From a bacterium (GTDB lineage: Bacteria > JADJOY01), in the NCBI GenBank assembly GCA_046331705.1, contig JAXLQJ010000013.1, forward strand, positions 62,001-126,000: a stretch of 64,000 bases of DNA. The letters run 5' to 3'. The first letter of the stretch is position 1. Every line of letters starts with the position of its first letter. The notes below the pieces were generated by a model. The model was not told the DNA's origin and ran no database searches. It saw nothing but the letters and a program-made list of their open reading frames with translations. The translations under genes and the position numbers were made by a program. Positions 1-64,000 of the stretch are shown here, piece by piece.

Positions 1-132
1 GTTCGGATCTCCCCCGCCGATCCGCGCGGCGACGGTGATCTCCTTGATGATCTTGGTGAAGACCTTGCCGCGCTTGGCGTCGATCGACGCCTTCTTGCGA
101 CGAATGGTCGCCCATCTCGAGTGACCGGACAC
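1..132 (-). CDS. yebC: YebC/PmpR family protein, N-terminus (runs off window start)
   Basis: Reverse strand reads (G)[45 protein letters not shown], the classic YebC N-terminus; GGAGG RBS just upstream. Not in the ORF track. Confidence 0.93.
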
Positions 133-343
133 GGAATCCTCCTTCAGCCGTGCGCGTGCGTTGCTGCCAGCGGCGCCGGCATCCCGTCTACGAAACGCGG
201 CGAGCCGTTTCCGGCGCGCCGTGCGAACTGATCCATGGAACGACCTGCGTACATCCGCGCTCGATCCGCCGAGCGCTCGGCGGTGGCCGGACGGGCGCCG
301 GACCGGCCGCTCGCCCGCATCGGCGTATGCGACGACGAGGCGA

Positions 344-1705
<1,362 letters not shown>

Positions 1706-1749
1706 TCACGAGCCTCGAGCACGGGCAACGCGGCAGCCGCGCGTTCGTC

Positions 1750-2919
1750 TCAGCCGCCGCACGCCTTGCGCAACGCCTCGGCGCGATCCGTGCGCTCCCA
1801 AGTGAATTCCTTCTCCCGACGACCGAAGTGACCGAACGCTGCGGTCTTGCGGTAGATCGGGCGCAGCAGGTCGAGCTCCTCGATGATGCCGCGCGGGCGC
1901 AGGTCGAACACTTCCTGGACGGCCTTCTCGATCTTCGCCTCGTCGACTCGGGCGGTGCCGAACGTGTCGACCTTGACCGAAACCGGGCGCGCCACGCCGA
2001 TCGCGTACGCGACCTGCACCTCGGCGCGAGTCGCGAGCTTGGCCGCCACGATGTTCTTCGCGATGTAGCGCATCATGTAGCATGCGCTGCGGTCGACCTT
2101 CGACGGATCCTTGCCGCTGAACGCACCGCCACCGTGGCGCCCCATGCCGCCGTAGGTGTCGACGATGATCTTGCGTCCCGTGAGACCGGTGTCTCCCATC
2201 GGACCGCCGATGACGAAGCGGCCGGTCGGGTTCACGAAGATCTTGGTCTTCTTGTCGAGCAGCCGCGCCGGGAGGGTCTTGCGGATGACCAGCTCCTCGA
2301 TCTCGGCCTTGAGCTGCTTGTGCTTCACCTTCTCGCTGTGCTGGCTCGAGATCACGACCGCGTCGATGCGGGTCGGACGACCATCGCGGTACTCGACGGT
2401 CACCTGCGACTTACCGTCGGCGCGGAGGTAGGGAAGCTTGTTCGAGCGGCGCGCCTTCGAGAGCGCCTGCACCAGCTGGTGCGCGTACTCGATGGGCGCG
2501 GGCATGAGCTCCGGCGTCTCGTCGCACGCGAAACCGAACATCAATCCCTGATCGCCGGCGCCCTGCTCCTTGAAGAGCCCTGCGCCCTCGGTCACGCCCT
2601 GCGAGATGTCCGGCGACTGCTTGCCGACGGTGACCATCACGGCGCACGTGTTGCCGTCGAAGCCCTTGTCGGAGTGGTCGTAACCGATGTCGTTCACCAC
2701 CTCGCGCGCGATCTCGCGAATGTCAACGTTTCCCTGAGAGGTGATCTCGCCCGCGACGACGACCAATCCCGTGGTCAGCAGCGACTCGCACGCGACACGA
2801 CTTGCCGGATCCTGGGCCAAGAATGCGTCGAGGACCGCATCCGAGATCTGATCCGCCATCTTGTCAGGATGGCCCTCGGTCACCGATTCGGAAGTGAACA
2901 GGAACGGCCGTGAATCCAT
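1750..2919 (-). CDS. metK: Methionine adenosyltransferase (SAM synthetase)
   Basis: [19 protein letters not shown] and [16 protein letters not shown] signatures. Confidence 0.99.
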
Positions 2920-2977
2920 GCGTTTTTCCTTCCTCTCACTGGGAAAGCGCCGAGGCGCGGCGCGCGTGAAAAGACCA

Positions 2978-3007
2978 AAGGTACAGATGTCGTCGGAAAT
3001 GCGTCAA
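2978..3007 (-). promoter_or_regulatory. Putative sigma70 promoter for metK-ahcY
   Basis: Minus strand TTGACG-N18-TACCTT, about 60 nt upstream of metK. Confidence 0.55.
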
Positions 3008-3140
3008 GGGCGGCGAGCGCGTCGCGATGGTAGGATCCAGGGTCCGCCGGCGTTCCCGGCGCGGCGCGCGGGCGGGTCGGAAGCGGGCTCGCGCGGGCCG
3101 CCGAGGGGCTCGGCGGCCGGAAAGCGTGGAGGATCCGTCG

Positions 3141-3878
3141 GTGCTCGTGGGCGCGCTGCAACCCGGCTACCTGCCGTGGCTCGGCTTCTTCGATCAGGCG
3201 GATCGCTCCGACGTGTTCGTGCTCTACGACGATCTGCCGTTCGACCGCCGCTCGTGGCGGCAGCGCAATCGGATCAAGACCCCCCAGGGTCCGGCGTGGC
3301 TCTCGGTGCCCATCGCCCATCGCCACGAGAGCGGCGCGCCGCCCCCGACGATCCTGGAGGCGCCCATCGCCGCGGGTCACCCCTGGCGACGACAGCACTG
3401 GGAGGCGATCCGTCATTGCTACGCGGCAACGCCCTACTTCGACGACCATGCCCCCTTCTTCGAGCAAGTCTTCGCGCGCGACTGGACCGAGCTCGGCGCG
3501 CTCACACTGCACGTGATCGACTACCTGCTCGATCGGCTCGGCATCCGCTCGCGCGTGGTGCGCTCGAGCCAGATCGGCCTCGAACGCGCGTTCCGCGCGC
3601 GCGGCTTCCACGCCGATCGCCGCACCGAGCGCATCGCGTTCCTGGTTCGCGAGCTGGGTGGCACCGCGTTCCTGGAGGGAGCCGCCGGGCGAAGCTACAT
3701 CGACGAGGCGATCCTCGCCGCGCAGCAGGTCGGCGTCGTCTATCAGGACTACCGGCACCCGGCGTACCCGCAGCGCTTCGGCCAGTTCGCTCCCTATCTC
3801 TCCACCATCGACCTGCTCTTCAACTGCGGACCGGAGAGCCTCGCCGTCATCCGCCGTGGACGAGACGCCGATGACTGA
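3141..3878 (+). CDS. WbqC-like family protein
   Basis: QPGYLPWLGFFDQADRSDVFVLYDD, WRQRNRIKT, YPQRFGQF and LSTIDLLFNCGP motifs; GTG start chosen after GGAGG at 3128. Confidence 0.9.
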   Translation: MLVGALQPGYLPWLGFFDQADRSDVFVLYDDLPFDRRSWRQRNRIKTPQGPAWLSVPIAHRHESGAPPPTILEAPIAAGHPWRRQHWEAIRHCYAATPYFDDHAPFFEQVFARDWTELGALTLHVIDYLLDRLGIRSRVVRSSQIGLERAFRARGFHADRRTERIAFLVRELGGTAFLEGAAGRSYIDEAILAAQQVGVVYQDYRHPAYPQRFGQFAPYLSTIDLLFNCGPESLAVIRRGRDADD

Positions 3879-4785
3879 CGCTGCCGACTTCCCGGCGCGG
3901 CTCCACGTCGAGACCACCAGCGCCTGCAATCAGCGCTGCCGCTTCTGCACGCATCCGACCATGGAGCGGACCAAGCGGCACATGCCCGTCGATCTCTTCG
4001 AGAAGATCGCGCTCGAAGCGGGCAGCCATCGCGCACGCCTGTGGCTGCACTTCCTCGGCGAGCCGCTGCTCCATCCGCGGATCTTCGAGATGGTGGCGTT
4101 CGCCAAGCGCGCCGGCGCCCCCGAGGTCGGGTTCTCCACCAATGCCGTGCTGCTGACGCGCGAGCGGGTCGCGGAGCTCTTCGACTCCGGACTGGACCGG
4201 CTCGAGATCTCGATCGACGCGGCCACCGCCGAGGGCTACCTCGCGCTGCGCGGAACGGACGACTTCGCCGTCGTCACGACCCACGTCCGCGCGTTGCTGC
4301 GCGAGAAGCGCGCGCGGGGCGTCGCGCGCCCCACCATCACGCTGGCGTTCCTCGACGCCGGCCACGACACCGCCGAGCGACGACGGTTCCTCGCCGAGTG
4401 GGCTCCACTCCTCGACGAGCCGGATTTCCTGATGGCGATTCCCGCCATCAGCTTCGGCGGCGCCATCCCCGCCGCCCTTCCCGAGCGCGTACGCGAGCCG
4501 TGCCACTGGCTCTTCCGCGCCGCGCTCGTGCTCTCGAACGGTGACGTCGTCACCTGCGCGACCGATTACCGCGGCGAGCGCGTGCTCGGGAACGTGGCGC
4601 GCGAGAAGCTCGCGGACATCTGGCGCGGCGAGACCTACCGCGAGCTCCGGGCACGCCACGCGATCGGAGCGTATGCTGGAGTCACGCTCTGCGACACCTG
4701 CCGCGACTGGATCCATTCGGATGGGCGCGGCTACGTGAACTTCTCGCGGGACGAACGCTCGCCGCGCACGCGCCCCACCGAATGA
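3871..4785 (+). CDS. Radical SAM protein with SPASM/twitch domain
   Basis: CNQRCRFC, GEPLLHP and STN motifs; C-terminal PCHWLF..GDVVTC..LGNV..CDTC; overlaps the wbqC-like stop. Confidence 0.92.
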   Translation: MTDAADFPARLHVETTSACNQRCRFCTHPTMERTKRHMPVDLFEKIALEAGSHRARLWLHFLGEPLLHPRIFEMVAFAKRAGAPEVGFSTNAVLLTRERVAELFDSGLDRLEISIDAATAEGYLALRGTDDFAVVTTHVRALLREKRARGVARPTITLAFLDAGHDTAERRRFLAEWAPLLDEPDFLMAIPAISFGGAIPAALPERVREPCHWLFRAALVLSNGDVVTCATDYRGERVLGNVAREKLADIWRGETYRELRARHAIGAYAGVTLCDTCRDWIHSDGRGYVNFSRDERSPRTRPTE

Positions 4786-7484
4786 GTCCGAGGCTGGAAC
4801 GACGATCGGCCATGCGCGGGATCCTCACCGCCGCGGCGTTGCGCTCGCTCGGCCTCGCGCTCGCCGTGGCCGCCGGCACCCTGCCGCTCGCTGCGCCGCA
4901 CGCGCGGGCGGCGGTCGTGCTTCGCGAGGGATTCGACGCCGGCACGCTCGCGGCCGCCAGCGCAGTGGTGCTCGACGGCGCCAACGCCGCGACCGCGCTC
5001 GAGAGCACCGTTCGGCGCAAGGGGCTGCATGCGGCGCGCATCGATCGCGTGGCGGGCGCGCTGCGCTCGTACCTCCGCTACGACCTCGCGCCCGCGCGCG
5101 GCCAGCTGAACCTCCGCTTCGCCGTGCGCGTGGCACCGGGCGCAGCCGTGCCCGTCGGGCTCGAGCTCGCGGGGCTGGTGGGAGCGGATCCGGCGAAGCC
5201 ACTCGCCGCCGTCGTGCTCGAGCCGGATGGGACCCTGGCGCTGGTGGGCGACGACGGCGGCGGCACGGTCGTGACGACGCAGCCCAGCGCGGGCTTCGAC
5301 GACGCCATGGCCCCCGGCCAATGGTACGAGCTCGAGATCCGTTACCGCGGCGGCTCGACGCCGCCGGCCGCCGGAGTCGAGCTCTTCCGGGACGGCGTGC
5401 GCGTCCTGTCACGCACCGCCGTGGCGACGGCGGGCAGCGTCTCCTCCGTCAATCTCGGCCAGCGGGCAGGGTGGGCGAGCTTCACGAACAGCGCCGCGAC
5501 GGTCCATTACGACATCGTCGAGGCCGACGACGCCAACGCCGTCGGCCCCGAGAAGGATCATCCCGCGTTGGTCCTGGTCGATCGATCGAATGCGAGCGCG
5601 TACGCGGCGTACGCGTCGGAGCGCGCCAAGCGCACCCTCGACTTCTGGGGGCTCGCGTATCGCGAGGTGGATCTGGCGAGCGAGCCCGTCACGAGCGCCT
5701 TGCTCGCGTCCGCCGACCTGGTGGTGATCGGCCAGGAGCACGTCGCGGCGGCCCTCGGCGCGGCGGGTCAGAGCGCCGTCGGCAGCGCGGTCCAAGCCGG
5801 CATGGGGCTCGTGAGCCTGGATCCGTGGGCGAGCGAGTACGGTGCCGCGTTCCAGTCGCTGCTCGGCTCGCCAACCTACGGCGCCGCCACCACCACCCAA
5901 CAGCTCACCACCAACGATCCCGGCAGCCATTTCGTCCTGGCCGAGCAACCGACGGGCACGGACGATCCCACCAACCCGAGCGACGCGAACGTCCGCACGC
6001 TCTTCACCCGGCCGGGGGGCGCCTTCGGCTTCCAGACGCTGGCATCGGCAGGCAGCGCCACCGTCCTCGCCACCTCGGTCGGCGTCCCAGCGCTGATCGC
6101 GCGCAGCCACGGCAGCGGACGCGTGATCTGGTGGTTCGTGTCCCACGAGCTCTGGGACAACGAGGTGGACGTCACGCCGGGCTCCGAGTTCCATCCACTG
6201 TTGCGGATCGGCCACCTACACGGCTTGGACGACGTGCTCTGGCGCGGAGTGGTCTGGGCCCACCGCAAGCCGATGATCTGGTACCCGATGCCGGCGAAGT
6301 ACGCGGCCCTCAAGATCGACGACGCCCGCGGCCGATCGCTCGGCGGCGGCGGCGCGTTCGACTACGTCGACAGCGCCGTCACCACGCTCGGCGTACCCGT
6401 CCAGACGAGCCTCTTCCTGAGCTCGATCGGCGCCGGGTCGCCACAGGCGCTCGCGCTCGCCTCGCTGCAGGGCTCGAAGGGGATCGAGATCTCTCCTCAC
6501 GCCTTCGATGGCGGCGACCTCGATCCGCAACAACCCGCCTCGGACTTCCTGTTCTGGAAGCGTCAGACCGGCACGATGGGCGAGACGCTGCTCGACGAGC
6601 CGTGGGACGCGCCGACGCTGGCCGCGAACTGGACGAGCATCGACTCCTTCTTCTCGAGCCGCTCGCTGACTCCGAGCAAGTGGTTGGCGCCGCACGACGC
6701 CGTCGCCGGGCTCGACAACCTGTCCTACCTGACGGCGCGCGGGATCGAGTTCGCCCACACCACGCACGACCTCGCTGCGGCGAGCGGCACGGGGATGGCC
6801 GACTGGCTCGACGCCGCGCCCTTCGGCAGCGGTTGCCACGCGCTCGATTTCCTGGGCGGAACCCAATCGGTGTTCGCCGTCAGCACCTACGCCGACTGCG
6901 CGTTCTGGAACTTCGACTTCGACGTCAAGCAGGGCGTGGTGGCGCCCGTCACCGATCGCGACGAGGCCGTCGCGAACGCGCTGCTGCAAGCACGGCTCGC
7001 GCACGGCAGCCGCTTCCCGATGCTCTTCCTCACCCATGAATACGTCCTCGACGCCAACGGCTTCGACCTCGCCGATTGGCAATACATCGTGAGCCACGTG
7101 AAGTCCGCGCTCGCGGCCGACTCCGAGGTGCGCTGGGTGTCACCCACCGAGCTGGCGCGCGCCGCTCGCGAGCACGCGGGCAATCGGATCCTGTCGCTGG
7201 TGCGCAGCGGCAATCAGTTCGAGCTCTTGATGGAAGGCAGCTCGAGCGCGGGGACGAGCGTCGAGCTGTGGAAGGCCGGCGAGCTGCGCCTGCACCTGCC
7301 GATCTCCGCCTTCTTAGGCACGTCCCTGACGACACCCATCGCCCAGTGCGGGCGCCTCGCCGGCGGTGACGACGGGCGCCACGCTTGGATGGGGATGTGG
7401 CCCGCTGGGCTGGTGCTGATCGCCGTCGCACGGGGGCGCGCGCGGCTGCGCGCCACCCGCCGGGGAAGCGTGCGGAACGCGTGA
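4782..7484 (+). CDS. Large secreted protein with a polysaccharide-deacetylase-like domain and a C-terminal membrane/sorting tail
   Basis: Signal peptide (..APHARA), beta-rich N-terminal domain, LKIDD / SPHAF / LAPH / FLTHE motifs reminiscent of the NodB fold, and a C-terminal Cys-Gly + hydrophobic helix + Arg-rich tail. Confidence 0.6.
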   Translation: MSPRLERRSAMRGILTAAALRSLGLALAVAAGTLPLAAPHARAAVVLREGFDAGTLAAASAVVLDGANAATALESTVRRKGLHAARIDRVAGALRSYLRYDLAPARGQLNLRFAVRVAPGAAVPVGLELAGLVGADPAKPLAAVVLEPDGTLALVGDDGGGTVVTTQPSAGFDDAMAPGQWYELEIRYRGGSTPPAAGVELFRDGVRVLSRTAVATAGSVSSVNLGQRAGWASFTNSAATVHYDIVEADDANAVGPEKDHPALVLVDRSNASAYAAYASERAKRTLDFWGLAYREVDLASEPVTSALLASADLVVIGQEHVAAALGAAGQSAVGSAVQAGMGLVSLDPWASEYGAAFQSLLGSPTYGAATTTQQLTTNDPGSHFVLAEQPTGTDDPTNPSDANVRTLFTRPGGAFGFQTLASAGSATVLATSVGVPALIARSHGSGRVIWWFVSHELWDNEVDVTPGSEFHPLLRIGHLHGLDDVLWRGVVWAHRKPMIWYPMPAKYAALKIDDARGRSLGGGGAFDYVDSAVTTLGVPVQTSLFLSSIGAGSPQALALASLQGSKGIEISPHAFDGGDLDPQQPASDFLFWKRQTGTMGETLLDEPWDAPTLAANWTSIDSFFSSRSLTPSKWLAPHDAVAGLDNLSYLTARGIEFAHTTHDLAAASGTGMADWLDAAPFGSGCHALDFLGGTQSVFAVSTYADCAFWNFDFDVKQGVVAPVTDRDEAVANALLQARLAHGSRFPMLFLTHEYVLDANGFDLADWQYIVSHVKSALAADSEVRWVSPTELARAAREHAGNRILSLVRSGNQFELLMEGSSSAGTSVELWKAGELRLHLPISAFLGTSLTTPIAQCGRLAGGDDGRHAWMGMWPAGLVLIAVARGRARLRATRRGSVRNA

Positions 7485-7608
7485 TATCTTGACCGTTTCC
7501 GCGCCCCGGCAACCACGGCGGCGCGGCTGGCCCTCGGCCCCTGCAGATGATTCGCCGGCTCCACGGCGAGCGTGCTTCGACGCAGCCGCGACCGCGCTCC
7601 TCGAGACC

Positions 7609-8661
7609 ATGGCAACCGAACGACCCAGCGACGATCCAGCCGCGTCCGAGCGTGGCGCGAGCGACGGCGATGACACCGCGGACGCGCCCGCGAGCGACGT
7701 CGAGCTGCTGCCGATCCCCCTCGCCGGCGCCGTGCCGGTGGCTGTCGATTCCGCCGAGCCGGAAGCGGTCGTTCCCGAGCTCGTCGACGAACCGTTCGCA
7801 CCCGTCGACGGCGCGATCGTCCCGCACGATCCGCTGAGCCGCTACCTGGCGGAGATCCGCCGCTACGCCGTCCTCGACCGCGACGAGGAGCACCGCCTCG
7901 CGGTGGCGTACCGGGAGCACGGCGACGTCGACGCAGCCTACCGGCTGCTCACGTCCAACCTCCGGCTGGTGGTGATGATCGCTCGCGAATATCAGCGCTC
8001 GCTCCGCAACCTTCTCGACATCATCCAAGAAGGCAACGTCGGCCTGATGGAGGCCCTCAAACGCTACGACCCGTATCGGGGCGTGCGCTTCCCGAGCTAC
8101 GCCGTGTGGTGGATCCGCGCCTACATGATCCGCTACATCCTCAACAACTTCCGGCTGGTGAAGATCGGCACCACCCAGGCGCAGCGCAAGCTCTTCTTCA
8201 ATCTCAACCAGGAGAAGCAGCGGCTCGAGCGGATGGGAATCCATCCCGGCCCGGCACTGCTGGCGGAGCGCCTCGACGTCGAGGAACGCGAGATCACCGA
8301 GATGGAGCAGCGCCTGGCGACGCCCGAGATCTCGACGGAGACGCCGATCGGCGACGATCAGAGCACCACGCTGCTCGGCGTCCTCGCTGCCGAGGGCACC
8401 CCCGCCGACGAGCTCCTCGCGGACGAGGAGTATCGCGAGGCGGCGATGACGGCGATCCAGGCGTTCGCACGCGGCCTCACGGGCAAGGAGAAGATCATCT
8501 TCGAGGAACGGTTGCTCAACGAGAATCCGGCCACGCTCGAGACGCTGGGCAAGCGATTCGGCGTGACGCGCGAGCGCGTGCGGCAGCTCGAGAAGCGCCT
8601 CCTCGACCGGATGCGCGAATCGCTCGAGAAGGAGCTCGCCGGCTTCCGCACCGCCGAGTGA
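7609..8661 (+). CDS. rpoH: RNA polymerase sigma-32 factor (RpoH family)
   Basis: SNLRLVV, DIIQEGNVGLM, RFPSYAVWWIRA, RpoH box VKIGTTQAQRKLFFNL and region 4 GVTRERVRQLE; start uncertain. Confidence 0.9.
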   Translation: MATERPSDDPAASERGASDGDDTADAPASDVELLPIPLAGAVPVAVDSAEPEAVVPELVDEPFAPVDGAIVPHDPLSRYLAEIRRYAVLDRDEEHRLAVAYREHGDVDAAYRLLTSNLRLVVMIAREYQRSLRNLLDIIQEGNVGLMEALKRYDPYRGVRFPSYAVWWIRAYMIRYILNNFRLVKIGTTQAQRKLFFNLNQEKQRLERMGIHPGPALLAERLDVEEREITEMEQRLATPEISTETPIGDDQSTTLLGVLAAEGTPADELLADEEYREAAMTAIQAFARGLTGKEKIIFEERLLNENPATLETLGKRFGVTRERVRQLEKRLLDRMRESLEKELAGFRTAE

Positions 8662-8737
8662 TCCGGTCGAACGCGGCGACGCCGAGGGCCCCCCGAAGCA
8701 CCGGGCGAGGGGACGATCGAGAGCGGACGATTCGGGT

Positions 8738-8767
8738 TTGCGGCGTGCTCGGCACGCGTGTTAGGGT
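8738..8767 (+). promoter_or_regulatory. Putative sigma70 promoter (extended -10) driving a non-coding transcript
   Basis: TTGCGG-N18-TAGGGT with a TG extension; same -35 (TTGCGGCGT) and spacing as the promoter at 12040. Confidence 0.55.
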
Positions 8768-8773
8768 CCGCTC

Positions 8774-8978
8774 GTCGACCTCGCGGTGTCGCACGGGCGG
8801 TCCTAAAGCAGGGGGAAGCCACCGGCCTTCCACGGACCCGACGTCGGATTCCCGGGCACACGGCGAGCGAGGCATTCGGTCGTCTCGCTCGGACCAGGCG
8901 ACGGCCTGCCCACCTACCTTGCCGTAGTACAGCGCGCGCCGTACTACCGGGGGGCCCCCAGCCCCCCTCTTCTTTTTT
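8774..8978 (+). ncRNA. Candidate ~200-nt structured non-coding RNA
   Basis: Lies between a promoter-like element and an intrinsic terminator; stems GGAAG/CTTCC (8814-8831), CGAGCGAGGC/GTCTCGCTCG (8864-8891), GTAGTAC/GTACTAC (8924-8947) and GGTCC/GGACC; no credible ORF. Confidence 0.5.
8949..8978 (+). terminator. Rho-independent terminator
   Basis: GGGGGGC-CCCCA-GCCCCCC stem-loop followed by TCTTCTTTTTT. Confidence 0.8.
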
Positions 8979-9006
8979 CGTCGTCGGGCTTCGGGTCGCG
9001 CGCGCT

Positions 9007-10593
9007 TCAGGTGTGTCCAGGGTCGGCGGCGAGCGGACCCAGCACGGAGCGCGTGGCCGACCGCGGACGCAACGCGCCGACGGACTCGAGCCAGCGCCGC
9101 AATCGACGAGCCATGTACGTCCGGTAGCGCGCGAAGAATCGCACTTGGAAGAGCGATGGCGGCGCCCCGCGATCACGCAGGTTGAAGATCACACCCGTGA
9201 TCAGGAACGGATCCACCACCGGCAGGAACCGATAGGCCCGCGTCGCGAGCCCCCACTCGATCCACGAGCGCGGCAGGAACAGCAGCAGTGACAGGAACGT
9301 CTGGAAGCGTCGCTGGATGGGCGTGCCCTTGCCGGGTGCATTCACGTGGATCGCCACCGGCGGGGGATCGGCGCGGTAACCGAGCGCCTCGGCCTGGGGG
9401 ATCCACCCTGCCTCCTCGGCTAGCTCGAGGATGCGTGCGCCGGCAAAGTACGTGAGCCAGTACATGTTGATGCGGCTGGGGCGCACGCGGTTGTAGAAGC
9501 GCGCCAGGCTCGCGAGCTCCTCCTCGCCTTGGCCGGGAAGCCCGAGGATGTTGTCGCAGGCTGCGCGGATCTTGGTGCCGCGCAACAGCTCGATCGCATT
9601 CTCGACGTCGGCGTTGGTCTCCGAGCGCGCGAGGAGCCCGCGGCGGGTCTCCTCGGAATAGGTCTGCACCCCCATCTGAAGCTCGTAGCAGCCGGCGCGC
9701 TCCAGGCACTCGACGGCCTCGCGGGTGAGCTTGTCGGGGTTGCCGAGGCACCAGAACGGCAACGCCACCTCGCGGGAGTAGCGATCCGCGAACTCCCGCA
9801 GCCAATCCAGGTTGTAGACGAAGTTGTCGTCGAAGAACCGCACCACCTTCGGATCGTAGCGGTGCTTCGCCAGCTTGAGCTCGGCCACGACGTTCGCCGG
9901 GCTGCGCCGCCGGACGTAGCGATCACCGGGCCGGGTCTCGGCCGGCAGGTTGGCGAAGAAGCTGTGGTAGCAGAACGTGCAACGCAGGTGACAGCCGCGG
10001 CCGCTCTGGATCGTGTAGCCGAACCCGAAATACGCGGCTTCGTCGACGAAGAGATCCTTGGCAGGGAACGGCAGCGAGTCGAGGTCCTGAATGAACGGCC
10101 GCACCGGGTTCTGGACGATCACGCCATCGCGACGCAACGCGATGTTCGCCACATCGGTGTCGCGCTGACCCCTCGCCAGCGCGCGCATCAGATCGACGCA
10201 GGCGTCGTCCCCTTCGCCCACCACCACGTAATCGACGTTGGGGTCGACGAGCACCTTCTCGGGCACCGCGCTGGCGTGCACGCCGCCGAAGACCACGGTC
10301 GCGTCCGGCTTGGCGCGCTTGAGGTCCGCGGCCATGCGCGACGCCCAACGCTGCACGGGGCTCACCACCGAGAAGAGATAGGCATCGGCGTCGAGCGCGA
10401 CGGCCCGCTCGATCGTCTCTCGTTCGTAGTTGAAGCGCGGCTCGAGCCAGCGGCTGCTCACGTAGGTGTCGGAGAAGAGCCGGGGATCGAACACCATCCC
10501 CACCTCGAAGCCCGCCCGCAGCAACGACGCGGCAACGGCCTCGACTCCGAGGAACTCGAAGCCCTGGTGCACGAAGACGACGCGGAACGACAT
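9007..10593 (-). CDS. B12-binding domain radical SAM protein
   Basis: N-terminal cobalamin-binding region (LGVEAVAA..VVFGGVHAS..VVVGEGD), SGRGCHLRCTFC, RRRSPANVVAE, FFDDNF and ILGLPG motifs. Confidence 0.92.
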   Translation of the reverse strand: MSFRVVFVHQGFEFLGVEAVAASLLRAGFEVGMVFDPRLFSDTYVSSRWLEPRFNYERETIERAVALDADAYLFSVVSPVQRWASRMAADLKRAKPDATVVFGGVHASAVPEKVLVDPNVDYVVVGEGDDACVDLMRALARGQRDTDVANIALRRDGVIVQNPVRPFIQDLDSLPFPAKDLFVDEAAYFGFGYTIQSGRGCHLRCTFCYHSFFANLPAETRPGDRYVRRRSPANVVAELKLAKHRYDPKVVRFFDDNFVYNLDWLREFADRYSREVALPFWCLGNPDKLTREAVECLERAGCYELQMGVQTYSEETRRGLLARSETNADVENAIELLRGTKIRAACDNILGLPGQGEEELASLARFYNRVRPSRINMYWLTYFAGARILELAEEAGWIPQAEALGYRADPPPVAIHVNAPGKGTPIQRRFQTFLSLLLFLPRSWIEWGLATRAYRFLPVVDPFLITGVIFNLRDRGAPPSLFQVRFFARYRTYMARRLRRWLESVGALRPRSATRSVLGPLAADPGHT

Positions 10594-10810
10594 GGATTCG
10601 CTGGCGAAGGGAATGGGCGGTGAGGAGTCGGACGCGGCAGCTCAGCGGCGGGGCGCTCCGCGGCGGGTCGCGCCCCCCCACGACGCTCGACTCGCTCGCG
10701 AGCCGAGGACGAAACAGTCGAAAGACGTCGCTCGACACCTGCGGCCGAACGACCGGACCACGCGTTCGACCCGAGTTGTGATTCCGGGGGAGGCCGCGAA
10801 AACGATCAAC

Positions 10811-11977
10811 CTATACTCCGCCGCTTTCGCCGCCGTCAACGAACCCATCCGCGTACGCCGCTTCGACGAGCACGCGGCGCAACCCGCGCGCGGCGCGCTC
10901 CCACGTCCAACCGGCCGCCTGGACACGGCCGCGCGACGCCATTCGTGCCCGCGCGACGTCGTCGGCCGCCAGCGCGTCGACGGCATCGGCCCAACCGGCG
11001 ACGTCGTCGGGTGCGACCCAGCACACGGCGTCGCCACCCGTCTCCTCGAGCACCGGCAGCGCGCTCGCCACCACCGGCGCGCCCTGCGCGAGGGCTTCCA
11101 GCAGCGGCAGCCCGAATCCCTCGAAACGCGTCGGCATCAGCACGAGCCGTGCGGCGCGGTAGAGCTGCGCGAGCTCGGCGCGCGGCACCCAGCCGAGATG
11201 GCGGACGTGAGCGCCGAGACCAAGCTCGCAGACACGCGCGCCGATGCGCCGATCGGCGAAGCCTCGAACGCCCGTGAGCACCAGCATCGGCGGACGCGAA
11301 CCGCGCTCGACCATCCGCCGCCACGCGTCCAGCAGCACCGCGTGGCCCTTGTGGGGATGGGTGGTGCCCACGCAGAGCGCGAACGGCGGCTGCACACCCA
11401 CCCGTGCCATCCAGCGCGGAAGCGGATCGTCGCGCGAAGCCTCCAGCCATGCGGGATCGACCCCCAACGGAACGTGGCGCAGCCGCGACGCGACGGAGGG
11501 CCGTGACCTCACCAGATCGCGGCCGGCGGCGGCGCTGGCGCACACGACGCGATCCGAGCGCGCGAGCGCCAGATCCACCAGGACACGCCAGGCGATGCGA
11601 TGGGATGCGCGGAAATGCTCCGGATGCACGAGGTGCTGCAGGTCGTACACCGAGGTCACCTGCGGCACGGGGGACAGCGCCGGGGCGGTGAATCCGGCGT
11701 TCCACAACACGTCGTGACCGTCCCGTGCGATCCGCTGCGGCAGCACGAGCTGCTCCCATGCGATCCGGCCTGCCCGAGGGCGAGTTCGAGTGCCACACCC
11801 GACGACCTCGACCCCCGCCGGGAAGCGCTCGCGCTTCGCCTCGCTCCGCGCAACGTAGACGCGAATCCGGTCCTGCGGGGCGATCGCGACCAAGCCGCCC
11901 AGCAATCCCGCCAGCGCGATCTCGGACCCACCCACCCTTCCCCAGCGCAGGAAGAGCGCGTTGACCGCGATCCTCAC
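10811..11977 (-). CDS. GT4 glycosyltransferase (WbdB/WbpY-like)
   Basis: RIAVNALF..GGSE, YDLQH..HPE, VGT..PHKG and EGFGLPLLEALAQGAPVV motifs. Confidence 0.9.
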   Translation of the reverse strand: MRIAVNALFLRWGRVGGSEIALAGLLGGLVAIAPQDRIRVYVARSEAKRERFPAGVEVVGCGTRTRPRAGRIAWEQLVLPQRIARDGHDVLWNAGFTAPALSPVPQVTSVYDLQHLVHPEHFRASHRIAWRVLVDLALARSDRVVCASAAAGRDLVRSRPSVASRLRHVPLGVDPAWLEASRDDPLPRWMARVGVQPPFALCVGTTHPHKGHAVLLDAWRRMVERGSRPPMLVLTGVRGFADRRIGARVCELGLGAHVRHLGWVPRAELAQLYRAARLVLMPTRFEGFGLPLLEALAQGAPVVASALPVLEETGGDAVCWVAPDDVAGWADAVDALAADDVARARMASRGRVQAAGWTWERAARGLRRVLVEAAYADGFVDGGESGGV

Positions 11978-12039
11978 GTGCGACCCGTGCTCGGCGTGCA
12001 CCGCGCTGGCAACCCGCCGCGGCGCGACCCGCCGCCGCG

Positions 12040-12069
12040 TTGCGGCGTCGAGAAACCGTGTGCTAGCTT
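12040..12069 (+). promoter_or_regulatory. Putative sigma70 promoter for the rSAM / GT4-rSAM / PilZ operon
   Basis: TTGCGG-N18-TAGCTT with a TG extension, about 70 nt upstream of ATG 12142. Confidence 0.55.
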
Positions 12070-12141
12070 GCGCGACGCCTTCCCCGTCCCTCCCCGCGAG
12101 CCGATTTCAACGCCCCAGCCACTCACGGGCCGCTCCGCTAC

Positions 12142-13311
12142 ATGGCGCTCGCAAGCTCGAAGTCCTACAGCGATTACGCCACCGACTTCCGGTTCTGGGC
12201 CTCGCGCACGTTCAACCGGGCGTGGGTTCGCCCCGACTGGGTGTCGGTCAACCTCACGCTGCGCTGCAACCTGACGTGCGAGATGTGTCGGGTCTGCTAC
12301 GACGTCCCGAACGAGCTCAGCCTGGACGAGATCAAGTCCATCATGGACCAAGTCCATCAGTGGGGCGTCCCCATCTTCAATCCGCTGGGCGGCGAGCCGT
12401 TCCACCGCAAGGACATCCTGGACATCCTCGAGTACGCAGCGGACAAGCGATTCCAGACCACCGTGACCAACAACGGCACGATGATCGGCCCCAAGCGCGC
12501 GGAGGCCCTCGCGCGGCTGCAACGCGTGCACCTCAACTTCTCGCTCGATGGTCTGGAAGAGGCCAACGATCGCATTCGGGGCAAAGGCGTCTTCCGCAAG
12601 GTCTGGAACACCATCGCGACCATCCGCGCCGAGGAAGCGAAGCTCGGCGACTACCGGAAGTGGATCAGCATCAACTGCATCGTGTCGGAGGCGAGCTTTC
12701 GCGATCTCGTGACCATCGGCGAGATGGCGCGGCGGGCCGGCTGCAACATGATCCAATTCCTCAACCTGTTCGGCTACGAGTCCAAGGTCGGCCGCGAGAC
12801 CACGGATCCGCTCTGGATCCAATCCGACAGTCTCGAGGTCTTCGATCGCGAGATGGACCGGGTCGCGGAATGGGTGCGTCGCCTCGACGGTACCGGATTC
12901 CACTGCGCCAACGCGCCCGCGGACCTGCTCTTGCTCAAGGACTATTACCGTCATCGCGTCGAGCCGCACCGGGCGAAGTGCTACAACGGCTTCAAGGAGA
13001 TGTACATCAATTCGGACGGCGAGACGTTGATCTGCGACGCGCACCTGAACTTCACCAAGGAGTCGTACGGCAACGTGCGCCAGCGATCGCTCCGTGATCT
13101 GTGGGAAAGCCAGAAGGCGCGTGAGCTGCGCAAGAAGGTCATCGACTGCACCTCGCCGTGCATCCAGGACTGCTATCTCCGACGCGACGCCGATGCCCTC
13201 ACCCCCATCCTCGTGGGGCTCGGCAAGACCCGCTTCCTCGAATCCCCGATCGGCCGCCTGATCTTCGAGGGGCGCTTGCCCGGCGCCGTTCCGGCCGCGG
13301 CCACCGGCTGA
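12142..13311 (+). CDS. Radical SAM protein with SPASM/twitch domain
   Basis: CNLTCEMC, GGEPF, SLDG and DRIRGKG motifs; C-terminal KCYNG..DGETLIC..GNVR..CTSPCIQDC. Confidence 0.92.
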   Translation: MALASSKSYSDYATDFRFWASRTFNRAWVRPDWVSVNLTLRCNLTCEMCRVCYDVPNELSLDEIKSIMDQVHQWGVPIFNPLGGEPFHRKDILDILEYAADKRFQTTVTNNGTMIGPKRAEALARLQRVHLNFSLDGLEEANDRIRGKGVFRKVWNTIATIRAEEAKLGDYRKWISINCIVSEASFRDLVTIGEMARRAGCNMIQFLNLFGYESKVGRETTDPLWIQSDSLEVFDREMDRVAEWVRRLDGTGFHCANAPADLLLLKDYYRHRVEPHRAKCYNGFKEMYINSDGETLICDAHLNFTKESYGNVRQRSLRDLWESQKARELRKKVIDCTSPCIQDCYLRRDADALTPILVGLGKTRFLESPIGRLIFEGRLPGAVPAAATG

Positions 13312-13330
13312 CCGCGCGCGAGCACGCCCA

Positions 13331-15676
13331 GTGCGGATCGGCATCGTCACGCGCGGGGACGTCTTCCCGGCCGTCCACGGCGCCGCGGTCAAGATCGTGC
13401 GAACCGCGGAGGGATTGGGACGCCTGGCGCCGCCGTGCGTGCTCGTCACCGATCGCAAGGACGTGTACTGGCGCTTTCACGGGGACCGCGTCGAGGAAGT
13501 GCCCTTTCCCGCGTGGACCCGGCGCATCCGCGATCACCGCGTCGCGCGCGAGAAGCTCCTCGAGTGGATCGGCGTACCGCCCGAGGACCGCTTGCTCTTC
13601 GTCCCGCTGCTGGACCTGAACTTCCTCGCCCGAATCGTGAGCACGGTGCGGCGCGAGAAGCTCACGCTGCTGCAGGCCGAGTTCCCGTTCTACGCGGTGC
13701 CGATGCTGATCGCGCGCGCCATGACCGGCGTTCGCACCTCGATCATGCAGCACAACATCGAGCATCTGCGCATGGCGGGATCGTCGGGCCTCGCCGGCGC
13801 CGCGCAGGCGCGCGTACGCCGAATCGAGAGCTTCCTGTGCCGGCACGTCCAGGACGTGATCGCGCTCTCCGAGGTGGATCGCGCGCACCTCGTCGAGATG
13901 GGCGTCGATCCGCGGCGCATCACGATCATCCCGCACGGAGTCGATCTCGCGAGCTACGACGGGCGGCCGCGGCTCGACGCGCGCGCGGCCCACGGCATCG
14001 ATCGTGAACGCCCGCTGCTGGTCTTCCACGGCACGCTGCACTACGGCCCGAACACCGACGCCGTGCGCATCCTCGCCGAGGAGATCCTGCCGCGCCTGGT
14101 GCGACGCGGGCGGGACGTGCAGGCGATGGTCTGCGGCATGGGCCCACCCCGCCGGTACGCGAGCGAGCGGCTGGTCTTCACCGACGTGGTCGACGATCTC
14201 GCGTCGCACCTGCGTGCCGCCGACGTCGCCGTGGTGCCGCTGCTCGACGGCGGCGGCACGCGCATGAAGATCCTCGAGTACATGGCCGCGCGGCTGCCGA
14301 TCGTCTCGACCCGCAAGGGCGCCGAGGGCATCCCGGTCGAGCATGGCCGCGAGCTCTTGCTCGCGGACGACCGCGACTGGGATCGCTTCGCCGATCACGT
14401 CGACTACCTGCTCGGCGCACCCGCCGAGCGGCGGCGGCTCGGCGAAGCGGCGCGCGACTTCGTTCAGACGCTCGACTGGCTCGAGATCGCCCGCGCCTAC
14501 GTGCGTGCCTACCGCGTCCCCCGCGGCCCGCTCGAGCGACTGCGCGCCCGCTACCAGCGCCTCGCCCGCAAGGTGCTCACCGAGCCCGCCGGACCGGTCG
14601 GCGAGTCGCTCGCCAAGGCGCACCAGCGCGCGGAGAACGAGCGCGAGAAGGCCGCGTACCTGGGCTACCTCGACGGCCGCGCCGCGGTGCCCACACCCAA
14701 GATCCTGCTCTTCCTGCTCAACAAGAACTGCAACCTCAAGTGCGTCTTCTGCGACCTGTGGCCGCACCACGACATGATGCCCCACGAGCGCGTGCGCAAC
14801 GTGCTCGAGCAGGCGGCCGAGATGGGCACGCGTCACGCGGTGCTCACCGGCGGCGAGCCCTTCGTGATCCCGTACCTCTTCGACGTGATCCGCTACGCCA
14901 AGGATCTGCGGCTCGGCGTCAACGTCACCACCAACGGCACGCTGATCGAGAAGCGCTTCGAGGAGCTCGCCGACGCAGAGCTCGACTCGCTCTCGGTGTC
15001 GATCGACGGCCTCGACGACTCCAACGACGACCTGCGCGGCAAGATCTCGCTCGACAAGATCCTGAGCGGCATCGAGCGCCTTCGCCACGCGTCGCGGATG
15101 AAGATCTCCATCTACCACGTGGTCACGAACAAGAACCTGCACCAGCTCGAGCACACCTACGAGTTCGCGCGCTCGATCGGCGCCGAGTTCGGGTTCTGGC
15201 CGGTCAACGGGTACGAGTTCCTGCACGTCCGCGATCCCGAGCAGGTGCGCGCCTATCTCGCGACCATCGACAGGCTCGCGGCACGCGACGAGGAGGTGCG
15301 CGTCCGCCGCGAGTACTATCAGCGCGCGATGGCGTACCACAGCGCCAATCAACTCTCGGTGCGCTGCCTCGGCCTGGTCCAGAAGTTCGGCGTCGACGTC
15401 AACGGCAACGTGCTGCCCTGCTGCGTGTGGGGCAACCAGAGCCTGGTGGTCGGCAACCTCTTCGAGACACCGCTGCGCACGCTGTGGGGCGCGAGCCAGA
15501 CCCATGCGCTGCGCCGTAAGATCTTCGACCAAGGCTGCAAGGGGCTCTGCTACAACCACGCGCTCTACGAGTTCCAGGAGATCACCGGGCTCGACTTCGT
15601 GGTACGCGACGCGGACAAGCCCGCCCATCGGCCGGCGGTGCTCGACACCCCGGCGCTCGCCGCCGCGGCGGGCTGA
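13331..15676 (+). CDS. GT4 glycosyltransferase fused to a radical SAM/SPASM domain
   Basis: N-terminal GT4 (GGGTRMKILEYMAARLPIVST) continues in frame into CNLKCVFC, TGGEPF, VTTNG, SIDG and a SPASM-like RCLG..GNVLPCC..CKGLC region. Confidence 0.9.
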   Translation: MRIGIVTRGDVFPAVHGAAVKIVRTAEGLGRLAPPCVLVTDRKDVYWRFHGDRVEEVPFPAWTRRIRDHRVAREKLLEWIGVPPEDRLLFVPLLDLNFLARIVSTVRREKLTLLQAEFPFYAVPMLIARAMTGVRTSIMQHNIEHLRMAGSSGLAGAAQARVRRIESFLCRHVQDVIALSEVDRAHLVEMGVDPRRITIIPHGVDLASYDGRPRLDARAAHGIDRERPLLVFHGTLHYGPNTDAVRILAEEILPRLVRRGRDVQAMVCGMGPPRRYASERLVFTDVVDDLASHLRAADVAVVPLLDGGGTRMKILEYMAARLPIVSTRKGAEGIPVEHGRELLLADDRDWDRFADHVDYLLGAPAERRRLGEAARDFVQTLDWLEIARAYVRAYRVPRGPLERLRARYQRLARKVLTEPAGPVGESLAKAHQRAENEREKAAYLGYLDGRAAVPTPKILLFLLNKNCNLKCVFCDLWPHHDMMPHERVRNVLEQAAEMGTRHAVLTGGEPFVIPYLFDVIRYAKDLRLGVNVTTNGTLIEKRFEELADAELDSLSVSIDGLDDSNDDLRGKISLDKILSGIERLRHASRMKISIYHVVTNKNLHQLEHTYEFARSIGAEFGFWPVNGYEFLHVRDPEQVRAYLATIDRLAARDEEVRVRREYYQRAMAYHSANQLSVRCLGLVQKFGVDVNGNVLPCCVWGNQSLVVGNLFETPLRTLWGASQTHALRRKIFDQGCKGLCYNHALYEFQEITGLDFVVRDADKPAHRPAVLDTPALAAAAG

Positions 15677-15720
15677 GCGACACGAACGCGAGCGCGCGGC
15701 GCCGAGCGGCCCTCACGAGC

Positions 15721-16077
15721 ATGACGACCCCCGACGAACGTCGTACCGAGTCCCGCACCCCGGACGATCAAGCCGTCGAGCTCGTCGTGGCTCGCAGCGA
15801 GACCACCAGCGAGTCCGCGACGCGAATCCCGACGCGCCTCGTCGATCGCTCGCGCTCGGGCTGCTGCCTGGCGCTCGAGAAGCTTCAGTTCGGTTCGATC
15901 CACCTGCTCGACTGCATCGAGGATCCCGGCGATTTCCGCATCGAGGTGCGGCTGCCGAGCGGCCGTCGCGACGAGCCCGTGCGCACCGCCCGCGTGGTCT
16001 GGATCAATCGGATCTTCGAGGGCGCCGGCCCGGCGTTTCGCATCGGCCTCAAGCTCGGCGCGCCGGCGCGCGGCTGA
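15721..16077 (+). CDS. Stand-alone PilZ domain protein
   Basis: RxxxR (RTESR) and DxSxxG (DRSRSG) c-di-GMP-binding motifs; ARVVW..IGLKL C-terminus. Confidence 0.75.
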   Translation: MTTPDERRTESRTPDDQAVELVVARSETTSESATRIPTRLVDRSRSGCCLALEKLQFGSIHLLDCIEDPGDFRIEVRLPSGRRDEPVRTARVVWINRIFEGAGPAFRIGLKLGAPARG

Positions 16078-16107
16078 CGCCACCGGCGGCGATCGCGGCC
16101 GCGACCG

Positions 16108-17199
16108 TCATCCGGCGGCGAGGAGATCGCGCAGCTCGGCGCGGATCGCGAGCGTGTCCTCGACGAAACCCAGGTTGCAATCCGAGCACACGTCGAAGAG
16201 CCCACCCGCGAGCAGCCAGTCGCGCATGCGCCCGTAGTAGTCGCCGAGCCACGCTTCCTCGAGCCCGCGCGCGCCCAAGCGCTCGCCGTGCATCGGCCGC
16301 CAGAACCCGCACGAGCCCAGCTGGCCGTTGGCGCGCAGGTGCAGGAACCAGAACGGGTTGAAGCAAGGCGCACGCAGCAGGCCGTCGGCGCGATCGGCGG
16401 CTTCGAGCAACGCGAGGTGAACGCGGTTGGTGGAGAGGATCGAGCGCTCGCTCAGCTCGTGGGCGTTGGTCGCCACACCGAGCCGCCGTCCCTCCTCGAC
16501 CACCCGCGGCGCCACGTCCGCCACGAACGCACGCGCCTCGTCGCGGCTCAGCTTGAGGCGTGCGCTCTCCGGCGAGTTCACGGTGATCGGCTCCAGGTTG
16601 ACCGCGTGCACCCCGGCGTCCGCCGCGAGCACCATCACCTCCGGCACCCGGCGCCAGTTGAGGGTGGTGAGCGCCAAGCCGAAGTTGAGCCCGGGCCGAT
16701 CGGATCGCAGCGCACGCTTCACCTGGTCGAAGCGCCGCGCGGCCCACATCAGCCGCTCGAACGCGCCGCTCTTGCGGACCAGACCATCGTGGGTCACGGC
16801 GTCCGGTCCCTCGAGGCTCAGGCTCACCCAATCCCAGCCGTAGCTCACCAGGTCGTGGATCAGCTCGCGCGTGAAGAGCGTGCCGTTGCTGCAGAGGTAA
16901 GAGCGGATCCCGACTCGCTTCACGTGGCGCAGCACCTCGGCGGCCTCGGGGTGCAGCAGCGGCTCGCCCTCGCCGATGACGCGCACGTAGCGCACGTCCA
17001 CGCGAGCGGCTTCGTCCAGGATCTCGCGCCAGCGCGCGGCGCTCAGCGTGCCGCCGACCAGCTTGGTGTCGGGATGCTGGCGCCAGCAGAACGTGCAATC
17101 CGCGTTGCACGCCATGGTGAGGCCGAGCTCGAGCGTGTGAGGTCCACGGGCGCGACCCGCGGCCCAATCGGCGAGCCGCGCCAGGCGTTCGTCGTGCAT
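16108..17199 (-). CDS. Radical SAM protein with SPASM/twitch domain
   Basis: CNADCTFC, GEGEPLL, SNGT and SLEG motifs; C-terminal PCFNPF..GQLGSC..CSDC. Confidence 0.9.
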   Translation of the reverse strand: MHDERLARLADWAAGRARGPHTLELGLTMACNADCTFCWRQHPDTKLVGGTLSAARWREILDEAARVDVRYVRVIGEGEPLLHPEAAEVLRHVKRVGIRSYLCSNGTLFTRELIHDLVSYGWDWVSLSLEGPDAVTHDGLVRKSGAFERLMWAARRFDQVKRALRSDRPGLNFGLALTTLNWRRVPEVMVLAADAGVHAVNLEPITVNSPESARLKLSRDEARAFVADVAPRVVEEGRRLGVATNAHELSERSILSTNRVHLALLEAADRADGLLRAPCFNPFWFLHLRANGQLGSCGFWRPMHGERLGARGLEEAWLGDYYGRMRDWLLAGGLFDVCSDCNLGFVEDTLAIRAELRDLLAAG

Positions 17200-17384
17200 C
17201 GGCGGGTGAGGATTCTCGAGCGACTGCGGCGCGCGCGGGCGGGAACGCGATTCTATCGTCGCGCCCGGCGCGCCACCAACGCGTGGGTAGCGTGGTGGTG
17301 CGCTCGGAGCCCGCCTGCTACGATGCGCGCCTCGCGCCTCATGTCCGTCGCCACGCCGCCCTCGCCGTCCGTCGTTCGGTTCCG

Positions 17385-20300
17385 ATGGACGTTCTGATCC
17401 TGATGCAGGGGATGGTGCCCATCCCCGGGCATCCCGTGACCGGCAACGGCTTGCGCGCGCACGCGCTGGCCGAAGGGCTCGCGTGCCACGGCCACCGGGT
17501 TCGTCTGGCGACCCGCGCGATCGACGCCGACGCCGTCGACCCCGCGCTGCTGCCCGCGGAGACCCTGCGTTACGACGACGCATCGTCGATCCCCGACCTG
17601 ATCGCGGGAAGCGCCGCCGAGGCCGTGCTGGTCTGTCACGCGGAGCTGCTCGAGCAACTTCCCGATCCCAGCCCCGTTCCGGTGATCGCCGACCTCTACG
17701 GGCCGCGCCTGGTCGAAGCCCAGTTCGAGCGCGCGGACCTCGACCGCGAGGGGGCGCGATTCGTCGAGCAGCTGCGGCGCGCCGACGCGTTCCTGGTCGC
17801 GACCGAGCGGCAGCGCTGGTTCGCCCTGCCCTGGCTCATGCTCGCCGGCTTCGACTGTCGCAAGCCTCCGGTGCTCGTGGTGCCGCTCTCGGCGAACCCG
17901 CGACCGCCGCTGCGCTTCCATCGCAAGCCGGTCGCCGATCTGACCTTCGTGACGGGTGGGGTCTTCTGGCCGTGGCGGGAATCGGAAGCGCCGCTCACGC
18001 GGCTGCTCGGTGTGCTCGAGCGCGCAGGGCGCGGGCACGTCCAGCTCTTCGGCGGCAGCTACCCGCTCGCCACCGAGGCGAACGTGACCTATCGCGATCC
18101 ACGCGCCACCGTCGCGCCGCATCCCCGCCTTCGGTTCCAGGGGATGGTGGCGTACGACCGGCTCTTCGAGCACTACGCCCGGGCACAGGTGGCGTTCGAC
18201 GTGATGGAGCCGAACGCGGAGCGCGAGCTGTCGTTCTCGTTTCGCGTGATCGACTACCTGGCGGCGAGCCTGCCGGTGGTGACCAATCGCTTCACCGAGA
18301 TCGCCGCGGTGATCGAAGCGAGCGAAGCGGGTTGGTGCGTCGACGTGGAGGCGCCGGGCGAGCTCGAGCAGACGCTGGAGCGCATCCTGGCGGACCCCGG
18401 CGAGGTCGCGCGTCGCGGCGCCAACGCGCGCCGCCTGGTGGAGACGCGCTACGCCTGGGACCGGACCGTCGAGCCGCTGGACCGCTACCTGCGCGCGCCG
18501 ACGCGAGCCGCGCGCGGTGCCTCGGTGCTCGGCACCCTCGTGCAGGTCGCCGGGGAGGCCTATCGCGCCCGCGAGGACCGCCTGCGCGAGATCGAGCGCA
18601 GCCGCCAGGCGGTGCGGCGCGCCGAGGAGCTCGATCAGGCCTTGGCCGCCTTGCGCCAAGCCGACGCCGAGCGCGCCAACGAAGCGAGCCTGATGCGCGC
18701 GGAGCTGGAGGCACGCAGCCGCGACCTCGAATCCCTCAAGGAACAGGCGGCCGCGTGGCGACGCGACGGGGCCGTCCAGGCCGCGGAGCTCGACGGTCTG
18801 CGCGAGACCGTGGCGCGCAAACAGCGCCAGGTCGAGGAGACCATCGAGCTACGCGACCGCGCACGGCGCGAGGCGGAGGCGCTGACCCACCGCCTCGACG
18901 CGCTCGAGCAGGCCGTGCGACACCACGAGAAGGTGGGCCGCGAGCTGGAAGCCGAGCGCGAGCGGCTCGCGCGCGAGGCCGACGCATTGCGCGCCGAGCG
19001 CGATCGCGAGCGTGAGCGCGAGCAAGAGCGCGTCGCCGAGGGCCTCGAGCGCCGGGAGCAGGCGCGACGCGAATCCGAAGCGCTCGCTCACCGCGTCGCA
19101 ACCCTCGAGCAGGAGCTACGTCACCACGAGAAGCGAGTCCGTGAGCTCGACGTCGAACGCGAGCGCGCCGTGCGCGAGGCCGACGGGCTGCGCGCCGAGC
19201 GGGATCGCGAGCGCGAGCGCGTCGTCGAGGGGCTGGAGCGCCGGGAACAGGCGCGACGCGAATCCGAGGCACTGGCCCATCGCATCGAAACGCTCGAGCA
19301 GGAGCTGCGCCATCACGAGAAGCGGATCCGCGAGCTCGACGCCGAACGCGAGCGCGCGGCGCGCGAGGCGGACGCGACGTGCGTCGAGCGGGACCGCGAG
19401 CGAGCGCGCGTGGCGGAGCTGGTCGGATCGCTGCGCGAGGCGACCGACTCCACGCGCGAGGCCCGCGCCGCGCGCGACCAGCTCGAGGACGAGCTGCGCG
19501 GCGTGCGTGCGCAGGCCGAGCACCGCGTGGAACAACTTCGCGACGCGATCGCACATCGCGACACGGAAGCGCAGCGCCACAAGGCGGCGCTCGCCGAGGC
19601 CGAGCACGAGCGCGAGCGCGGCGCCGAGGAACGCAAGCAGCTGGCACTTCAGCTGGAGCGCGTCGATGCCAAGGCCGTCGAGGCGGAGCGCCGCCTCGAG
19701 CACGCACGCGAGCAGCTCGCCGCGCGCGAGCTCGAGGTGGCGCGCGCCCGGGGCGTCGCCGCGGATGCGGAGCGGGAGCGCGATCGTCTCGCGCAGGAGT
19801 CTCAAGCGCTCACGCGGGCACGCGATGCATTGGAGGCCAAGGCCCATCAGCTCGAGCAACGGCTCGAGGCGCGCGGCGCGGAGATCGAGGAGCTCGCGCG
19901 CCAGGTGGCGACCTTGCGCGGCGAGATCGAGGTGCGCACGGCGGAGATCGCCCGCAAGCACGCCGAGCTCGAGGCCGCCACCCGCGAGCGGGACCACGAG
20001 CGCAGCCGCGGCGCGGCGCGCGACGAGGAGATCCGCAAGCTCAAGGACCTGGTGTCGGATCGCGAGCGAGAGCGAGACCGCGCCCACGCCGACGCCCAGG
20101 ACCTGCGGGTCCGGGTGGAGACGCTCACGCGCGATCTCCACGAGGCGGGGGTGGCCGCGCGCGCCCAGACCGAGCGAGCCGCCCACGAGCTCGAGTCGAC
20201 GCGCGCGGCGCTGACGCACGAGCGCGAGGCGCGCGGCAGCGCGGAAACCGCGCTCGAGGGCTTGCGCACCGAGGCGCACGAGGCGCGCGCGCGACACCAG

Positions 20301-20630
20301 GGCGAGCTCGAGCGGCTCGCGCACGAGCTGGCGACGCGGGACCGCGATCTCGCCTGGTATCGAACGGAGGCCGAGTCCAAGGAGCGCGCGCTCTGCGAGG
20401 CCCGCGAGCGCGCGAGCCAGGATCGCGCGAACGCCGACGCGCTCGCCCACGCGCTCGCCGCCCACGACGACGCACAGCGAGCACTCGAGGCCGAGCTGCG
20501 ACGGCTGAAGGCCACCCCCATGCTGCGGTTGTGGCTACGACTCTGGGGCCGTCGCACCGAGCGCGACGACGCTCCCGGCATTGCGAGCCCGGTCACCACC
20601 CCGCCCCCACCCACGGAGCGCGACCGATGA
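17385..20630 (+). CDS. GT4 glycosyltransferase with a very long C-terminal coiled coil
   Basis: GT-B domain (GGVFWPW, ERELSFSFRVIDYLAASLPVV, YAWD) followed by about 650 E/R/A/L-rich heptad residues ending in the amphipathic PMLRLWLRLWGRR. Confidence 0.85.
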   Translation: MDVLILMQGMVPIPGHPVTGNGLRAHALAEGLACHGHRVRLATRAIDADAVDPALLPAETLRYDDASSIPDLIAGSAAEAVLVCHAELLEQLPDPSPVPVIADLYGPRLVEAQFERADLDREGARFVEQLRRADAFLVATERQRWFALPWLMLAGFDCRKPPVLVVPLSANPRPPLRFHRKPVADLTFVTGGVFWPWRESEAPLTRLLGVLERAGRGHVQLFGGSYPLATEANVTYRDPRATVAPHPRLRFQGMVAYDRLFEHYARAQVAFDVMEPNAERELSFSFRVIDYLAASLPVVTNRFTEIAAVIEASEAGWCVDVEAPGELEQTLERILADPGEVARRGANARRLVETRYAWDRTVEPLDRYLRAPTRAARGASVLGTLVQVAGEAYRAREDRLREIERSRQAVRRAEELDQALAALRQADAERANEASLMRAELEARSRDLESLKEQAAAWRRDGAVQAAELDGLRETVARKQRQVEETIELRDRARREAEALTHRLDALEQAVRHHEKVGRELEAERERLAREADALRAERDREREREQERVAEGLERREQARRESEALAHRVATLEQELRHHEKRVRELDVERERAVREADGLRAERDRERERVVEGLERREQARRESEALAHRIETLEQELRHHEKRIRELDAERERAAREADATCVERDRERARVAELVGSLREATDSTREARAARDQLEDELRGVRAQAEHRVEQLRDAIAHRDTEAQRHKAALAEAEHERERGAEERKQLALQLERVDAKAVEAERRLEHAREQLAARELEVARARGVAADAERERDRLAQESQALTRARDALEAKAHQLEQRLEARGAEIEELARQVATLRGEIEVRTAEIARKHAELEAATRERDHERSRGAARDEEIRKLKDLVSDRERERDRAHADAQDLRVRVETLTRDLHEAGVAARAQTERAAHELESTRAALTHEREARGSAETALEGLRTEAHEARARHQGELERLAHELATRDRDLAWYRTEAESKERALCEARERASQDRANADALAHALAAHDDAQRALEAELRRLKATPMLRLWLRLWGRRTERDDAPGIASPVTTPPPPTERDR
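18861..19424 (+). repeat. Intragenic tandem repeat, three units (201 nt, 189 nt, partial)
   Basis: Units start at 18861, 19062 and 19251, each encoding ARRE[AS]EAL.HR...LEQ..RHHEK..REL..ERER..READ...ERDRER. Confidence 0.9.
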
Positions 20631-21730
20631 AGACCATCCCCCCGGAGCACCCGATCCGATTCGGCATCGTCGGCTCGGGCTACATCTCCCAAACCCACGT
20701 CGACTCGCTGCGCCGCGTTCCCGGCGCGATCGTCACCTGGTCGTGGTCGCGCAGCGCCGAACGGGCGCGAGCCTTCGCCGAGGCGAATGGCATCCCCCGC
20801 TTCACCACCTCGTGGCGCGAGATCGTCGAGGCCGACGACGTCGACGCGATCTGCGTCAACACACCCAACTACCTCCACGGCGCGGTGATCCTGGCGGCCG
20901 CCGCCGCCGGCAAGCACGTGATCTGCGAGAAGCCGCTGACGCTCGACCTCGACGAGGCACGGCGCTGCATCGCCGCCTGCGCCGACGCGGGCGTGATCCT
21001 GGGCTACGCCGAGGAGCTCTGCTTCGTGCCCAAGTTCGTGCGCGCCAAGCAATTGCTCGATCAAGGCGCGTTCGGCGACGTCTACATGGTGCGCCAGTCC
21101 GAGAAGCACGCCGGTCCGTACTCGCCCTGGTTCTTCCAGCGCGACCAGGCCGGCGGCGGCATCGTGATGGACATGGGCTGCCACGCCATCGAGTACTGCC
21201 GCTGGTTGCTCGGCAAACCCCGGATCACCGCCGTCACCGCTCACATGGCCACGTACCTGCACGGCGCCATCACCGAGCTCGAGGACCACGTGATCGCCCT
21301 GCTGGAGATCGAGGGCGGCAAGCTCGCGGTCGTCGAGAGCTCGTGGGCGCTCAAGGGCGGCATGAGCTCGATCGTCGAGATCTACGGAACCGCGGGCGTG
21401 CTGAAGACCGACCTCACCCTCGGCAGCGGCATCCAGGTGTTCAGCGAGCCCGGCTACGATGGCGCCGGCGACGAGCGCCGCGGCTGGAGCTCGCCCATGT
21501 ACGAAGAGCTCTGGCAGAACGGCTATCCCCAGGAGATGCAGCACTTCGTCGATTGCATCCGCACCGGCGCGGCGCCCATGGAATCGGGCGAGGACGGCCT
21601 GGCGGTGCTCGAGATCATGCTGGCGGCCTACGCCTCGGCTGCCGAGGGACGACGGATCGCGCTCCCCTACACTCCGCCGCCAGGCACCGCGTTTCCCGTC
21701 GACCTCTGGCTCGCGCGCAAGCGGAGCTGA
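20627..21730 (+). CDS. Gfo/Idh/MocA family oxidoreductase
   Basis: FGIVGSG, TPNYLH, GKHVICEKP and GGGIVMDMGCH motifs. Confidence 0.92.
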   Translation: MKTIPPEHPIRFGIVGSGYISQTHVDSLRRVPGAIVTWSWSRSAERARAFAEANGIPRFTTSWREIVEADDVDAICVNTPNYLHGAVILAAAAAGKHVICEKPLTLDLDEARRCIAACADAGVILGYAEELCFVPKFVRAKQLLDQGAFGDVYMVRQSEKHAGPYSPWFFQRDQAGGGIVMDMGCHAIEYCRWLLGKPRITAVTAHMATYLHGAITELEDHVIALLEIEGGKLAVVESSWALKGGMSSIVEIYGTAGVLKTDLTLGSGIQVFSEPGYDGAGDERRGWSSPMYEELWQNGYPQEMQHFVDCIRTGAAPMESGEDGLAVLEIMLAAYASAAEGRRIALPYTPPPGTAFPVDLWLARKRS

Positions 21731-21787
21731 GCTCGCGCCTCGAGCGCGGACCGGCGACGACCCGATCCCGCGCGCGGACTCTTCGTC

Positions 21788-22786
21788 ATGGATCTCTTCC
21801 TGGGCGTGGATGGTGGTGGCAGCAAGACGCTGGCGTGCGTCGCCGACGTCCGCGGTCACGTGCTCGGCGTGGGACGTGCGAGCGGATCGAATTTCCAGGT
21901 CGTCGGCGAGGATGGCGCCGCCTACGCGGTCCAGCTCGCGTCCCAGCGCGCGCTCGCGGCGGCCGCGGTGCGCTCCGCCCAGGTCGTGGCCGCGTGCTAC
22001 GGCCTGTGCGGCGCCGATCGCGAGAAGGATTTCGCGGTGTGCAGAAGGTGGCTCGCCGCGGTGAGCCCGGTTCGCGACTTCGAGCTCACCAACGACACCA
22101 CCATCGCGCTGCGCGCGGGCACCACCGACGGCGTCGGCATCGGCTTGGTGGCGGGAACCGGCGCGAACCAGATCGGCGTCAATCGACGAGGCGTCCTCGA
22201 GAAGGTCGGCGGTCTCGCACGCGTGCTGGGCGATTCGGGAGGCGCGCTCGACATCGGCGAGCAAGCGGTGGCGGCGGCCATGCGCGGTCACGACGGGCGC
22301 GGCGAGCCGACGGTGCTCCACGAGCGGATCGTCGCGTTCCTCGAGCTGGATGCGCTCGAGGACCTGATCGAGGCCTACTTCGTGGGCGCGCACCGGGTCT
22401 TCGATCCCGCTCGGCTCGCCCCGCTGGTGTTCGAGGCCGCCCACCAGGGCGACGCGGTGGCGCGCCGGCTGGTGGCGGCAGCAGGCGCCGAGGCCGCGTG
22501 CTGCGCCAACGTGCTGTTGCGGCGGCTCTTCGCGCCGGACGAGCGGGTGCCCATCGTGCTCGGCGGCAGCCTGTGGCAACGCGCCCGCAACGAGGTGATG
22601 TTCGACGCGCTCCGCGCCGGGCTCGATCCGAGCTACCCCTTCGTCGAGCTGTGCCGCCTCGACGTCGAACCGGTGCTCGGCGGAGTGCTCTACGCGCTCG
22701 ACGCACGGGCGGGCGGGCGCGCGTCGCCGGAGGTGCGCGCGCGGCTCGCCGAGACCTACCGCCATCCCCCATCGGAGGACGCATGA
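21788..22786 (+). CDS. BadF/BadG/BcrA/BcrD-family sugar kinase (N-acetylglucosamine kinase-like)
   Basis: LGVDGGGSKT, ND, VAGTG and LGDSGG motifs. Confidence 0.88.
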   Translation: MDLFLGVDGGGSKTLACVADVRGHVLGVGRASGSNFQVVGEDGAAYAVQLASQRALAAAAVRSAQVVAACYGLCGADREKDFAVCRRWLAAVSPVRDFELTNDTTIALRAGTTDGVGIGLVAGTGANQIGVNRRGVLEKVGGLARVLGDSGGALDIGEQAVAAAMRGHDGRGEPTVLHERIVAFLELDALEDLIEAYFVGAHRVFDPARLAPLVFEAAHQGDAVARRLVAAAGAEAACCANVLLRRLFAPDERVPIVLGGSLWQRARNEVMFDALRAGLDPSYPFVELCRLDVEPVLGGVLYALDARAGGRASPEVRARLAETYRHPPSEDA

Positions 22787-24045
22787 AGATCGCCGTGATC
22801 GGCGGCGGCTCGACCTACACGCCCGAGCTGCTCGACGGCCTCATCGATCGCCGCGCCACGCTCGACCTCGAAGCCGTCGTGCTCCACGACATCGACGCCG
22901 AGCGCCTGAGTGCCGTGACCGGCTTCTGCGAGCGGATGGCCGCGCACCGCGGTGCCGAGGGCTTGATCCACTCCACGCTGGACCGCGATCGGGCCCTGGC
23001 GGGCGCGTCCTTCGTCATCAACCAGGTGCGCGTCGGCGGACAGCGTGCGCGCCACGCCGACATCACGCTCAGCCTCGAGTTCGGGCTGATCGGTCAGGAA
23101 ACGACCGGCATGGGCGGGTTCGCGAAGGCCCTGCGCACCATCCCGGTGACGCTCGACCTGTGCCGCGCGATGCAGCGCATCTGCCCGGACGCCTGGCTCC
23201 TCAACTTCACCAATCCGAGCGGCCTGGTGACCGAGGCGATCCTCGACCACGGGGGAGTGAAGGCGCTGGGGCTCTGCAACGTGCCGATGGACGCGCGCAT
23301 GGCGCTCTCGACGCACCTGGGAGCGAGCCCCGAACGCATCGACCTCGACTACGTCGGCCTCAACCACCTGTCGTGGATCCGGCGCGTGACCCTCGACGGC
23401 GCCGACGTGACGGGCACGGTGCTCGAGGCGCTCGCGGGCGGCGCTCCCGCGAACCTGCCCGACCTCATCGATCCGCCGTGGCTGGTGCGCGCGGTCGGCG
23501 GATTCCCGCTCTATTACCTGCGTTTCTTCTATCACCGCGCCGCGATGCTCGCCGGCCTCGCCGCCGCGCCCAGATCGCGCGCGCAGGAAGTCATGGAGAT
23601 CGAGGAGCGCCTGCTCGCGATCTACCGCGATCCCCGCCAGCACGAGAAGCCCGCGGCGCTCGGGGAGCGCGGCGGTGCCTACTACTCGGTGGTCGCGGTC
23701 GAGCTGATCGAGGCCATCCACGGCGATCTCGGCACGGAGCAGATCGTGAACCTGCGCAACGACGGCGCGATCCCGAACGTCGAGGCGAAAGCGGTGGTGG
23801 AGATCCCCGCGCGCATCGGCCGCGCGCGCGCATGGCCGCGCGCGACCGCGCCGCTCACGCCCGCGCAGCTCGGATTGCTGTGTGCGGTGAAGAGCTACGA
23901 GCAGCTCACGATCCAAGCGGCCGTCGAGCAGAGCCGCGACGCGGCGATCGCCGCCATGCTCGTGCACCCGCTCGGTCCGGACGCGGATCGCGTCGCCGCG
24001 CTGCTCGACCGGATCATCGAGAAAGACCACCTCACGCTGCGCTGA
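22783..24045 (+). CDS. GH4 family 6-phospho-beta-glucosidase
   Basis: MKIAVIGGGSTYTPEL, GQETTGMGGFAKALRTIP, NFTNPSG, GLCN, GLNH and RGGAYYS motifs. Confidence 0.93.
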   Translation: MKIAVIGGGSTYTPELLDGLIDRRATLDLEAVVLHDIDAERLSAVTGFCERMAAHRGAEGLIHSTLDRDRALAGASFVINQVRVGGQRARHADITLSLEFGLIGQETTGMGGFAKALRTIPVTLDLCRAMQRICPDAWLLNFTNPSGLVTEAILDHGGVKALGLCNVPMDARMALSTHLGASPERIDLDYVGLNHLSWIRRVTLDGADVTGTVLEALAGGAPANLPDLIDPPWLVRAVGGFPLYYLRFFYHRAAMLAGLAAAPRSRAQEVMEIEERLLAIYRDPRQHEKPAALGERGGAYYSVVAVELIEAIHGDLGTEQIVNLRNDGAIPNVEAKAVVEIPARIGRARAWPRATAPLTPAQLGLLCAVKSYEQLTIQAAVEQSRDAAIAAMLVHPLGPDADRVAALLDRIIEKDHLTLR

Positions 24046-24171
24046 AGGGCGCCCGCAACACGCGATTTCGGTGGCGTGGCGCGCCGCTTTTCGATAGGTT
24101 GACCGCCACGGCACGCGAGGCCTCGCGCCGCCGAGAACCCACAACCGGAAGTCCGTCGAGGAAGAGCAGCC

Positions 24172-25224
24172 ATGAACTCGTCCACCAACCCGATTCGACG
24201 TGCGAGCCGCATCGCGCTGTGCGCCGCGCTCGCGCTGGGCACCAGCCTGACCGGTCACGCCCTCGCCGCGGACGATGCCGCGGCGAAGCAGACGATCAAG
24301 CTCGCGACCATCCTGCCCGACGGCGCGCCCGGCACCACCGAGCTGCGCGGTGCTGCCGACGCCATCAAGAAAGCCAGCGGCGACAAGGTCGAGCTCAAGC
24401 TCTATCTCGGCGTTTCCGGCGACGAGAAGGACATCGTCAAGAAGCTCAAGATCAACCAGCTGCAGGCGGCGCACCTCACCGGGCTCGGGCTGGCGGAGAT
24501 CCTGCCTTCCATCCACGTCCTCGACCTGCCGTTCTTCTTCACGAGCTACGCCGAGGTCGACCACGTCTACGAGAACATCTTCGCCCACTTCCAGCAGGCG
24601 TTCCGCGAGAAGGGCTTCGAGTTCCTGGGCTTCACCGAGACCGGTTTCGTCTACATGTACAGCAACCTGAAGATCGAGAACCTCGCCCAGCTCCAGCAGG
24701 CGAAGATCTGGGCGGCCGAGGGTGACCCGCTGACCGCGGCATTCGTCGGCGAGGCCAAGATGCAGGCGGTGCCGCTCGGGATCCCCGACGTGCTGCAGTC
24801 GCTCCAGACGGGCCTCATCGACACCGTGTACGGTCCGCCCTCGGGCATGATCGGGCTGCAGTGGTTCACCAAGGTGAAGTACGTGCAGACCGTGCCGTTC
24901 GTGCACGCCACCGGCGGCGTGGTGATGTCGAAGAAGGCCTTCGACGCGCTCGCCCCCGAGCTTCAGGCTTCGCTCACCAAGACGATGGCCGAGCAGGCCA
25001 AGCTCATCACCCAATCGCTGCGCAAGGTGAACGAGGACTCGAAGGAAGAGATCCGGAAGTCCGGAGTCGCGGACCTGCCCAAGCCGAGCGACGAGTTCTG
25101 GGCCCAGTTCAAGGACATCTCGAACCGCGTGACCGAGAACCAGGCCGGAAACCTCTACACAAAGGAGCTTCTCGACAAGGTTCGCAAGCTCCGCGACGAG
25201 GCGCCGAAGACCGCGGCGAAGTGA
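24172..25224 (+). CDS. dctP: TRAP transporter substrate-binding protein (DctP, TatP-like)
   Basis: Signal peptide, IKLATILPDG, GDEKDIVKKLKINQL, LDLPFFF and LQTGLID motifs. Confidence 0.85.
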   Translation: MNSSTNPIRRASRIALCAALALGTSLTGHALAADDAAAKQTIKLATILPDGAPGTTELRGAADAIKKASGDKVELKLYLGVSGDEKDIVKKLKINQLQAAHLTGLGLAEILPSIHVLDLPFFFTSYAEVDHVYENIFAHFQQAFREKGFEFLGFTETGFVYMYSNLKIENLAQLQQAKIWAAEGDPLTAAFVGEAKMQAVPLGIPDVLQSLQTGLIDTVYGPPSGMIGLQWFTKVKYVQTVPFVHATGGVVMSKKAFDALAPELQASLTKTMAEQAKLITQSLRKVNEDSKEEIRKSGVADLPKPSDEFWAQFKDISNRVTENQAGNLYTKELLDKVRKLRDEAPKTAAK

Positions 25225-25287
25225 CCGAGCACGCACGGTCGGCTGCGAGGCCGATCGCGCCTCGACGAGCGGTGGGGGTCGCAACCC

Positions 25288-26280
25288 TCACCGCTCGTCT
25301 CGTTTCGGCGGCGGCGCGACCGCGAGGGCCGCCGCGTAGAAGTCGCGGTGCGTGACCGTCACGATCCCGAGCGCGGCCGCGCGGGCGAGCAGATGACGGA
25401 CGAGCTCGAGCTCGGGATCGCCCCGCAGGCTGCTCCAGTCGTGAGCGCAATAGCTCCAGACGCGGTTGCGCGACGCCACGATCGCGAGCTCCTCGTCGAG
25501 GAGCCGGCGATAGCCCGCCACGTCGTCCCAGCCGTGGGTCTCGCGCCACAACGCGTCCTGCCAGCCCTGGATCGGGATCTCGAGGATGCGGGGGAAGCCT
25601 TGCAGGGCGTACCAACGCGGCTGGACGTCGAAGTCGACCGGCTGCCAATCGTCCGCGTTCCGCGCGTACGAGCGAACGAACACGAAGCCCGCGCGATCGA
25701 GCGAGGCGAGCAGGTCGGGGCGATCGGCGAGCCCGCGATGGGCCCCGTACGGGATGGTGATGCCGCTGGGCGCGCGCCCCAGCACCGACCGCACGGCGGC
25801 CACACTGCGCTCGAGGGAATGCTCGATCGCCGCGGACTCCGCCGCCGCCAGGAAGCGCGTGCCCGCCGGGCTGCGCTCCACGAGCGGCTTGAGCCGCTCG
25901 TGGGTGTAGGTGTGCGACTCGACCTCGAAGAGCGGATCGGCCTCCAGCGCACGAAACGGCGCCGCCGCGTGCTCGAGCGTCCAGCCGGTGGGGAAGAACG
26001 TGGCCGGTGCGCGCGCCGCGCGGTGGATCGCGGCGGCCTTGCGGAGGAACTCGGCGGTGTCGTCGAGACCGCTGGCCTCGACGTCGTAGCCGACGAGCAG
26101 CACGCCGTGTCCCCGGCTCATGAGCGCCGTTCGATCGAGGTCGATCGTGTAGCTCGCGGGATCCACCGGCGGAGGATCCACGGGCAGGATCGCGCGCGGC
26201 GCTGGCTCTCCGGCGCAAGCCGTGACCCACGCGAGCGCCGCCAGCGCGAGCCGGCGCCAGCGCGGCGCCCGCGCGGTCAC
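25288..26280 (-). CDS. Polysaccharide deacetylase (NodB/CE4), probable lipoprotein
   Basis: GYDVE, ATFF, ESHTYTH, PYG, LEIP and AHDW motifs; N-terminal LAALAWVTAC lipobox-like segment. Confidence 0.8.
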   Translation of the reverse strand: MTARAPRWRRLALAALAWVTACAGEPAPRAILPVDPPPVDPASYTIDLDRTALMSRGHGVLLVGYDVEASGLDDTAEFLRKAAAIHRAARAPATFFPTGWTLEHAAAPFRALEADPLFEVESHTYTHERLKPLVERSPAGTRFLAAAESAAIEHSLERSVAAVRSVLGRAPSGITIPYGAHRGLADRPDLLASLDRAGFVFVRSYARNADDWQPVDFDVQPRWYALQGFPRILEIPIQGWQDALWRETHGWDDVAGYRRLLDEELAIVASRNRVWSYCAHDWSSLRGDPELELVRHLLARAAALGIVTVTHRDFYAAALAVAPPPKRDER

Positions 26281-27506
26281 GGGTGAAGCCAGGTGGCGCG
26301 CAGCTCGGCCACCGGCGACCAGCCCACGAACACGATCGCGCCCAGGACGAGCAGCGCCGCCAGGTAGCGCCGGAGCTGCTCGACGCTCGGATAGAAAGCG
26401 AGCAGCACCCGCAGGTCCTCCCGCTCGACGAGCTTGCGAGCGCCGAAGACCGCCGCCGCGAAGAGCAGCGGGCTCGCGAGCGCCGCCCAGCTCGCGTCGA
26501 GCACCGTGCCCTCCGCGGGCGCCATCGCGCCCCCGACCAGCAACGCGGGCAACGCCAGCAGCAGGTGGAGCGGCGCGAGCAGCGGTAGCAGCGCGAGCGG
26601 CAACGACAGCGCGAGCCAAGCCCCCAGCGCGCCAACGCCGAGCCCCGCCACGCTCGCTCCCGCGGCGAGCGGCGCGAGCGGGACGCCGAGCACCGAGAGC
26701 GGCCACCACCAGGCGCAGACGAGCCAGCTCGCGGAGATCGCGCAGGCCGCCGCGCCCACGCGACGCTCGCGAAGCACCACGAGCAGGTAGCCGCCCAGCA
26801 TCACGCCGATGACGGCGGCGCGCGGATCGCACGCCAGCGCGGCGCACCCGGCGACAGCGCCGGCGCGCCAGCGCGTCTCGCGGAACGCGACCAGTGCCGC
26901 GAGCAGCAAGGGACCCGCGAAGGCCGCGGGATCGACGCCGGCGCGAGCGACGTCGCGCAGCGGAGTGTAGGCCAGGTACGCGACCGCGAGCGCGGCGACC
27001 AGCGCCGGATCGCCGAGCTCGCGCTTGGCGAGGCGCGCCAGCGGCAGCGCTCCCGCGGCCACCACCGCAGCCTGCAGCACCAGCAGCAGCGAGCTCCCGA
27101 ACGCGTGGCTGGACGTCTGGGCTCGATGCGCCAGCGCCGTCGCCGCCATCACCAGCGCGCTCGCCAGCACGGCCACGGGCACGAACCGCGCATCCGTGGT
27201 CCAGCGGCTCGCCATCCACTCGCCCAGTCGCAACACCGCCGGCACCTCGCGCAACGGGGTGACGGGATCGAGCGACCGTCGCAACAGCAACGCCGCCACG
27301 ATCGCGATCCCCACGCCGGTGAGCCCGGGTGCGCGCGCCGCACCCTCGCGAGCCGCGGGCGGCAGCCAGCCGGTCACGATCAGCAGCAGCCAGACGAAGC
27401 CCAGCGCCCCGCCGAGCCGATCGAGCGCTCGCACCGCGCGGCGCCGCGCTCGGCGCCAGCGCAAGCGCTCGACGACGGCTCGCTCCGCGGCCGTGGCGCC
27501 GCTCAC
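26277..27506 (-). CDS. Polytopic membrane protein, DUF2079/GT-C-like
   Basis: Many TM segments; LLLVLQA..A.GALPL..LA and LAVAYLAY.PL motifs typical of DUF2079. Confidence 0.55.
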   Translation of the reverse strand: MSGATAAERAVVERLRWRRARRRAVRALDRLGGALGFVWLLLIVTGWLPPAAREGAARAPGLTGVGIAIVAALLLRRSLDPVTPLREVPAVLRLGEWMASRWTTDARFVPVAVLASALVMAATALAHRAQTSSHAFGSSLLLVLQAAVVAAGALPLARLAKRELGDPALVAALAVAYLAYTPLRDVARAGVDPAAFAGPLLLAALVAFRETRWRAGAVAGCAALACDPRAAVIGVMLGGYLLVVLRERRVGAAACAISASWLVCAWWWPLSVLGVPLAPLAAGASVAGLGVGALGAWLALSLPLALLPLLAPLHLLLALPALLVGGAMAPAEGTVLDASWAALASPLLFAAAVFGARKLVEREDLRVLLAFYPSVEQLRRYLAALLVLGAIVFVGWSPVAELRATWLHP

Positions 27507-29230
27507 GAGAGCTCGGCCCCGCCGCTGGCGATGGGCTCGGGCGGATCGAGCATCACGCGGTTCTTGCCGTTGGTCTTGGCGAGGCGCAGCGCGATCTCGG
27601 CGCGCGACAGCAGGTCCTCGGGGTCGAGCAAGGCCTCGCCCGACGAGCCCGCGATGCCGATGCTGATCGTCACGCGCACGTCGTGGCTCGCCAGGCCGAA
27701 GCTGGTGCCCTCGATCGAGCGGCGGATCGCCTCCGCGACGGCCTCGCTCTCGGCGCTCACGCGCCGGTTCATCCGGTCCGCGGCCACCAGCGAGTCGTCG
27801 CCGGCGGTGTGCGGGAGGATGAGGCCGAAGAGCTCGCCGCCCAGACGCCCGAGCACGTCGACCTCGCGCGTGCAGCCGCGCACCACCAGCGCGAGGTCGC
27901 GCAGCACGCGATTGCCGATGTCCTCGCCCCAGCGGCGATTGATGTCCGAGAAATCGTCGACGTCGAAGACGGCGACGCTGAGCGGCACCCGGTAGCGCCG
28001 CGCGCGCCGGATCTCGCTCGTCAGCACCTCGAGAAAGTGATCGCGACGCACGAAACCGGTGAGCGGGTCGAGGGTGCGCACCGTGGCCAGCTCGCGCTCG
28101 CGCGCCTCCAGACGACGCAGCAGCCGTCCCAACCGGTGCGCGCGCCTAAGCTGCGTCTCGAGCTCGCGGGCTTCCAGCCGCGCGACGTCCACGACCAGCG
28201 CCCCCAGATGCTCGACGGCAGCCGACGACGAGCTGTCGCCACCCGAGGCGAGCAACACCGCCGGAACCTCGCGCAGCGAGAGCTGGTGGGCGGTCGCGAG
28301 CACGAGGTCGGAAGCGCTCGCCCCCGTCTCGACCTCGAGAACCAGCGCCTCCGCTTGCGTTCGGTCCCACGCACTGGCGAGCGTCTCCCCCTCCGCCGGC
28401 GACGCCAGCGTCAGCCCGACGGCAGCGGCGGCGCCGCGCACACCCTCGGCGAGCGCCGTGCTGCGCACCATCATCAGCACCGCGGGCGACATCGCCGCGT
28501 TGCTCGACGACTGCTCCAGGTCGAGGATGCGACGCGCTCCCAGGTATTCGGTGGTGTCGTACGAGCTGACCCGCGCCAGGCGGGCGACACAGCGGCCGAG
28601 ACGCTCCGCTTGCTCGCGGATGATCTCGAGATCGCGCCGCCCGGGATGATCCGGCTCGAGGCGACGATCGAGCAGCGCCGCGCGCCCGAGAATGCCCGTC
28701 AAGGGTTGGTTCATCTCGTGCGCGGCGGCGCCCGCGAGCTCGATCACCGCCTCGCGCTTGCCGCCCGCCACCAGCCGGTCCTGCATCGCGCGCAGCTCGT
28801 CGCGCAACGCCTTGGTCTTCAGGTGCGCGCGCACCCGGGCATCGAGCTCTTCCGGCTCGAACGGCTTGACGACGCAATCGCTGGCGCCGGCCCGCAGCGC
28901 GTCGATTCGCGGCTGGCTCTCGGTGCGCGAGGTCACCACCAGGATCGCGAGGGAATCGAACGCCGGATGCCGGCGGATCTCGCGGCAGACGCTCAGCCCG
29001 TCGAGGTGGGGCAGGATCAGGTCGAGGAGCACGAGATCCGGTGGGTCCCGATGGATGGCCGCGAGCGCCTCGACGCCGTCGGCGGCGATGCTCAGATCGT
29101 AGTCCGGACCGGCGAACTGACGCCGGTACGCATCCAAGATCAGCGGATCGTCATCCACCGCCAGGATGCGATGGATGACGGGAGCTTTCGGCGCGCCCCC
29201 CCCGCGAGCGCCTTCCGGCGCAGGCATCAC
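27503..29230 (-). CDS. REC-HisKA-(REC-like)-degenerate GGDEF hybrid signalling protein
   Basis: ILAVDDD..LLDLILP..KPF receiver, AHEMNQPL H-box, DPLTG and REVD..RLGGELF. Confidence 0.85.
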   Translation of the reverse strand: MMPAPEGARGGGAPKAPVIHRILAVDDDPLILDAYRRQFAGPDYDLSIAADGVEALAAIHRDPPDLVLLDLILPHLDGLSVCREIRRHPAFDSLAILVVTSRTESQPRIDALRAGASDCVVKPFEPEELDARVRAHLKTKALRDELRAMQDRLVAGGKREAVIELAGAAAHEMNQPLTGILGRAALLDRRLEPDHPGRRDLEIIREQAERLGRCVARLARVSSYDTTEYLGARRILDLEQSSSNAAMSPAVLMMVRSTALAEGVRGAAAAVGLTLASPAEGETLASAWDRTQAEALVLEVETGASASDLVLATAHQLSLREVPAVLLASGGDSSSSAAVEHLGALVVDVARLEARELETQLRRAHRLGRLLRRLEARERELATVRTLDPLTGFVRRDHFLEVLTSEIRRARRYRVPLSVAVFDVDDFSDINRRWGEDIGNRVLRDLALVVRGCTREVDVLGRLGGELFGLILPHTAGDDSLVAADRMNRRVSAESEAVAEAIRRSIEGTSFGLASHDVRVTISIGIAGSSGEALLDPEDLLSRAEIALRLAKTNGKNRVMLDPPEPIASGGAELS

Positions 29231-29234
29231 ACGT

Positions 29235-29522
29235 TCAGAGGCCGAGGCCCTGGACCTCGGGGAGCTCGATGCGGATACCGAAGACGTGCACCGCGATGAG
29301 GTAGATGGCCGCGGCCGCGGCCAGCAGACCCGCCAGCGATGCCAGGCCGAACGCGATGCTGCCGATCACCACCAGGAGCGAACCGAAGGCGACCAGCGCG
29401 GAGCCGCGGCCGTCGAACGGCGGCATCGGCCGAACTAGCGCGCCGAGCCCAGGTTGACCGTCGACGCGATACGGCGTGCCGAACAGTCGCTCGCGCAGAT
29501 CGTCGAGCCAATCGCGGGTCAT
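29235..29522 (-). CDS. Small membrane protein
   Basis: GGAGG RBS, hydrophobic hairpin, abuts the GGDEF gene. Confidence 0.6.
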   Translation of the reverse strand: MTRDWLDDLRERLFGTPYRVDGQPGLGALVRPMPPFDGRGSALVAFGSLLVVIGSIAFGLASLAGLLAAAAAIYLIAVHVFGIRIELPEVQGLGL

Positions 29523-29659
29523 TCGCATCCTCCTGCGGTCGGGGGGATCGAGCGCGCGCCAGCATAACAGGGCAACGCGCTTCGGCGGCACGATTCGGTG
29601 GCCGCCCCGCGGGTGCTCTGGTAGCTTCGGCGCTCGCCGTTTCGAGGCGTAACGCATCC

Positions 29660-31366
29660 ATGGTCGATTTCCTCCGCTGGGCTCTCGCCAACGCTCGCGC
29701 GTCGCTGGTGAACGCGTTCTTGCGTCTCACCCGCGGCGCGCGCCCGTACCGCTACCTCCGGCTCGAGCTCGCCGGCGCGCTCGACGAGGACCCGACGCGC
29801 GCCGGATTCCGTCGCATCCTGCGCGCCCACCACCCCTCCTTGCTGGAGATCGTCGAGCTCCTCGACGACGCCGCGCGCGATCCGCGGCTCGACGGCATCC
29901 TGCTCGGCATCGGCCCGCTCGCGTGTGGCTGGGGGCAGATCGAGAGCCTGAGCGAGGCGCTCGCCGCCGTACGCAAGGCCGGCAAGCAGGTCGTCGCGTT
30001 CCTCGAATCCGCCGACGCGCTCGGCTACGTCCTCGCCGCATCGAGCGCCGATCGCGTGGTGCTCCATCCCACGGGCGCCGTCCACTGGGCGGGTCTACGC
30101 GCGGAGGTGGCGCTCTTCGGTCCGGCGCTCGAGAAGCTCGGCGTGAGCGTCGATCTGCTGCCCGTCGGTCGCTTCAAGAGCGCCGTCGAGCCGTTCACGC
30201 GCTCATCGCTGAGCGACGACGCCCGCGCGGCGCTGGCCTCGCTGGTCGACGATCTCTTCGCGCAGACCTGCGCCGCGATCGCACGCGGCCGGCGCAAGAG
30301 CGAGGCGGAGATCGTGGCGCTCGTGGACCAGGGGCCGTTCCTGGCGCGAGAGGCGCTGGCCGCTGGTCTGGTCGACAGGCTCGCCTTCGAGGACGAGGTG
30401 ATCGCCGAGCTCGCCGGCGGCGACTCCCGCAAGGCGCTGCGCACGCTGGTGGGACCGCGGCGCTACTACTTCCTGCGACGACGCCGGCTCCGACCGCTGC
30501 GCGAAGGCGCGCCCGTGCGGGTGGCATGGGTGCCGGTGGTGGGAGCGATCCATTCCGGCGAGTCCGGTGGGCTGAGCACCGGCACCGGCGCCAGCTCGCG
30601 CGCGCTGGTCGCGGCGCTCAGGCGCGCGCGGCACGACGATTCGGTGCGGGCGATCCTGCTCCGCATCGACAGCCCGGGAGGCTCGGCGCTCGCGTCCGAC
30701 GTGATCTGGCGGGCGGTGGCACGCGCCAAGGAGAAGAAGCCGGTGGTGGTCTCGATGGGCGACTACGCCGCCTCGGGCGGTTACTACGTCGCCGTGGCCG
30801 GCACCACGATCGTCGCCGCGGCGAGCACGCTCACCGGCTCGATCGGCGTGTTCGGGGGCAAGCTCTCGCTGGGCGGGCTCTACCGACGGATCGGCGTGCA
30901 CAAGGACGGCTACGGCCGCGGCGCTCACGTCGCGCTGCACTCCGAGGCCCGCGCGTTCACGCGCGCCGAGCGCCGCAAGGTGCGCGGACAGCTCGAGGAC
31001 ACGTATCGCGTGTTCCTCGAACGGGTGGCCGCGGGACGGGGCACCGCGATCGAAGCGGTGGCACCGCACGCGGAGGGTCGGGTGTGGACCGGCCGGCAGG
31101 CGCTCGAGCGGGGGCTCGTCGACGCCACTGGCGGGCTCGGCACGGCGCTCGAGACCCTCCGCCGCCAGCTCGAGGTTCCTTCCGACCACCCGCTCGAGAT
31201 GGTGTCGTTGCACCGGCCGCACGGGCTCTTGCCGTGGCTCGCGGAGCGCCTCACCGAAGCACGCGCTCGCTCGTGGTCCATGGTCGACGCCTGGATGGCG
31301 ATCGTACGGCTCACGCACCCCGCCGAGCCGCTGGCGATCTTGCCGGTGGATCCGTCGCCGCGCTGA
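29660..31366 (+). CDS. sppA: Signal peptide peptidase SppA (two-domain, S49)
   Basis: GRFKSAVEPF, LRIDSPGGS, KPVVVSMG..AASGGY, TGSIGV and GRVWTG motifs. Confidence 0.92.
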   Translation: MVDFLRWALANARASLVNAFLRLTRGARPYRYLRLELAGALDEDPTRAGFRRILRAHHPSLLEIVELLDDAARDPRLDGILLGIGPLACGWGQIESLSEALAAVRKAGKQVVAFLESADALGYVLAASSADRVVLHPTGAVHWAGLRAEVALFGPALEKLGVSVDLLPVGRFKSAVEPFTRSSLSDDARAALASLVDDLFAQTCAAIARGRRKSEAEIVALVDQGPFLAREALAAGLVDRLAFEDEVIAELAGGDSRKALRTLVGPRRYYFLRRRRLRPLREGAPVRVAWVPVVGAIHSGESGGLSTGTGASSRALVAALRRARHDDSVRAILLRIDSPGGSALASDVIWRAVARAKEKKPVVVSMGDYAASGGYYVAVAGTTIVAAASTLTGSIGVFGGKLSLGGLYRRIGVHKDGYGRGAHVALHSEARAFTRAERRKVRGQLEDTYRVFLERVAAGRGTAIEAVAPHAEGRVWTGRQALERGLVDATGGLGTALETLRRQLEVPSDHPLEMVSLHRPHGLLPWLAERLTEARARSWSMVDAWMAIVRLTHPAEPLAILPVDPSPR

Positions 31367-31383
31367 GCGCGCGGCGGGCGTGC

Positions 31384-32247
31384 TCAGCAGTCGTCTCCCG
31401 CGACGGTCGCGCGCTCGTCGGTGGTGCCGAAGCGGCCACGGCCGTCGCGCGCGAGGCGCGCCAGCGCGACCTCTGGATCGTGGGTGAAGAAGAGCCTGCC
31501 GCCGCGCTCGACCAGGTCGGCGAAGAGCGTGAGCTTCTCGTCCACGGCGCGCTCCGGGAAGCGGTCGTAGCCCATGGTGATCGCCGCGTGCACCCACGGT
31601 CGTCCGGGAGCGAGATCGGCGACGAAGACGAGCGGTCCCTCGCCGGTGGCGAGCTCGGCGAGCGCGAGCCCGGGCGTGTGACCTTCCGAGAAGTGGAACG
31701 AGTAGCGGGGGCCGAGAACCGTCGAGCGATCCTCGCGCAAGAGCTCCAGGCGACCGGTCGCGGCGAGCAGCGGCTGCAGCTCGGGGATGAACGACGCGCG
31801 ATCGCGTGGGTGCGGCGCTTCGGCGCGCCGGAACGCGGCCTCGCTCGTCACGTAGCGCGCCTTCGGGAAGACCAGTCGCGGCGGCCGATCCTGCTCCCAC
31901 GCGGCGAGCAAGCCGCCAGCGTGATCGAAGTGCAGGTGCGAGAGCACCACCACGTCGACGTCCTCGGGAGCCGCGCCCACCGCGCGCAAGCTCGCGAGCA
32001 GCCGATGCTCGCCGCCGACGACGCCGAACCGGTCGCGGAGCCGCGGCTCGAAGAACGCGCCCACTCCCGTCTCGAAGAGGATCGTGCGGTGCTCCTCGGC
32101 CACCAAGAGACCACGGCATGCCAGCGGCACGCGGTGGCGCTCGTCGGGCGGCGACCAGGACTGCCAGAGCTCCCGCGGCGCGTTGCCGAACATGGCGCCG
32201 CCGTCGAGGCGCTGCGCATTCCCTTCGATCGAGAACAGACGACGCAT
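31384..32247 (-). CDS. MBL-fold metallo-hydrolase (YtnP-like)
   Basis: [27 protein letters not shown] and HDP motifs. Confidence 0.9.
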
Positions 32248-32293
32248 GGGAGCAGTCTACGAGATGCGTTCCACGGCCGGCCGAGCGACGCCG

Positions 32294-33274
32294 TCAGAGC
32301 CAGCCGTCGGCACGATAGTCGGCGAGCGTGCGCCGCAGTCCCGTTTCCAGGTCCACCGCAGGCTCGAACCCGAGCAGCCGCCGCGCCTTGTCGATCGAGT
32401 ACGCCCGTTCCTTGGTGAAGAACGCGACCCGCTCGGGATAGAGCGGCGGTCGCACGCCGAATGGCCGCGCCAGCCGCTCCATCCAGCGCGCCGCCAGCGC
32501 CACCGGCGCCAGCGGAAGGCGCAACCGCGGTGGGCGCGTGCCCGCGATCCGCGCGATCGCGGTGATCAGCGCCGAGAGCGCCACGGGCTCGGGGCCGGCG
32601 ACGATGAAATCCTCGCCGGCGGCGCTGGCGCTCACGAGCGCCAGCTCCACCGCCCGCGCCACGTCCTCGACGTGAACCAGGTGATAGCGGCAGGTGCACG
32701 GGCCGACCAACACGAAGCGACCGCTCGCGATGCCGCGGAAGAGCTTGAGCAGACGCCGATCGAAGCGACCGTAGACGCCCGCGGGTCGCAGCACCACCAG
32801 CTCGACGCCGTGCTCTCGGGCGGCGGCGCGCGCCTCCTCTTCGCCCTGCCACTTGCTCCGCTCGTAGGCGTCCTCGGGCCGGGCTGGGCACGTCTCGTCG
32901 GCAGCGCGCGCACCGGTGTCGCCGTACACGCCGACGCTGCTCAGGTGGACGAATCGCCGCACCCCCGCCGCTGCCGCGGCCTCGATCAGCCGCCGCGTGG
33001 CCGTGACGTGGACGGCGTGATAGCGCTCGGCGGCGACGCCGCCCTCGCCCACGACCGCCGCCATGTGCACCACGTGCGTCGCGCCGGCGACGAAGGGCGC
33101 GAGCTGCTCGGGGCGCGTGACGTCGCCCGCGAAGATGCGGACGACCTCGGCCAGCTCGGGGGGCACCCGCGTCCGATCCCGCGCCAGCAGCCGCACCCCG
33201 TGCCCACGCTCGACCAGCCAACGGGCGGTGTGCCTGCCCACGAAGCCCGTTCCCCCGGTCAGGGCGATCTCCAC
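32294..33274 (-). CDS. NAD-dependent epimerase/dehydratase
   Basis: TGGTGFVG, HLSS, YERSK and LRPAGVYG motifs. Confidence 0.9.
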   Translation of the reverse strand: MEIALTGGTGFVGRHTARWLVERGHGVRLLARDRTRVPPELAEVVRIFAGDVTRPEQLAPFVAGATHVVHMAAVVGEGGVAAERYHAVHVTATRRLIEAAAAAGVRRFVHLSSVGVYGDTGARAADETCPARPEDAYERSKWQGEEEARAAAREHGVELVVLRPAGVYGRFDRRLLKLFRGIASGRFVLVGPCTCRYHLVHVEDVARAVELALVSASAAGEDFIVAGPEPVALSALITAIARIAGTRPPRLRLPLAPVALAARWMERLARPFGVRPPLYPERVAFFTKERAYSIDKARRLLGFEPAVDLETGLRRTLADYRADGWL

Positions 33275-33293
33275 GCTGAGTCCCTTCCCGCCG

Positions 33294-35111
33294 TCACTCG
33301 GCGAATGCGATCTGGACGCCGATCCAGTAGCGCCCGCGGCCGAGCCCGAAGTACGCGGGCTGGAACGCGTGCGTGGAGCGCGCCTCGAGCACCCAGGCCC
33401 ATCCATCACGCCCTCCGAGGCGCGCCGGAAAGCCGTTCCCCACGCCCTCGAGCCTGACCTCCTGGGTGCGGTTGGGCAGCATGCGCAGGTGGCTGCGCGC
33501 GGCGCCGAGGGCGAGGTGAACGCGCGTCCGGCGTGGTCCGGATCGCAGCACCAGCCGATCGGGAGGCTCGGCGCGATCACTCCACACCAGCACCTCGACC
33601 CGATCCTCGCGCGGCGTCCAGAAGCACGCCGACGCGAGCGGAATCTGCGGGCTCACCCCCTCACAGGTGCTCGACACCACGTCGATGTTCTCGCGCACGT
33701 CCACCAGCGCCAGCCGTTCGCTGCGCGTGGCGATGGGGCGCCCGGTGGGCCAGGCGCCAGCCCGGCTGGTATCGAGCGGCAACCACGAGTAGGGCAGCGC
33801 GCGCGCGTGAAGCGCGGGCTCGCGCACGGCGCCGAGGGGGTTGCTGAGCGGCTCGCCGAGCAGCACGCCCGCCAACGTCCACACGAGGATCAGCCACCGT
33901 CCACCGAGCACGCCGGTGCCGGCGACGATCGCGAGCGGATAGAGCGCCGCGGCGAGCCGTACGCCCGGCCCGTCGCTCCAACCTGCGAAGCGCGCGGGCG
34001 ACGCGAGCGCCAGGCTCACCACCGCCACGAGCGGCAGCGCCAGGGTCGCGAACCGCCACGGCCTGCGCCGGCGGATCGCCACGGCGAGCCACGCGATCGG
34101 GATGCACGGATACCACCAGGCGAGCCCGGAGAAGCGGCCCAACAGCACGTCCCGGACCGCGTAGCCACGCATCGCCAGCGGCACCGCCGCGGGGGGCGCC
34201 GGCGCCTCGGCGGCCCGGCCGAGCTCGTCGACGCGCTCGCCGCTCTCGCCGGGCAACGCTCCCGCGAACACCCGCACCTGCTGAGGGACACGGCTGGGAT
34301 CGACCGCGCGCACCCGGGCGAAGGGAGCGAGATGAAGCGCCAGCGCCACCACCAGCGTGACCAGGCTGGTGGCAGCGGCGACCGCCCACACCAGGCGCCG
34401 ACGGCTCGCGCCGATCGTCCGAGGAAGCGCCGCGAACGGAACCAGGCAGAGCACCCATCCCGGCGACGAGAGCTCCCAGAGCGCCAGGCCGAGCAGCGCG
34501 CCTCCCGCCCCCATCCGCGCGACGCGCGCCGGGACCGCCGCGCGGGTGGTCCATTCGTCCTCGATCTCGCGCTCCGGATGGGGCGCGATCAAGGCCGCTC
34601 CCGCGAGCACCAGCGCCGCGTGGAAGGCCTCGGGCGTGTAGCGAAAGAGCCACACGGGCAGCGCCGAGGCCGCCAGCGCGCTCACGATCCACGTCGCTCC
34701 ACGGGCGCGCTGGCCGCCCAATCGGGCCCACGCGAGGAGCGCCGCCGCCGTGAGGGCGAGCGCGTGGAAGAACGGGAAGGCACGCGCGCCGAGCCAGGGG
34801 ATCACGTTCGAGAGCAGCCATGGCTCGATGCCGCGCGCGACGTAACGCAGCTCGCCGCCGCGCGTGCGTGCGAGCGGGACCTCCGTCGGTACGACACCGA
34901 AGACGGCGGTGGCGTCCTCCAAGTCCGCGCGGTCGTAACGCAGGTCCCGATCGCTCGCCAGGCTGACCGCCGCGAGCACCTGGCTCGCCTCGCCGTCGAG
35001 CGGCGCGCCGCGCCGCATCCGCGCCGGGTCCACGGAGGCCGTGGCGCCGAGCACGAAGAGCGCCGTCCCCACCAGGATCCAGAGCCCTGGGCGGCCGCGC
35101 CACGCCGTCAC
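33294..35111 (-). CDS. Polytopic membrane protein (GT-C-like) with a C-terminal soluble domain
   Basis: First TM followed by DGE..SLASDRDL; multiple TMs; GRFSGLAWWYP; translationally coupled to the GT4 upstream. Confidence 0.55.
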   Translation of the reverse strand: MTAWRGRPGLWILVGTALFVLGATASVDPARMRRGAPLDGEASQVLAAVSLASDRDLRYDRADLEDATAVFGVVPTEVPLARTRGGELRYVARGIEPWLLSNVIPWLGARAFPFFHALALTAAALLAWARLGGQRARGATWIVSALAASALPVWLFRYTPEAFHAALVLAGAALIAPHPEREIEDEWTTRAAVPARVARMGAGGALLGLALWELSSPGWVLCLVPFAALPRTIGASRRRLVWAVAAATSLVTLVVALALHLAPFARVRAVDPSRVPQQVRVFAGALPGESGERVDELGRAAEAPAPPAAVPLAMRGYAVRDVLLGRFSGLAWWYPCIPIAWLAVAIRRRRPWRFATLALPLVAVVSLALASPARFAGWSDGPGVRLAAALYPLAIVAGTGVLGGRWLILVWTLAGVLLGEPLSNPLGAVREPALHARALPYSWLPLDTSRAGAWPTGRPIATRSERLALVDVRENIDVVSSTCEGVSPQIPLASACFWTPREDRVEVLVWSDRAEPPDRLVLRSGPRRTRVHLALGAARSHLRMLPNRTQEVRLEGVGNGFPARLGGRDGWAWVLEARSTHAFQPAYFGLGRGRYWIGVQIAFAE

Positions 35112-36280
35112 GCTCGCACCCCGTCGATCACGCCGCGATACGCATCCAGGATCGCCTCCCACGTCGGCAGCCGCGCCGTGCTCGCTCGCCCGCTCGCGCC
35201 GAGCGTCGCGCGCCGCTCGGGCGAGCGCATGAGCCCACCGAGGACCGCGGCGAACGAGGACCAGTCGTCGAACGTCACGCCCGCGCCCATTCGCGCGCAT
35301 TGCCCCGCCAGCACCGCGGACGCACCGTAGGCGAGAACCGGAGTGCCCAGCGCCGCGCTCTCGAGAAATGCGAGGGAGAGGCTCTCGTAGGGCGATGCGA
35401 CGACGCTCACGTCCGCCGCCGCGAGCCCGCTCCACTTGTCGGAGTCGGAGACCCAACCGAGACAGCGAATCGCCGGATGCGAAGGCATGGGCGTGCGCAC
35501 CACGCCCAGAAACACCAGCGTCCCGTCGCCGCCGCGGGCACGATAGTCGAGAAACGCCTCGGCGAGACGAGTGGCGCCCTTGACCCGATCCACCCGACCG
35601 ACACAGATGACCAGCGGCCCCGCGAGCCCGAACTTGCGGCGGAACGCCTCGGGATCGACGCTCGCGGGCGGCTCGAGGGATACCCCCGCGACCGTCTCCG
35701 CGCGCGGCGCGATCACGAAGCGCCGGTGCACCAAGTCGCGCTCCTCGGGAGTCTGGAACACGAATCCGCGCGCGCTGCGGAAGACCTCGTCGAAGATCCG
35801 GAAATGCAATGGCGGCTCGTCGTGCGCGGTCGGCACCAGCACCGCCCGCTCGGCCACCAGGGGCACACCGAAGAACGTGGGGAAGTAGAGATAGGTGAAG
35901 AAGAGGATCGCATCGAACGAGCGGCCCTCCCGCGCGAGCGCCTCGACGAGGCCGACGACCCGCGGCCCCTGACGATTCATCCACTCGATCTCGAGCTCGC
36001 GGGTGTGCGGTCCGGCGATCAGGCGCCGGGTCATGCGTCCGAACCAACGAATGCGGCGGGGTCGGTCCACCGGGAAACGACGCACGCGCACCGCGCCGTC
36101 CTGCGCGACGCCGTCGGGCAGCTCGTTGGCCCACGAGAGATAGTCGCGCGCGCACGAGGTCCAGACCTCGACCTCGTCCGAGACCGCGAGGCCGTGGGCG
36201 ACCCGCCGCGCCAGCGCCTCGGACCCGCCATCCACCTCGGCGCCGTAGCGATGCACGACGATCGCCAGCTTACGGGCCAT
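35108..36280 (-). CDS. GT4 glycosyltransferase
   Basis: RYGAEVDGGSE, TSCARDY.SWAN, PTAHDE, VGRVD..KG and YESLSLAFLE motifs. Confidence 0.9.
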   Translation of the reverse strand: MARKLAIVVHRYGAEVDGGSEALARRVAHGLAVSDEVEVWTSCARDYLSWANELPDGVAQDGAVRVRRFPVDRPRRIRWFGRMTRRLIAGPHTRELEIEWMNRQGPRVVGLVEALAREGRSFDAILFFTYLYFPTFFGVPLVAERAVLVPTAHDEPPLHFRIFDEVFRSARGFVFQTPEERDLVHRRFVIAPRAETVAGVSLEPPASVDPEAFRRKFGLAGPLVICVGRVDRVKGATRLAEAFLDYRARGGDGTLVFLGVVRTPMPSHPAIRCLGWVSDSDKWSGLAAADVSVVASPYESLSLAFLESAALGTPVLAYGASAVLAGQCARMGAGVTFDDWSSFAAVLGGLMRSPERRATLGASGRASTARLPTWEAILDAYRGVIDGVRA

Positions 36281-36455
36281 GGGATCGGATCTCGCGGGGG
36301 CTCGAGCGCGCGCCCTGGGTTGCCGCGCTCGCACGAGCGACGGATCGGCGCGCCGATCGACGTCGGAGAATGGCCGAAGCGCGGCCCGCGGGGGAAGCGC
36401 GCGGCAAGCGCCGGGCGACCCCGGCGAGCTCGCGCGAGCCGTCGGGTGCGCGGGT

Positions 36456-38630
<2,175 letters not shown>

Positions 38631-38863
38631 CGGATCGACCTCGAGCGTGGTCAGGGCACGACCTCCGAGTATGACACGCCGGGCGCGCCGCAGGCCCATC
38701 GCCCCCCGTGCCGTGGCGCCGAGGGACGCGCATCGAACCCGTCGGCCTCCGGCGTGCGACGGCCATCGCCGCAGTCGAGCCTCGAGCGTAGGCCGCGAAC
38801 GTGACGCCGCGGCGGCGCGCGGGTGACGAGTTCGACGCGCCGCCGAGCGGCACACCGCCGAGG

Positions 38864-39763
38864 TCAGGGGAGGGTCAGGTGCTCGCGCAGCAGCTCGGCG
38901 AGCCGGAACCCCGCCTGCTCGAGGCGCTGCTCCACGTCGTCCTGGAACTCCACCTGATAGGCATCCGTGAGGGTTCTCTCACCCGAGATGCGCCCGCAGG
39001 CGAGGCCGCTCGCCGTGCTTCGCCATGCGCAGTACCGCGTCTTTCTCCACGTGGTGCGCTCGTACGACTCCTCGGCCCAGTCGAGCGGCGTGCGGCCGGA
39101 CCACGCCGCCTTCGCGGCCGGCGTGATCTCGTCCGCCAGGCGGTCGGCGTAGATGCGCCAGCCGTCGCTGCCGATCGCCTGGCGAACGATGCCGCTGTCC
39201 CACACTCCGTGGAGGTCGCCCGATTCGTAGGGACCGCCGCTCGCCACGGTGATGCGGTTGCCGCCGCGATCGTCGGCGAAGCTCACGTGCAGCGGCTGAT
39301 GGATGTCGCCCACCCAATGCCCCAGGAAGAAGAGCGCTTCGGCTCGCTCGGGCTCGGAGAAAGCGCTCGTCAGGAGCTCGGCGTGACGCGCGATCCCGGT
39401 CAGCACGCAATCGTCGTGGCAATCGTCCTGCGTCACGCGATCGGCGTCCCGGGCCACGTTGACGAAATGCCAGTTCGCGAACGGCGCGAAGCGCTCCCAG
39501 CCGGCCACGCCGTCGCGCGCCTTGGCGCGCGCGGTATCGGCGAAGTTGCACCCATCGGTGAAGTACGGGAAGCCGCCCCCCGCTGGATCGCGATAGAGCG
39601 CGGTCAGGCGAACCACCTCGGCGCGATGGGCCTCGTCGAGGAGCCGATAGGCGATTCGGCACACGATCCGATGACCGTCCGGTCCCCAGGCGCGCGCGTC
39701 CTCGGCCATGCCCAGCGCCAGCCCGATGGCCAGTGAGACGAACCCCACTCGAGCGCTCCTCAT
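38864..39763 (-). CDS. Secreted S1/P1 nuclease
   Basis: Signal peptide ending [28 protein letters not shown] and LHGVWDS motifs. Confidence 0.93.
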
Positions 39764-39926
39764 CGCGATCCCCTCTCCCGTTCGCCCCGTCCTCGCGACG
39801 CGGCTCGACGACGCTCGCGGCCCATCGTCCGCTCACGCATCGGCGCGACGCGACCCACGCCCATGAGCGCTCTTGGTTGGCATTCCGCCCCCTCTTCCCC
39901 GACTCGGTCGCGATCCGACGAGGCGC

Positions 39927-40991
39927 TCAGTCGAGGCTCGCGAGCCAGCTTCCGAGGTCCACCGCCGCGCGGGTCGCCGCCTGGCGCGCTCCGTCGGCCA
40001 CGAGGCGCGCGCGGGCCGCCGAGTCGGCCCACAGGTCCACGATCGCCCGCGCCCAGCGCTCGGGACGATCGTCGTCGAGCAGCCATGCCGCGCCGCCCGC
40101 CGTCTCGGGGATCGCCGCCGCGGCGCGCGCGATCACCGGCACCCGATGATGCATCGCCTCCAGCACCGGCAGCCCACACCCTTCGTGCTCGCTGGCGAGC
40201 AGGAAGAGATCCGCGGTGCGGTAGCGCGCGGCGAGGCCACGATCGTCGATCGTGCCATCGAAGACCACGTTCGGCGCGCCCAAGTCGCGCACGAGTTGGC
40301 GCAGCGCGAGCGCGTATCCCTCGGTCCCGCCGTCGCCGCCGACCAGGCGTAACCGCGCCTGGGGAAGCGCGCGCGTCACCAGATAGTGCGCGGCCACCAG
40401 CACCTCGACGCGCTTGTTCGGCGCCACGCGGCCCACGGTGAGAAGTCGCGGTCCGGGCTCGGCACCGAGCCGCGCCAGCTCGCGCGCGCGCGGCGCGGCG
40501 GCGAGACGACGTGCGCTGGGCGCGAGCGGCCACACCCGCACCTCGCGAAAGCCTGCGGTGCGAGCTTCGATGGCATCGTGCTCACTCACGCCCACGGCGC
40601 GCGAGGTGAGCCTCGCGAGTGCGACCAGCTCCTGCTCGCCGGCGCGGGCCGCGCGGGCCAGGCTCGGCGACCAGCCCGCGACGAAGCGCGGCGGCGTGAC
40701 CGAGTGATGCACCACGACCCGCGGGCCCGGGAAATCGCGCACCCAATCGACCAAGCCCGCGCCGATCGAGTGATGGTAGAGGAGCAGATCGCCGGGTCCC
40801 GCGACTGCATCCGGGCGCGTGGTCCGAGCGGAGGCCGCCTCGCCGCGACACGCGGGGTGCACCCGGCTCGCGACGAGCGGCGCCGCGGAACCCAGCCCGC
40901 GGGCGGCGGCGGCGAGATCGCGCGCGAAATCGGAGATCGCATCGCCGGGATTGAGCGAGGCCAGGAGCTGGACGATCGCTCGGGTCGCCAC
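39927..40991 (-). CDS. GT4 glycosyltransferase
   Basis: GDAISD, HSVTPP, VGRVAPNK and SEHEGCGLPVLEAM motifs. Confidence 0.88.
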   Translation of the reverse strand: MATRAIVQLLASLNPGDAISDFARDLAAAARGLGSAAPLVASRVHPACRGEAASARTTRPDAVAGPGDLLLYHHSIGAGLVDWVRDFPGPRVVVHHSVTPPRFVAGWSPSLARAARAGEQELVALARLTSRAVGVSEHDAIEARTAGFREVRVWPLAPSARRLAAAPRARELARLGAEPGPRLLTVGRVAPNKRVEVLVAAHYLVTRALPQARLRLVGGDGGTEGYALALRQLVRDLGAPNVVFDGTIDDRGLAARYRTADLFLLASEHEGCGLPVLEAMHHRVPVIARAAAAIPETAGGAAWLLDDDRPERWARAIVDLWADSAARARLVADGARQAATRAAVDLGSWLASLD

Positions 40992-41002
40992 GGCGGAAGG
41001 CC

Positions 41003-41377
41003 TCAGCGCTCCGGGCACGCGGAGCTCGGCCGGTCGCGCACCGATCGCGCCTCGTCCTCGCCACGCGCCGCCAGCTCCGCGAGCACGCGAGTCAGCGCGA
41101 CGTTGAGCTCCGCCTGCCGCTCGCGCGGCGCGCCGGTACGGCTCCACACGATCCGACGCACCAGGCTCTTCACGCGCTTGGCCCAGCGCGGCGCCAACCG
41201 ATGCGGCGAATCGAGCGGCGGCCGCGCGTCGGCGGCGCTCGCCGCCACAAGCGCGGCGACGCGCTCGCAGCGCTCCGGCGAGAGCCGCGCGCTCGATACT
41301 GCGCCGAACTCGGCGAGCGCCCGCTGCACGTGGCGGAGGTCGTCCGAGGACCAAGCCGGCGGACGGAGATCAGGCAC
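41003..41377 (-). CDS. Small hypothetical protein (SHR/K-x-x-x-R motif family, copy 1)
   Basis: PPLDSPHR..KRVKSLVRRIV..ERQAELN; in operon between GT4 genes. Confidence 0.6.
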   Translation of the reverse strand: MPDLRPPAWSSDDLRHVQRALAEFGAVSSARLSPERCERVAALVAASAADARPPLDSPHRLAPRWAKRVKSLVRRIVWSRTGAPRERQAELNVALTRVLAELAARGEDEARSVRDRPSSACPER

Positions 41378-42452
41378 GCGCGCCGTCCGATCCGAGCGGA
41401 CTCACGTGCTCCCACAGCAGCGCGCGAAAGCGCTCCGTCGAGAACGCCGCGACCCGCTCGCGCTGGCGCGCCACCACCGCCGCGCGCACCTCGCGATCGC
41501 GGTGCAGCAACGTCACCGCTGCCGCCGCCCAATCGCAGCGCCGCTCCGCGAGCAGCACGCCCGCTCCGCCGAGGGTCTCGCCGATGCCGCCTGCGGCGAA
41601 TGCGACCACCGGCACGTCGAAATGCATCGCTTCCACGAGCGGCACGCAGAATCCTTCGTGGGCACTGGCGCACACGTAGGCGGCGGCGACGCGGTAGCAC
41701 GCCGCCAGCGCCGGCGGCGAGACCTGGCCGAGCATGATCACGCCTTCGAGGCCGAGATCGCGGGCCATGTCGAGAAGCGCCATCGAGTAGGTCTCGGTGT
41801 CGCGATCGGTTCCCACCAGCCAGAGCTCCGCGCGCGGCTCGTGGGCTTGCACGTGAGCGAGGATCCGCAGCAGATCCTCGTAGCGCTTGTTGGGAGCGAG
41901 ACGGCCGACGTGGAGCAGCACGGGCCCCTTCCCCGCCGCGCGCGCCAGCCACTCGGCATCCGGCGTGACGCTCGCGAGCTCGTTGGGCACGGCGATGGGC
42001 AGGACGCCGGTGCGCGCGAAGCCGAGCGCCGCGAGCTCGCCGCGATTGAACTCGCTCACGCCGAGCGCCAGATCGACGCGGCCGACCAGCGCGCGAAGCT
42101 CGTCGCGCCCCGCGCGCAGCGCTGCCGCGACGCGGCCGTTGACGCCGTCGAAGAACTCGGGTGGGGTGATGTTGTGATAGACGATCGCCCGCCTGCAGCG
42201 CGCCGCCGCGAACGCCGCCGCGATCCGCGAGCCGATCGAGAAGTGGAAGAGCACCGCGTCGACGCAGGTGTCGTCGAAGCGCGTGTAGGACTGCGCCCGC
42301 TCCGCCAGATCCGGGTGCGCGTTCTCGCAGAAGACTCCCGCGGACGCACCCGCCTCGCGGAGCGCATCGTCGATCATGAGCACGTGGTGCGTGATCGCGT
42401 CGGCGATCGACACGTTGAGCACCATCTGTGCGATGCGGGGCGTGCGCGTCAC
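41370..42452 (-). CDS. GT4 glycosyltransferase
   Basis: ADAITH, YHNITPP, VGRLAPNK and SAHEGFCVPLVEAM motifs. Confidence 0.9.
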   Translation of the reverse strand: MTRTPRIAQMVLNVSIADAITHHVLMIDDALREAGASAGVFCENAHPDLAERAQSYTRFDDTCVDAVLFHFSIGSRIAAAFAAARCRRAIVYHNITPPEFFDGVNGRVAAALRAGRDELRALVGRVDLALGVSEFNRGELAALGFARTGVLPIAVPNELASVTPDAEWLARAAGKGPVLLHVGRLAPNKRYEDLLRILAHVQAHEPRAELWLVGTDRDTETYSMALLDMARDLGLEGVIMLGQVSPPALAACYRVAAAYVCASAHEGFCVPLVEAMHFDVPVVAFAAGGIGETLGGAGVLLAERRCDWAAAAVTLLHRDREVRAAVVARQRERVAAFSTERFRALLWEHVSPLGSDGARA

Positions 42453-43627
42453 GTCGCGAGCTCCGCGAGCGCGCGATCGAAGCGAGCGAGGACCGCGTCC
42501 CACGCGTACTCGCGCTCGACGTAGCGCCGCCCGGCGCGGCCCATGCGGCGAGCGGTCTCGGGATTCTCGATCAGGTAGTCGATCGCGGCGCCGAGCTCGG
42601 CGGCGCTCTCGAACCAGAGTCCGGCGCCGGCGTCCTGCGCGTGACGGCGCGTGACGGCGCAGCGACCGTGCACCAGCACCGGTCGCTCCTGCAGCCACGC
42701 CTCCATGAGCACGATCGAGAAGCTCTCGTTGACGGAGGGCTGCACCACCGCCAGCGCGCCGGCGATGGCGTCGCGCTTCTCGTCCTCCGCGAGGAAATCG
42801 AGGTCGACGATCGAGCTACCCGTACCGGGCGGGAGCGCGAGCTCGCCACTGCCGGCGAACACCAGCTTCACGTCCTCGCGTCGTCTGCACCCGGAGCTGG
42901 CGAAGAGCCGGGCCAGCCAGTTGGTGTTCTTGCCGTCCTCCTTGCGGCCGAAATAGAGGACGTAGGGGCCGCGAATGCCGTGCGCCGCGCGAAACCGCTC
43001 GCCGGAGGCCACGCGGGGCGCCAGGTCGAAGCCCATGCCCACCACGTGCTCGCGGGTTCCATCGAGCCCGTAGAGCCGCGCCGCCAGCTCTCCTTCGGGC
43101 GCGCTGTTGAAGAGGATGCGGCGCACGCTCTCGAAGAGGTTGCGCACGATCCGCAAGTACGCGTACGGCTCGTCGTGAAGGCAGGGGATGAGGACGCTCT
43201 TGTGCGGCGCGATCGCGGCCGCGGTGAGCGTCACGCCGAAGAGATAGGGCAGGAAGACCAGCGCATCGACGTCGTCGGCGTGGCGCGCGACGTGCGCCAG
43301 CAGGCCGTCCGAGTTGACGCTGTGACTCAGCCACTCGATCTCCTCGTCCAGGCTCAGCCCGAGCTGGTGATGGATGCGGTGCTGCAGATGGACGAAGAGC
43401 TCGAGGTTGCGTGGGTTGGTGCGGAAACGTCGCACCGTGAGATCGCCGACTCGAGTCGTGCCTTCCGGGAAATGATCGGCCCAGGAGTGGTGATCGAGCG
43501 CGCACGTGGTCCACACCTCGGCCTGGTAGCGGCTGCGCGGCAGATGGCGCAGGACCTCGAGAGCGAGCGTCTCGGCGCCGCCCACCAGCCCTTCCGCGAA
43601 ACGCGGGATCACGAACGCGAGCTTCAT
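42449..43627 (-). CDS. GT4 glycosyltransferase
   Basis: GGAE, TTCALDH.SW, PCLHDE and QPSVNESFSIVLMEAW motifs. Confidence 0.9.
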   Translation of the reverse strand: MKLAFVIPRFAEGLVGGAETLALEVLRHLPRSRYQAEVWTTCALDHHSWADHFPEGTTRVGDLTVRRFRTNPRNLELFVHLQHRIHHQLGLSLDEEIEWLSHSVNSDGLLAHVARHADDVDALVFLPYLFGVTLTAAAIAPHKSVLIPCLHDEPYAYLRIVRNLFESVRRILFNSAPEGELAARLYGLDGTREHVVGMGFDLAPRVASGERFRAAHGIRGPYVLYFGRKEDGKNTNWLARLFASSGCRRREDVKLVFAGSGELALPPGTGSSIVDLDFLAEDEKRDAIAGALAVVQPSVNESFSIVLMEAWLQERPVLVHGRCAVTRRHAQDAGAGLWFESAAELGAAIDYLIENPETARRMGRAGRRYVEREYAWDAVLARFDRALAELAT

Positions 43628-44106
43628 CGGCGCTCGGGCTCGGCCCCCGGGCGCGGCGCGCCGGCAGCGGCGTCGGCCTCCAGCTCGCGCACGCGCTCGC
43701 GGAGGCGTCCCAGGTCGGCGATCAACACGCGCACCAAGTCGAGCACCGCGCGATTGAAGCTGGTTTGGCGCTCGAAGAAGGGATCGAGCTCGAAGGCCAC
43801 GATGCGGCGCGTGAGCTTCTTGGCGCGCACCACGAGCGGCCCCACGAGGCGCCGATGCGAGGCGATCGGAGGCGACTCGGCGACGTTCCAGAGCCGAAGC
43901 ATGCGGCGGTAGGCGTCGAAGAGCGCTTCATCCTCGGCACCCTGCTCGAGGGGGATGCGAAGCGCGTAGGCGTCCACCGCCACCAATCGCTCGGGCGCGG
44001 CGACGGCCGCTGCGTGGATGCGCGCGAGCCGCGCCAGCGCCTCCCCGGGATCGAGCCCGCGGGTGCCGATCGAGACCGGCGGCGCCGCCCCGTCGCTTCC
44101 GCTCAC
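43624..44106 (-). CDS. Small hypothetical protein (SHR/K-x-x-x-R motif family, copy 2)
   Basis: PPIASHRRLVGPLVVRAKKLTRRIV..PFFERQTSFN plus a short coiled coil; GTGA overlap with the upstream gene. Confidence 0.7.
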   Translation of the reverse strand: MSGSDGAAPPVSIGTRGLDPGEALARLARIHAAAVAAPERLVAVDAYALRIPLEQGAEDEALFDAYRRMLRLWNVAESPPIASHRRLVGPLVVRAKKLTRRIVAFELDPFFERQTSFNRAVLDLVRVLIADLGRLRERVRELEADAAAGAPRPGAEPERR

Positions 44107-46577
44107 GCGCGCGCTCCGTTCGTGCCGCCGCGACGGCGCGGCGCGAGCTCCGCCAGGAAGCGCAGCAACTCCTCCGCGGTGCGCGCAGGCGCGTGGACGC
44201 GATGCACGTGGTCGCGGGCGCGGATCCCGATGGCCACGCCGAGTCGCGGCTCGGCGACCAGCGCCGCCAGTGTCGCGACCAGGTGATCGTGCTCGCGGGC
44301 GCCGAGGTCGATCTCGAGGCACGTGCCTTCGGGCAGCTCGCTCATCGCACCCAGGTCGCTCAGCAGCACCGGACGACCGCGCTCCATCGCCTCGAGCGCG
44401 GCAGCGGAGGTCTCGCCGCGATGAGGATAGCGAAGCGCCACGATCGCGTCGCAGGCCGCCATCCAGCTGGCGTAGCGCTCGGCGGGCACGCGCCCGGTGA
44501 TGGTGATGGCGGCGCGCGCGGACGATGCCGCGACCCGCGCCTCGAGACCGGACCAGCTCGGCACCTCGCCCACGAAAACCAGGCGTGCGTGCGGCACCCG
44601 CGCCGCGATCGCCTCGAACGCGGCGAGCACCGCTTCCGGTCGCTTCATCGGTGTCTGGACGCCGAACGAGCCGATCCAGAACGCATCCTGGTCGACGCCG
44701 AGCTCGCGACGCGCGAGGCGCGCGTCGGGCGCGGGCGGCCGCGGCGCGATCGCCAAGGGGATCTCCGCGAGCGGGCCGGCGAATCCGAGCGCTCGCGCGC
44801 GGCGAGCGGCGTGCCGGCTGAACACCACGCCCGCGCTCGCCGCGGCGAGCAGACGCCCGAGACACGGCAGGCCGTAGTAGAGCACGTCGCCGCCGAACCC
44901 CTTGGCCACGAGCGCGGCGGCGCGCGCCCCCTCGCGACCGTGGCTCTGCGTGAGCGCGTCGGCGTAACCCTGCTCGTCGCCGCGTTCCAGGGTGGTGGCC
45001 ATGACCAGGTGATGCAGCACCAGATCGTGCAACAGCGCCACGCCGCCGTGCGCGAGCACGTGTCGATAGGACTGCTCGTGGTGGAGGCTGTTGCCGAGCT
45101 GGTGCACGACGTGGGTGAACTCCAGATCCCGATCGACCGCCTCGAACAGCCGCCCGTCCTCGATCGCCACGCTCGCTCCCGGCGGCGACACGGCGGCTTC
45201 CTCGGGTGCGTCCACGAACGCAGTGACGTCGGCGTGCGCGGTGAGCGCGGGGAGCAGGTTCGCGGCGAACTCGGCGACCCCGGTCGGCGCCGGCGGAAGC
45301 GGCGTGAAGAGCGCGATTCGCGGTCGCGACTGGGCGCCTGGGTGTGCCGCGGCTGCAGCGGCGCGCGAGCGCCACGGCCGCTCGGGCGGAGAGGCGAGCT
45401 CGCGGTAGACCTCCGCCGTCGCCCGCGCCACCGCATCCCAGGTGAACTTGTCGGCCTGGCGGCGCCCCCGCGCGCTGAGCTCGGCGGCCCGCTCGCGGTT
45501 GCCCAGCACGCCGTCGAGCGCCGCGCGCATGGCGGCGGGATCGAGGGGATCGACGAGCTCGGCGGCGTCGCCGGCGATCTCCGGCATCGACGACACCGAC
45601 GAGCAGATCACCGGCGTGCCGCAACGCATGGCCTCGAGCACCGGCAACCCGAAGCCCTCGTAGCGCGACGGGAAGACCAGGAGCGATGCGAGGTTGTAGA
45701 GGCGCACCTGGTCGTCGTCGGGAACGAAGCCCGTGAGCACCAGCTCGTCGCCGAGCCCCACCGCCTCGGCCATCGCGCGGACCCGACGGCGCTCGTCGTC
45801 GCTCAGCCGGCACACCACCACGAGCTTGTGGGTTCGACGCGCGGCGGCCGCGGAAAAAGCCTCGAAGAGCCGCTCGAAGTTCTTCCGGAAATCGTAGCCG
45901 CCGGTATAGAGCACGAAGCGCTCGCCGACGCCCCAGCGAGCACGGATCGAGCCGTCGGGATCGGGATTCTCGATCGGTCGGAAGCGCTCGTCGGCCGCCG
46001 CCCAGATCACGTGCACCCGCTCGGGAGGGATGTCGAGCGAGCGCACGAGATCGCGCTTGGTGCACTCGCTGATCGCGAGCAACCGATCCGCCCGCTTCAA
46101 CCCGGCGAGGATGCGCTCGTACTCGAAGCGAAAGCGCGGCGAGGCGCCCGCGAGGTACTCGTGCGGGAAGAGGTGCGGGATGAGGTCGTAGACGGTCGCC
46201 ACGACGCGTACGTGCGGGACGTCGAGCGGAACCCACACCTCCCACTCGAACGGCGACGTCGCGTGGTAGATCGGGCAATCCCGCTCGAGCGCGCGCGCGG
46301 CGACGCCCGCTTCCGTGGCCTTGCGATCGTGCTCGCGGCGCTCCTCGACGTCGCGCAGACGATCCCCTTCCACCAGGCTGACGCCGCGCTCCGAGCCCAA
46401 GCCGGCGACCAGCGCGTCCAGCGTGTCACCCGTCGGCAGCCAGCCGTTCACCAAGCCGAAGAGATCGACCCCGGGTTGCGAGGCGAGCGCCTGGACGTGG
46501 TTCCGCGTGTAGAACCCGATCCCCCGCGAACGGGAGGACCGTGTCTGCAGCGCCTGGAGATCGAACAGGACTCGCAT
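44103..46577 (-). CDS. Two-domain GT4 glycosyltransferase (WbdA-like polymerase)
   Basis: MRVLFDLQALQT..RGIG and EGFGLPVLEAM in domain 1; RIALFTPLPP..TGVA, QLGNS..H and GETS in domain 2. Confidence 0.88.
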   Translation of the reverse strand: MRVLFDLQALQTRSSRSRGIGFYTRNHVQALASQPGVDLFGLVNGWLPTGDTLDALVAGLGSERGVSLVEGDRLRDVEERREHDRKATEAGVAARALERDCPIYHATSPFEWEVWVPLDVPHVRVVATVYDLIPHLFPHEYLAGASPRFRFEYERILAGLKRADRLLAISECTKRDLVRSLDIPPERVHVIWAAADERFRPIENPDPDGSIRARWGVGERFVLYTGGYDFRKNFERLFEAFSAAAARRTHKLVVVCRLSDDERRRVRAMAEAVGLGDELVLTGFVPDDDQVRLYNLASLLVFPSRYEGFGLPVLEAMRCGTPVICSSVSSMPEIAGDAAELVDPLDPAAMRAALDGVLGNRERAAELSARGRRQADKFTWDAVARATAEVYRELASPPERPWRSRAAAAAAHPGAQSRPRIALFTPLPPAPTGVAEFAANLLPALTAHADVTAFVDAPEEAAVSPPGASVAIEDGRLFEAVDRDLEFTHVVHQLGNSLHHEQSYRHVLAHGGVALLHDLVLHHLVMATTLERGDEQGYADALTQSHGREGARAAALVAKGFGGDVLYYGLPCLGRLLAAASAGVVFSRHAARRARALGFAGPLAEIPLAIAPRPPAPDARLARRELGVDQDAFWIGSFGVQTPMKRPEAVLAAFEAIAARVPHARLVFVGEVPSWSGLEARVAASSARAAITITGRVPAERYASWMAACDAIVALRYPHRGETSAAALEAMERGRPVLLSDLGAMSELPEGTCLEIDLGAREHDHLVATLAALVAEPRLGVAIGIRARDHVHRVHAPARTAEELLRFLAELAPRRRGGTNGARA

Positions 46578-46646
46578 CTCACGCGGTGGCGGCGGTGAGC
46601 ACCGACTGGCTCCCGCCAGGCGGGGCGCCCGCGACGCGGCGGCCCC

Positions 46647-47264
46647 TCACGAGTCGGCTTGGGACGAACGCCCCTCGAGGTCCTCGACCCGCCGTTCGAG
46701 CGCCAATCGTTCCCGGTCGAGCTTCTGGAAGAGCAGGTCCATCCGATCCGCGAGGGCCTGCTCGCCGCCCTCGATCCGCGTGACCAGCTCGGCACGCTCC
46801 GCGGCGACGCGCTCGATGCGCTCCACGATCCGGCGATCGTTCGCCGCGAGCCGGTTGGTGGCGTCGTCGAGGTTCTTCGCGAGCGTGTTCGAGAAGTTCG
46901 TGAGGTTCGAGAAGAACGCCGTGATGGCCTGGAAGACCGGCAGGAAGAGCCCCATCACGCTCTTGCGCACCGCGAGCTTCGCCAGCACGATGATCCGCCC
47001 CACCACCGGCCGGTGCGAGCGCAAGGGAAAGAGCGGATCGAGCTGCCAGTGCTCGTTCAGGTACTTGAGATGGGGCGAGAAGATCGCCGGTGACGGCAGC
47101 TCGGCGAGGCCGCCCGCGGCCTCGGACGCACCACCCACCGTGCGCGGCGACTCCCACGGAGGCAGGTCCGCCTCGGGATGACGGCGACGGATCTCGTCGC
47201 GGATGCCGCGCACGATCCGCGCGACGTCCACGCCATCGCGTTCCAGCTCCCGCTCATCGGCCAT
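46647..47264 (-). CDS. Hypothetical coiled-coil protein (SHR/K-x-x-x-R motif family, copy 3)
   Basis: VDVARIVRGIRDEI, FPLRSHRPVVGRIIVLAKLAVRK and a C-terminal coiled coil. Confidence 0.75.
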   Translation of the reverse strand: MADERELERDGVDVARIVRGIRDEIRRRHPEADLPPWESPRTVGGASEAAGGLAELPSPAIFSPHLKYLNEHWQLDPLFPLRSHRPVVGRIIVLAKLAVRKSVMGLFLPVFQAITAFFSNLTNFSNTLAKNLDDATNRLAANDRRIVERIERVAAERAELVTRIEGGEQALADRMDLLFQKLDRERLALERRVEDLEGRSSQADS

Positions 47265-47297
47265 CGCTGAGCTCGCTCGCAGCCGGCAGCGCGAACG

Positions 47298-48470
47298 TCA
47301 CGATCCGGGTTCGAGCCGCGAGACGTCGATCGTCACCGCGAAGGACACCGCGTCGCCGAACGCACCCGCGCGCACCACCAGGGGCACGCGCACGGCCGTC
47401 TTGGAGACGCGCGTCGGTTGACCCCACGACACGATCTCGGCGGGTCCGTCGGCCCCCGCCGTCATCGGCGGCGTGAGCGGCGCCGGCGCGGGAGTGGCCA
47501 GGTGCAGCGGCGGCAACGTCGGAGGTGGGGTCGGAGCCTTCTCCGCCCAGCCGCCCGCCGCGACGGCCGGCGCAGGCTCGGGCGGCAGCTCGTCGTCCAC
47601 GTAGACCACGTCCTCCGAGCCTTCGAGCTCGCTCTCGTCGACCACCTCGACGTCGTCGAACGAGTCGGCGTGGGCGGCGAGCGGCTCGCCGCGCGGCACC
47701 GGTGGCACCTCGAAGTCGTCGTGGAGTGGCTCGCGGCTGAGCGGCGGCAGCGCGGGCTCGTCGTGGAAATCGTCGAGGGTCGCGGGCTTCGGCGCGGGCG
47801 CGGCGGCTGCCGGCGCGGGAACGTCGAGTCGCGGCTTCGGCTGCGGCTTCGGCCCCGCGGGTTTGGCAGGCTTCTTGGGTCCCTCGTGGGTATCGCGCAG
47901 GTCCTTGAGGACCAGCTTGCAGACCGCGGTGAGGGTCTCGAGCACGCCGCGCTCGGAGATCGCCGCGGCTTCGAAATGCGACCAGCCCTGGGGATTGAGC
48001 GCGGCGTCGAGCTCCTTGATCGAGAGCAGATTGGGCAGGTCGCGCTTGTTGTACTGAAGCACGACCGGCAGCTCCGACATCTTGCGCCCTTGCTCCTCGA
48101 GGTTCGCCTCGAGGTTCTTGAGCGACTGGATGTTCGACTCCATCATGTCGCGCTGGCTGTCGGCGACGAACACCACGCCGTCCACGCCCTTGAGCACCAC
48201 CTTGCGGGTGGCGTTGTAGAAGACCTGGCCGGGGACGGTGTAGATGTGGAACCGGGTCTTGAAGCCCCGGATCTCGCCGAGCTCGAGCGGCAAGAAGTCG
48301 AAGAAGAGCGTTCGATCGGTCTGGGTGTCGAGCGAGATCAGCTTGCCGCGCTGATCCGGTCGCATGCGCCGGTGGATGACCTCCAGATTGGTGGTCTTAC
48401 CGGACAAGCCCGGCCCGTAATAGACGATCTTCGCGCTCAGTTCTTTCTTCGCGTAGTTGAAGAAGGCCAT
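47298..48470 (-). CDS. mglA: MglA-family small GTPase with a long C-terminal extension
   Basis: KIVYYGPGLSGKTTN, DRTLFFD, YTVPGQVFY and NKRD motifs, then a ~195-aa Pro/acidic tail. Confidence 0.88.
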   Translation of the reverse strand: MAFFNYAKKELSAKIVYYGPGLSGKTTNLEVIHRRMRPDQRGKLISLDTQTDRTLFFDFLPLELGEIRGFKTRFHIYTVPGQVFYNATRKVVLKGVDGVVFVADSQRDMMESNIQSLKNLEANLEEQGRKMSELPVVLQYNKRDLPNLLSIKELDAALNPQGWSHFEAAAISERGVLETLTAVCKLVLKDLRDTHEGPKKPAKPAGPKPQPKPRLDVPAPAAAAPAPKPATLDDFHDEPALPPLSREPLHDDFEVPPVPRGEPLAAHADSFDDVEVVDESELEGSEDVVYVDDELPPEPAPAVAAGGWAEKAPTPPPTLPPLHLATPAPAPLTPPMTAGADGPAEIVSWGQPTRVSKTAVRVPLVVRAGAFGDAVSFAVTIDVSRLEPGS

Positions 48471-48506
48471 GAATCTTCCCTCGGCTGTCGACCGTTCGGC
48501 TCGGTC

Positions 48507-49718
48507 TCAGTTGCCGCCGGCGCCGTCGGTCATCTTGCCGGTGTCCTGTTTGCGCTGCACCAGCCGCTTGGCTTGGATGGCCAAGGCACTGGGCACGTTC
48601 TTCGAGCGCGAGATGTCCCGGACGTCCTTGTAGCTGAGCGTGTTGAGAAAGCGCATCGACTTGTCGAGCGGGGTCTTGGGGTTCACGGCGAGCGAACGCT
48701 TCACCTTGTAGCTCTTCGTCCACTCACGGCTGCGGGAGATCTCGGAGATGATCTCGCGGCTCGACGCGGCGCTGTTGGCCACCTGCGCGATCTCGTCCTC
48801 GGTGATGCGCGCGTTCTGAAGGACGTAGAGCGGGATGAGGCGGTTCGAGTCGCGCAGCAACAAGTTCCGCGCCTCGCGATTGCCGCGGATCGCCAGCACG
48901 ATCTTCTCCGAGACCGCCATCTTCATCACGGTCTGGAAGAGCGTGAGGCGCTCGTCCTCGGAGAGCTCGTTGCCGCGATCCTCGCCGGTCAGCTCCGCGG
49001 CGAAGTTGAACTCGCGTCCCTCGAGGAAGCTGCGGAAGAGATCGGGGTTGAAGGCGTTCGCGTCGGCCCGCTCGTCCTCGTCGGTCCCGGTGAGCGGCCG
49101 ACGCACGCGGCGCGTCGTGCCCGAAGCCGGATCGGGCTGCTCGACGTCCTCGGTCTCGGGTTCGTCGTCGATCGGCGCGGCGGCCTGCGGCTCGTCCTCG
49201 TCGACCGAGATCTTCACCTCCAGGCCCAAGATCTGGAGGATGCGGTCGACGGTGCCTTTGCGAACCTTCGAGTTCTCGAACAACGCCTCGATCACCGCGG
49301 GCGAGTTCAGCAAGTTCATGTTGCGGCGCCGCACCGTGTCGATGACGGCGTCGGTACCGTTGATCACCAGATAGTGGAACGCGTCGTCGCTGAGGTCGTT
49401 GTTCAGGATGAGCCGACCGAGGAACGGGGCGTGGGTCGCGAACTCCTTGGCGAGGAAGTCGAGGATGACCGACTCGAGGCGACGCGTCTTGTAGGCGTCG
49501 TCGACGACGTTGGGCGCGATCTTGCGCAAGCGATCGAGCGCCTCCGCCGCCTCGCTCCCAGGCGCCGAGCACGCCAGGATGAAGAGTCCCTTCACCTGCC
49601 ATTCGGGCGGATGCCCGGAAAAGCCATCGAGAAAGGCGCGCCGGGCGAATGGCCTCGCGTCCGGCCCGACGAGGACCTTGAGCTCTTCGTCGATCTCGAT
49701 CGGGATCGTCTGGGGCAC
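48507..49718 (-). CDS. Conserved hypothetical helical-repeat protein
   Basis: Strong coding bias; GNREARNLLLRDSN..VLQNARIT..LAVNPKTP; in operon with fusA2 and mglA. Confidence 0.75.
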   Translation of the reverse strand: MPQTIPIEIDEELKVLVGPDARPFARRAFLDGFSGHPPEWQVKGLFILACSAPGSEAAEALDRLRKIAPNVVDDAYKTRRLESVILDFLAKEFATHAPFLGRLILNNDLSDDAFHYLVINGTDAVIDTVRRRNMNLLNSPAVIEALFENSKVRKGTVDRILQILGLEVKISVDEDEPQAAAPIDDEPETEDVEQPDPASGTTRRVRRPLTGTDEDERADANAFNPDLFRSFLEGREFNFAAELTGEDRGNELSEDERLTLFQTVMKMAVSEKIVLAIRGNREARNLLLRDSNRLIPLYVLQNARITEDEIAQVANSAASSREIISEISRSREWTKSYKVKRSLAVNPKTPLDKSMRFLNTLSYKDVRDISRSKNVPSALAIQAKRLVQRKQDTGKMTDGAGGN

Positions 49719-49723
49719 GCGCC

Positions 49724-51805
49724 CTACTCCTCTTCCTCTTCCGGACGACGCGCGGCGGCGATGATCTTCTCGGCGATGTGACCCGGCACCTCGTCGTAGT
49801 GCGAGAACTCCAGCGTGAAATCGCCACGATCGCCCGTGAGGCTCTTCAAGTCGGCGGCGTAGCGCAGCACCTCGGCGTAAGGAGCGGTGGCCTTGATCGT
49901 CTGCATCCCGCCGCCCGCGTCCATGCCCACGACCCGACCGCGGCGACGGATGATGTCGCCGTTGACGTCACCCATGCAATCGTCCGGGACGTTGATCTCG
50001 AGGTGCACGACCGGTTCGAGCAACACCGGCGAGCACTGCAGGAATCCCTTCTTGAAGCCCTTCGAGGCGGCGATCTGGAACGCCATGTCCGACGAGTCGA
50101 CGTCGTGGTACGAGCCGTCGAACAGCGTCACCTTCACGTCCACGACCGGATAGCCCGCCAGCACACCGCGCGCCATGGCGTCGCGAACGCCCTTCTCGCA
50201 GGAAGGGATGTACTGGCGCGGCACCACGCCGCCCACGATCTTGTCGACGAACTCGAACCCGCCGCCGCGCGGCAGCGGCTCGATCTCGAGCCAGGCGTCG
50301 CCGTATTGGCCGCGTCCACCGGTCTGGCGCTTGTGCCTGCCCTGCACCTGGGTGCGACCGCGGATGGTCTCGCGGTACGGCACCTTCGGCTCCTTGAGCT
50401 CGACCGAGACGCCGAACTTGCGTCGGATCTTCTCGACCGTCACCTCGACGTGCGCCTGCCCGAGGCCCGAGAGCAAGGTCTCGGACGTCTGCGGGTCCCG
50501 ACCCACGCGGATGAACGGGTCTTCCTCGCGCAGCCGATGCAACGCCGTGGCGAGCTTGTCCTCGTCGCCGCGCGACGCGGCCTGCACCGCGAACGTCACC
50601 GCCGCGGGGTACTCCTTGAGCGGCGGGTAGAGGATGGGATGCTTCTCGTCACACAGCGTGTCGCCGGTGAGCGTTTCCTTGAGCTTGGCGACGGCCACGA
50701 TCGTGCCGGGCCCCGCCGAGTCCACCGCCACCTGTTTCTTCCCTTCCAGCACGAAGAGATGCCCGAAGCGCTCGCGCGCCTCGCGCGTCGAGTTGTAGAA
50801 GCTGGAATCGGGGCGCAGTGTGCCGGAGATGACGCGGAAGACGCTCAGCCGGCCGGCGAACGGATCCGCGATGGTCTTCACGACCCGCGCGGAGAACGGC
50901 GCCGTGGGATCGGCGGTGCGCACGATCTCCGCGCCCGTCTTGGGGTCCTTGCCCACCACCGCCGCGTGCTCGGTGGGTGGCGGCACGGCGCGGTTGATGA
51001 GGTCCATGAGCACTTCCATGCCCACGCCTCGCAGTCCCGAGCCGGCGACCATCGGCACGAGGTTGCCCGCGCGCACCGCGGCGTCGAACGCGTGCTCGAC
51101 GTCGTCGTCGCTCAGATGCTCGTCCTCGAGATAACGCTCGAGCAGCGCATCGTCGGTTTCCGCCACCGCCTCGACCAGCGCCTTGCGACCTGCGTCCACC
51201 GCCGCACGCACGTCCGCGGGAAGCTCCGCTTCCTTGGCTTCGCCGCCGTCGGTCAGGGCGCCGAGGTACGCGCGCGCGTGAAGCAGGTCGGCCACCCCGC
51301 CGATGGTGCCGCCGGCCATGAGCGGAACGCTCACCGGCACGAGGCGCTTGCCGAAGCGCTCGCCGGCCTCGCCCACCAGGGCGTCGAGATCCGCGCGTTC
51401 CCGGTCCATCTTGGAGGCGAACACCACCAGCGGCAGCCCGAGCTCGCGGGCGCGCGCCGCGAGCCGCTCGCTCTGGATGCGGATCCCACCTTGCCCGTCC
51501 AGGACCAGCACGGCCGCGTCGGCGGCCTCGAGGCAGGTGTACGAGTCCGCCAGGAACACGCTGGTTCCCGGCGTGTCGACGATCGTGACGTCGAGCCCCT
51601 TCCAGCGGTAGTTGCCGAACGCGCTCGAGATGCTCGCGTGACGCTTGATCTCTTCGGGCTCGAAGTCGAGGACGGCGGTACCGTCCTCGACGCGACCCAA
51701 CCGATCGATCGCCTTGGCGCGAAAGAGAATGGACTCTGCGAGGGTCGTCTTCCCCGTGCCCACCTGGCCGATCAACGCGACATTCCGAACCTTCTGAGAT
51801 TCCAA
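49724..51805 (-). CDS. fusA: Elongation factor G paralogue (EF-G2-like)
   Basis: Full EF-G domain order (VRNVALIG, DTPG, VPYRETI, KRQTGGRGQYG, DGSYHDVDSS, LLEP) with divergent G motifs; TTG start. Confidence 0.92.
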   Translation of the reverse strand: MESQKVRNVALIGQVGTGKTTLAESILFRAKAIDRLGRVEDGTAVLDFEPEEIKRHASISSAFGNYRWKGLDVTIVDTPGTSVFLADSYTCLEAADAAVLVLDGQGGIRIQSERLAARARELGLPLVVFASKMDRERADLDALVGEAGERFGKRLVPVSVPLMAGGTIGGVADLLHARAYLGALTDGGEAKEAELPADVRAAVDAGRKALVEAVAETDDALLERYLEDEHLSDDDVEHAFDAAVRAGNLVPMVAGSGLRGVGMEVLMDLINRAVPPPTEHAAVVGKDPKTGAEIVRTADPTAPFSARVVKTIADPFAGRLSVFRVISGTLRPDSSFYNSTREARERFGHLFVLEGKKQVAVDSAGPGTIVAVAKLKETLTGDTLCDEKHPILYPPLKEYPAAVTFAVQAASRGDEDKLATALHRLREEDPFIRVGRDPQTSETLLSGLGQAHVEVTVEKIRRKFGVSVELKEPKVPYRETIRGRTQVQGRHKRQTGGRGQYGDAWLEIEPLPRGGGFEFVDKIVGGVVPRQYIPSCEKGVRDAMARGVLAGYPVVDVKVTLFDGSYHDVDSSDMAFQIAASKGFKKGFLQCSPVLLEPVVHLEINVPDDCMGDVNGDIIRRRGRVVGMDAGGGMQTIKATAPYAEVLRYAADLKSLTGDRGDFTLEFSHYDEVPGHIAEKIIAAARRPEEEEE

Positions 51806-51877
51806 GAAGGGCCCCCTTCGAGAACCCGCTCGTTCGCCTTGCTCCGGCGCTGCTCACGGCAGCGCGGAGCCCGTCGG

Positions 51878-51907
51878 AACCTACCGTAAGAAACGGCTGG
51901 AAAGCAA
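51878..51907 (-). promoter_or_regulatory. Putative sigma70 promoter for fusA2-hyp-mglA
   Basis: Minus strand TTGCTT-N18-TAGGTT, followed by a leader hairpin at 51841-51870. Confidence 0.5.
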
Positions 51908-52074
51908 CGAATCTCTTCCGAAATCCGCCATGAACGCGCGTGCTGGCCGGGGGTGGTCGCGGGGGCGACGCGGCGGCCCGCGCGGAGGGCCGCGGCCGCG
52001 CGGCGAGGCCCCCCGGGCTCGCTCCGCTCGGCTGGGGCGCCCGGGCTTGGCGCGCCTTCCGGCCGATCACCCGC

Positions 52075-52842
52075 TCACTGGTTGCGCTCGTGCAGAATGC
52101 GCAGGCCCGTGAGGGTCAGCAGCTCGTCGACCTCTTCGATGGTCTCGGTCTCGCTCGCCACCAGCGGCGCGATCCCGCCCGTCGCGATGACCGCGGGCTT
52201 CTCGCCGCCCATCTCCTGGATGATGCGCCGGACCAGCGCGTCCACCAGCCCGGCGTAGCCGAAGATCAGCCCCGATTGCATCGAGTGCACGGTGGTCTTG
52301 CCGATCGCGGAGCGGGGACGCAGCAGCTCGACGCGCGGCAGCTTGGACGCGTGCTGGAAGAGCGCTTCGGTCGAGATGCCGAGGCCTGGCGCGATCGCCC
52401 CCCCCAGATACTCGCCGCGCCCCGACACCACGTCGAAGGTCGTGGCGGTGCCGAAGTCCACGACGATGCACGCGCGCTTCACCTTCTCGTAGGCGGCGAC
52501 CGAGTTCACGATTCGATCGGCGCCCACCTCGCGCGGGCTGTCGTAGAGGATCGCCATGCCGGTGCGAATCCCGGGCCCGACGAACTGCGGCTCGAGCCGA
52601 AAGAACTTCCGCGCCACCTCGGTCACGGTCGGGATCATGGGCGGCACCACGCACGACACCATGCACGCGGTGACGTCTCGCTCCGGCACGCGCTCGTGGG
52701 CGTAGAGCTCGTGGATCAAGATCCCGTACTCGTCGCTGGTGCGACTCTTGTCGGTGGTGAGCCGCCAGCTCTGCACCAGGCGCTCGCCGTCGAAGAGCCC
52801 GAGCACGATGTTGGTGTTGCCCACGTCCACGACCATCAACAT
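52075..52842 (-). CDS. coaX: Type III pantothenate kinase
   Basis: [21 protein letters not shown] and GGAIAPG motifs. Confidence 0.96.
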
Positions 52843-53894
52843 GGCGACGCTCCTTCCGCGGCGAACGCGGTGATTTCCCCCGAGTGCAACGCGATGCGCT
52901 CGCCGTCCTCGAGCTCCACCGTGAGCGCGCCGTCGGGGCCGACGCCGAGCGCCCTGCCGACGAAGCGGCGCGCGCCGAGGTCCACCTCGACGCGCCGCCC
53001 GCGCACGGCGCTGGTCGCCTCGATCTCGGGGAGGAAGGGCTCGAGCCCCGCCGCGGCGAAACGATCATAGGCGGGCTCGAAGTGATTCAGGAAGGCCGCC
53101 AGCACGTGCGCCCGTCGAAACGGTCGACCGCCCGCCTCGATGCGCAAGCTGGTGGCGAGCTCGCGCAGCTCGGGGGGGAAATCGTCGACCACCGCGTTGA
53201 CGTTGAGACCGACGCCGACCACGACGTGATGCACTTGATCCAGCTCGGCGCTGAGCTCGGTGAGAATGCCGGCGAGCTTGCGGGGTCCACAATAGAGATC
53301 GTTCGGCCACTTGATGCCCGGCGCGAACCCGGCGACCTCGGTCACGGCGCGCGCCAGCGCGAGCCCGGCCACGAGCGTCACCGGTCCCACCTGGTGCGTC
53401 GCGATCGCGGGCCTCAGCACCAGCGAAAGGTAGAGGTTGAGCCCCGCCGGCGAATGCCAGGTGCGACCGCGCCGCCCGCGCCCCGCGGTCTGGGTCTCCG
53501 CGACCACGACGGTGCCCTCGGGATGGCCAGCTCGCGCCCGCGCCGTGGCGGTGTCCATCGTGGACTCGAGGAGCGCGTAGCACTCGAGGTGCTGGCCGAA
53601 GCGGCGCGTGGTGAGCGCCGGGGCCACCAGCTCCGGTCGCAGCCGATCCTCGATGGTCACGAGGCGGTACCCATGGCCGCTGAGCGCCTCGATGGCGCAA
53701 CCGCCGCGACGCAGGCTCGCGATCGCCTTCCACACCGCAGCGCGCGAGACGCCGAGCGAGCGCGCCAGCGATTCACCGGAGACCCGCCCCGCGCCGGCTC
53801 GTTCGAGCGCCGCGAGCACCCGCGCCGCGGTGGACCAGGTCGCCTCGCCGGCCTCCGGCGCCTCCGAGGCGTCGCGCGCGCGACCGAGCCCCAT
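52836..53894 (-). CDS. birA: Bifunctional biotin ligase/repressor
   Basis: HTH ([16 protein letters not shown]), [15 protein letters not shown] and KLAGIL motifs. Confidence 0.95.
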
Positions 53895-53916
53895 CGCACC
53901 CGCTCGTTTCCACCGC

Positions 53917-54776
53917 TCAGGATCGCGTTTCCCGCGCGACCACCAGGTGCACGTCCGCCCACGGCGCCGAGTGGGTGAGCGCACCGACGCTGATCCGGTC
54001 GACGCCGGTGGCCGCGACCGCGGCGACACGCTCGAGGCTCATGCCACCCGAAGCCTCCAGCAGCGCGCGGCCCGCCGTGCGCCGCACGGCCTCGCCGAGC
54101 CCCGCGAGATCGAAGTTGTCGAGCAGGATCCAATCGGGGATCGGATCGAACGCGAGCGCCTGGTCGAGCTCGTCGAGATTCCGCACCTCGATCTCGATCG
54201 GCCGCGGCGCGCCGCTCGCCTGGATGCGGCCCAGCGCCGCGGCGATCCCGCCGGCCGCGTCGATGTGATTGTTCTTGATGAGCACGGCGTCGAAGAGACC
54301 GATGCGGTGATTGCGGCCGCCACCCATCCGCACCGCGTACTTGGCGAGCATGCGCAGCCCGGGCAGCGTCTTGCGGGTATCGACCACGTGGGCGCGCGTG
54401 CCCGCGACGGCGTCGGCGAAACGCCGCGTGAGCGTGGCGATGCCGCTCAGGTGGCCGAGCAGATTCAGCGCCACGCGCTCGCCGGCCAGCAGCGTGCCGA
54501 ACGAGCCCGCGATCCGCGCCAGCTCGGCGCCGCGCTCGACGCGATCGCCGTCGGCTGCGCGCAGACTCACCTCCACCGACGGCTCGAGGAGCGCGAACAC
54601 GCGCGTGGCGGCGCTCAGCCCGGCGACCACCAGCGGCTGCTGGGCTTCGATCACCGCTTTGCCGGGGATGCGATCGACGCCCACGCCGAGCGTCGTGCAA
54701 TCGCCTGCTCCCAGGTCCTCCGCCAGCGCCCGGCGCAAGAGCGCGTCGAGCTCCGCGGGATCGAGCCCGAGCTCCA

Positions 54777-54777
<1 letters not shown>
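53917..54777 (-). CDS. nadC: Nicotinate-nucleotide pyrophosphorylase (carboxylating)
   Basis: ERVALN, DTRKTLPG, NHR.GL.D, EIEV, LLDN, EASGG and ISVGALTHS motifs. Confidence 0.96.
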
Positions 54778-57437
<2,660 letters not shown>

Positions 57438-57627
57438 GGTCTTCGTTGCTTTCGCGCGTCCACCCGCGCCGAAGCGTGCGCCGCGCTGGCTTCCGTGCGC
57501 GTGGACGAATGGGCGCCGCGAGCGCCCTGGGAATCGCCGAAAACTATCCCGGACCGAGCGGCGCGTCAGCTTCGCAAGCGGACGCGGCCGGCCCGCTCGC
57601 GATGCGGCGCCGCGCCGGCCGCGGCGC

Positions 57628-58899
57628 TCACCCGCGCGCGGCCTTGCGAATGCGCGCGATCTCTTCCTCGACGCGCTTCTCCGCCGTTTCCAGGGCGACG
57701 CGACGCGCGATGCGCTCGACGAGCTGGTGGGCGACCTTGCGCACGGCGTCGGCCATGTCCGGTCGGATCTTCTGCAGCACGCGCAGCAACTCCTCTTCCG
57801 TGGCATGAGCGGCGCTGCGCACCAGCGCCTCGATCGATTCGTCGGATCCCGGCGCGCCGGTTGGCTTCGATCGCAGCGTCGAGGCGGTGTGTTGCGCGCC
57901 GGCGGATCCCGTGCTCGGCCCGGTGGGTCCGGTGTCGCGGGCACGCACGCCGCCGATCGGCGTGACCGTCGCTGCGGCGGGTTTCGCACCGCCGGGCGCA
58001 CCCGCGCGCACCTTCTCGCGCAGGTCCGCCAGCTCGTCGCGGCTCATCATCATGGTCTGGTAGTTGGCGATCTCCTCGTCGCCGCTCGCCTCGCCCGACT
58101 TCTTCGCCCGCAGCTGGGCGTCGAGCTCGTCCTTCGACATCATCAGCGTGTGACTGGTCTCCGCCTTCGCCTCCGGCTTGGGCTCGTCGCGGGACGCGCG
58201 CGCCGCGACACCCATCGTGCTGCGCAGCGCCTGGAGATCGTCGCGGCTGACGACCACGGTGCGATCGCCGCCGGTGCCGAAGCCGATCTCCTCCGCCAGC
58301 TCCTCGGCCCGCGACTTGAGTCCCTTGGGGCGTCTGGCGGCGACCGAGTCACCGCGGTCCAGCTCGCCGGCCAGATCGAAGAAGTCGCCGCCACCGCCGA
58401 GCGCGTCCACGACCTCGGCCGATTCCGGCCCGTCCTCGCCGCCGGCGGCTCCCCGCGCGGCGCGCGGCGCCGAGGTGGTGAGCTCCATCTCGGGCCCATC
58501 GTCCGCGACTCCGGGCGGAAGCGATCCGGTCCCCGGCTCGCGCATCAGCCGGTAGATCTGGTCGATCAGCTCCTTGGAGCGAAACGGCCGGCCCACGATG
58601 CCGTCGATCCCACCGCCGCGCACCGCCGCCTCGAGCGACGCGACGTCGTCGCCCATGAGCAGGTTCGGGATGCCCGCGGTGACCGGTTGACGGCGCAGCT
58701 CGCGCAACAGCTCCGCACCGCTTCGGTCCGGCAGCTGCGCCGCCGCCAGCACCAGCGATGGCTCGTCCTCGGCGACGCGTTCCAGCGCCGCCGCGGCGGT
58801 CGCGACCGTCACGACCTCGAAGAACTCCGCGTGCAGCGTGAGCTCCAGCGTACGCTGGCTGTTCTCGTCCGCGTCGACCAGCAGGATCTTTCCGGCCAC
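57628..58899 (-). CDS. RomR-like response regulator with an atypical receiver
   Basis: N-terminal receiver fold, disordered linker and C-terminal helix [24 protein letters not shown] resembling RomR-C; directly upstream of valS. Confidence 0.65.
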
Positions 58900-58978
58900 G
58901 TACGCCTCCTCGGGATTCGCGGCGTAGCGTTACCACACCCCTCGCCGAGGCGTCAATTTTCACCGCATTCTTGGGCAC

Positions 58979-60034
58979 TTACGGAGAGTGATCGAGGGCC
59001 ACGCCGAGCCCCTGGGCGGGTGGATCGAGCTGGGTCGTGGCAAACCACAGCTGTCGCGCACCGAGCTTGCCGAGGAGCCACGGCTCGCGCTCGTCGGCGC
59101 CGATCGTGAGCGTGAGCGGGGGCGACTCGGCCAGCACGGGGTTGTACGGCGACGACGTCCAGACGCCGCCGTCGTACGAGGCCGCTTCGCCGATCGAGAA
59201 GTCGTTCTCCGCCATGCCTTCGAACCACAACCGAAAGACGGTCCGCCCCGTCGCCGTCTGCTCGATCGCGAGCGCCGGCGCCGCGATTCGCGCCTCGTTC
59301 CAGGTGCCAGCCTCGCCTCGTTCGAGGATCGCGCCGCCGCCGTCGGGACCCACCCTCGTCCAGGCGATGCCGTCGGCCGACACCGCGATCCCGAGCGCCA
59401 CGCCGTCGCCCACCTCGTACGCCATCCAGAGACGTCCGTCGGGCGCCTCGGCCACGGCAGGCGCGCGCACCGAGCCGCGCTCCCACGCTTCGGCGGCGAC
59501 CAGCACGGGCGTGCGCGGCTCCTTGCTCCAACGCACGCCGTCGGCGGAGACCGCGCGACCGATGCCGGCGCCGTCGCCGCCCGTGTACCAAGCCTCGAAG
59601 CGGCCCGCTCGCTCGATCGCCGAGAGGCCGCGGACGCGGCCTTGCTCCCAACCCTCGGTGGCGCGCAGCACCGAGCTCGCGCGCTCCCACGCGAGACCAC
59701 CGGGCGCCGCGTACGCGCGACCGATGGCGCCCGTCGCGTCGCTCGCGAAGTAGAGCGCGGTGCCACCGTCGGCGAGCTCGAGCGCGCACGGGTCGTGAAG
59801 CTGGTCGCCGAGCGGCGCGGCCAGGCTCACCGCCTGGATCCCGAGCGCGTTCGAGCGATCGGGCAGCTGATCGAGCTTCTGCCACGCATCCGTACCGGTG
59901 AAATCGATCCCTTCGCTCGCCTCGCCGAACTTGTTCGCACCGCAGCCCGCCAGCGCCACGAGAATCGGCACCAGCCACCGTGCGCGCGTGCGAGACGGAA
60001 GGCGAGCGACGCGACCCGCGAGGACGAAGCTCAT
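58979..60034 (-). CDS. Lipoprotein with a glycosidase-like beta-propeller (GH43/GH32/GH130-like)
   Basis: Lipobox LAGC; repeated blades IGRA.S.DG..W...PVL..WE..V..P. Confidence 0.7.
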   Translation of the reverse strand: MSFVLAGRVARLPSRTRARWLVPILVALAGCGANKFGEASEGIDFTGTDAWQKLDQLPDRSNALGIQAVSLAAPLGDQLHDPCALELADGGTALYFASDATGAIGRAYAAPGGLAWERASSVLRATEGWEQGRVRGLSAIERAGRFEAWYTGGDGAGIGRAVSADGVRWSKEPRTPVLVAAEAWERGSVRAPAVAEAPDGRLWMAYEVGDGVALGIAVSADGIAWTRVGPDGGGAILERGEAGTWNEARIAAPALAIEQTATGRTVFRLWFEGMAENDFSIGEAASYDGGVWTSSPYNPVLAESPPLTLTIGADEREPWLLGKLGARQLWFATTQLDPPAQGLGVALDHSP

Positions 60035-60045
60035 GGCACCAGCGC

Positions 60046-61392
60046 TCAGAAGTGGATGGTGAGCACGGCGCCCGCCACCCACCGATCGCCGCCGAACACG
60101 AGATCGCCGACGGGATCGGTGGGGTCGGTCTTGTCCGCCGTGCGGCGCGCGAAGTCGAAGTACTGACCGTGGACGTCGAGATCGGCATCGTGAAGCAGGA
60201 TTCCCCACGGGTCGCGAAACCGAAAGCCGAGCCCCGCGGAAACGACGTGCTTGTCCGAGTCGAGAAGATTCTGCACGCCGAGCGGCCGCGGCGTGGGCGT
60301 GGGCTCGTAGCCGTAGCCGACGCGGATCGCGACGAGACCCAGCGGCGCCTCGGGCGGACGCCACTCGATGCCCACGCGCGGCGTGACGACGTCGTGGAAA
60401 TCCGGATCGATGGGCGCGCGAATGGTCGGTACCGGTAGCAGCGCGCCCAGCGCCCCGCCCACCTTCACCACACCGCGCACTCCCGGATCCTCGGCGGCGC
60501 CCCAGTTCCACCACGTGAGGTCGGCGCTCACCGTGACCTCGCTGGTGGGATCCCAGGCCACGCCGGCGGCGACCTGCTGGGGCGTGTAGTAGAAGGTCTG
60601 ATCGACCAGCAACAGGATGTCGGCGCCGAGCGACGACTCGGGCACCACCAGCAGCGCGATGCTCGCCGGGATCCGCAGCGGGAAGTTGGTCTCGCCGCGA
60701 TAGGCCAAGCCGATCCGCCACGCCTCGGCGGGTCGCCACCGCACTCCCGCCGAAGGAAAGAAGCGCGAGCCGATCGCGATGGTGCCCGAGCCACCCGCTC
60801 CTTGGGGAAACGCCGTCGCCTCGACGGAGACGTCCCCACCGAGCTCGGCGCCGAGCGAGAAGCCCGCGCCGAAGTCGAGCCCGGGAACGATCTCGACCCC
60901 ACTGGTGAAGAGGATCTCCGCGCGCTGCGTGCGGTTGAACAGCAAGACGTAGTTGGGCTGCAGCGGTTCGAGGGAGCTGGCGCGGATCACGCCCTCGTTC
61001 GGCAGCAGGAAGCCGAACGAAAGGCCGACGCCCCGTCCGCCCATCTGGCCGCTGGCGGAGAACCCCGCCACCAGCGCGCCCAGCTTCGTCTCCCGCAGCT
61101 CCAACGCCTCGCCGTTGAGCGACAGGTCCGAGAACGTCTGCAGATAACCGAGGCCGAGCCGCACGTCGGAGCCGCCGACCACGCCTGCCGGGTTGTAGTA
61201 GCTCGCTTCGAAACCATCCGCGAGCGCGGTGTAGGCGTTGCCGAGCGCCGCGGCACGCGAGCCGTAGCCGAAGAGATCGAACGGATGTGCCCACGCCGGA
61301 GCGGCCGACGCGCTCACGCACGCCCACGCAACGAGCACCCGCACGACGACGCCGAGCGGATTCGCCCACCCTGCCGCTCGCCGCGCGCTCAT
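60046..61392 (-). CDS. FadL/OmpP1-like outer-membrane beta-barrel
   Basis: Signal peptide, FGYGSRAAALGNA.TA.A..YYNPAG hatch motif and C-terminal Phe. Confidence 0.82.
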   Translation of the reverse strand: MSARRAAGWANPLGVVVRVLVAWACVSASAAPAWAHPFDLFGYGSRAAALGNAYTALADGFEASYYNPAGVVGGSDVRLGLGYLQTFSDLSLNGEALELRETKLGALVAGFSASGQMGGRGVGLSFGFLLPNEGVIRASSLEPLQPNYVLLFNRTQRAEILFTSGVEIVPGLDFGAGFSLGAELGGDVSVEATAFPQGAGGSGTIAIGSRFFPSAGVRWRPAEAWRIGLAYRGETNFPLRIPASIALLVVPESSLGADILLLVDQTFYYTPQQVAAGVAWDPTSEVTVSADLTWWNWGAAEDPGVRGVVKVGGALGALLPVPTIRAPIDPDFHDVVTPRVGIEWRPPEAPLGLVAIRVGYGYEPTPTPRPLGVQNLLDSDKHVVSAGLGFRFRDPWGILLHDADLDVHGQYFDFARRTADKTDPTDPVGDLVFGGDRWVAGAVLTIHF

Positions 61393-62744
61393 GGGAAGGT
61401 CACCCGCAACGCGATGCCGTACACACCCAGCCAGCCGCGCCCCGTGACCGTGACGTCGGTGTCCGTGGGCGACAGCGACGCCGGGACGAACCGCCGCTCG
61501 CTGGCGAGCACGTGCGCCTGCGCGTAGGTCTCGATCTCGAGCCGCGGGTCGTCGGGCTCGAGCCACGGCTCACCGACCACCCAGTCGAGCCCGAGCGTCA
61601 CCACGTGCCGGGCGTTGAAGAAGAGCAGCGGGTCGTCCGCGGGGTCGCCCGGCGACGGCTCGTACGCGTAGCCGAGCCGCAGCACGAAGGGCCAACCCGC
61701 GTCCGAGGCGCGGAAATCGCGTTCCAGACCCAGACGCGGCGAGACCGTGTCCGAGACCCGCGGATCGGGCACCGGCGATTCCAGGACCGCGAGGCTCGGG
61801 TCGGGCAGCAAGCCGTCGAGGCCGACCACGGCCACGCGAATGCGCGGCGACGGCAGCTCCGACCAGCGCTCCCACGCCAGATCGGTGGTGAGCGACCAGC
61901 CCGGCGCCGGTCGCCACGCGGCACCGGCGACCAGCTCGCGCGGCACGAAGAACGTCTGGCTGCTCAGCTCCAACATCGCGGGAAAGCCGAGATCGAAATC
62001 CGCCGGTAGCGCGAAGTCCTCCTTGAAGCTGTCGCGGTACACGAGGCCGAACGACCAAGCGTCGAGGGCTGGCGAGATCGCCGTGCCGTCGAGCTCCAAG
62101 CCGATCCGCGGCATGTAGTCGCCGAGGAGCTCGAGGTCGGTCGAGAGCTCGAAGCTCCCGGTGCGCCCCACCGCCCCGCTCACCGAGTTCGGGGAGTCGA
62201 GCAAGTGGATCTCGAGCCCGGCGCCGATCCGGAACCCGGGGACGATGCGGATGCCGAGCGCCGTGGCGATGATCGCGCGCTCGGTCGCGTTCTGATACGG
62301 GAGGAAGAAAGGCTCGCCGAGACCCGGCAGCTCGATGCGGATGACGCGGGCGTCGTCGGTCGGCAGGTGCAGCACGAAGCCGAAGAAGAGCCGATCCGCG
62401 AGCGGCCCCCCCAGCGGGATCGGCGTCGCGACGCCCGTGGACACACCCACGTTCGGGTCCTCGACGCTGCCGGCCACCCCCGCTTCCAGATCCTCGGTGA
62501 AGAGCGCCACGCTCGCGAAGAGGCTCAGCGAATCGGAGTGCGCGAGCGCCGCCGGGTTGTAGAAGGTCGACTCCGGGCCTCGGCACGCCGCCGTCAGCGC
62601 GCCGGCCAATGCCGGGCCGCGACCGCCCGAGCCGTAGAGATCCTCGACGCTGGCGCGTGCGGGACGCGACGCGACGAGCAGCACGCCCACGAGCGCGAGC
62701 GCCGCACCCTGACGAGCACCGGCGCGCTGCGAGCGCGCGGTCAC
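61389..62744 (-). CDS. FadL/OmpP1-like outer-membrane beta-barrel
   Basis: Signal peptide, YGSGGR..ALAGA.TA...FYNPAAL and LRLGYAYEPSP motifs. Confidence 0.8.
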   Translation of the reverse strand: MTARSQRAGARQGAALALVGVLLVASRPARASVEDLYGSGGRGPALAGALTAACRGPESTFYNPAALAHSDSLSLFASVALFTEDLEAGVAGSVEDPNVGVSTGVATPIPLGGPLADRLFFGFVLHLPTDDARVIRIELPGLGEPFFLPYQNATERAIIATALGIRIVPGFRIGAGLEIHLLDSPNSVSGAVGRTGSFELSTDLELLGDYMPRIGLELDGTAISPALDAWSFGLVYRDSFKEDFALPADFDLGFPAMLELSSQTFFVPRELVAGAAWRPAPGWSLTTDLAWERWSELPSPRIRVAVVGLDGLLPDPSLAVLESPVPDPRVSDTVSPRLGLERDFRASDAGWPFVLRLGYAYEPSPGDPADDPLLFFNARHVVTLGLDWVVGEPWLEPDDPRLEIETYAQAHVLASERRFVPASLSPTDTDVTVTGRGWLGVYGIALRVTFP

Positions 62745-63187
62745 GGCCGTCCCTCGCCATCGACGTGCGTGGAGAGAGCCTCGAACGCCATCGGTGGCGT
62801 GGGTGCGAGCGAGCGGTGCGCGAGCGTCCACGCGTAGGCGATCGCGCACAGCCAGAAGAGCGCTCCCACGTTGATCGCCAGAGCGACGGGGCCGAACGCC
62901 TGCGCACCCGGCTCGCGACCGGCCACTCGCGCGACCAGCGCCGTCACCGCGGCGACCAGCACCGCCGCCCCGCCCGCGAGCGCGGCGCGTCCGTACCAGT
63001 CCATCGCCGGGCTCGCGGGCGTGCCGGCATGACTCGCCGTCACCCAACGCCGCGCCAGCGGCTCGTACCACGGCACGGCCACCGTGCGAAACGACGTGCT
63101 CGTGAACACCAGCGCGAACGCCAGCACGAACGCCGCGCCGGTCACGGCGCGAAACGACGCCGGCGAGAGCGCGCGCCGCTCGCTCAC
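62741..63187 (-). CDS. Small membrane protein
   Basis: Three TM segments with a PWYEP..W..MDWYG loop; GTGA overlaps on both sides. Confidence 0.6.
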   Translation of the reverse strand: MSERRALSPASFRAVTGAAFVLAFALVFTSTSFRTVAVPWYEPLARRWVTASHAGTPASPAMDWYGRAALAGGAAVLVAAVTALVARVAGREPGAQAFGPVALAINVGALFWLCAIAYAWTLAHRSLAPTPPMAFEALSTHVDGEGRP

Positions 63188-63711
63188 AGCCCGCGCTCCG
63201 CGACCAGCACCAGTCCCGACACCGTCTGGAACCACACCAGCGCCGCGACGGTGAGCCCGAGCACCGCATAGAGCGGCCGCCACGCGACGTCCACCCGCGG
63301 ATCGAAGCGCTGGCGAAGCCACGCATACGCCAGCGTCACGGCGAGTCCGAGGGCCGCGAAGTTCTCCTTGATGTCGAAGAGATTCGACGCCCACGGCGCC
63401 CAGCGATCGAAGACCGCCGCGCGCACGTAGATCCGGTACGCCGGATAGACGACGGCCCCCAGCAAGAAGGTCGCCAGGTACGCGATCAGCTGGATGCGGA
63501 CGTAGAGCTTCTCGAGACCGGCGCGCCCGAACCGGCCGCGCAGATAGCCGATCACCAGGATCGCGTCGTGGGTGGTCGACCCGAGCAACGCGATCGCCGC
63601 CAGCGCGTGCGCCACCAGCAATGCCGGCGCGGCGCTTTCGAGCCACACACCGCCCGTGCGCGGCACGGGTGCGTACGGGTACGACCACGTCTCGGCGGCG
63701 AGTGAATTCAC
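63184..63711 (-). CDS. Four-TM membrane protein
   Basis: TM helices with AH..TTH, YPAYR and FDIKEN; start uncertain (63711 or 63648). Confidence 0.65.
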   Translation of the reverse strand: MNSLAAETWSYPYAPVPRTGGVWLESAAPALLVAHALAAIALLGSTTHDAILVIGYLRGRFGRAGLEKLYVRIQLIAYLATFLLGAVVYPAYRIYVRAAVFDRWAPWASNLFDIKENFAALGLAVTLAYAWLRQRFDPRVDVAWRPLYAVLGLTVAALVWFQTVSGLVLVAERGL

Positions 63712-63831
63712 CGGGGGCGAGTCAGGGTGCGTGTCGCGTGAGGTTGGTTCGGGCGCTGGGCGAGACGATCGCTGCTGCCGCGGGCCAGCGAGCACGGGCG
63801 CGATCGAGCGCGGTCGCCTGGGCGCGGCGGG

Positions 63832-63860
63832 ACGTTACACGATGGCACCCTGGGGCGCAA
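63832..63860 (-). promoter_or_regulatory. Putative sigma70 promoter for the FadL operon
   Basis: Minus strand TTGCGC-N17-TAACGT. Confidence 0.4.
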
Positions 63861-64000
63861 CCCATCGCTCACCCATCGCGAGTCGCGCGGGGTCGGGCGC
63901 GACCGGCGCAGACCGTCGGTTTCGCGGCGTGCGCGCGCCTCGCTCGCTCGCGGCAGCGCGTACACTTCGTCCCGATGGACCTCCCGCCCCGGTTCCGCGC

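Follow-up and report, generated by a model that had tools for sequence, protein, structure and literature searches.

Background

To our knowledge, radical chemistry on sugars is known mainly as single steps of antibiotic biosynthesis and in a small number of lipid head groups, and radical SAM (rSAM) genes in glycan loci have been annotated but not studied. The solved enzymes closest to those described here are BtrN (2-deoxy-scyllo-inosamine dehydrogenase, PDB 4M7S/4M7T), which acts on a free cyclitol in an antibiotic pathway and has no glycosyltransferase (GT) fusion; BlsE (cytosylglucuronate decarboxylase, PDB 7VOB/7VOC) from a nucleoside antibiotic pathway; and SkfB (PDB 6EFN), a sactipeptide maturase with a Twitch domain, an N-terminal RRE and a precursor peptide. 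In ABC-exported O-antigens coiled coils act as rulers, and we know of no rSAM enzymes among the parts of such ABC-dependent systems. HygY is reportedly an rSAM sugar epimerase with a Cys hydrogen donor. NeoN is likewise an rSAM sugar epimerase, for which the accessible part of its description names Cys249 as the hydrogen donor (PMC10991966). Among lipids, the accessible part of PMC13459092 gives Cds and Tes/Gms as precedents, with the calditol synthase Cds remodelling a glucose-derived head group by radical chemistry; HpnJ can be likened to Cds in this respect.

The general pattern of rSAM genes in GT/rfb loci is already in print for Brachyspira hyodysenteriae, where six rSAM genes of uncharacterised function share a plasmid locus with GT, epimerase and rfb genes (PMC4267127). 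That locus is mobile and strain-variable, with no fusion reported, and its likeness to ours is one of gene content by description. Here we analyse a locus in which four genes (12142-20630) are members of a tightly co-inherited rSAM/GT set in uncultured bacteria. We found no earlier description of this set in the published, largely open-access, literature.

Results

Layout of the locus

The window (the whole stretch of 64,000 nucleotides that was analysed) lies in a genome that we call G000. The genes called at the locus, listed below, are all real as judged by open reading frames and a Pfam profile search.

3141..3878, + strand: WbqC-like protein (Pfam; kept among close kin; outside the core)
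3871..4785, + strand: rS1, BtrN-like Twitch rSAM enzyme (overlaps wbqC; SPASM domain match; outside the core)
4782..7484, + strand: 890-aa protein, probably exported (fold similar to DUF2194 and deacetylase-containing proteins)
7609..8661, + strand: RpoH-like sigma factor (NF005143 over cut-off)
9007..10593, - strand: B12-binding rSAM enzyme (close paralogues elsewhere in G000; outside the core)
10811..12001, - strand: GT4a, an ordinary GT4 glycosyltransferase (Pfam; upstream of the B12 enzyme)
12142..13311, + strand: rS3, rSAM with Twitch-like C-terminus (SPASM match; core member)
13331..15676, + strand: GT4-rSAM-SPASM fusion (one 781-aa frame; core member)
15721..16077, + strand: PilZ-like domain protein with RxxxR and DxSxxG motifs (Pfam under cut-off; core membership not shown)
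16108..17199, - strand: rS5, rSAM enzyme (four invariant C-terminal Cys; core member)
17385..20630, + strand: GTcc, atypical GT4 of about 400 aa with a 680-aa coiled-coil-like tail (core member)

The first-pass annotation had counted five CxxxCxxC proteins in ~14 kb, and all five exceed the cut-off of the Pfam Radical_SAM family (PF04055). Its three GT4 domains (10811-12001, the fusion and 17385-20630) are also over the Pfam cut-off, and its WbqC assignment is borne out by a Pfam match at E 5e-66. A PilZ domain match is present as it had claimed, yet the match is weak (E 5e-4) and under the cut-off; the protein is possibly a c-di-GMP sensor. The label "deacetylase-like" for 4782-7484 has loose support only: Pfam gives ThuA under the cut-off, and an Atlas structure model is similar to DUF2194 and polysaccharide-deacetylase-containing proteins at TM about 0.5. 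The start of rS5 is likely at 17199, in place of the 17583 of a longer open reading frame. Next after GTcc in the window comes an inositol-dehydrogenase-like gene.

The RpoH-like gene, missing from the first-pass annotation, splits the locus. The locus, with at least five transcription units and rpoH inside, is not one pathway. Gene order is the same in kin genomes to the limits of their contigs and is found entire in G003, where the least conserved gene, GT4a, has 55% identity. The conserved gap at 8735-8980 matched no 6S RNA or other Rfam family (folding z -1.3), and a promoter and terminator scan of the locus gave no excess over shuffles. Nine sludge and wastewater metatranscriptomes contain 5-15% of the words of the locus, and the four that were mapped give short contigs across it at a depth of about 2-7, which show neither transcription nor operon structure.

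A profile search returned 144 rSAM matches in G000, of which 142 entered the cluster statistics (two were under cut-off). A cluster of at least five rSAM genes arose in 0.9% of 2000 shuffles, so that the density over 14 kb exceeds random placement. Given 144 matches and five clusters of such density, however, five rSAM genes in 14 kb are unremarkable in G000. Genome-wide, 17/142 rSAM genes lie within 5 kb of a GT4 gene, against 7.2 +/- 2.6 expected.

A co-inherited core set

Of the 81 genomes surveyed from one distant class for rS3, the fusion, rS5 and GTcc, 52 carry the full set of four, 21 lack every one and the other 8 are partial; this split counts related genomes as separate and may mostly follow one clade, possibly one order. 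Gene by gene, the fusion and GTcc were present in 58 genomes each, rS3 in 57 and rS5 in 55. The near all-or-none pattern extends to genomes of 3.6-4.7 Mb in which rSAM candidates are few. The core families are single copy, and the fusion and rS3 retain about 40-45% identity across distant lineages.

Further rSAM families, here called types A, B and T, co-occur with the core. Among 301 genomes of the phylum, the fusion occurs in 38, and every one of these has type T as well as type A/B; among the fusion-less genomes, one has both type T and A/B strongly and three have a weak type T alone. In G000 the orthologues of the fusion's partner rSAMs lie on contigs C7 and C39. rS5 groups with the fusion partners in a tree (SH-aLRT 98). 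The rSAM of the fusion is related to both rS3 and type T, which are also related to each other.

In four deep lineages, namely those of the window, G065, the class of G061, and G050, members of the set are again found side by side but in varying combinations; G065 is the only genome sampled from its class, and G050 the only one from its phylum. For example, G065 has seven rSAM domains and SPASM pieces in one run and includes an rS3 orthologue, and the class of G061 has the blocks fusion-B-T, rS5-A and rS3-GTcc; in G050 no rS3 orthologue was found (best match E 5e-51). The core is strictly conserved and scattered among housekeeping genes, unlike a variable O-antigen locus.

The left half of the locus behaves differently. 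In five distant core-carrying genomes, WbqC was matched in only one, no rS1 match improved on E 2e-22, and a single genome of the five gave a good match to the B12 enzyme (E 8e-82). The first-pass annotation had read the five rSAM enzymes and WbqC as one locus-bound pathway; since WbqC, rS1 and the B12 enzyme are not found consistently in these carriers and the fusion's partners lie on C7 and C39, that reading lacks support. WbqC-rS1 and GT4a-B12-rSAM are likely to be two separate pairs for sugar tailoring, each specific to its lineage. An identity of the B12 enzyme with HpnJ was rejected (score 102 against a cut-off of 578), as was a hopanoid pathway HpnH/I/J/K, squalene-hopene cyclase being over the cut-off in 0/5 genomes, including G000 (96% complete).

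Subclass and relatives of the radical SAM enzymes

The SPASM subclass has a seven-Cys motif for two auxiliary clusters (PMC6231123). The fusion, rS3, rS5 and types A, B and T have only four or five conserved C-terminal Cys and fall outside it, although rS1, rS3 and the fusion match PF13186 (rS5 does not). A truncated SPASM domain with about four Cys, predicted to hold one auxiliary cluster, places the enzymes in the Twitch class, and the Cys residues of rS1 align with those of BtrN. In rS3 five C-terminal Cys are invariant (280, 298, 336, 340, 344), and the fusion has Cys 679, 697, 698, 736 and 740. SkfB also has five C-terminal Cys (PMC6231123), so that a spare Cys has no diagnostic value.

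By sequence, the best solved match is BtrN, at low identity, for rS1 (E 5e-12, with both the core and the four-Cys Twitch segment aligned) and for types A/B (E 1e-10). For rS5 it is BlsE (E 9e-13), so that for these enzymes the closest solved relatives have sugar or cyclitol substrates. For rS3 and the fusion it is SkfB by sequence, with BlsE second but tied or nearly tied; the BlsE sequence match is confined to the rSAM core. A predicted model of rS3, built from a 6-sequence alignment (pLDDT 71), gave fold-search Z scores of 21.4 for SkfB (rmsd 3.5, 268 aligned), 20.0 for BlsE (rmsd 3.2, 277 aligned, 13% identity) and 19.9 for PqqE. The fold search of this model does not separate sugar from peptide enzymes, and function is hard to predict by sequence in this rSAM subfamily (PMC6231123).

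The first-pass annotation had named, as evidence that would tell against a glycan role, clustering with cofactor or peptide maturases together with a lack of GT synteny among homologues. This combination did not emerge. All five rSAM proteins score under the cut-offs of the best 25 NCBIfam families shown for each; among the top matches, PqqE, NirJ, Ahb, MoaA and MftC reach at best about 80-110 bits against cut-offs of about 400-575. As to GT linkage, homologues of three of the rSAM enzymes are tied to glycosyltransferases by fusion, adjacency and co-occurrence.

Glycosyltransferases and genomic neighbours

Homologues of the fusion number 522 at E<=1e-30, and among the matches listed 120/120 carry the GT and rSAM motifs in order. 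Fusion to GT2 or GT4 domains was also seen in 18/52 long rS3 relatives, and fusion to PqqD in none of them. GTcc and the fusion's GT form a single protein in 8 metagenome loci and in 2/300 scored genomes (class of G386). In G406 the tandem GT protein comes after GT2 genes. In both G406 and G409 the GT pair is present although neither rS3 nor the fusion's rSAM has an orthologue there, so the GTs work without these rSAM enzymes.

GTcc passes PF13692 narrowly (30.7 vs 27). Its head is a GT4 domain and its tail is coiled-coil-like, with weak SMC matches; such tails span 300-1400 aa. The combination of a GT with a long coiled-coil-like tail resembles ABC-dependent O-antigen systems (WbdA/WbdD/Wzm/Wzt), which have a kinase/methyltransferase head where GTcc has a GT4. 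No wzm or wzt was found at the locus (scanned proteins of 3141-31363), and five strong Wzt homologues occur elsewhere in G000. In G050, the gene right after that for GTcc encodes a Wzt ATPase. No polymerase or nucleotide-sugar genes lie beside the core in the window. Genes for a DegT aminotransferase, an NAD epimerase or a hexapeptide acetyltransferase adjoin the module in 10/39 genomes, and PilZ-type genes flank it in L193, L201 and L211. The nearest solved structures of the GT domains are MshA, PimA and BshA-type enzymes. The PEP-CTERM system glycosyltransferase family TIGR03087 was rejected (91 bits against a cut-off of 316.65).

Discussion

It is likely that the core set assembles an envelope glycan carried on a lipid, and likely too that it uses radical chemistry to edit the sugars of this glycan; we draw this reading from sequence comparison and hold it with about even confidence. 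Against it speak the SkfB matches of rS3 and the fusion, the GT pair kept without these rSAM enzymes in G406 and G409, the missing rS3 orthologue in G050, the lack of wzm/wzt, polymerase and nucleotide-sugar genes beside the core in the window, the strict conservation and scattering of the set, and the small share of rSAM genes near a GT4 in G000. The nature of the product is where other explanations enter. It is fairly unlikely that the product is a small glycosylated molecule or glycolipid head group (a calditol-like ring contraction or an aminocyclitol pseudo-disaccharide) rather than a polymer, although several observations speak for this: the set is single copy and strongly conserved with housekeeping neighbours (metK, ahcY, RNase H, lon, dnaX), the solved structures nearest to its GT domains act on small or lipid acceptors, BtrN and BlsE have small-molecule substrates, Cds and Tes/Gms offer lipid precedents in the accessible part of PMC13459092, and the inositol-dehydrogenase-like gene follows GTcc. 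The coiled-coil tails and the Wzt neighbour in G050 suggest exported chains instead, squalene-hopene cyclase was not found in G000 and four other genomes, and the type T orthologue is far under the Tes cut-off (58 vs 450), for which reason we also rejected a Tes assignment for it. Attachment of the glycan to a type IV pilin or other surface protein, so that the set would serve pilus glycosylation with radical-edited sugars, is unlikely as well. Homologues of pilB/C or pilH/I/D occur no more than about 10 kb away from a member in 17/39 genomes examined, the module adjoins pil genes along with DegT and epimerase genes in L193, L201, L244 and L245, and PilZ-type genes recur near it; this linkage may nevertheless be one ancestral gene order within one class. 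In G000 pilB/C, pilH/I and pilD lie away from the set (on C30, C36 and C11, respectively), the loci examined in G065 and G050 show no pil linkage, and neither a pilin nor an oligosaccharyltransferase gene could be recognised next to the module.

Two further explanations dispense with a glycan pathway of this kind. The members could be lineage-specific paralogues of rSAM-rich genomes, clustered by tandem duplication and shared ancestry and forming no single pathway, as the 144 matches and five dense clusters in G000, the kinship of rS3, type T and the fusion's rSAM, and the possible restriction of the carriers to one order would allow. We regard this as quite unlikely, since identical orthologue groups come together again, adjacent or fused, in each of four deep lineages and the families stay single copy and near all-or-none in rSAM-poor genomes. 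A glycopeptide RiPP system, in which the enzymes would mature a distant peptide or protein precursor and the GT would add a sugar, is very unlikely, even though SkfB, PqqE and SuiB are among the top sequence or fold matches of rS3 and the fusion. The motif begins at residue 19-42 in the stand-alone enzymes, which leaves no space for an N-terminal RRE; the rS3 model is predicted to have one N-terminal helix only; and PqqD matches number 0 in window proteins and 0 in 54 long relatives, in agreement with the first-pass annotation, which had seen no RRE. Neither an RRE nor a precursor peptide was thus found for the core set: no precursor was evident in the five intergenic gaps or, at other loci, among open reading frames of at least 70 aa, the only ones scanned there, and no conserved small open reading frame, peptidase or peptide exporter emerged near the set.

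For the lipid-carried envelope glycan that we prefer, the conserved set, whose two GT4 domains and at least six Twitch-type rSAM domains are dispersed over the genome, would work as follows. The two GT4 enzymes would add consecutive sugars, as their union in one polypeptide in other bacteria suggests, and GTcc may be kept at a fixed distance by its coiled-coil tail, in the manner of O-antigen rulers. Each rSAM enzyme would use a 5'-deoxyadenosyl radical to take a hydrogen off a sugar carbon, either on the growing glycan or on the nucleotide-sugar donor. In the four-Cys enzymes (rS5, types A and B) an electron would pass to a fully ligated auxiliary cluster and yield a keto sugar, as in BtrN. 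In the five-Cys enzymes (the fusion, rS3 and type T) the spare Cys might return a hydrogen and cause epimerisation as in NeoN; this is a weak step, the likeness to NeoN and HygY being drawn from their descriptions and not from sequence or Cys position.

Most glycan loci that bear rSAM genes are variable and hence poor targets. This set is single copy, conserved and nearly all-or-none, and so narrows the enzymes worth assaying to a short, fixed list; the GT4-rSAM fusion is a direct entry point, since the product of the GT names the likely substrate of the rSAM. The set also links clusters on three contigs of G000 that could otherwise be read as separate pathways. More tentatively, and with the balance of probability against so wide a claim, an uncultured Myxococcota-like clade and related deep lineages may share a core envelope glycoconjugate made on an assembly line of two GT4 and six to eight Twitch rSAM domains. 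Serial radical editing would then be found for the first time in a housekeeping glycan or glycolipid, whose sugar skeleton would be undescribed and might serve as a lineage biomarker.

Organization of the locus

All genes that the first-pass annotation had placed in a glycan tailoring locus rich in radical SAM (rSAM) enzymes were found in the window, arranged as follows:

344-2919: metK and ahcY (SAM synthesis and recycling), directly adjoining the locus
(+) strand: wbqC, rS1 (rSAM, 3871-4785) and a probably exported protein, after ahcY and metK, leftmost in the locus
(+) strand: rpoH, between the exported protein and B12-rSAM
(-) strand: B12-rSAM (9007-10593), then a GT4 glycosyltransferase (GT), right of rpoH
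(+) strand: rS3 (rSAM, 12142-13311), the GT4-rSAM fusion (13331-15676) and a PilZ-like gene, right of the minus-strand GT4
(-) strand: rS5 (rSAM, 16108-17199), between PilZ and GTcc
(+) strand: GTcc (GT4 with a coiled-coil-like tail, 17385-20630), then a Gfo/Idh/MocA oxidoreductase, a BadF-type sugar kinase and a GH4 hydrolase (one run 3' of GTcc, 20627-24045), the rightmost run

Given the strand switches and the presence of rpoH, the locus comprises at least five transcription units. Its gene order is the same in the kin of the host genome (G000) up to their contig ends; the host phylum has six genomes in the collection. The metK and ahcY genes likewise adjoin the locus in G003; in the distant class of G061 they were not observed next to the module. 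The Gfo/Idh/MocA-BadF-GH4 run is retained in kin, and no such genes were seen adjoining GTcc in distant genomes. Between rpoH and B12-rSAM lies a non-coding stretch (8735-8980), 79-86% conserved in four kin loci and ending in a terminator-like hairpin, with no match in Rfam and an unremarkable folding energy. On the minus strand, a further GT cluster (35111-47264) contains five GT4 genes, one of them encoding a two-domain protein of 824 aa (44106-46577), as well as polyphosphate kinase and S1/P1 nuclease genes and two short proteins without Pfam matches (43627-43986 and 46650-47264), which we take to resemble parts of ABC-type glycan loci.

PF04055 has 144 matches in G000 and five stretches of this genome (on contigs C7, C13, C28, C39 and C46) hold at least five rSAMs in 14 kb, so the density of rSAM genes by itself carries little information. 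The roughly 144 rSAM domains are spread over 8.2 Mb, many apparently of the B12 type by motif, and candidate counts are alike in the kin. Proximity to glycosyltransferases was compared for 142 rSAMs and 66 GT4 matches: 17 of the 142 lie within 5 kb of a GT4, versus 7.2 ± 2.6 at random places. Among the best 25 NCBIfam families for each protein, no cut-off was reached by any of the rSAMs of the locus.

Distribution of the fusion and its partners

Of 7,999 candidates scored, 522 are homologues of the fusion at E<=1e-30, with identities of about 38-45% outside the kin. In all 120 homologues listed the GT motif precedes the rSAM motif, and 116 of these retain the full C-terminal Cys pattern. The fusion is present in 38 of 301 genomes from the phylum of G061 and in 58 of 81 from its class, as a single copy per carrier that is at times split in two. 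We infer that this phylum is Myxococcota, since the source names of the fusion homologues and the Atlas point there, though some members are labelled Alphaproteobacteria. Among 55 randomly sampled distant genomes only G050 has the fusion, as two adjoining genes; their surroundings (L016:2253-17144) contain GT-C-like membrane proteins of the YfhO and TPR-bearing kinds, together with a GHMP kinase and a sulfatase-like gene.

Additional rSAMs were found in the loci surrounding the fusion. In a quick-method tree of 97 rSAM rows, built without surplus copies of the fusion and without rows that had few relatives, rS5 joins a family that adjoins the fusion in other genomes (support 98). A gene from the rSAM run of G065 is the partner of rS3 (support 100). 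The same tree defined three further groups, types A, B and T, whose orthologues in G000 are located on contig C7 (106.8 kb and 115.8 kb) and contig C39 (59.0 kb). Type T is strong in 39 of the 301 phylum genomes and weak in three more, and types A/B occur in 39; both sets (type T strong) equal the 38 fusion carriers plus G112.

Within the class, rS3, rS5 and GTcc were found in 57, 55 and 58 of 81 genomes, respectively. All four core genes (fusion, rS3, rS5, GTcc) occur together in 52 genomes and none in 21, counts in which related genomes are not independent. Two or three core genes occur in eight genomes, partial carriers that are hard to judge as completeness figures are not given for the 81. 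The carriers may represent one order. The rS5 matches in G370 are probably paralogues without effect on the all/none counts. One subclade (G088, G149, G184, G199, G274, G367, G370, G371, G376) carries between one and six additional rS5-like paralogues, some of which lie within open frames 3,000-9,000 aa in length.

The arrangement of the set varies. The class of G061 shows the blocks fusion-B-T, rS5-A-SPASM and rS3-GTcc; G065 has seven rSAM domains in one row, with the GTs elsewhere; and G050, which lacks an rS3 orthologue, has GT, rSAM and an rS5-like gene together, with GTcc and type T also in the genome. In the class, rS3 usually forms a fusion protein with another rSAM-like domain, from the type A/B family (L254:14054-16303, L255:13498-15831), in which the CxxxCxxC start is apparently missing and the profile match begins at position 43. 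Type A is split into adjoining rSAM-core and Twitch-segment genes in L190:7949-9069, L193, L231 and L245.

In contrast to the core, WbqC, rS1 and B12-rSAM fall outside the set in a small sample of five carrier genomes: WbqC and a good B12-rSAM match were each found in one of five, and rS1 had distant matches only. Since rS1 is BtrN-like and overlaps wbqC, these two genes could plausibly form a separate amino-sugar tailoring pair. The first-pass proposal of one pathway that builds a glycan and remodels its sugars by radical chemistry is partly supported, through the GT links of the core rSAMs; wbqC, rS1 and B12-rSAM are not supported as parts of the same set.

Evidence for putative sugar substrates

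Across the entire fusion family the rSAM is joined to a GT. Eight metagenome loci (L114, L116-L122) encode GTcc and the GT of the fusion as one polypeptide, as do genomes G406, where it comes after GT2 genes, and G409. Neither genome has orthologues of the fusion's rSAM or of rS3, which suggests that the GT pair is the older unit and the rSAMs a later layer. Further pointers to sugars are the Wzt ATPase gene next to GTcc in G050 and, in 10 of 39 genomes, DegT, epimerase or acetyltransferase genes at the sides of the module. A profile search with rS3 returned 751 representatives at E<=1e-30; 54 long matches among the 150 listed were scanned, comprising two close orthologues and 52 relatives. 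GT2 or GT4 domains occur in 18 of these 52 and methyltransferase domains in two, most of the rest being tandem rSAMs, and no PqqD domain was found in the 52. Solved structures gave weak matches on both sides: BtrN and BlsE are best for rS1, types A/B and rS5, whereas SkfB, which counts against sugars, leads for rS3 and the fusion.

Proposed chemistry and acceptor

rS5 and types A/B each have four conserved C-terminal Cys residues; the fusion, rS3 and type T each have five. As read from the sequences, these counts would fit one Twitch cluster rather than the seven-Cys motif described in PMC6231123 as SPASM. The same source ties the fully ligated clusters of BtrN to radical oxidation and warns that predicting function from sequence is hard for such enzymes; in NeoN, Cys249 is the hydrogen donor in epimerization (PMC10991966). 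Based on the Cys counts and these two precedents, we propose that the four-Cys enzymes would perform oxidation, and the five-Cys enzymes possibly epimerization, on a GT-built, lipid-carried glycan. As hydropathy revealed no transmembrane stretches in the core proteins, the core enzymes would work at the cytoplasmic side.

Different kinds of acceptor can be considered. The coiled coil of GTcc and the Wzt ATPase gene that follows GTcc in G050 favor an exported chain, while strict conservation favors a glycolipid or another fixed structure. Coiled-coil rulers are known from WbdD, and pilin glycosylation systems are also established; pil genes adjoin set members in 17 of 39 genomes, and none do so in G000. 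A hopanoid acceptor is unlikely: a search of G000 and four further genomes gave no squalene-hopene cyclase.

No description of the GT4-rSAM fusion or of the set was found in the literature searched. The general pattern of rSAMs in glycan loci is already in print as annotation, since PMC4267127 tabulates a GT/rfb locus on a plasmid that has six rSAM genes. This analysis newly defines the set in full and describes its distribution as nearly all-or-none; it also links three contigs, connects the set with the tandem GT and places the left half of the locus outside the set.
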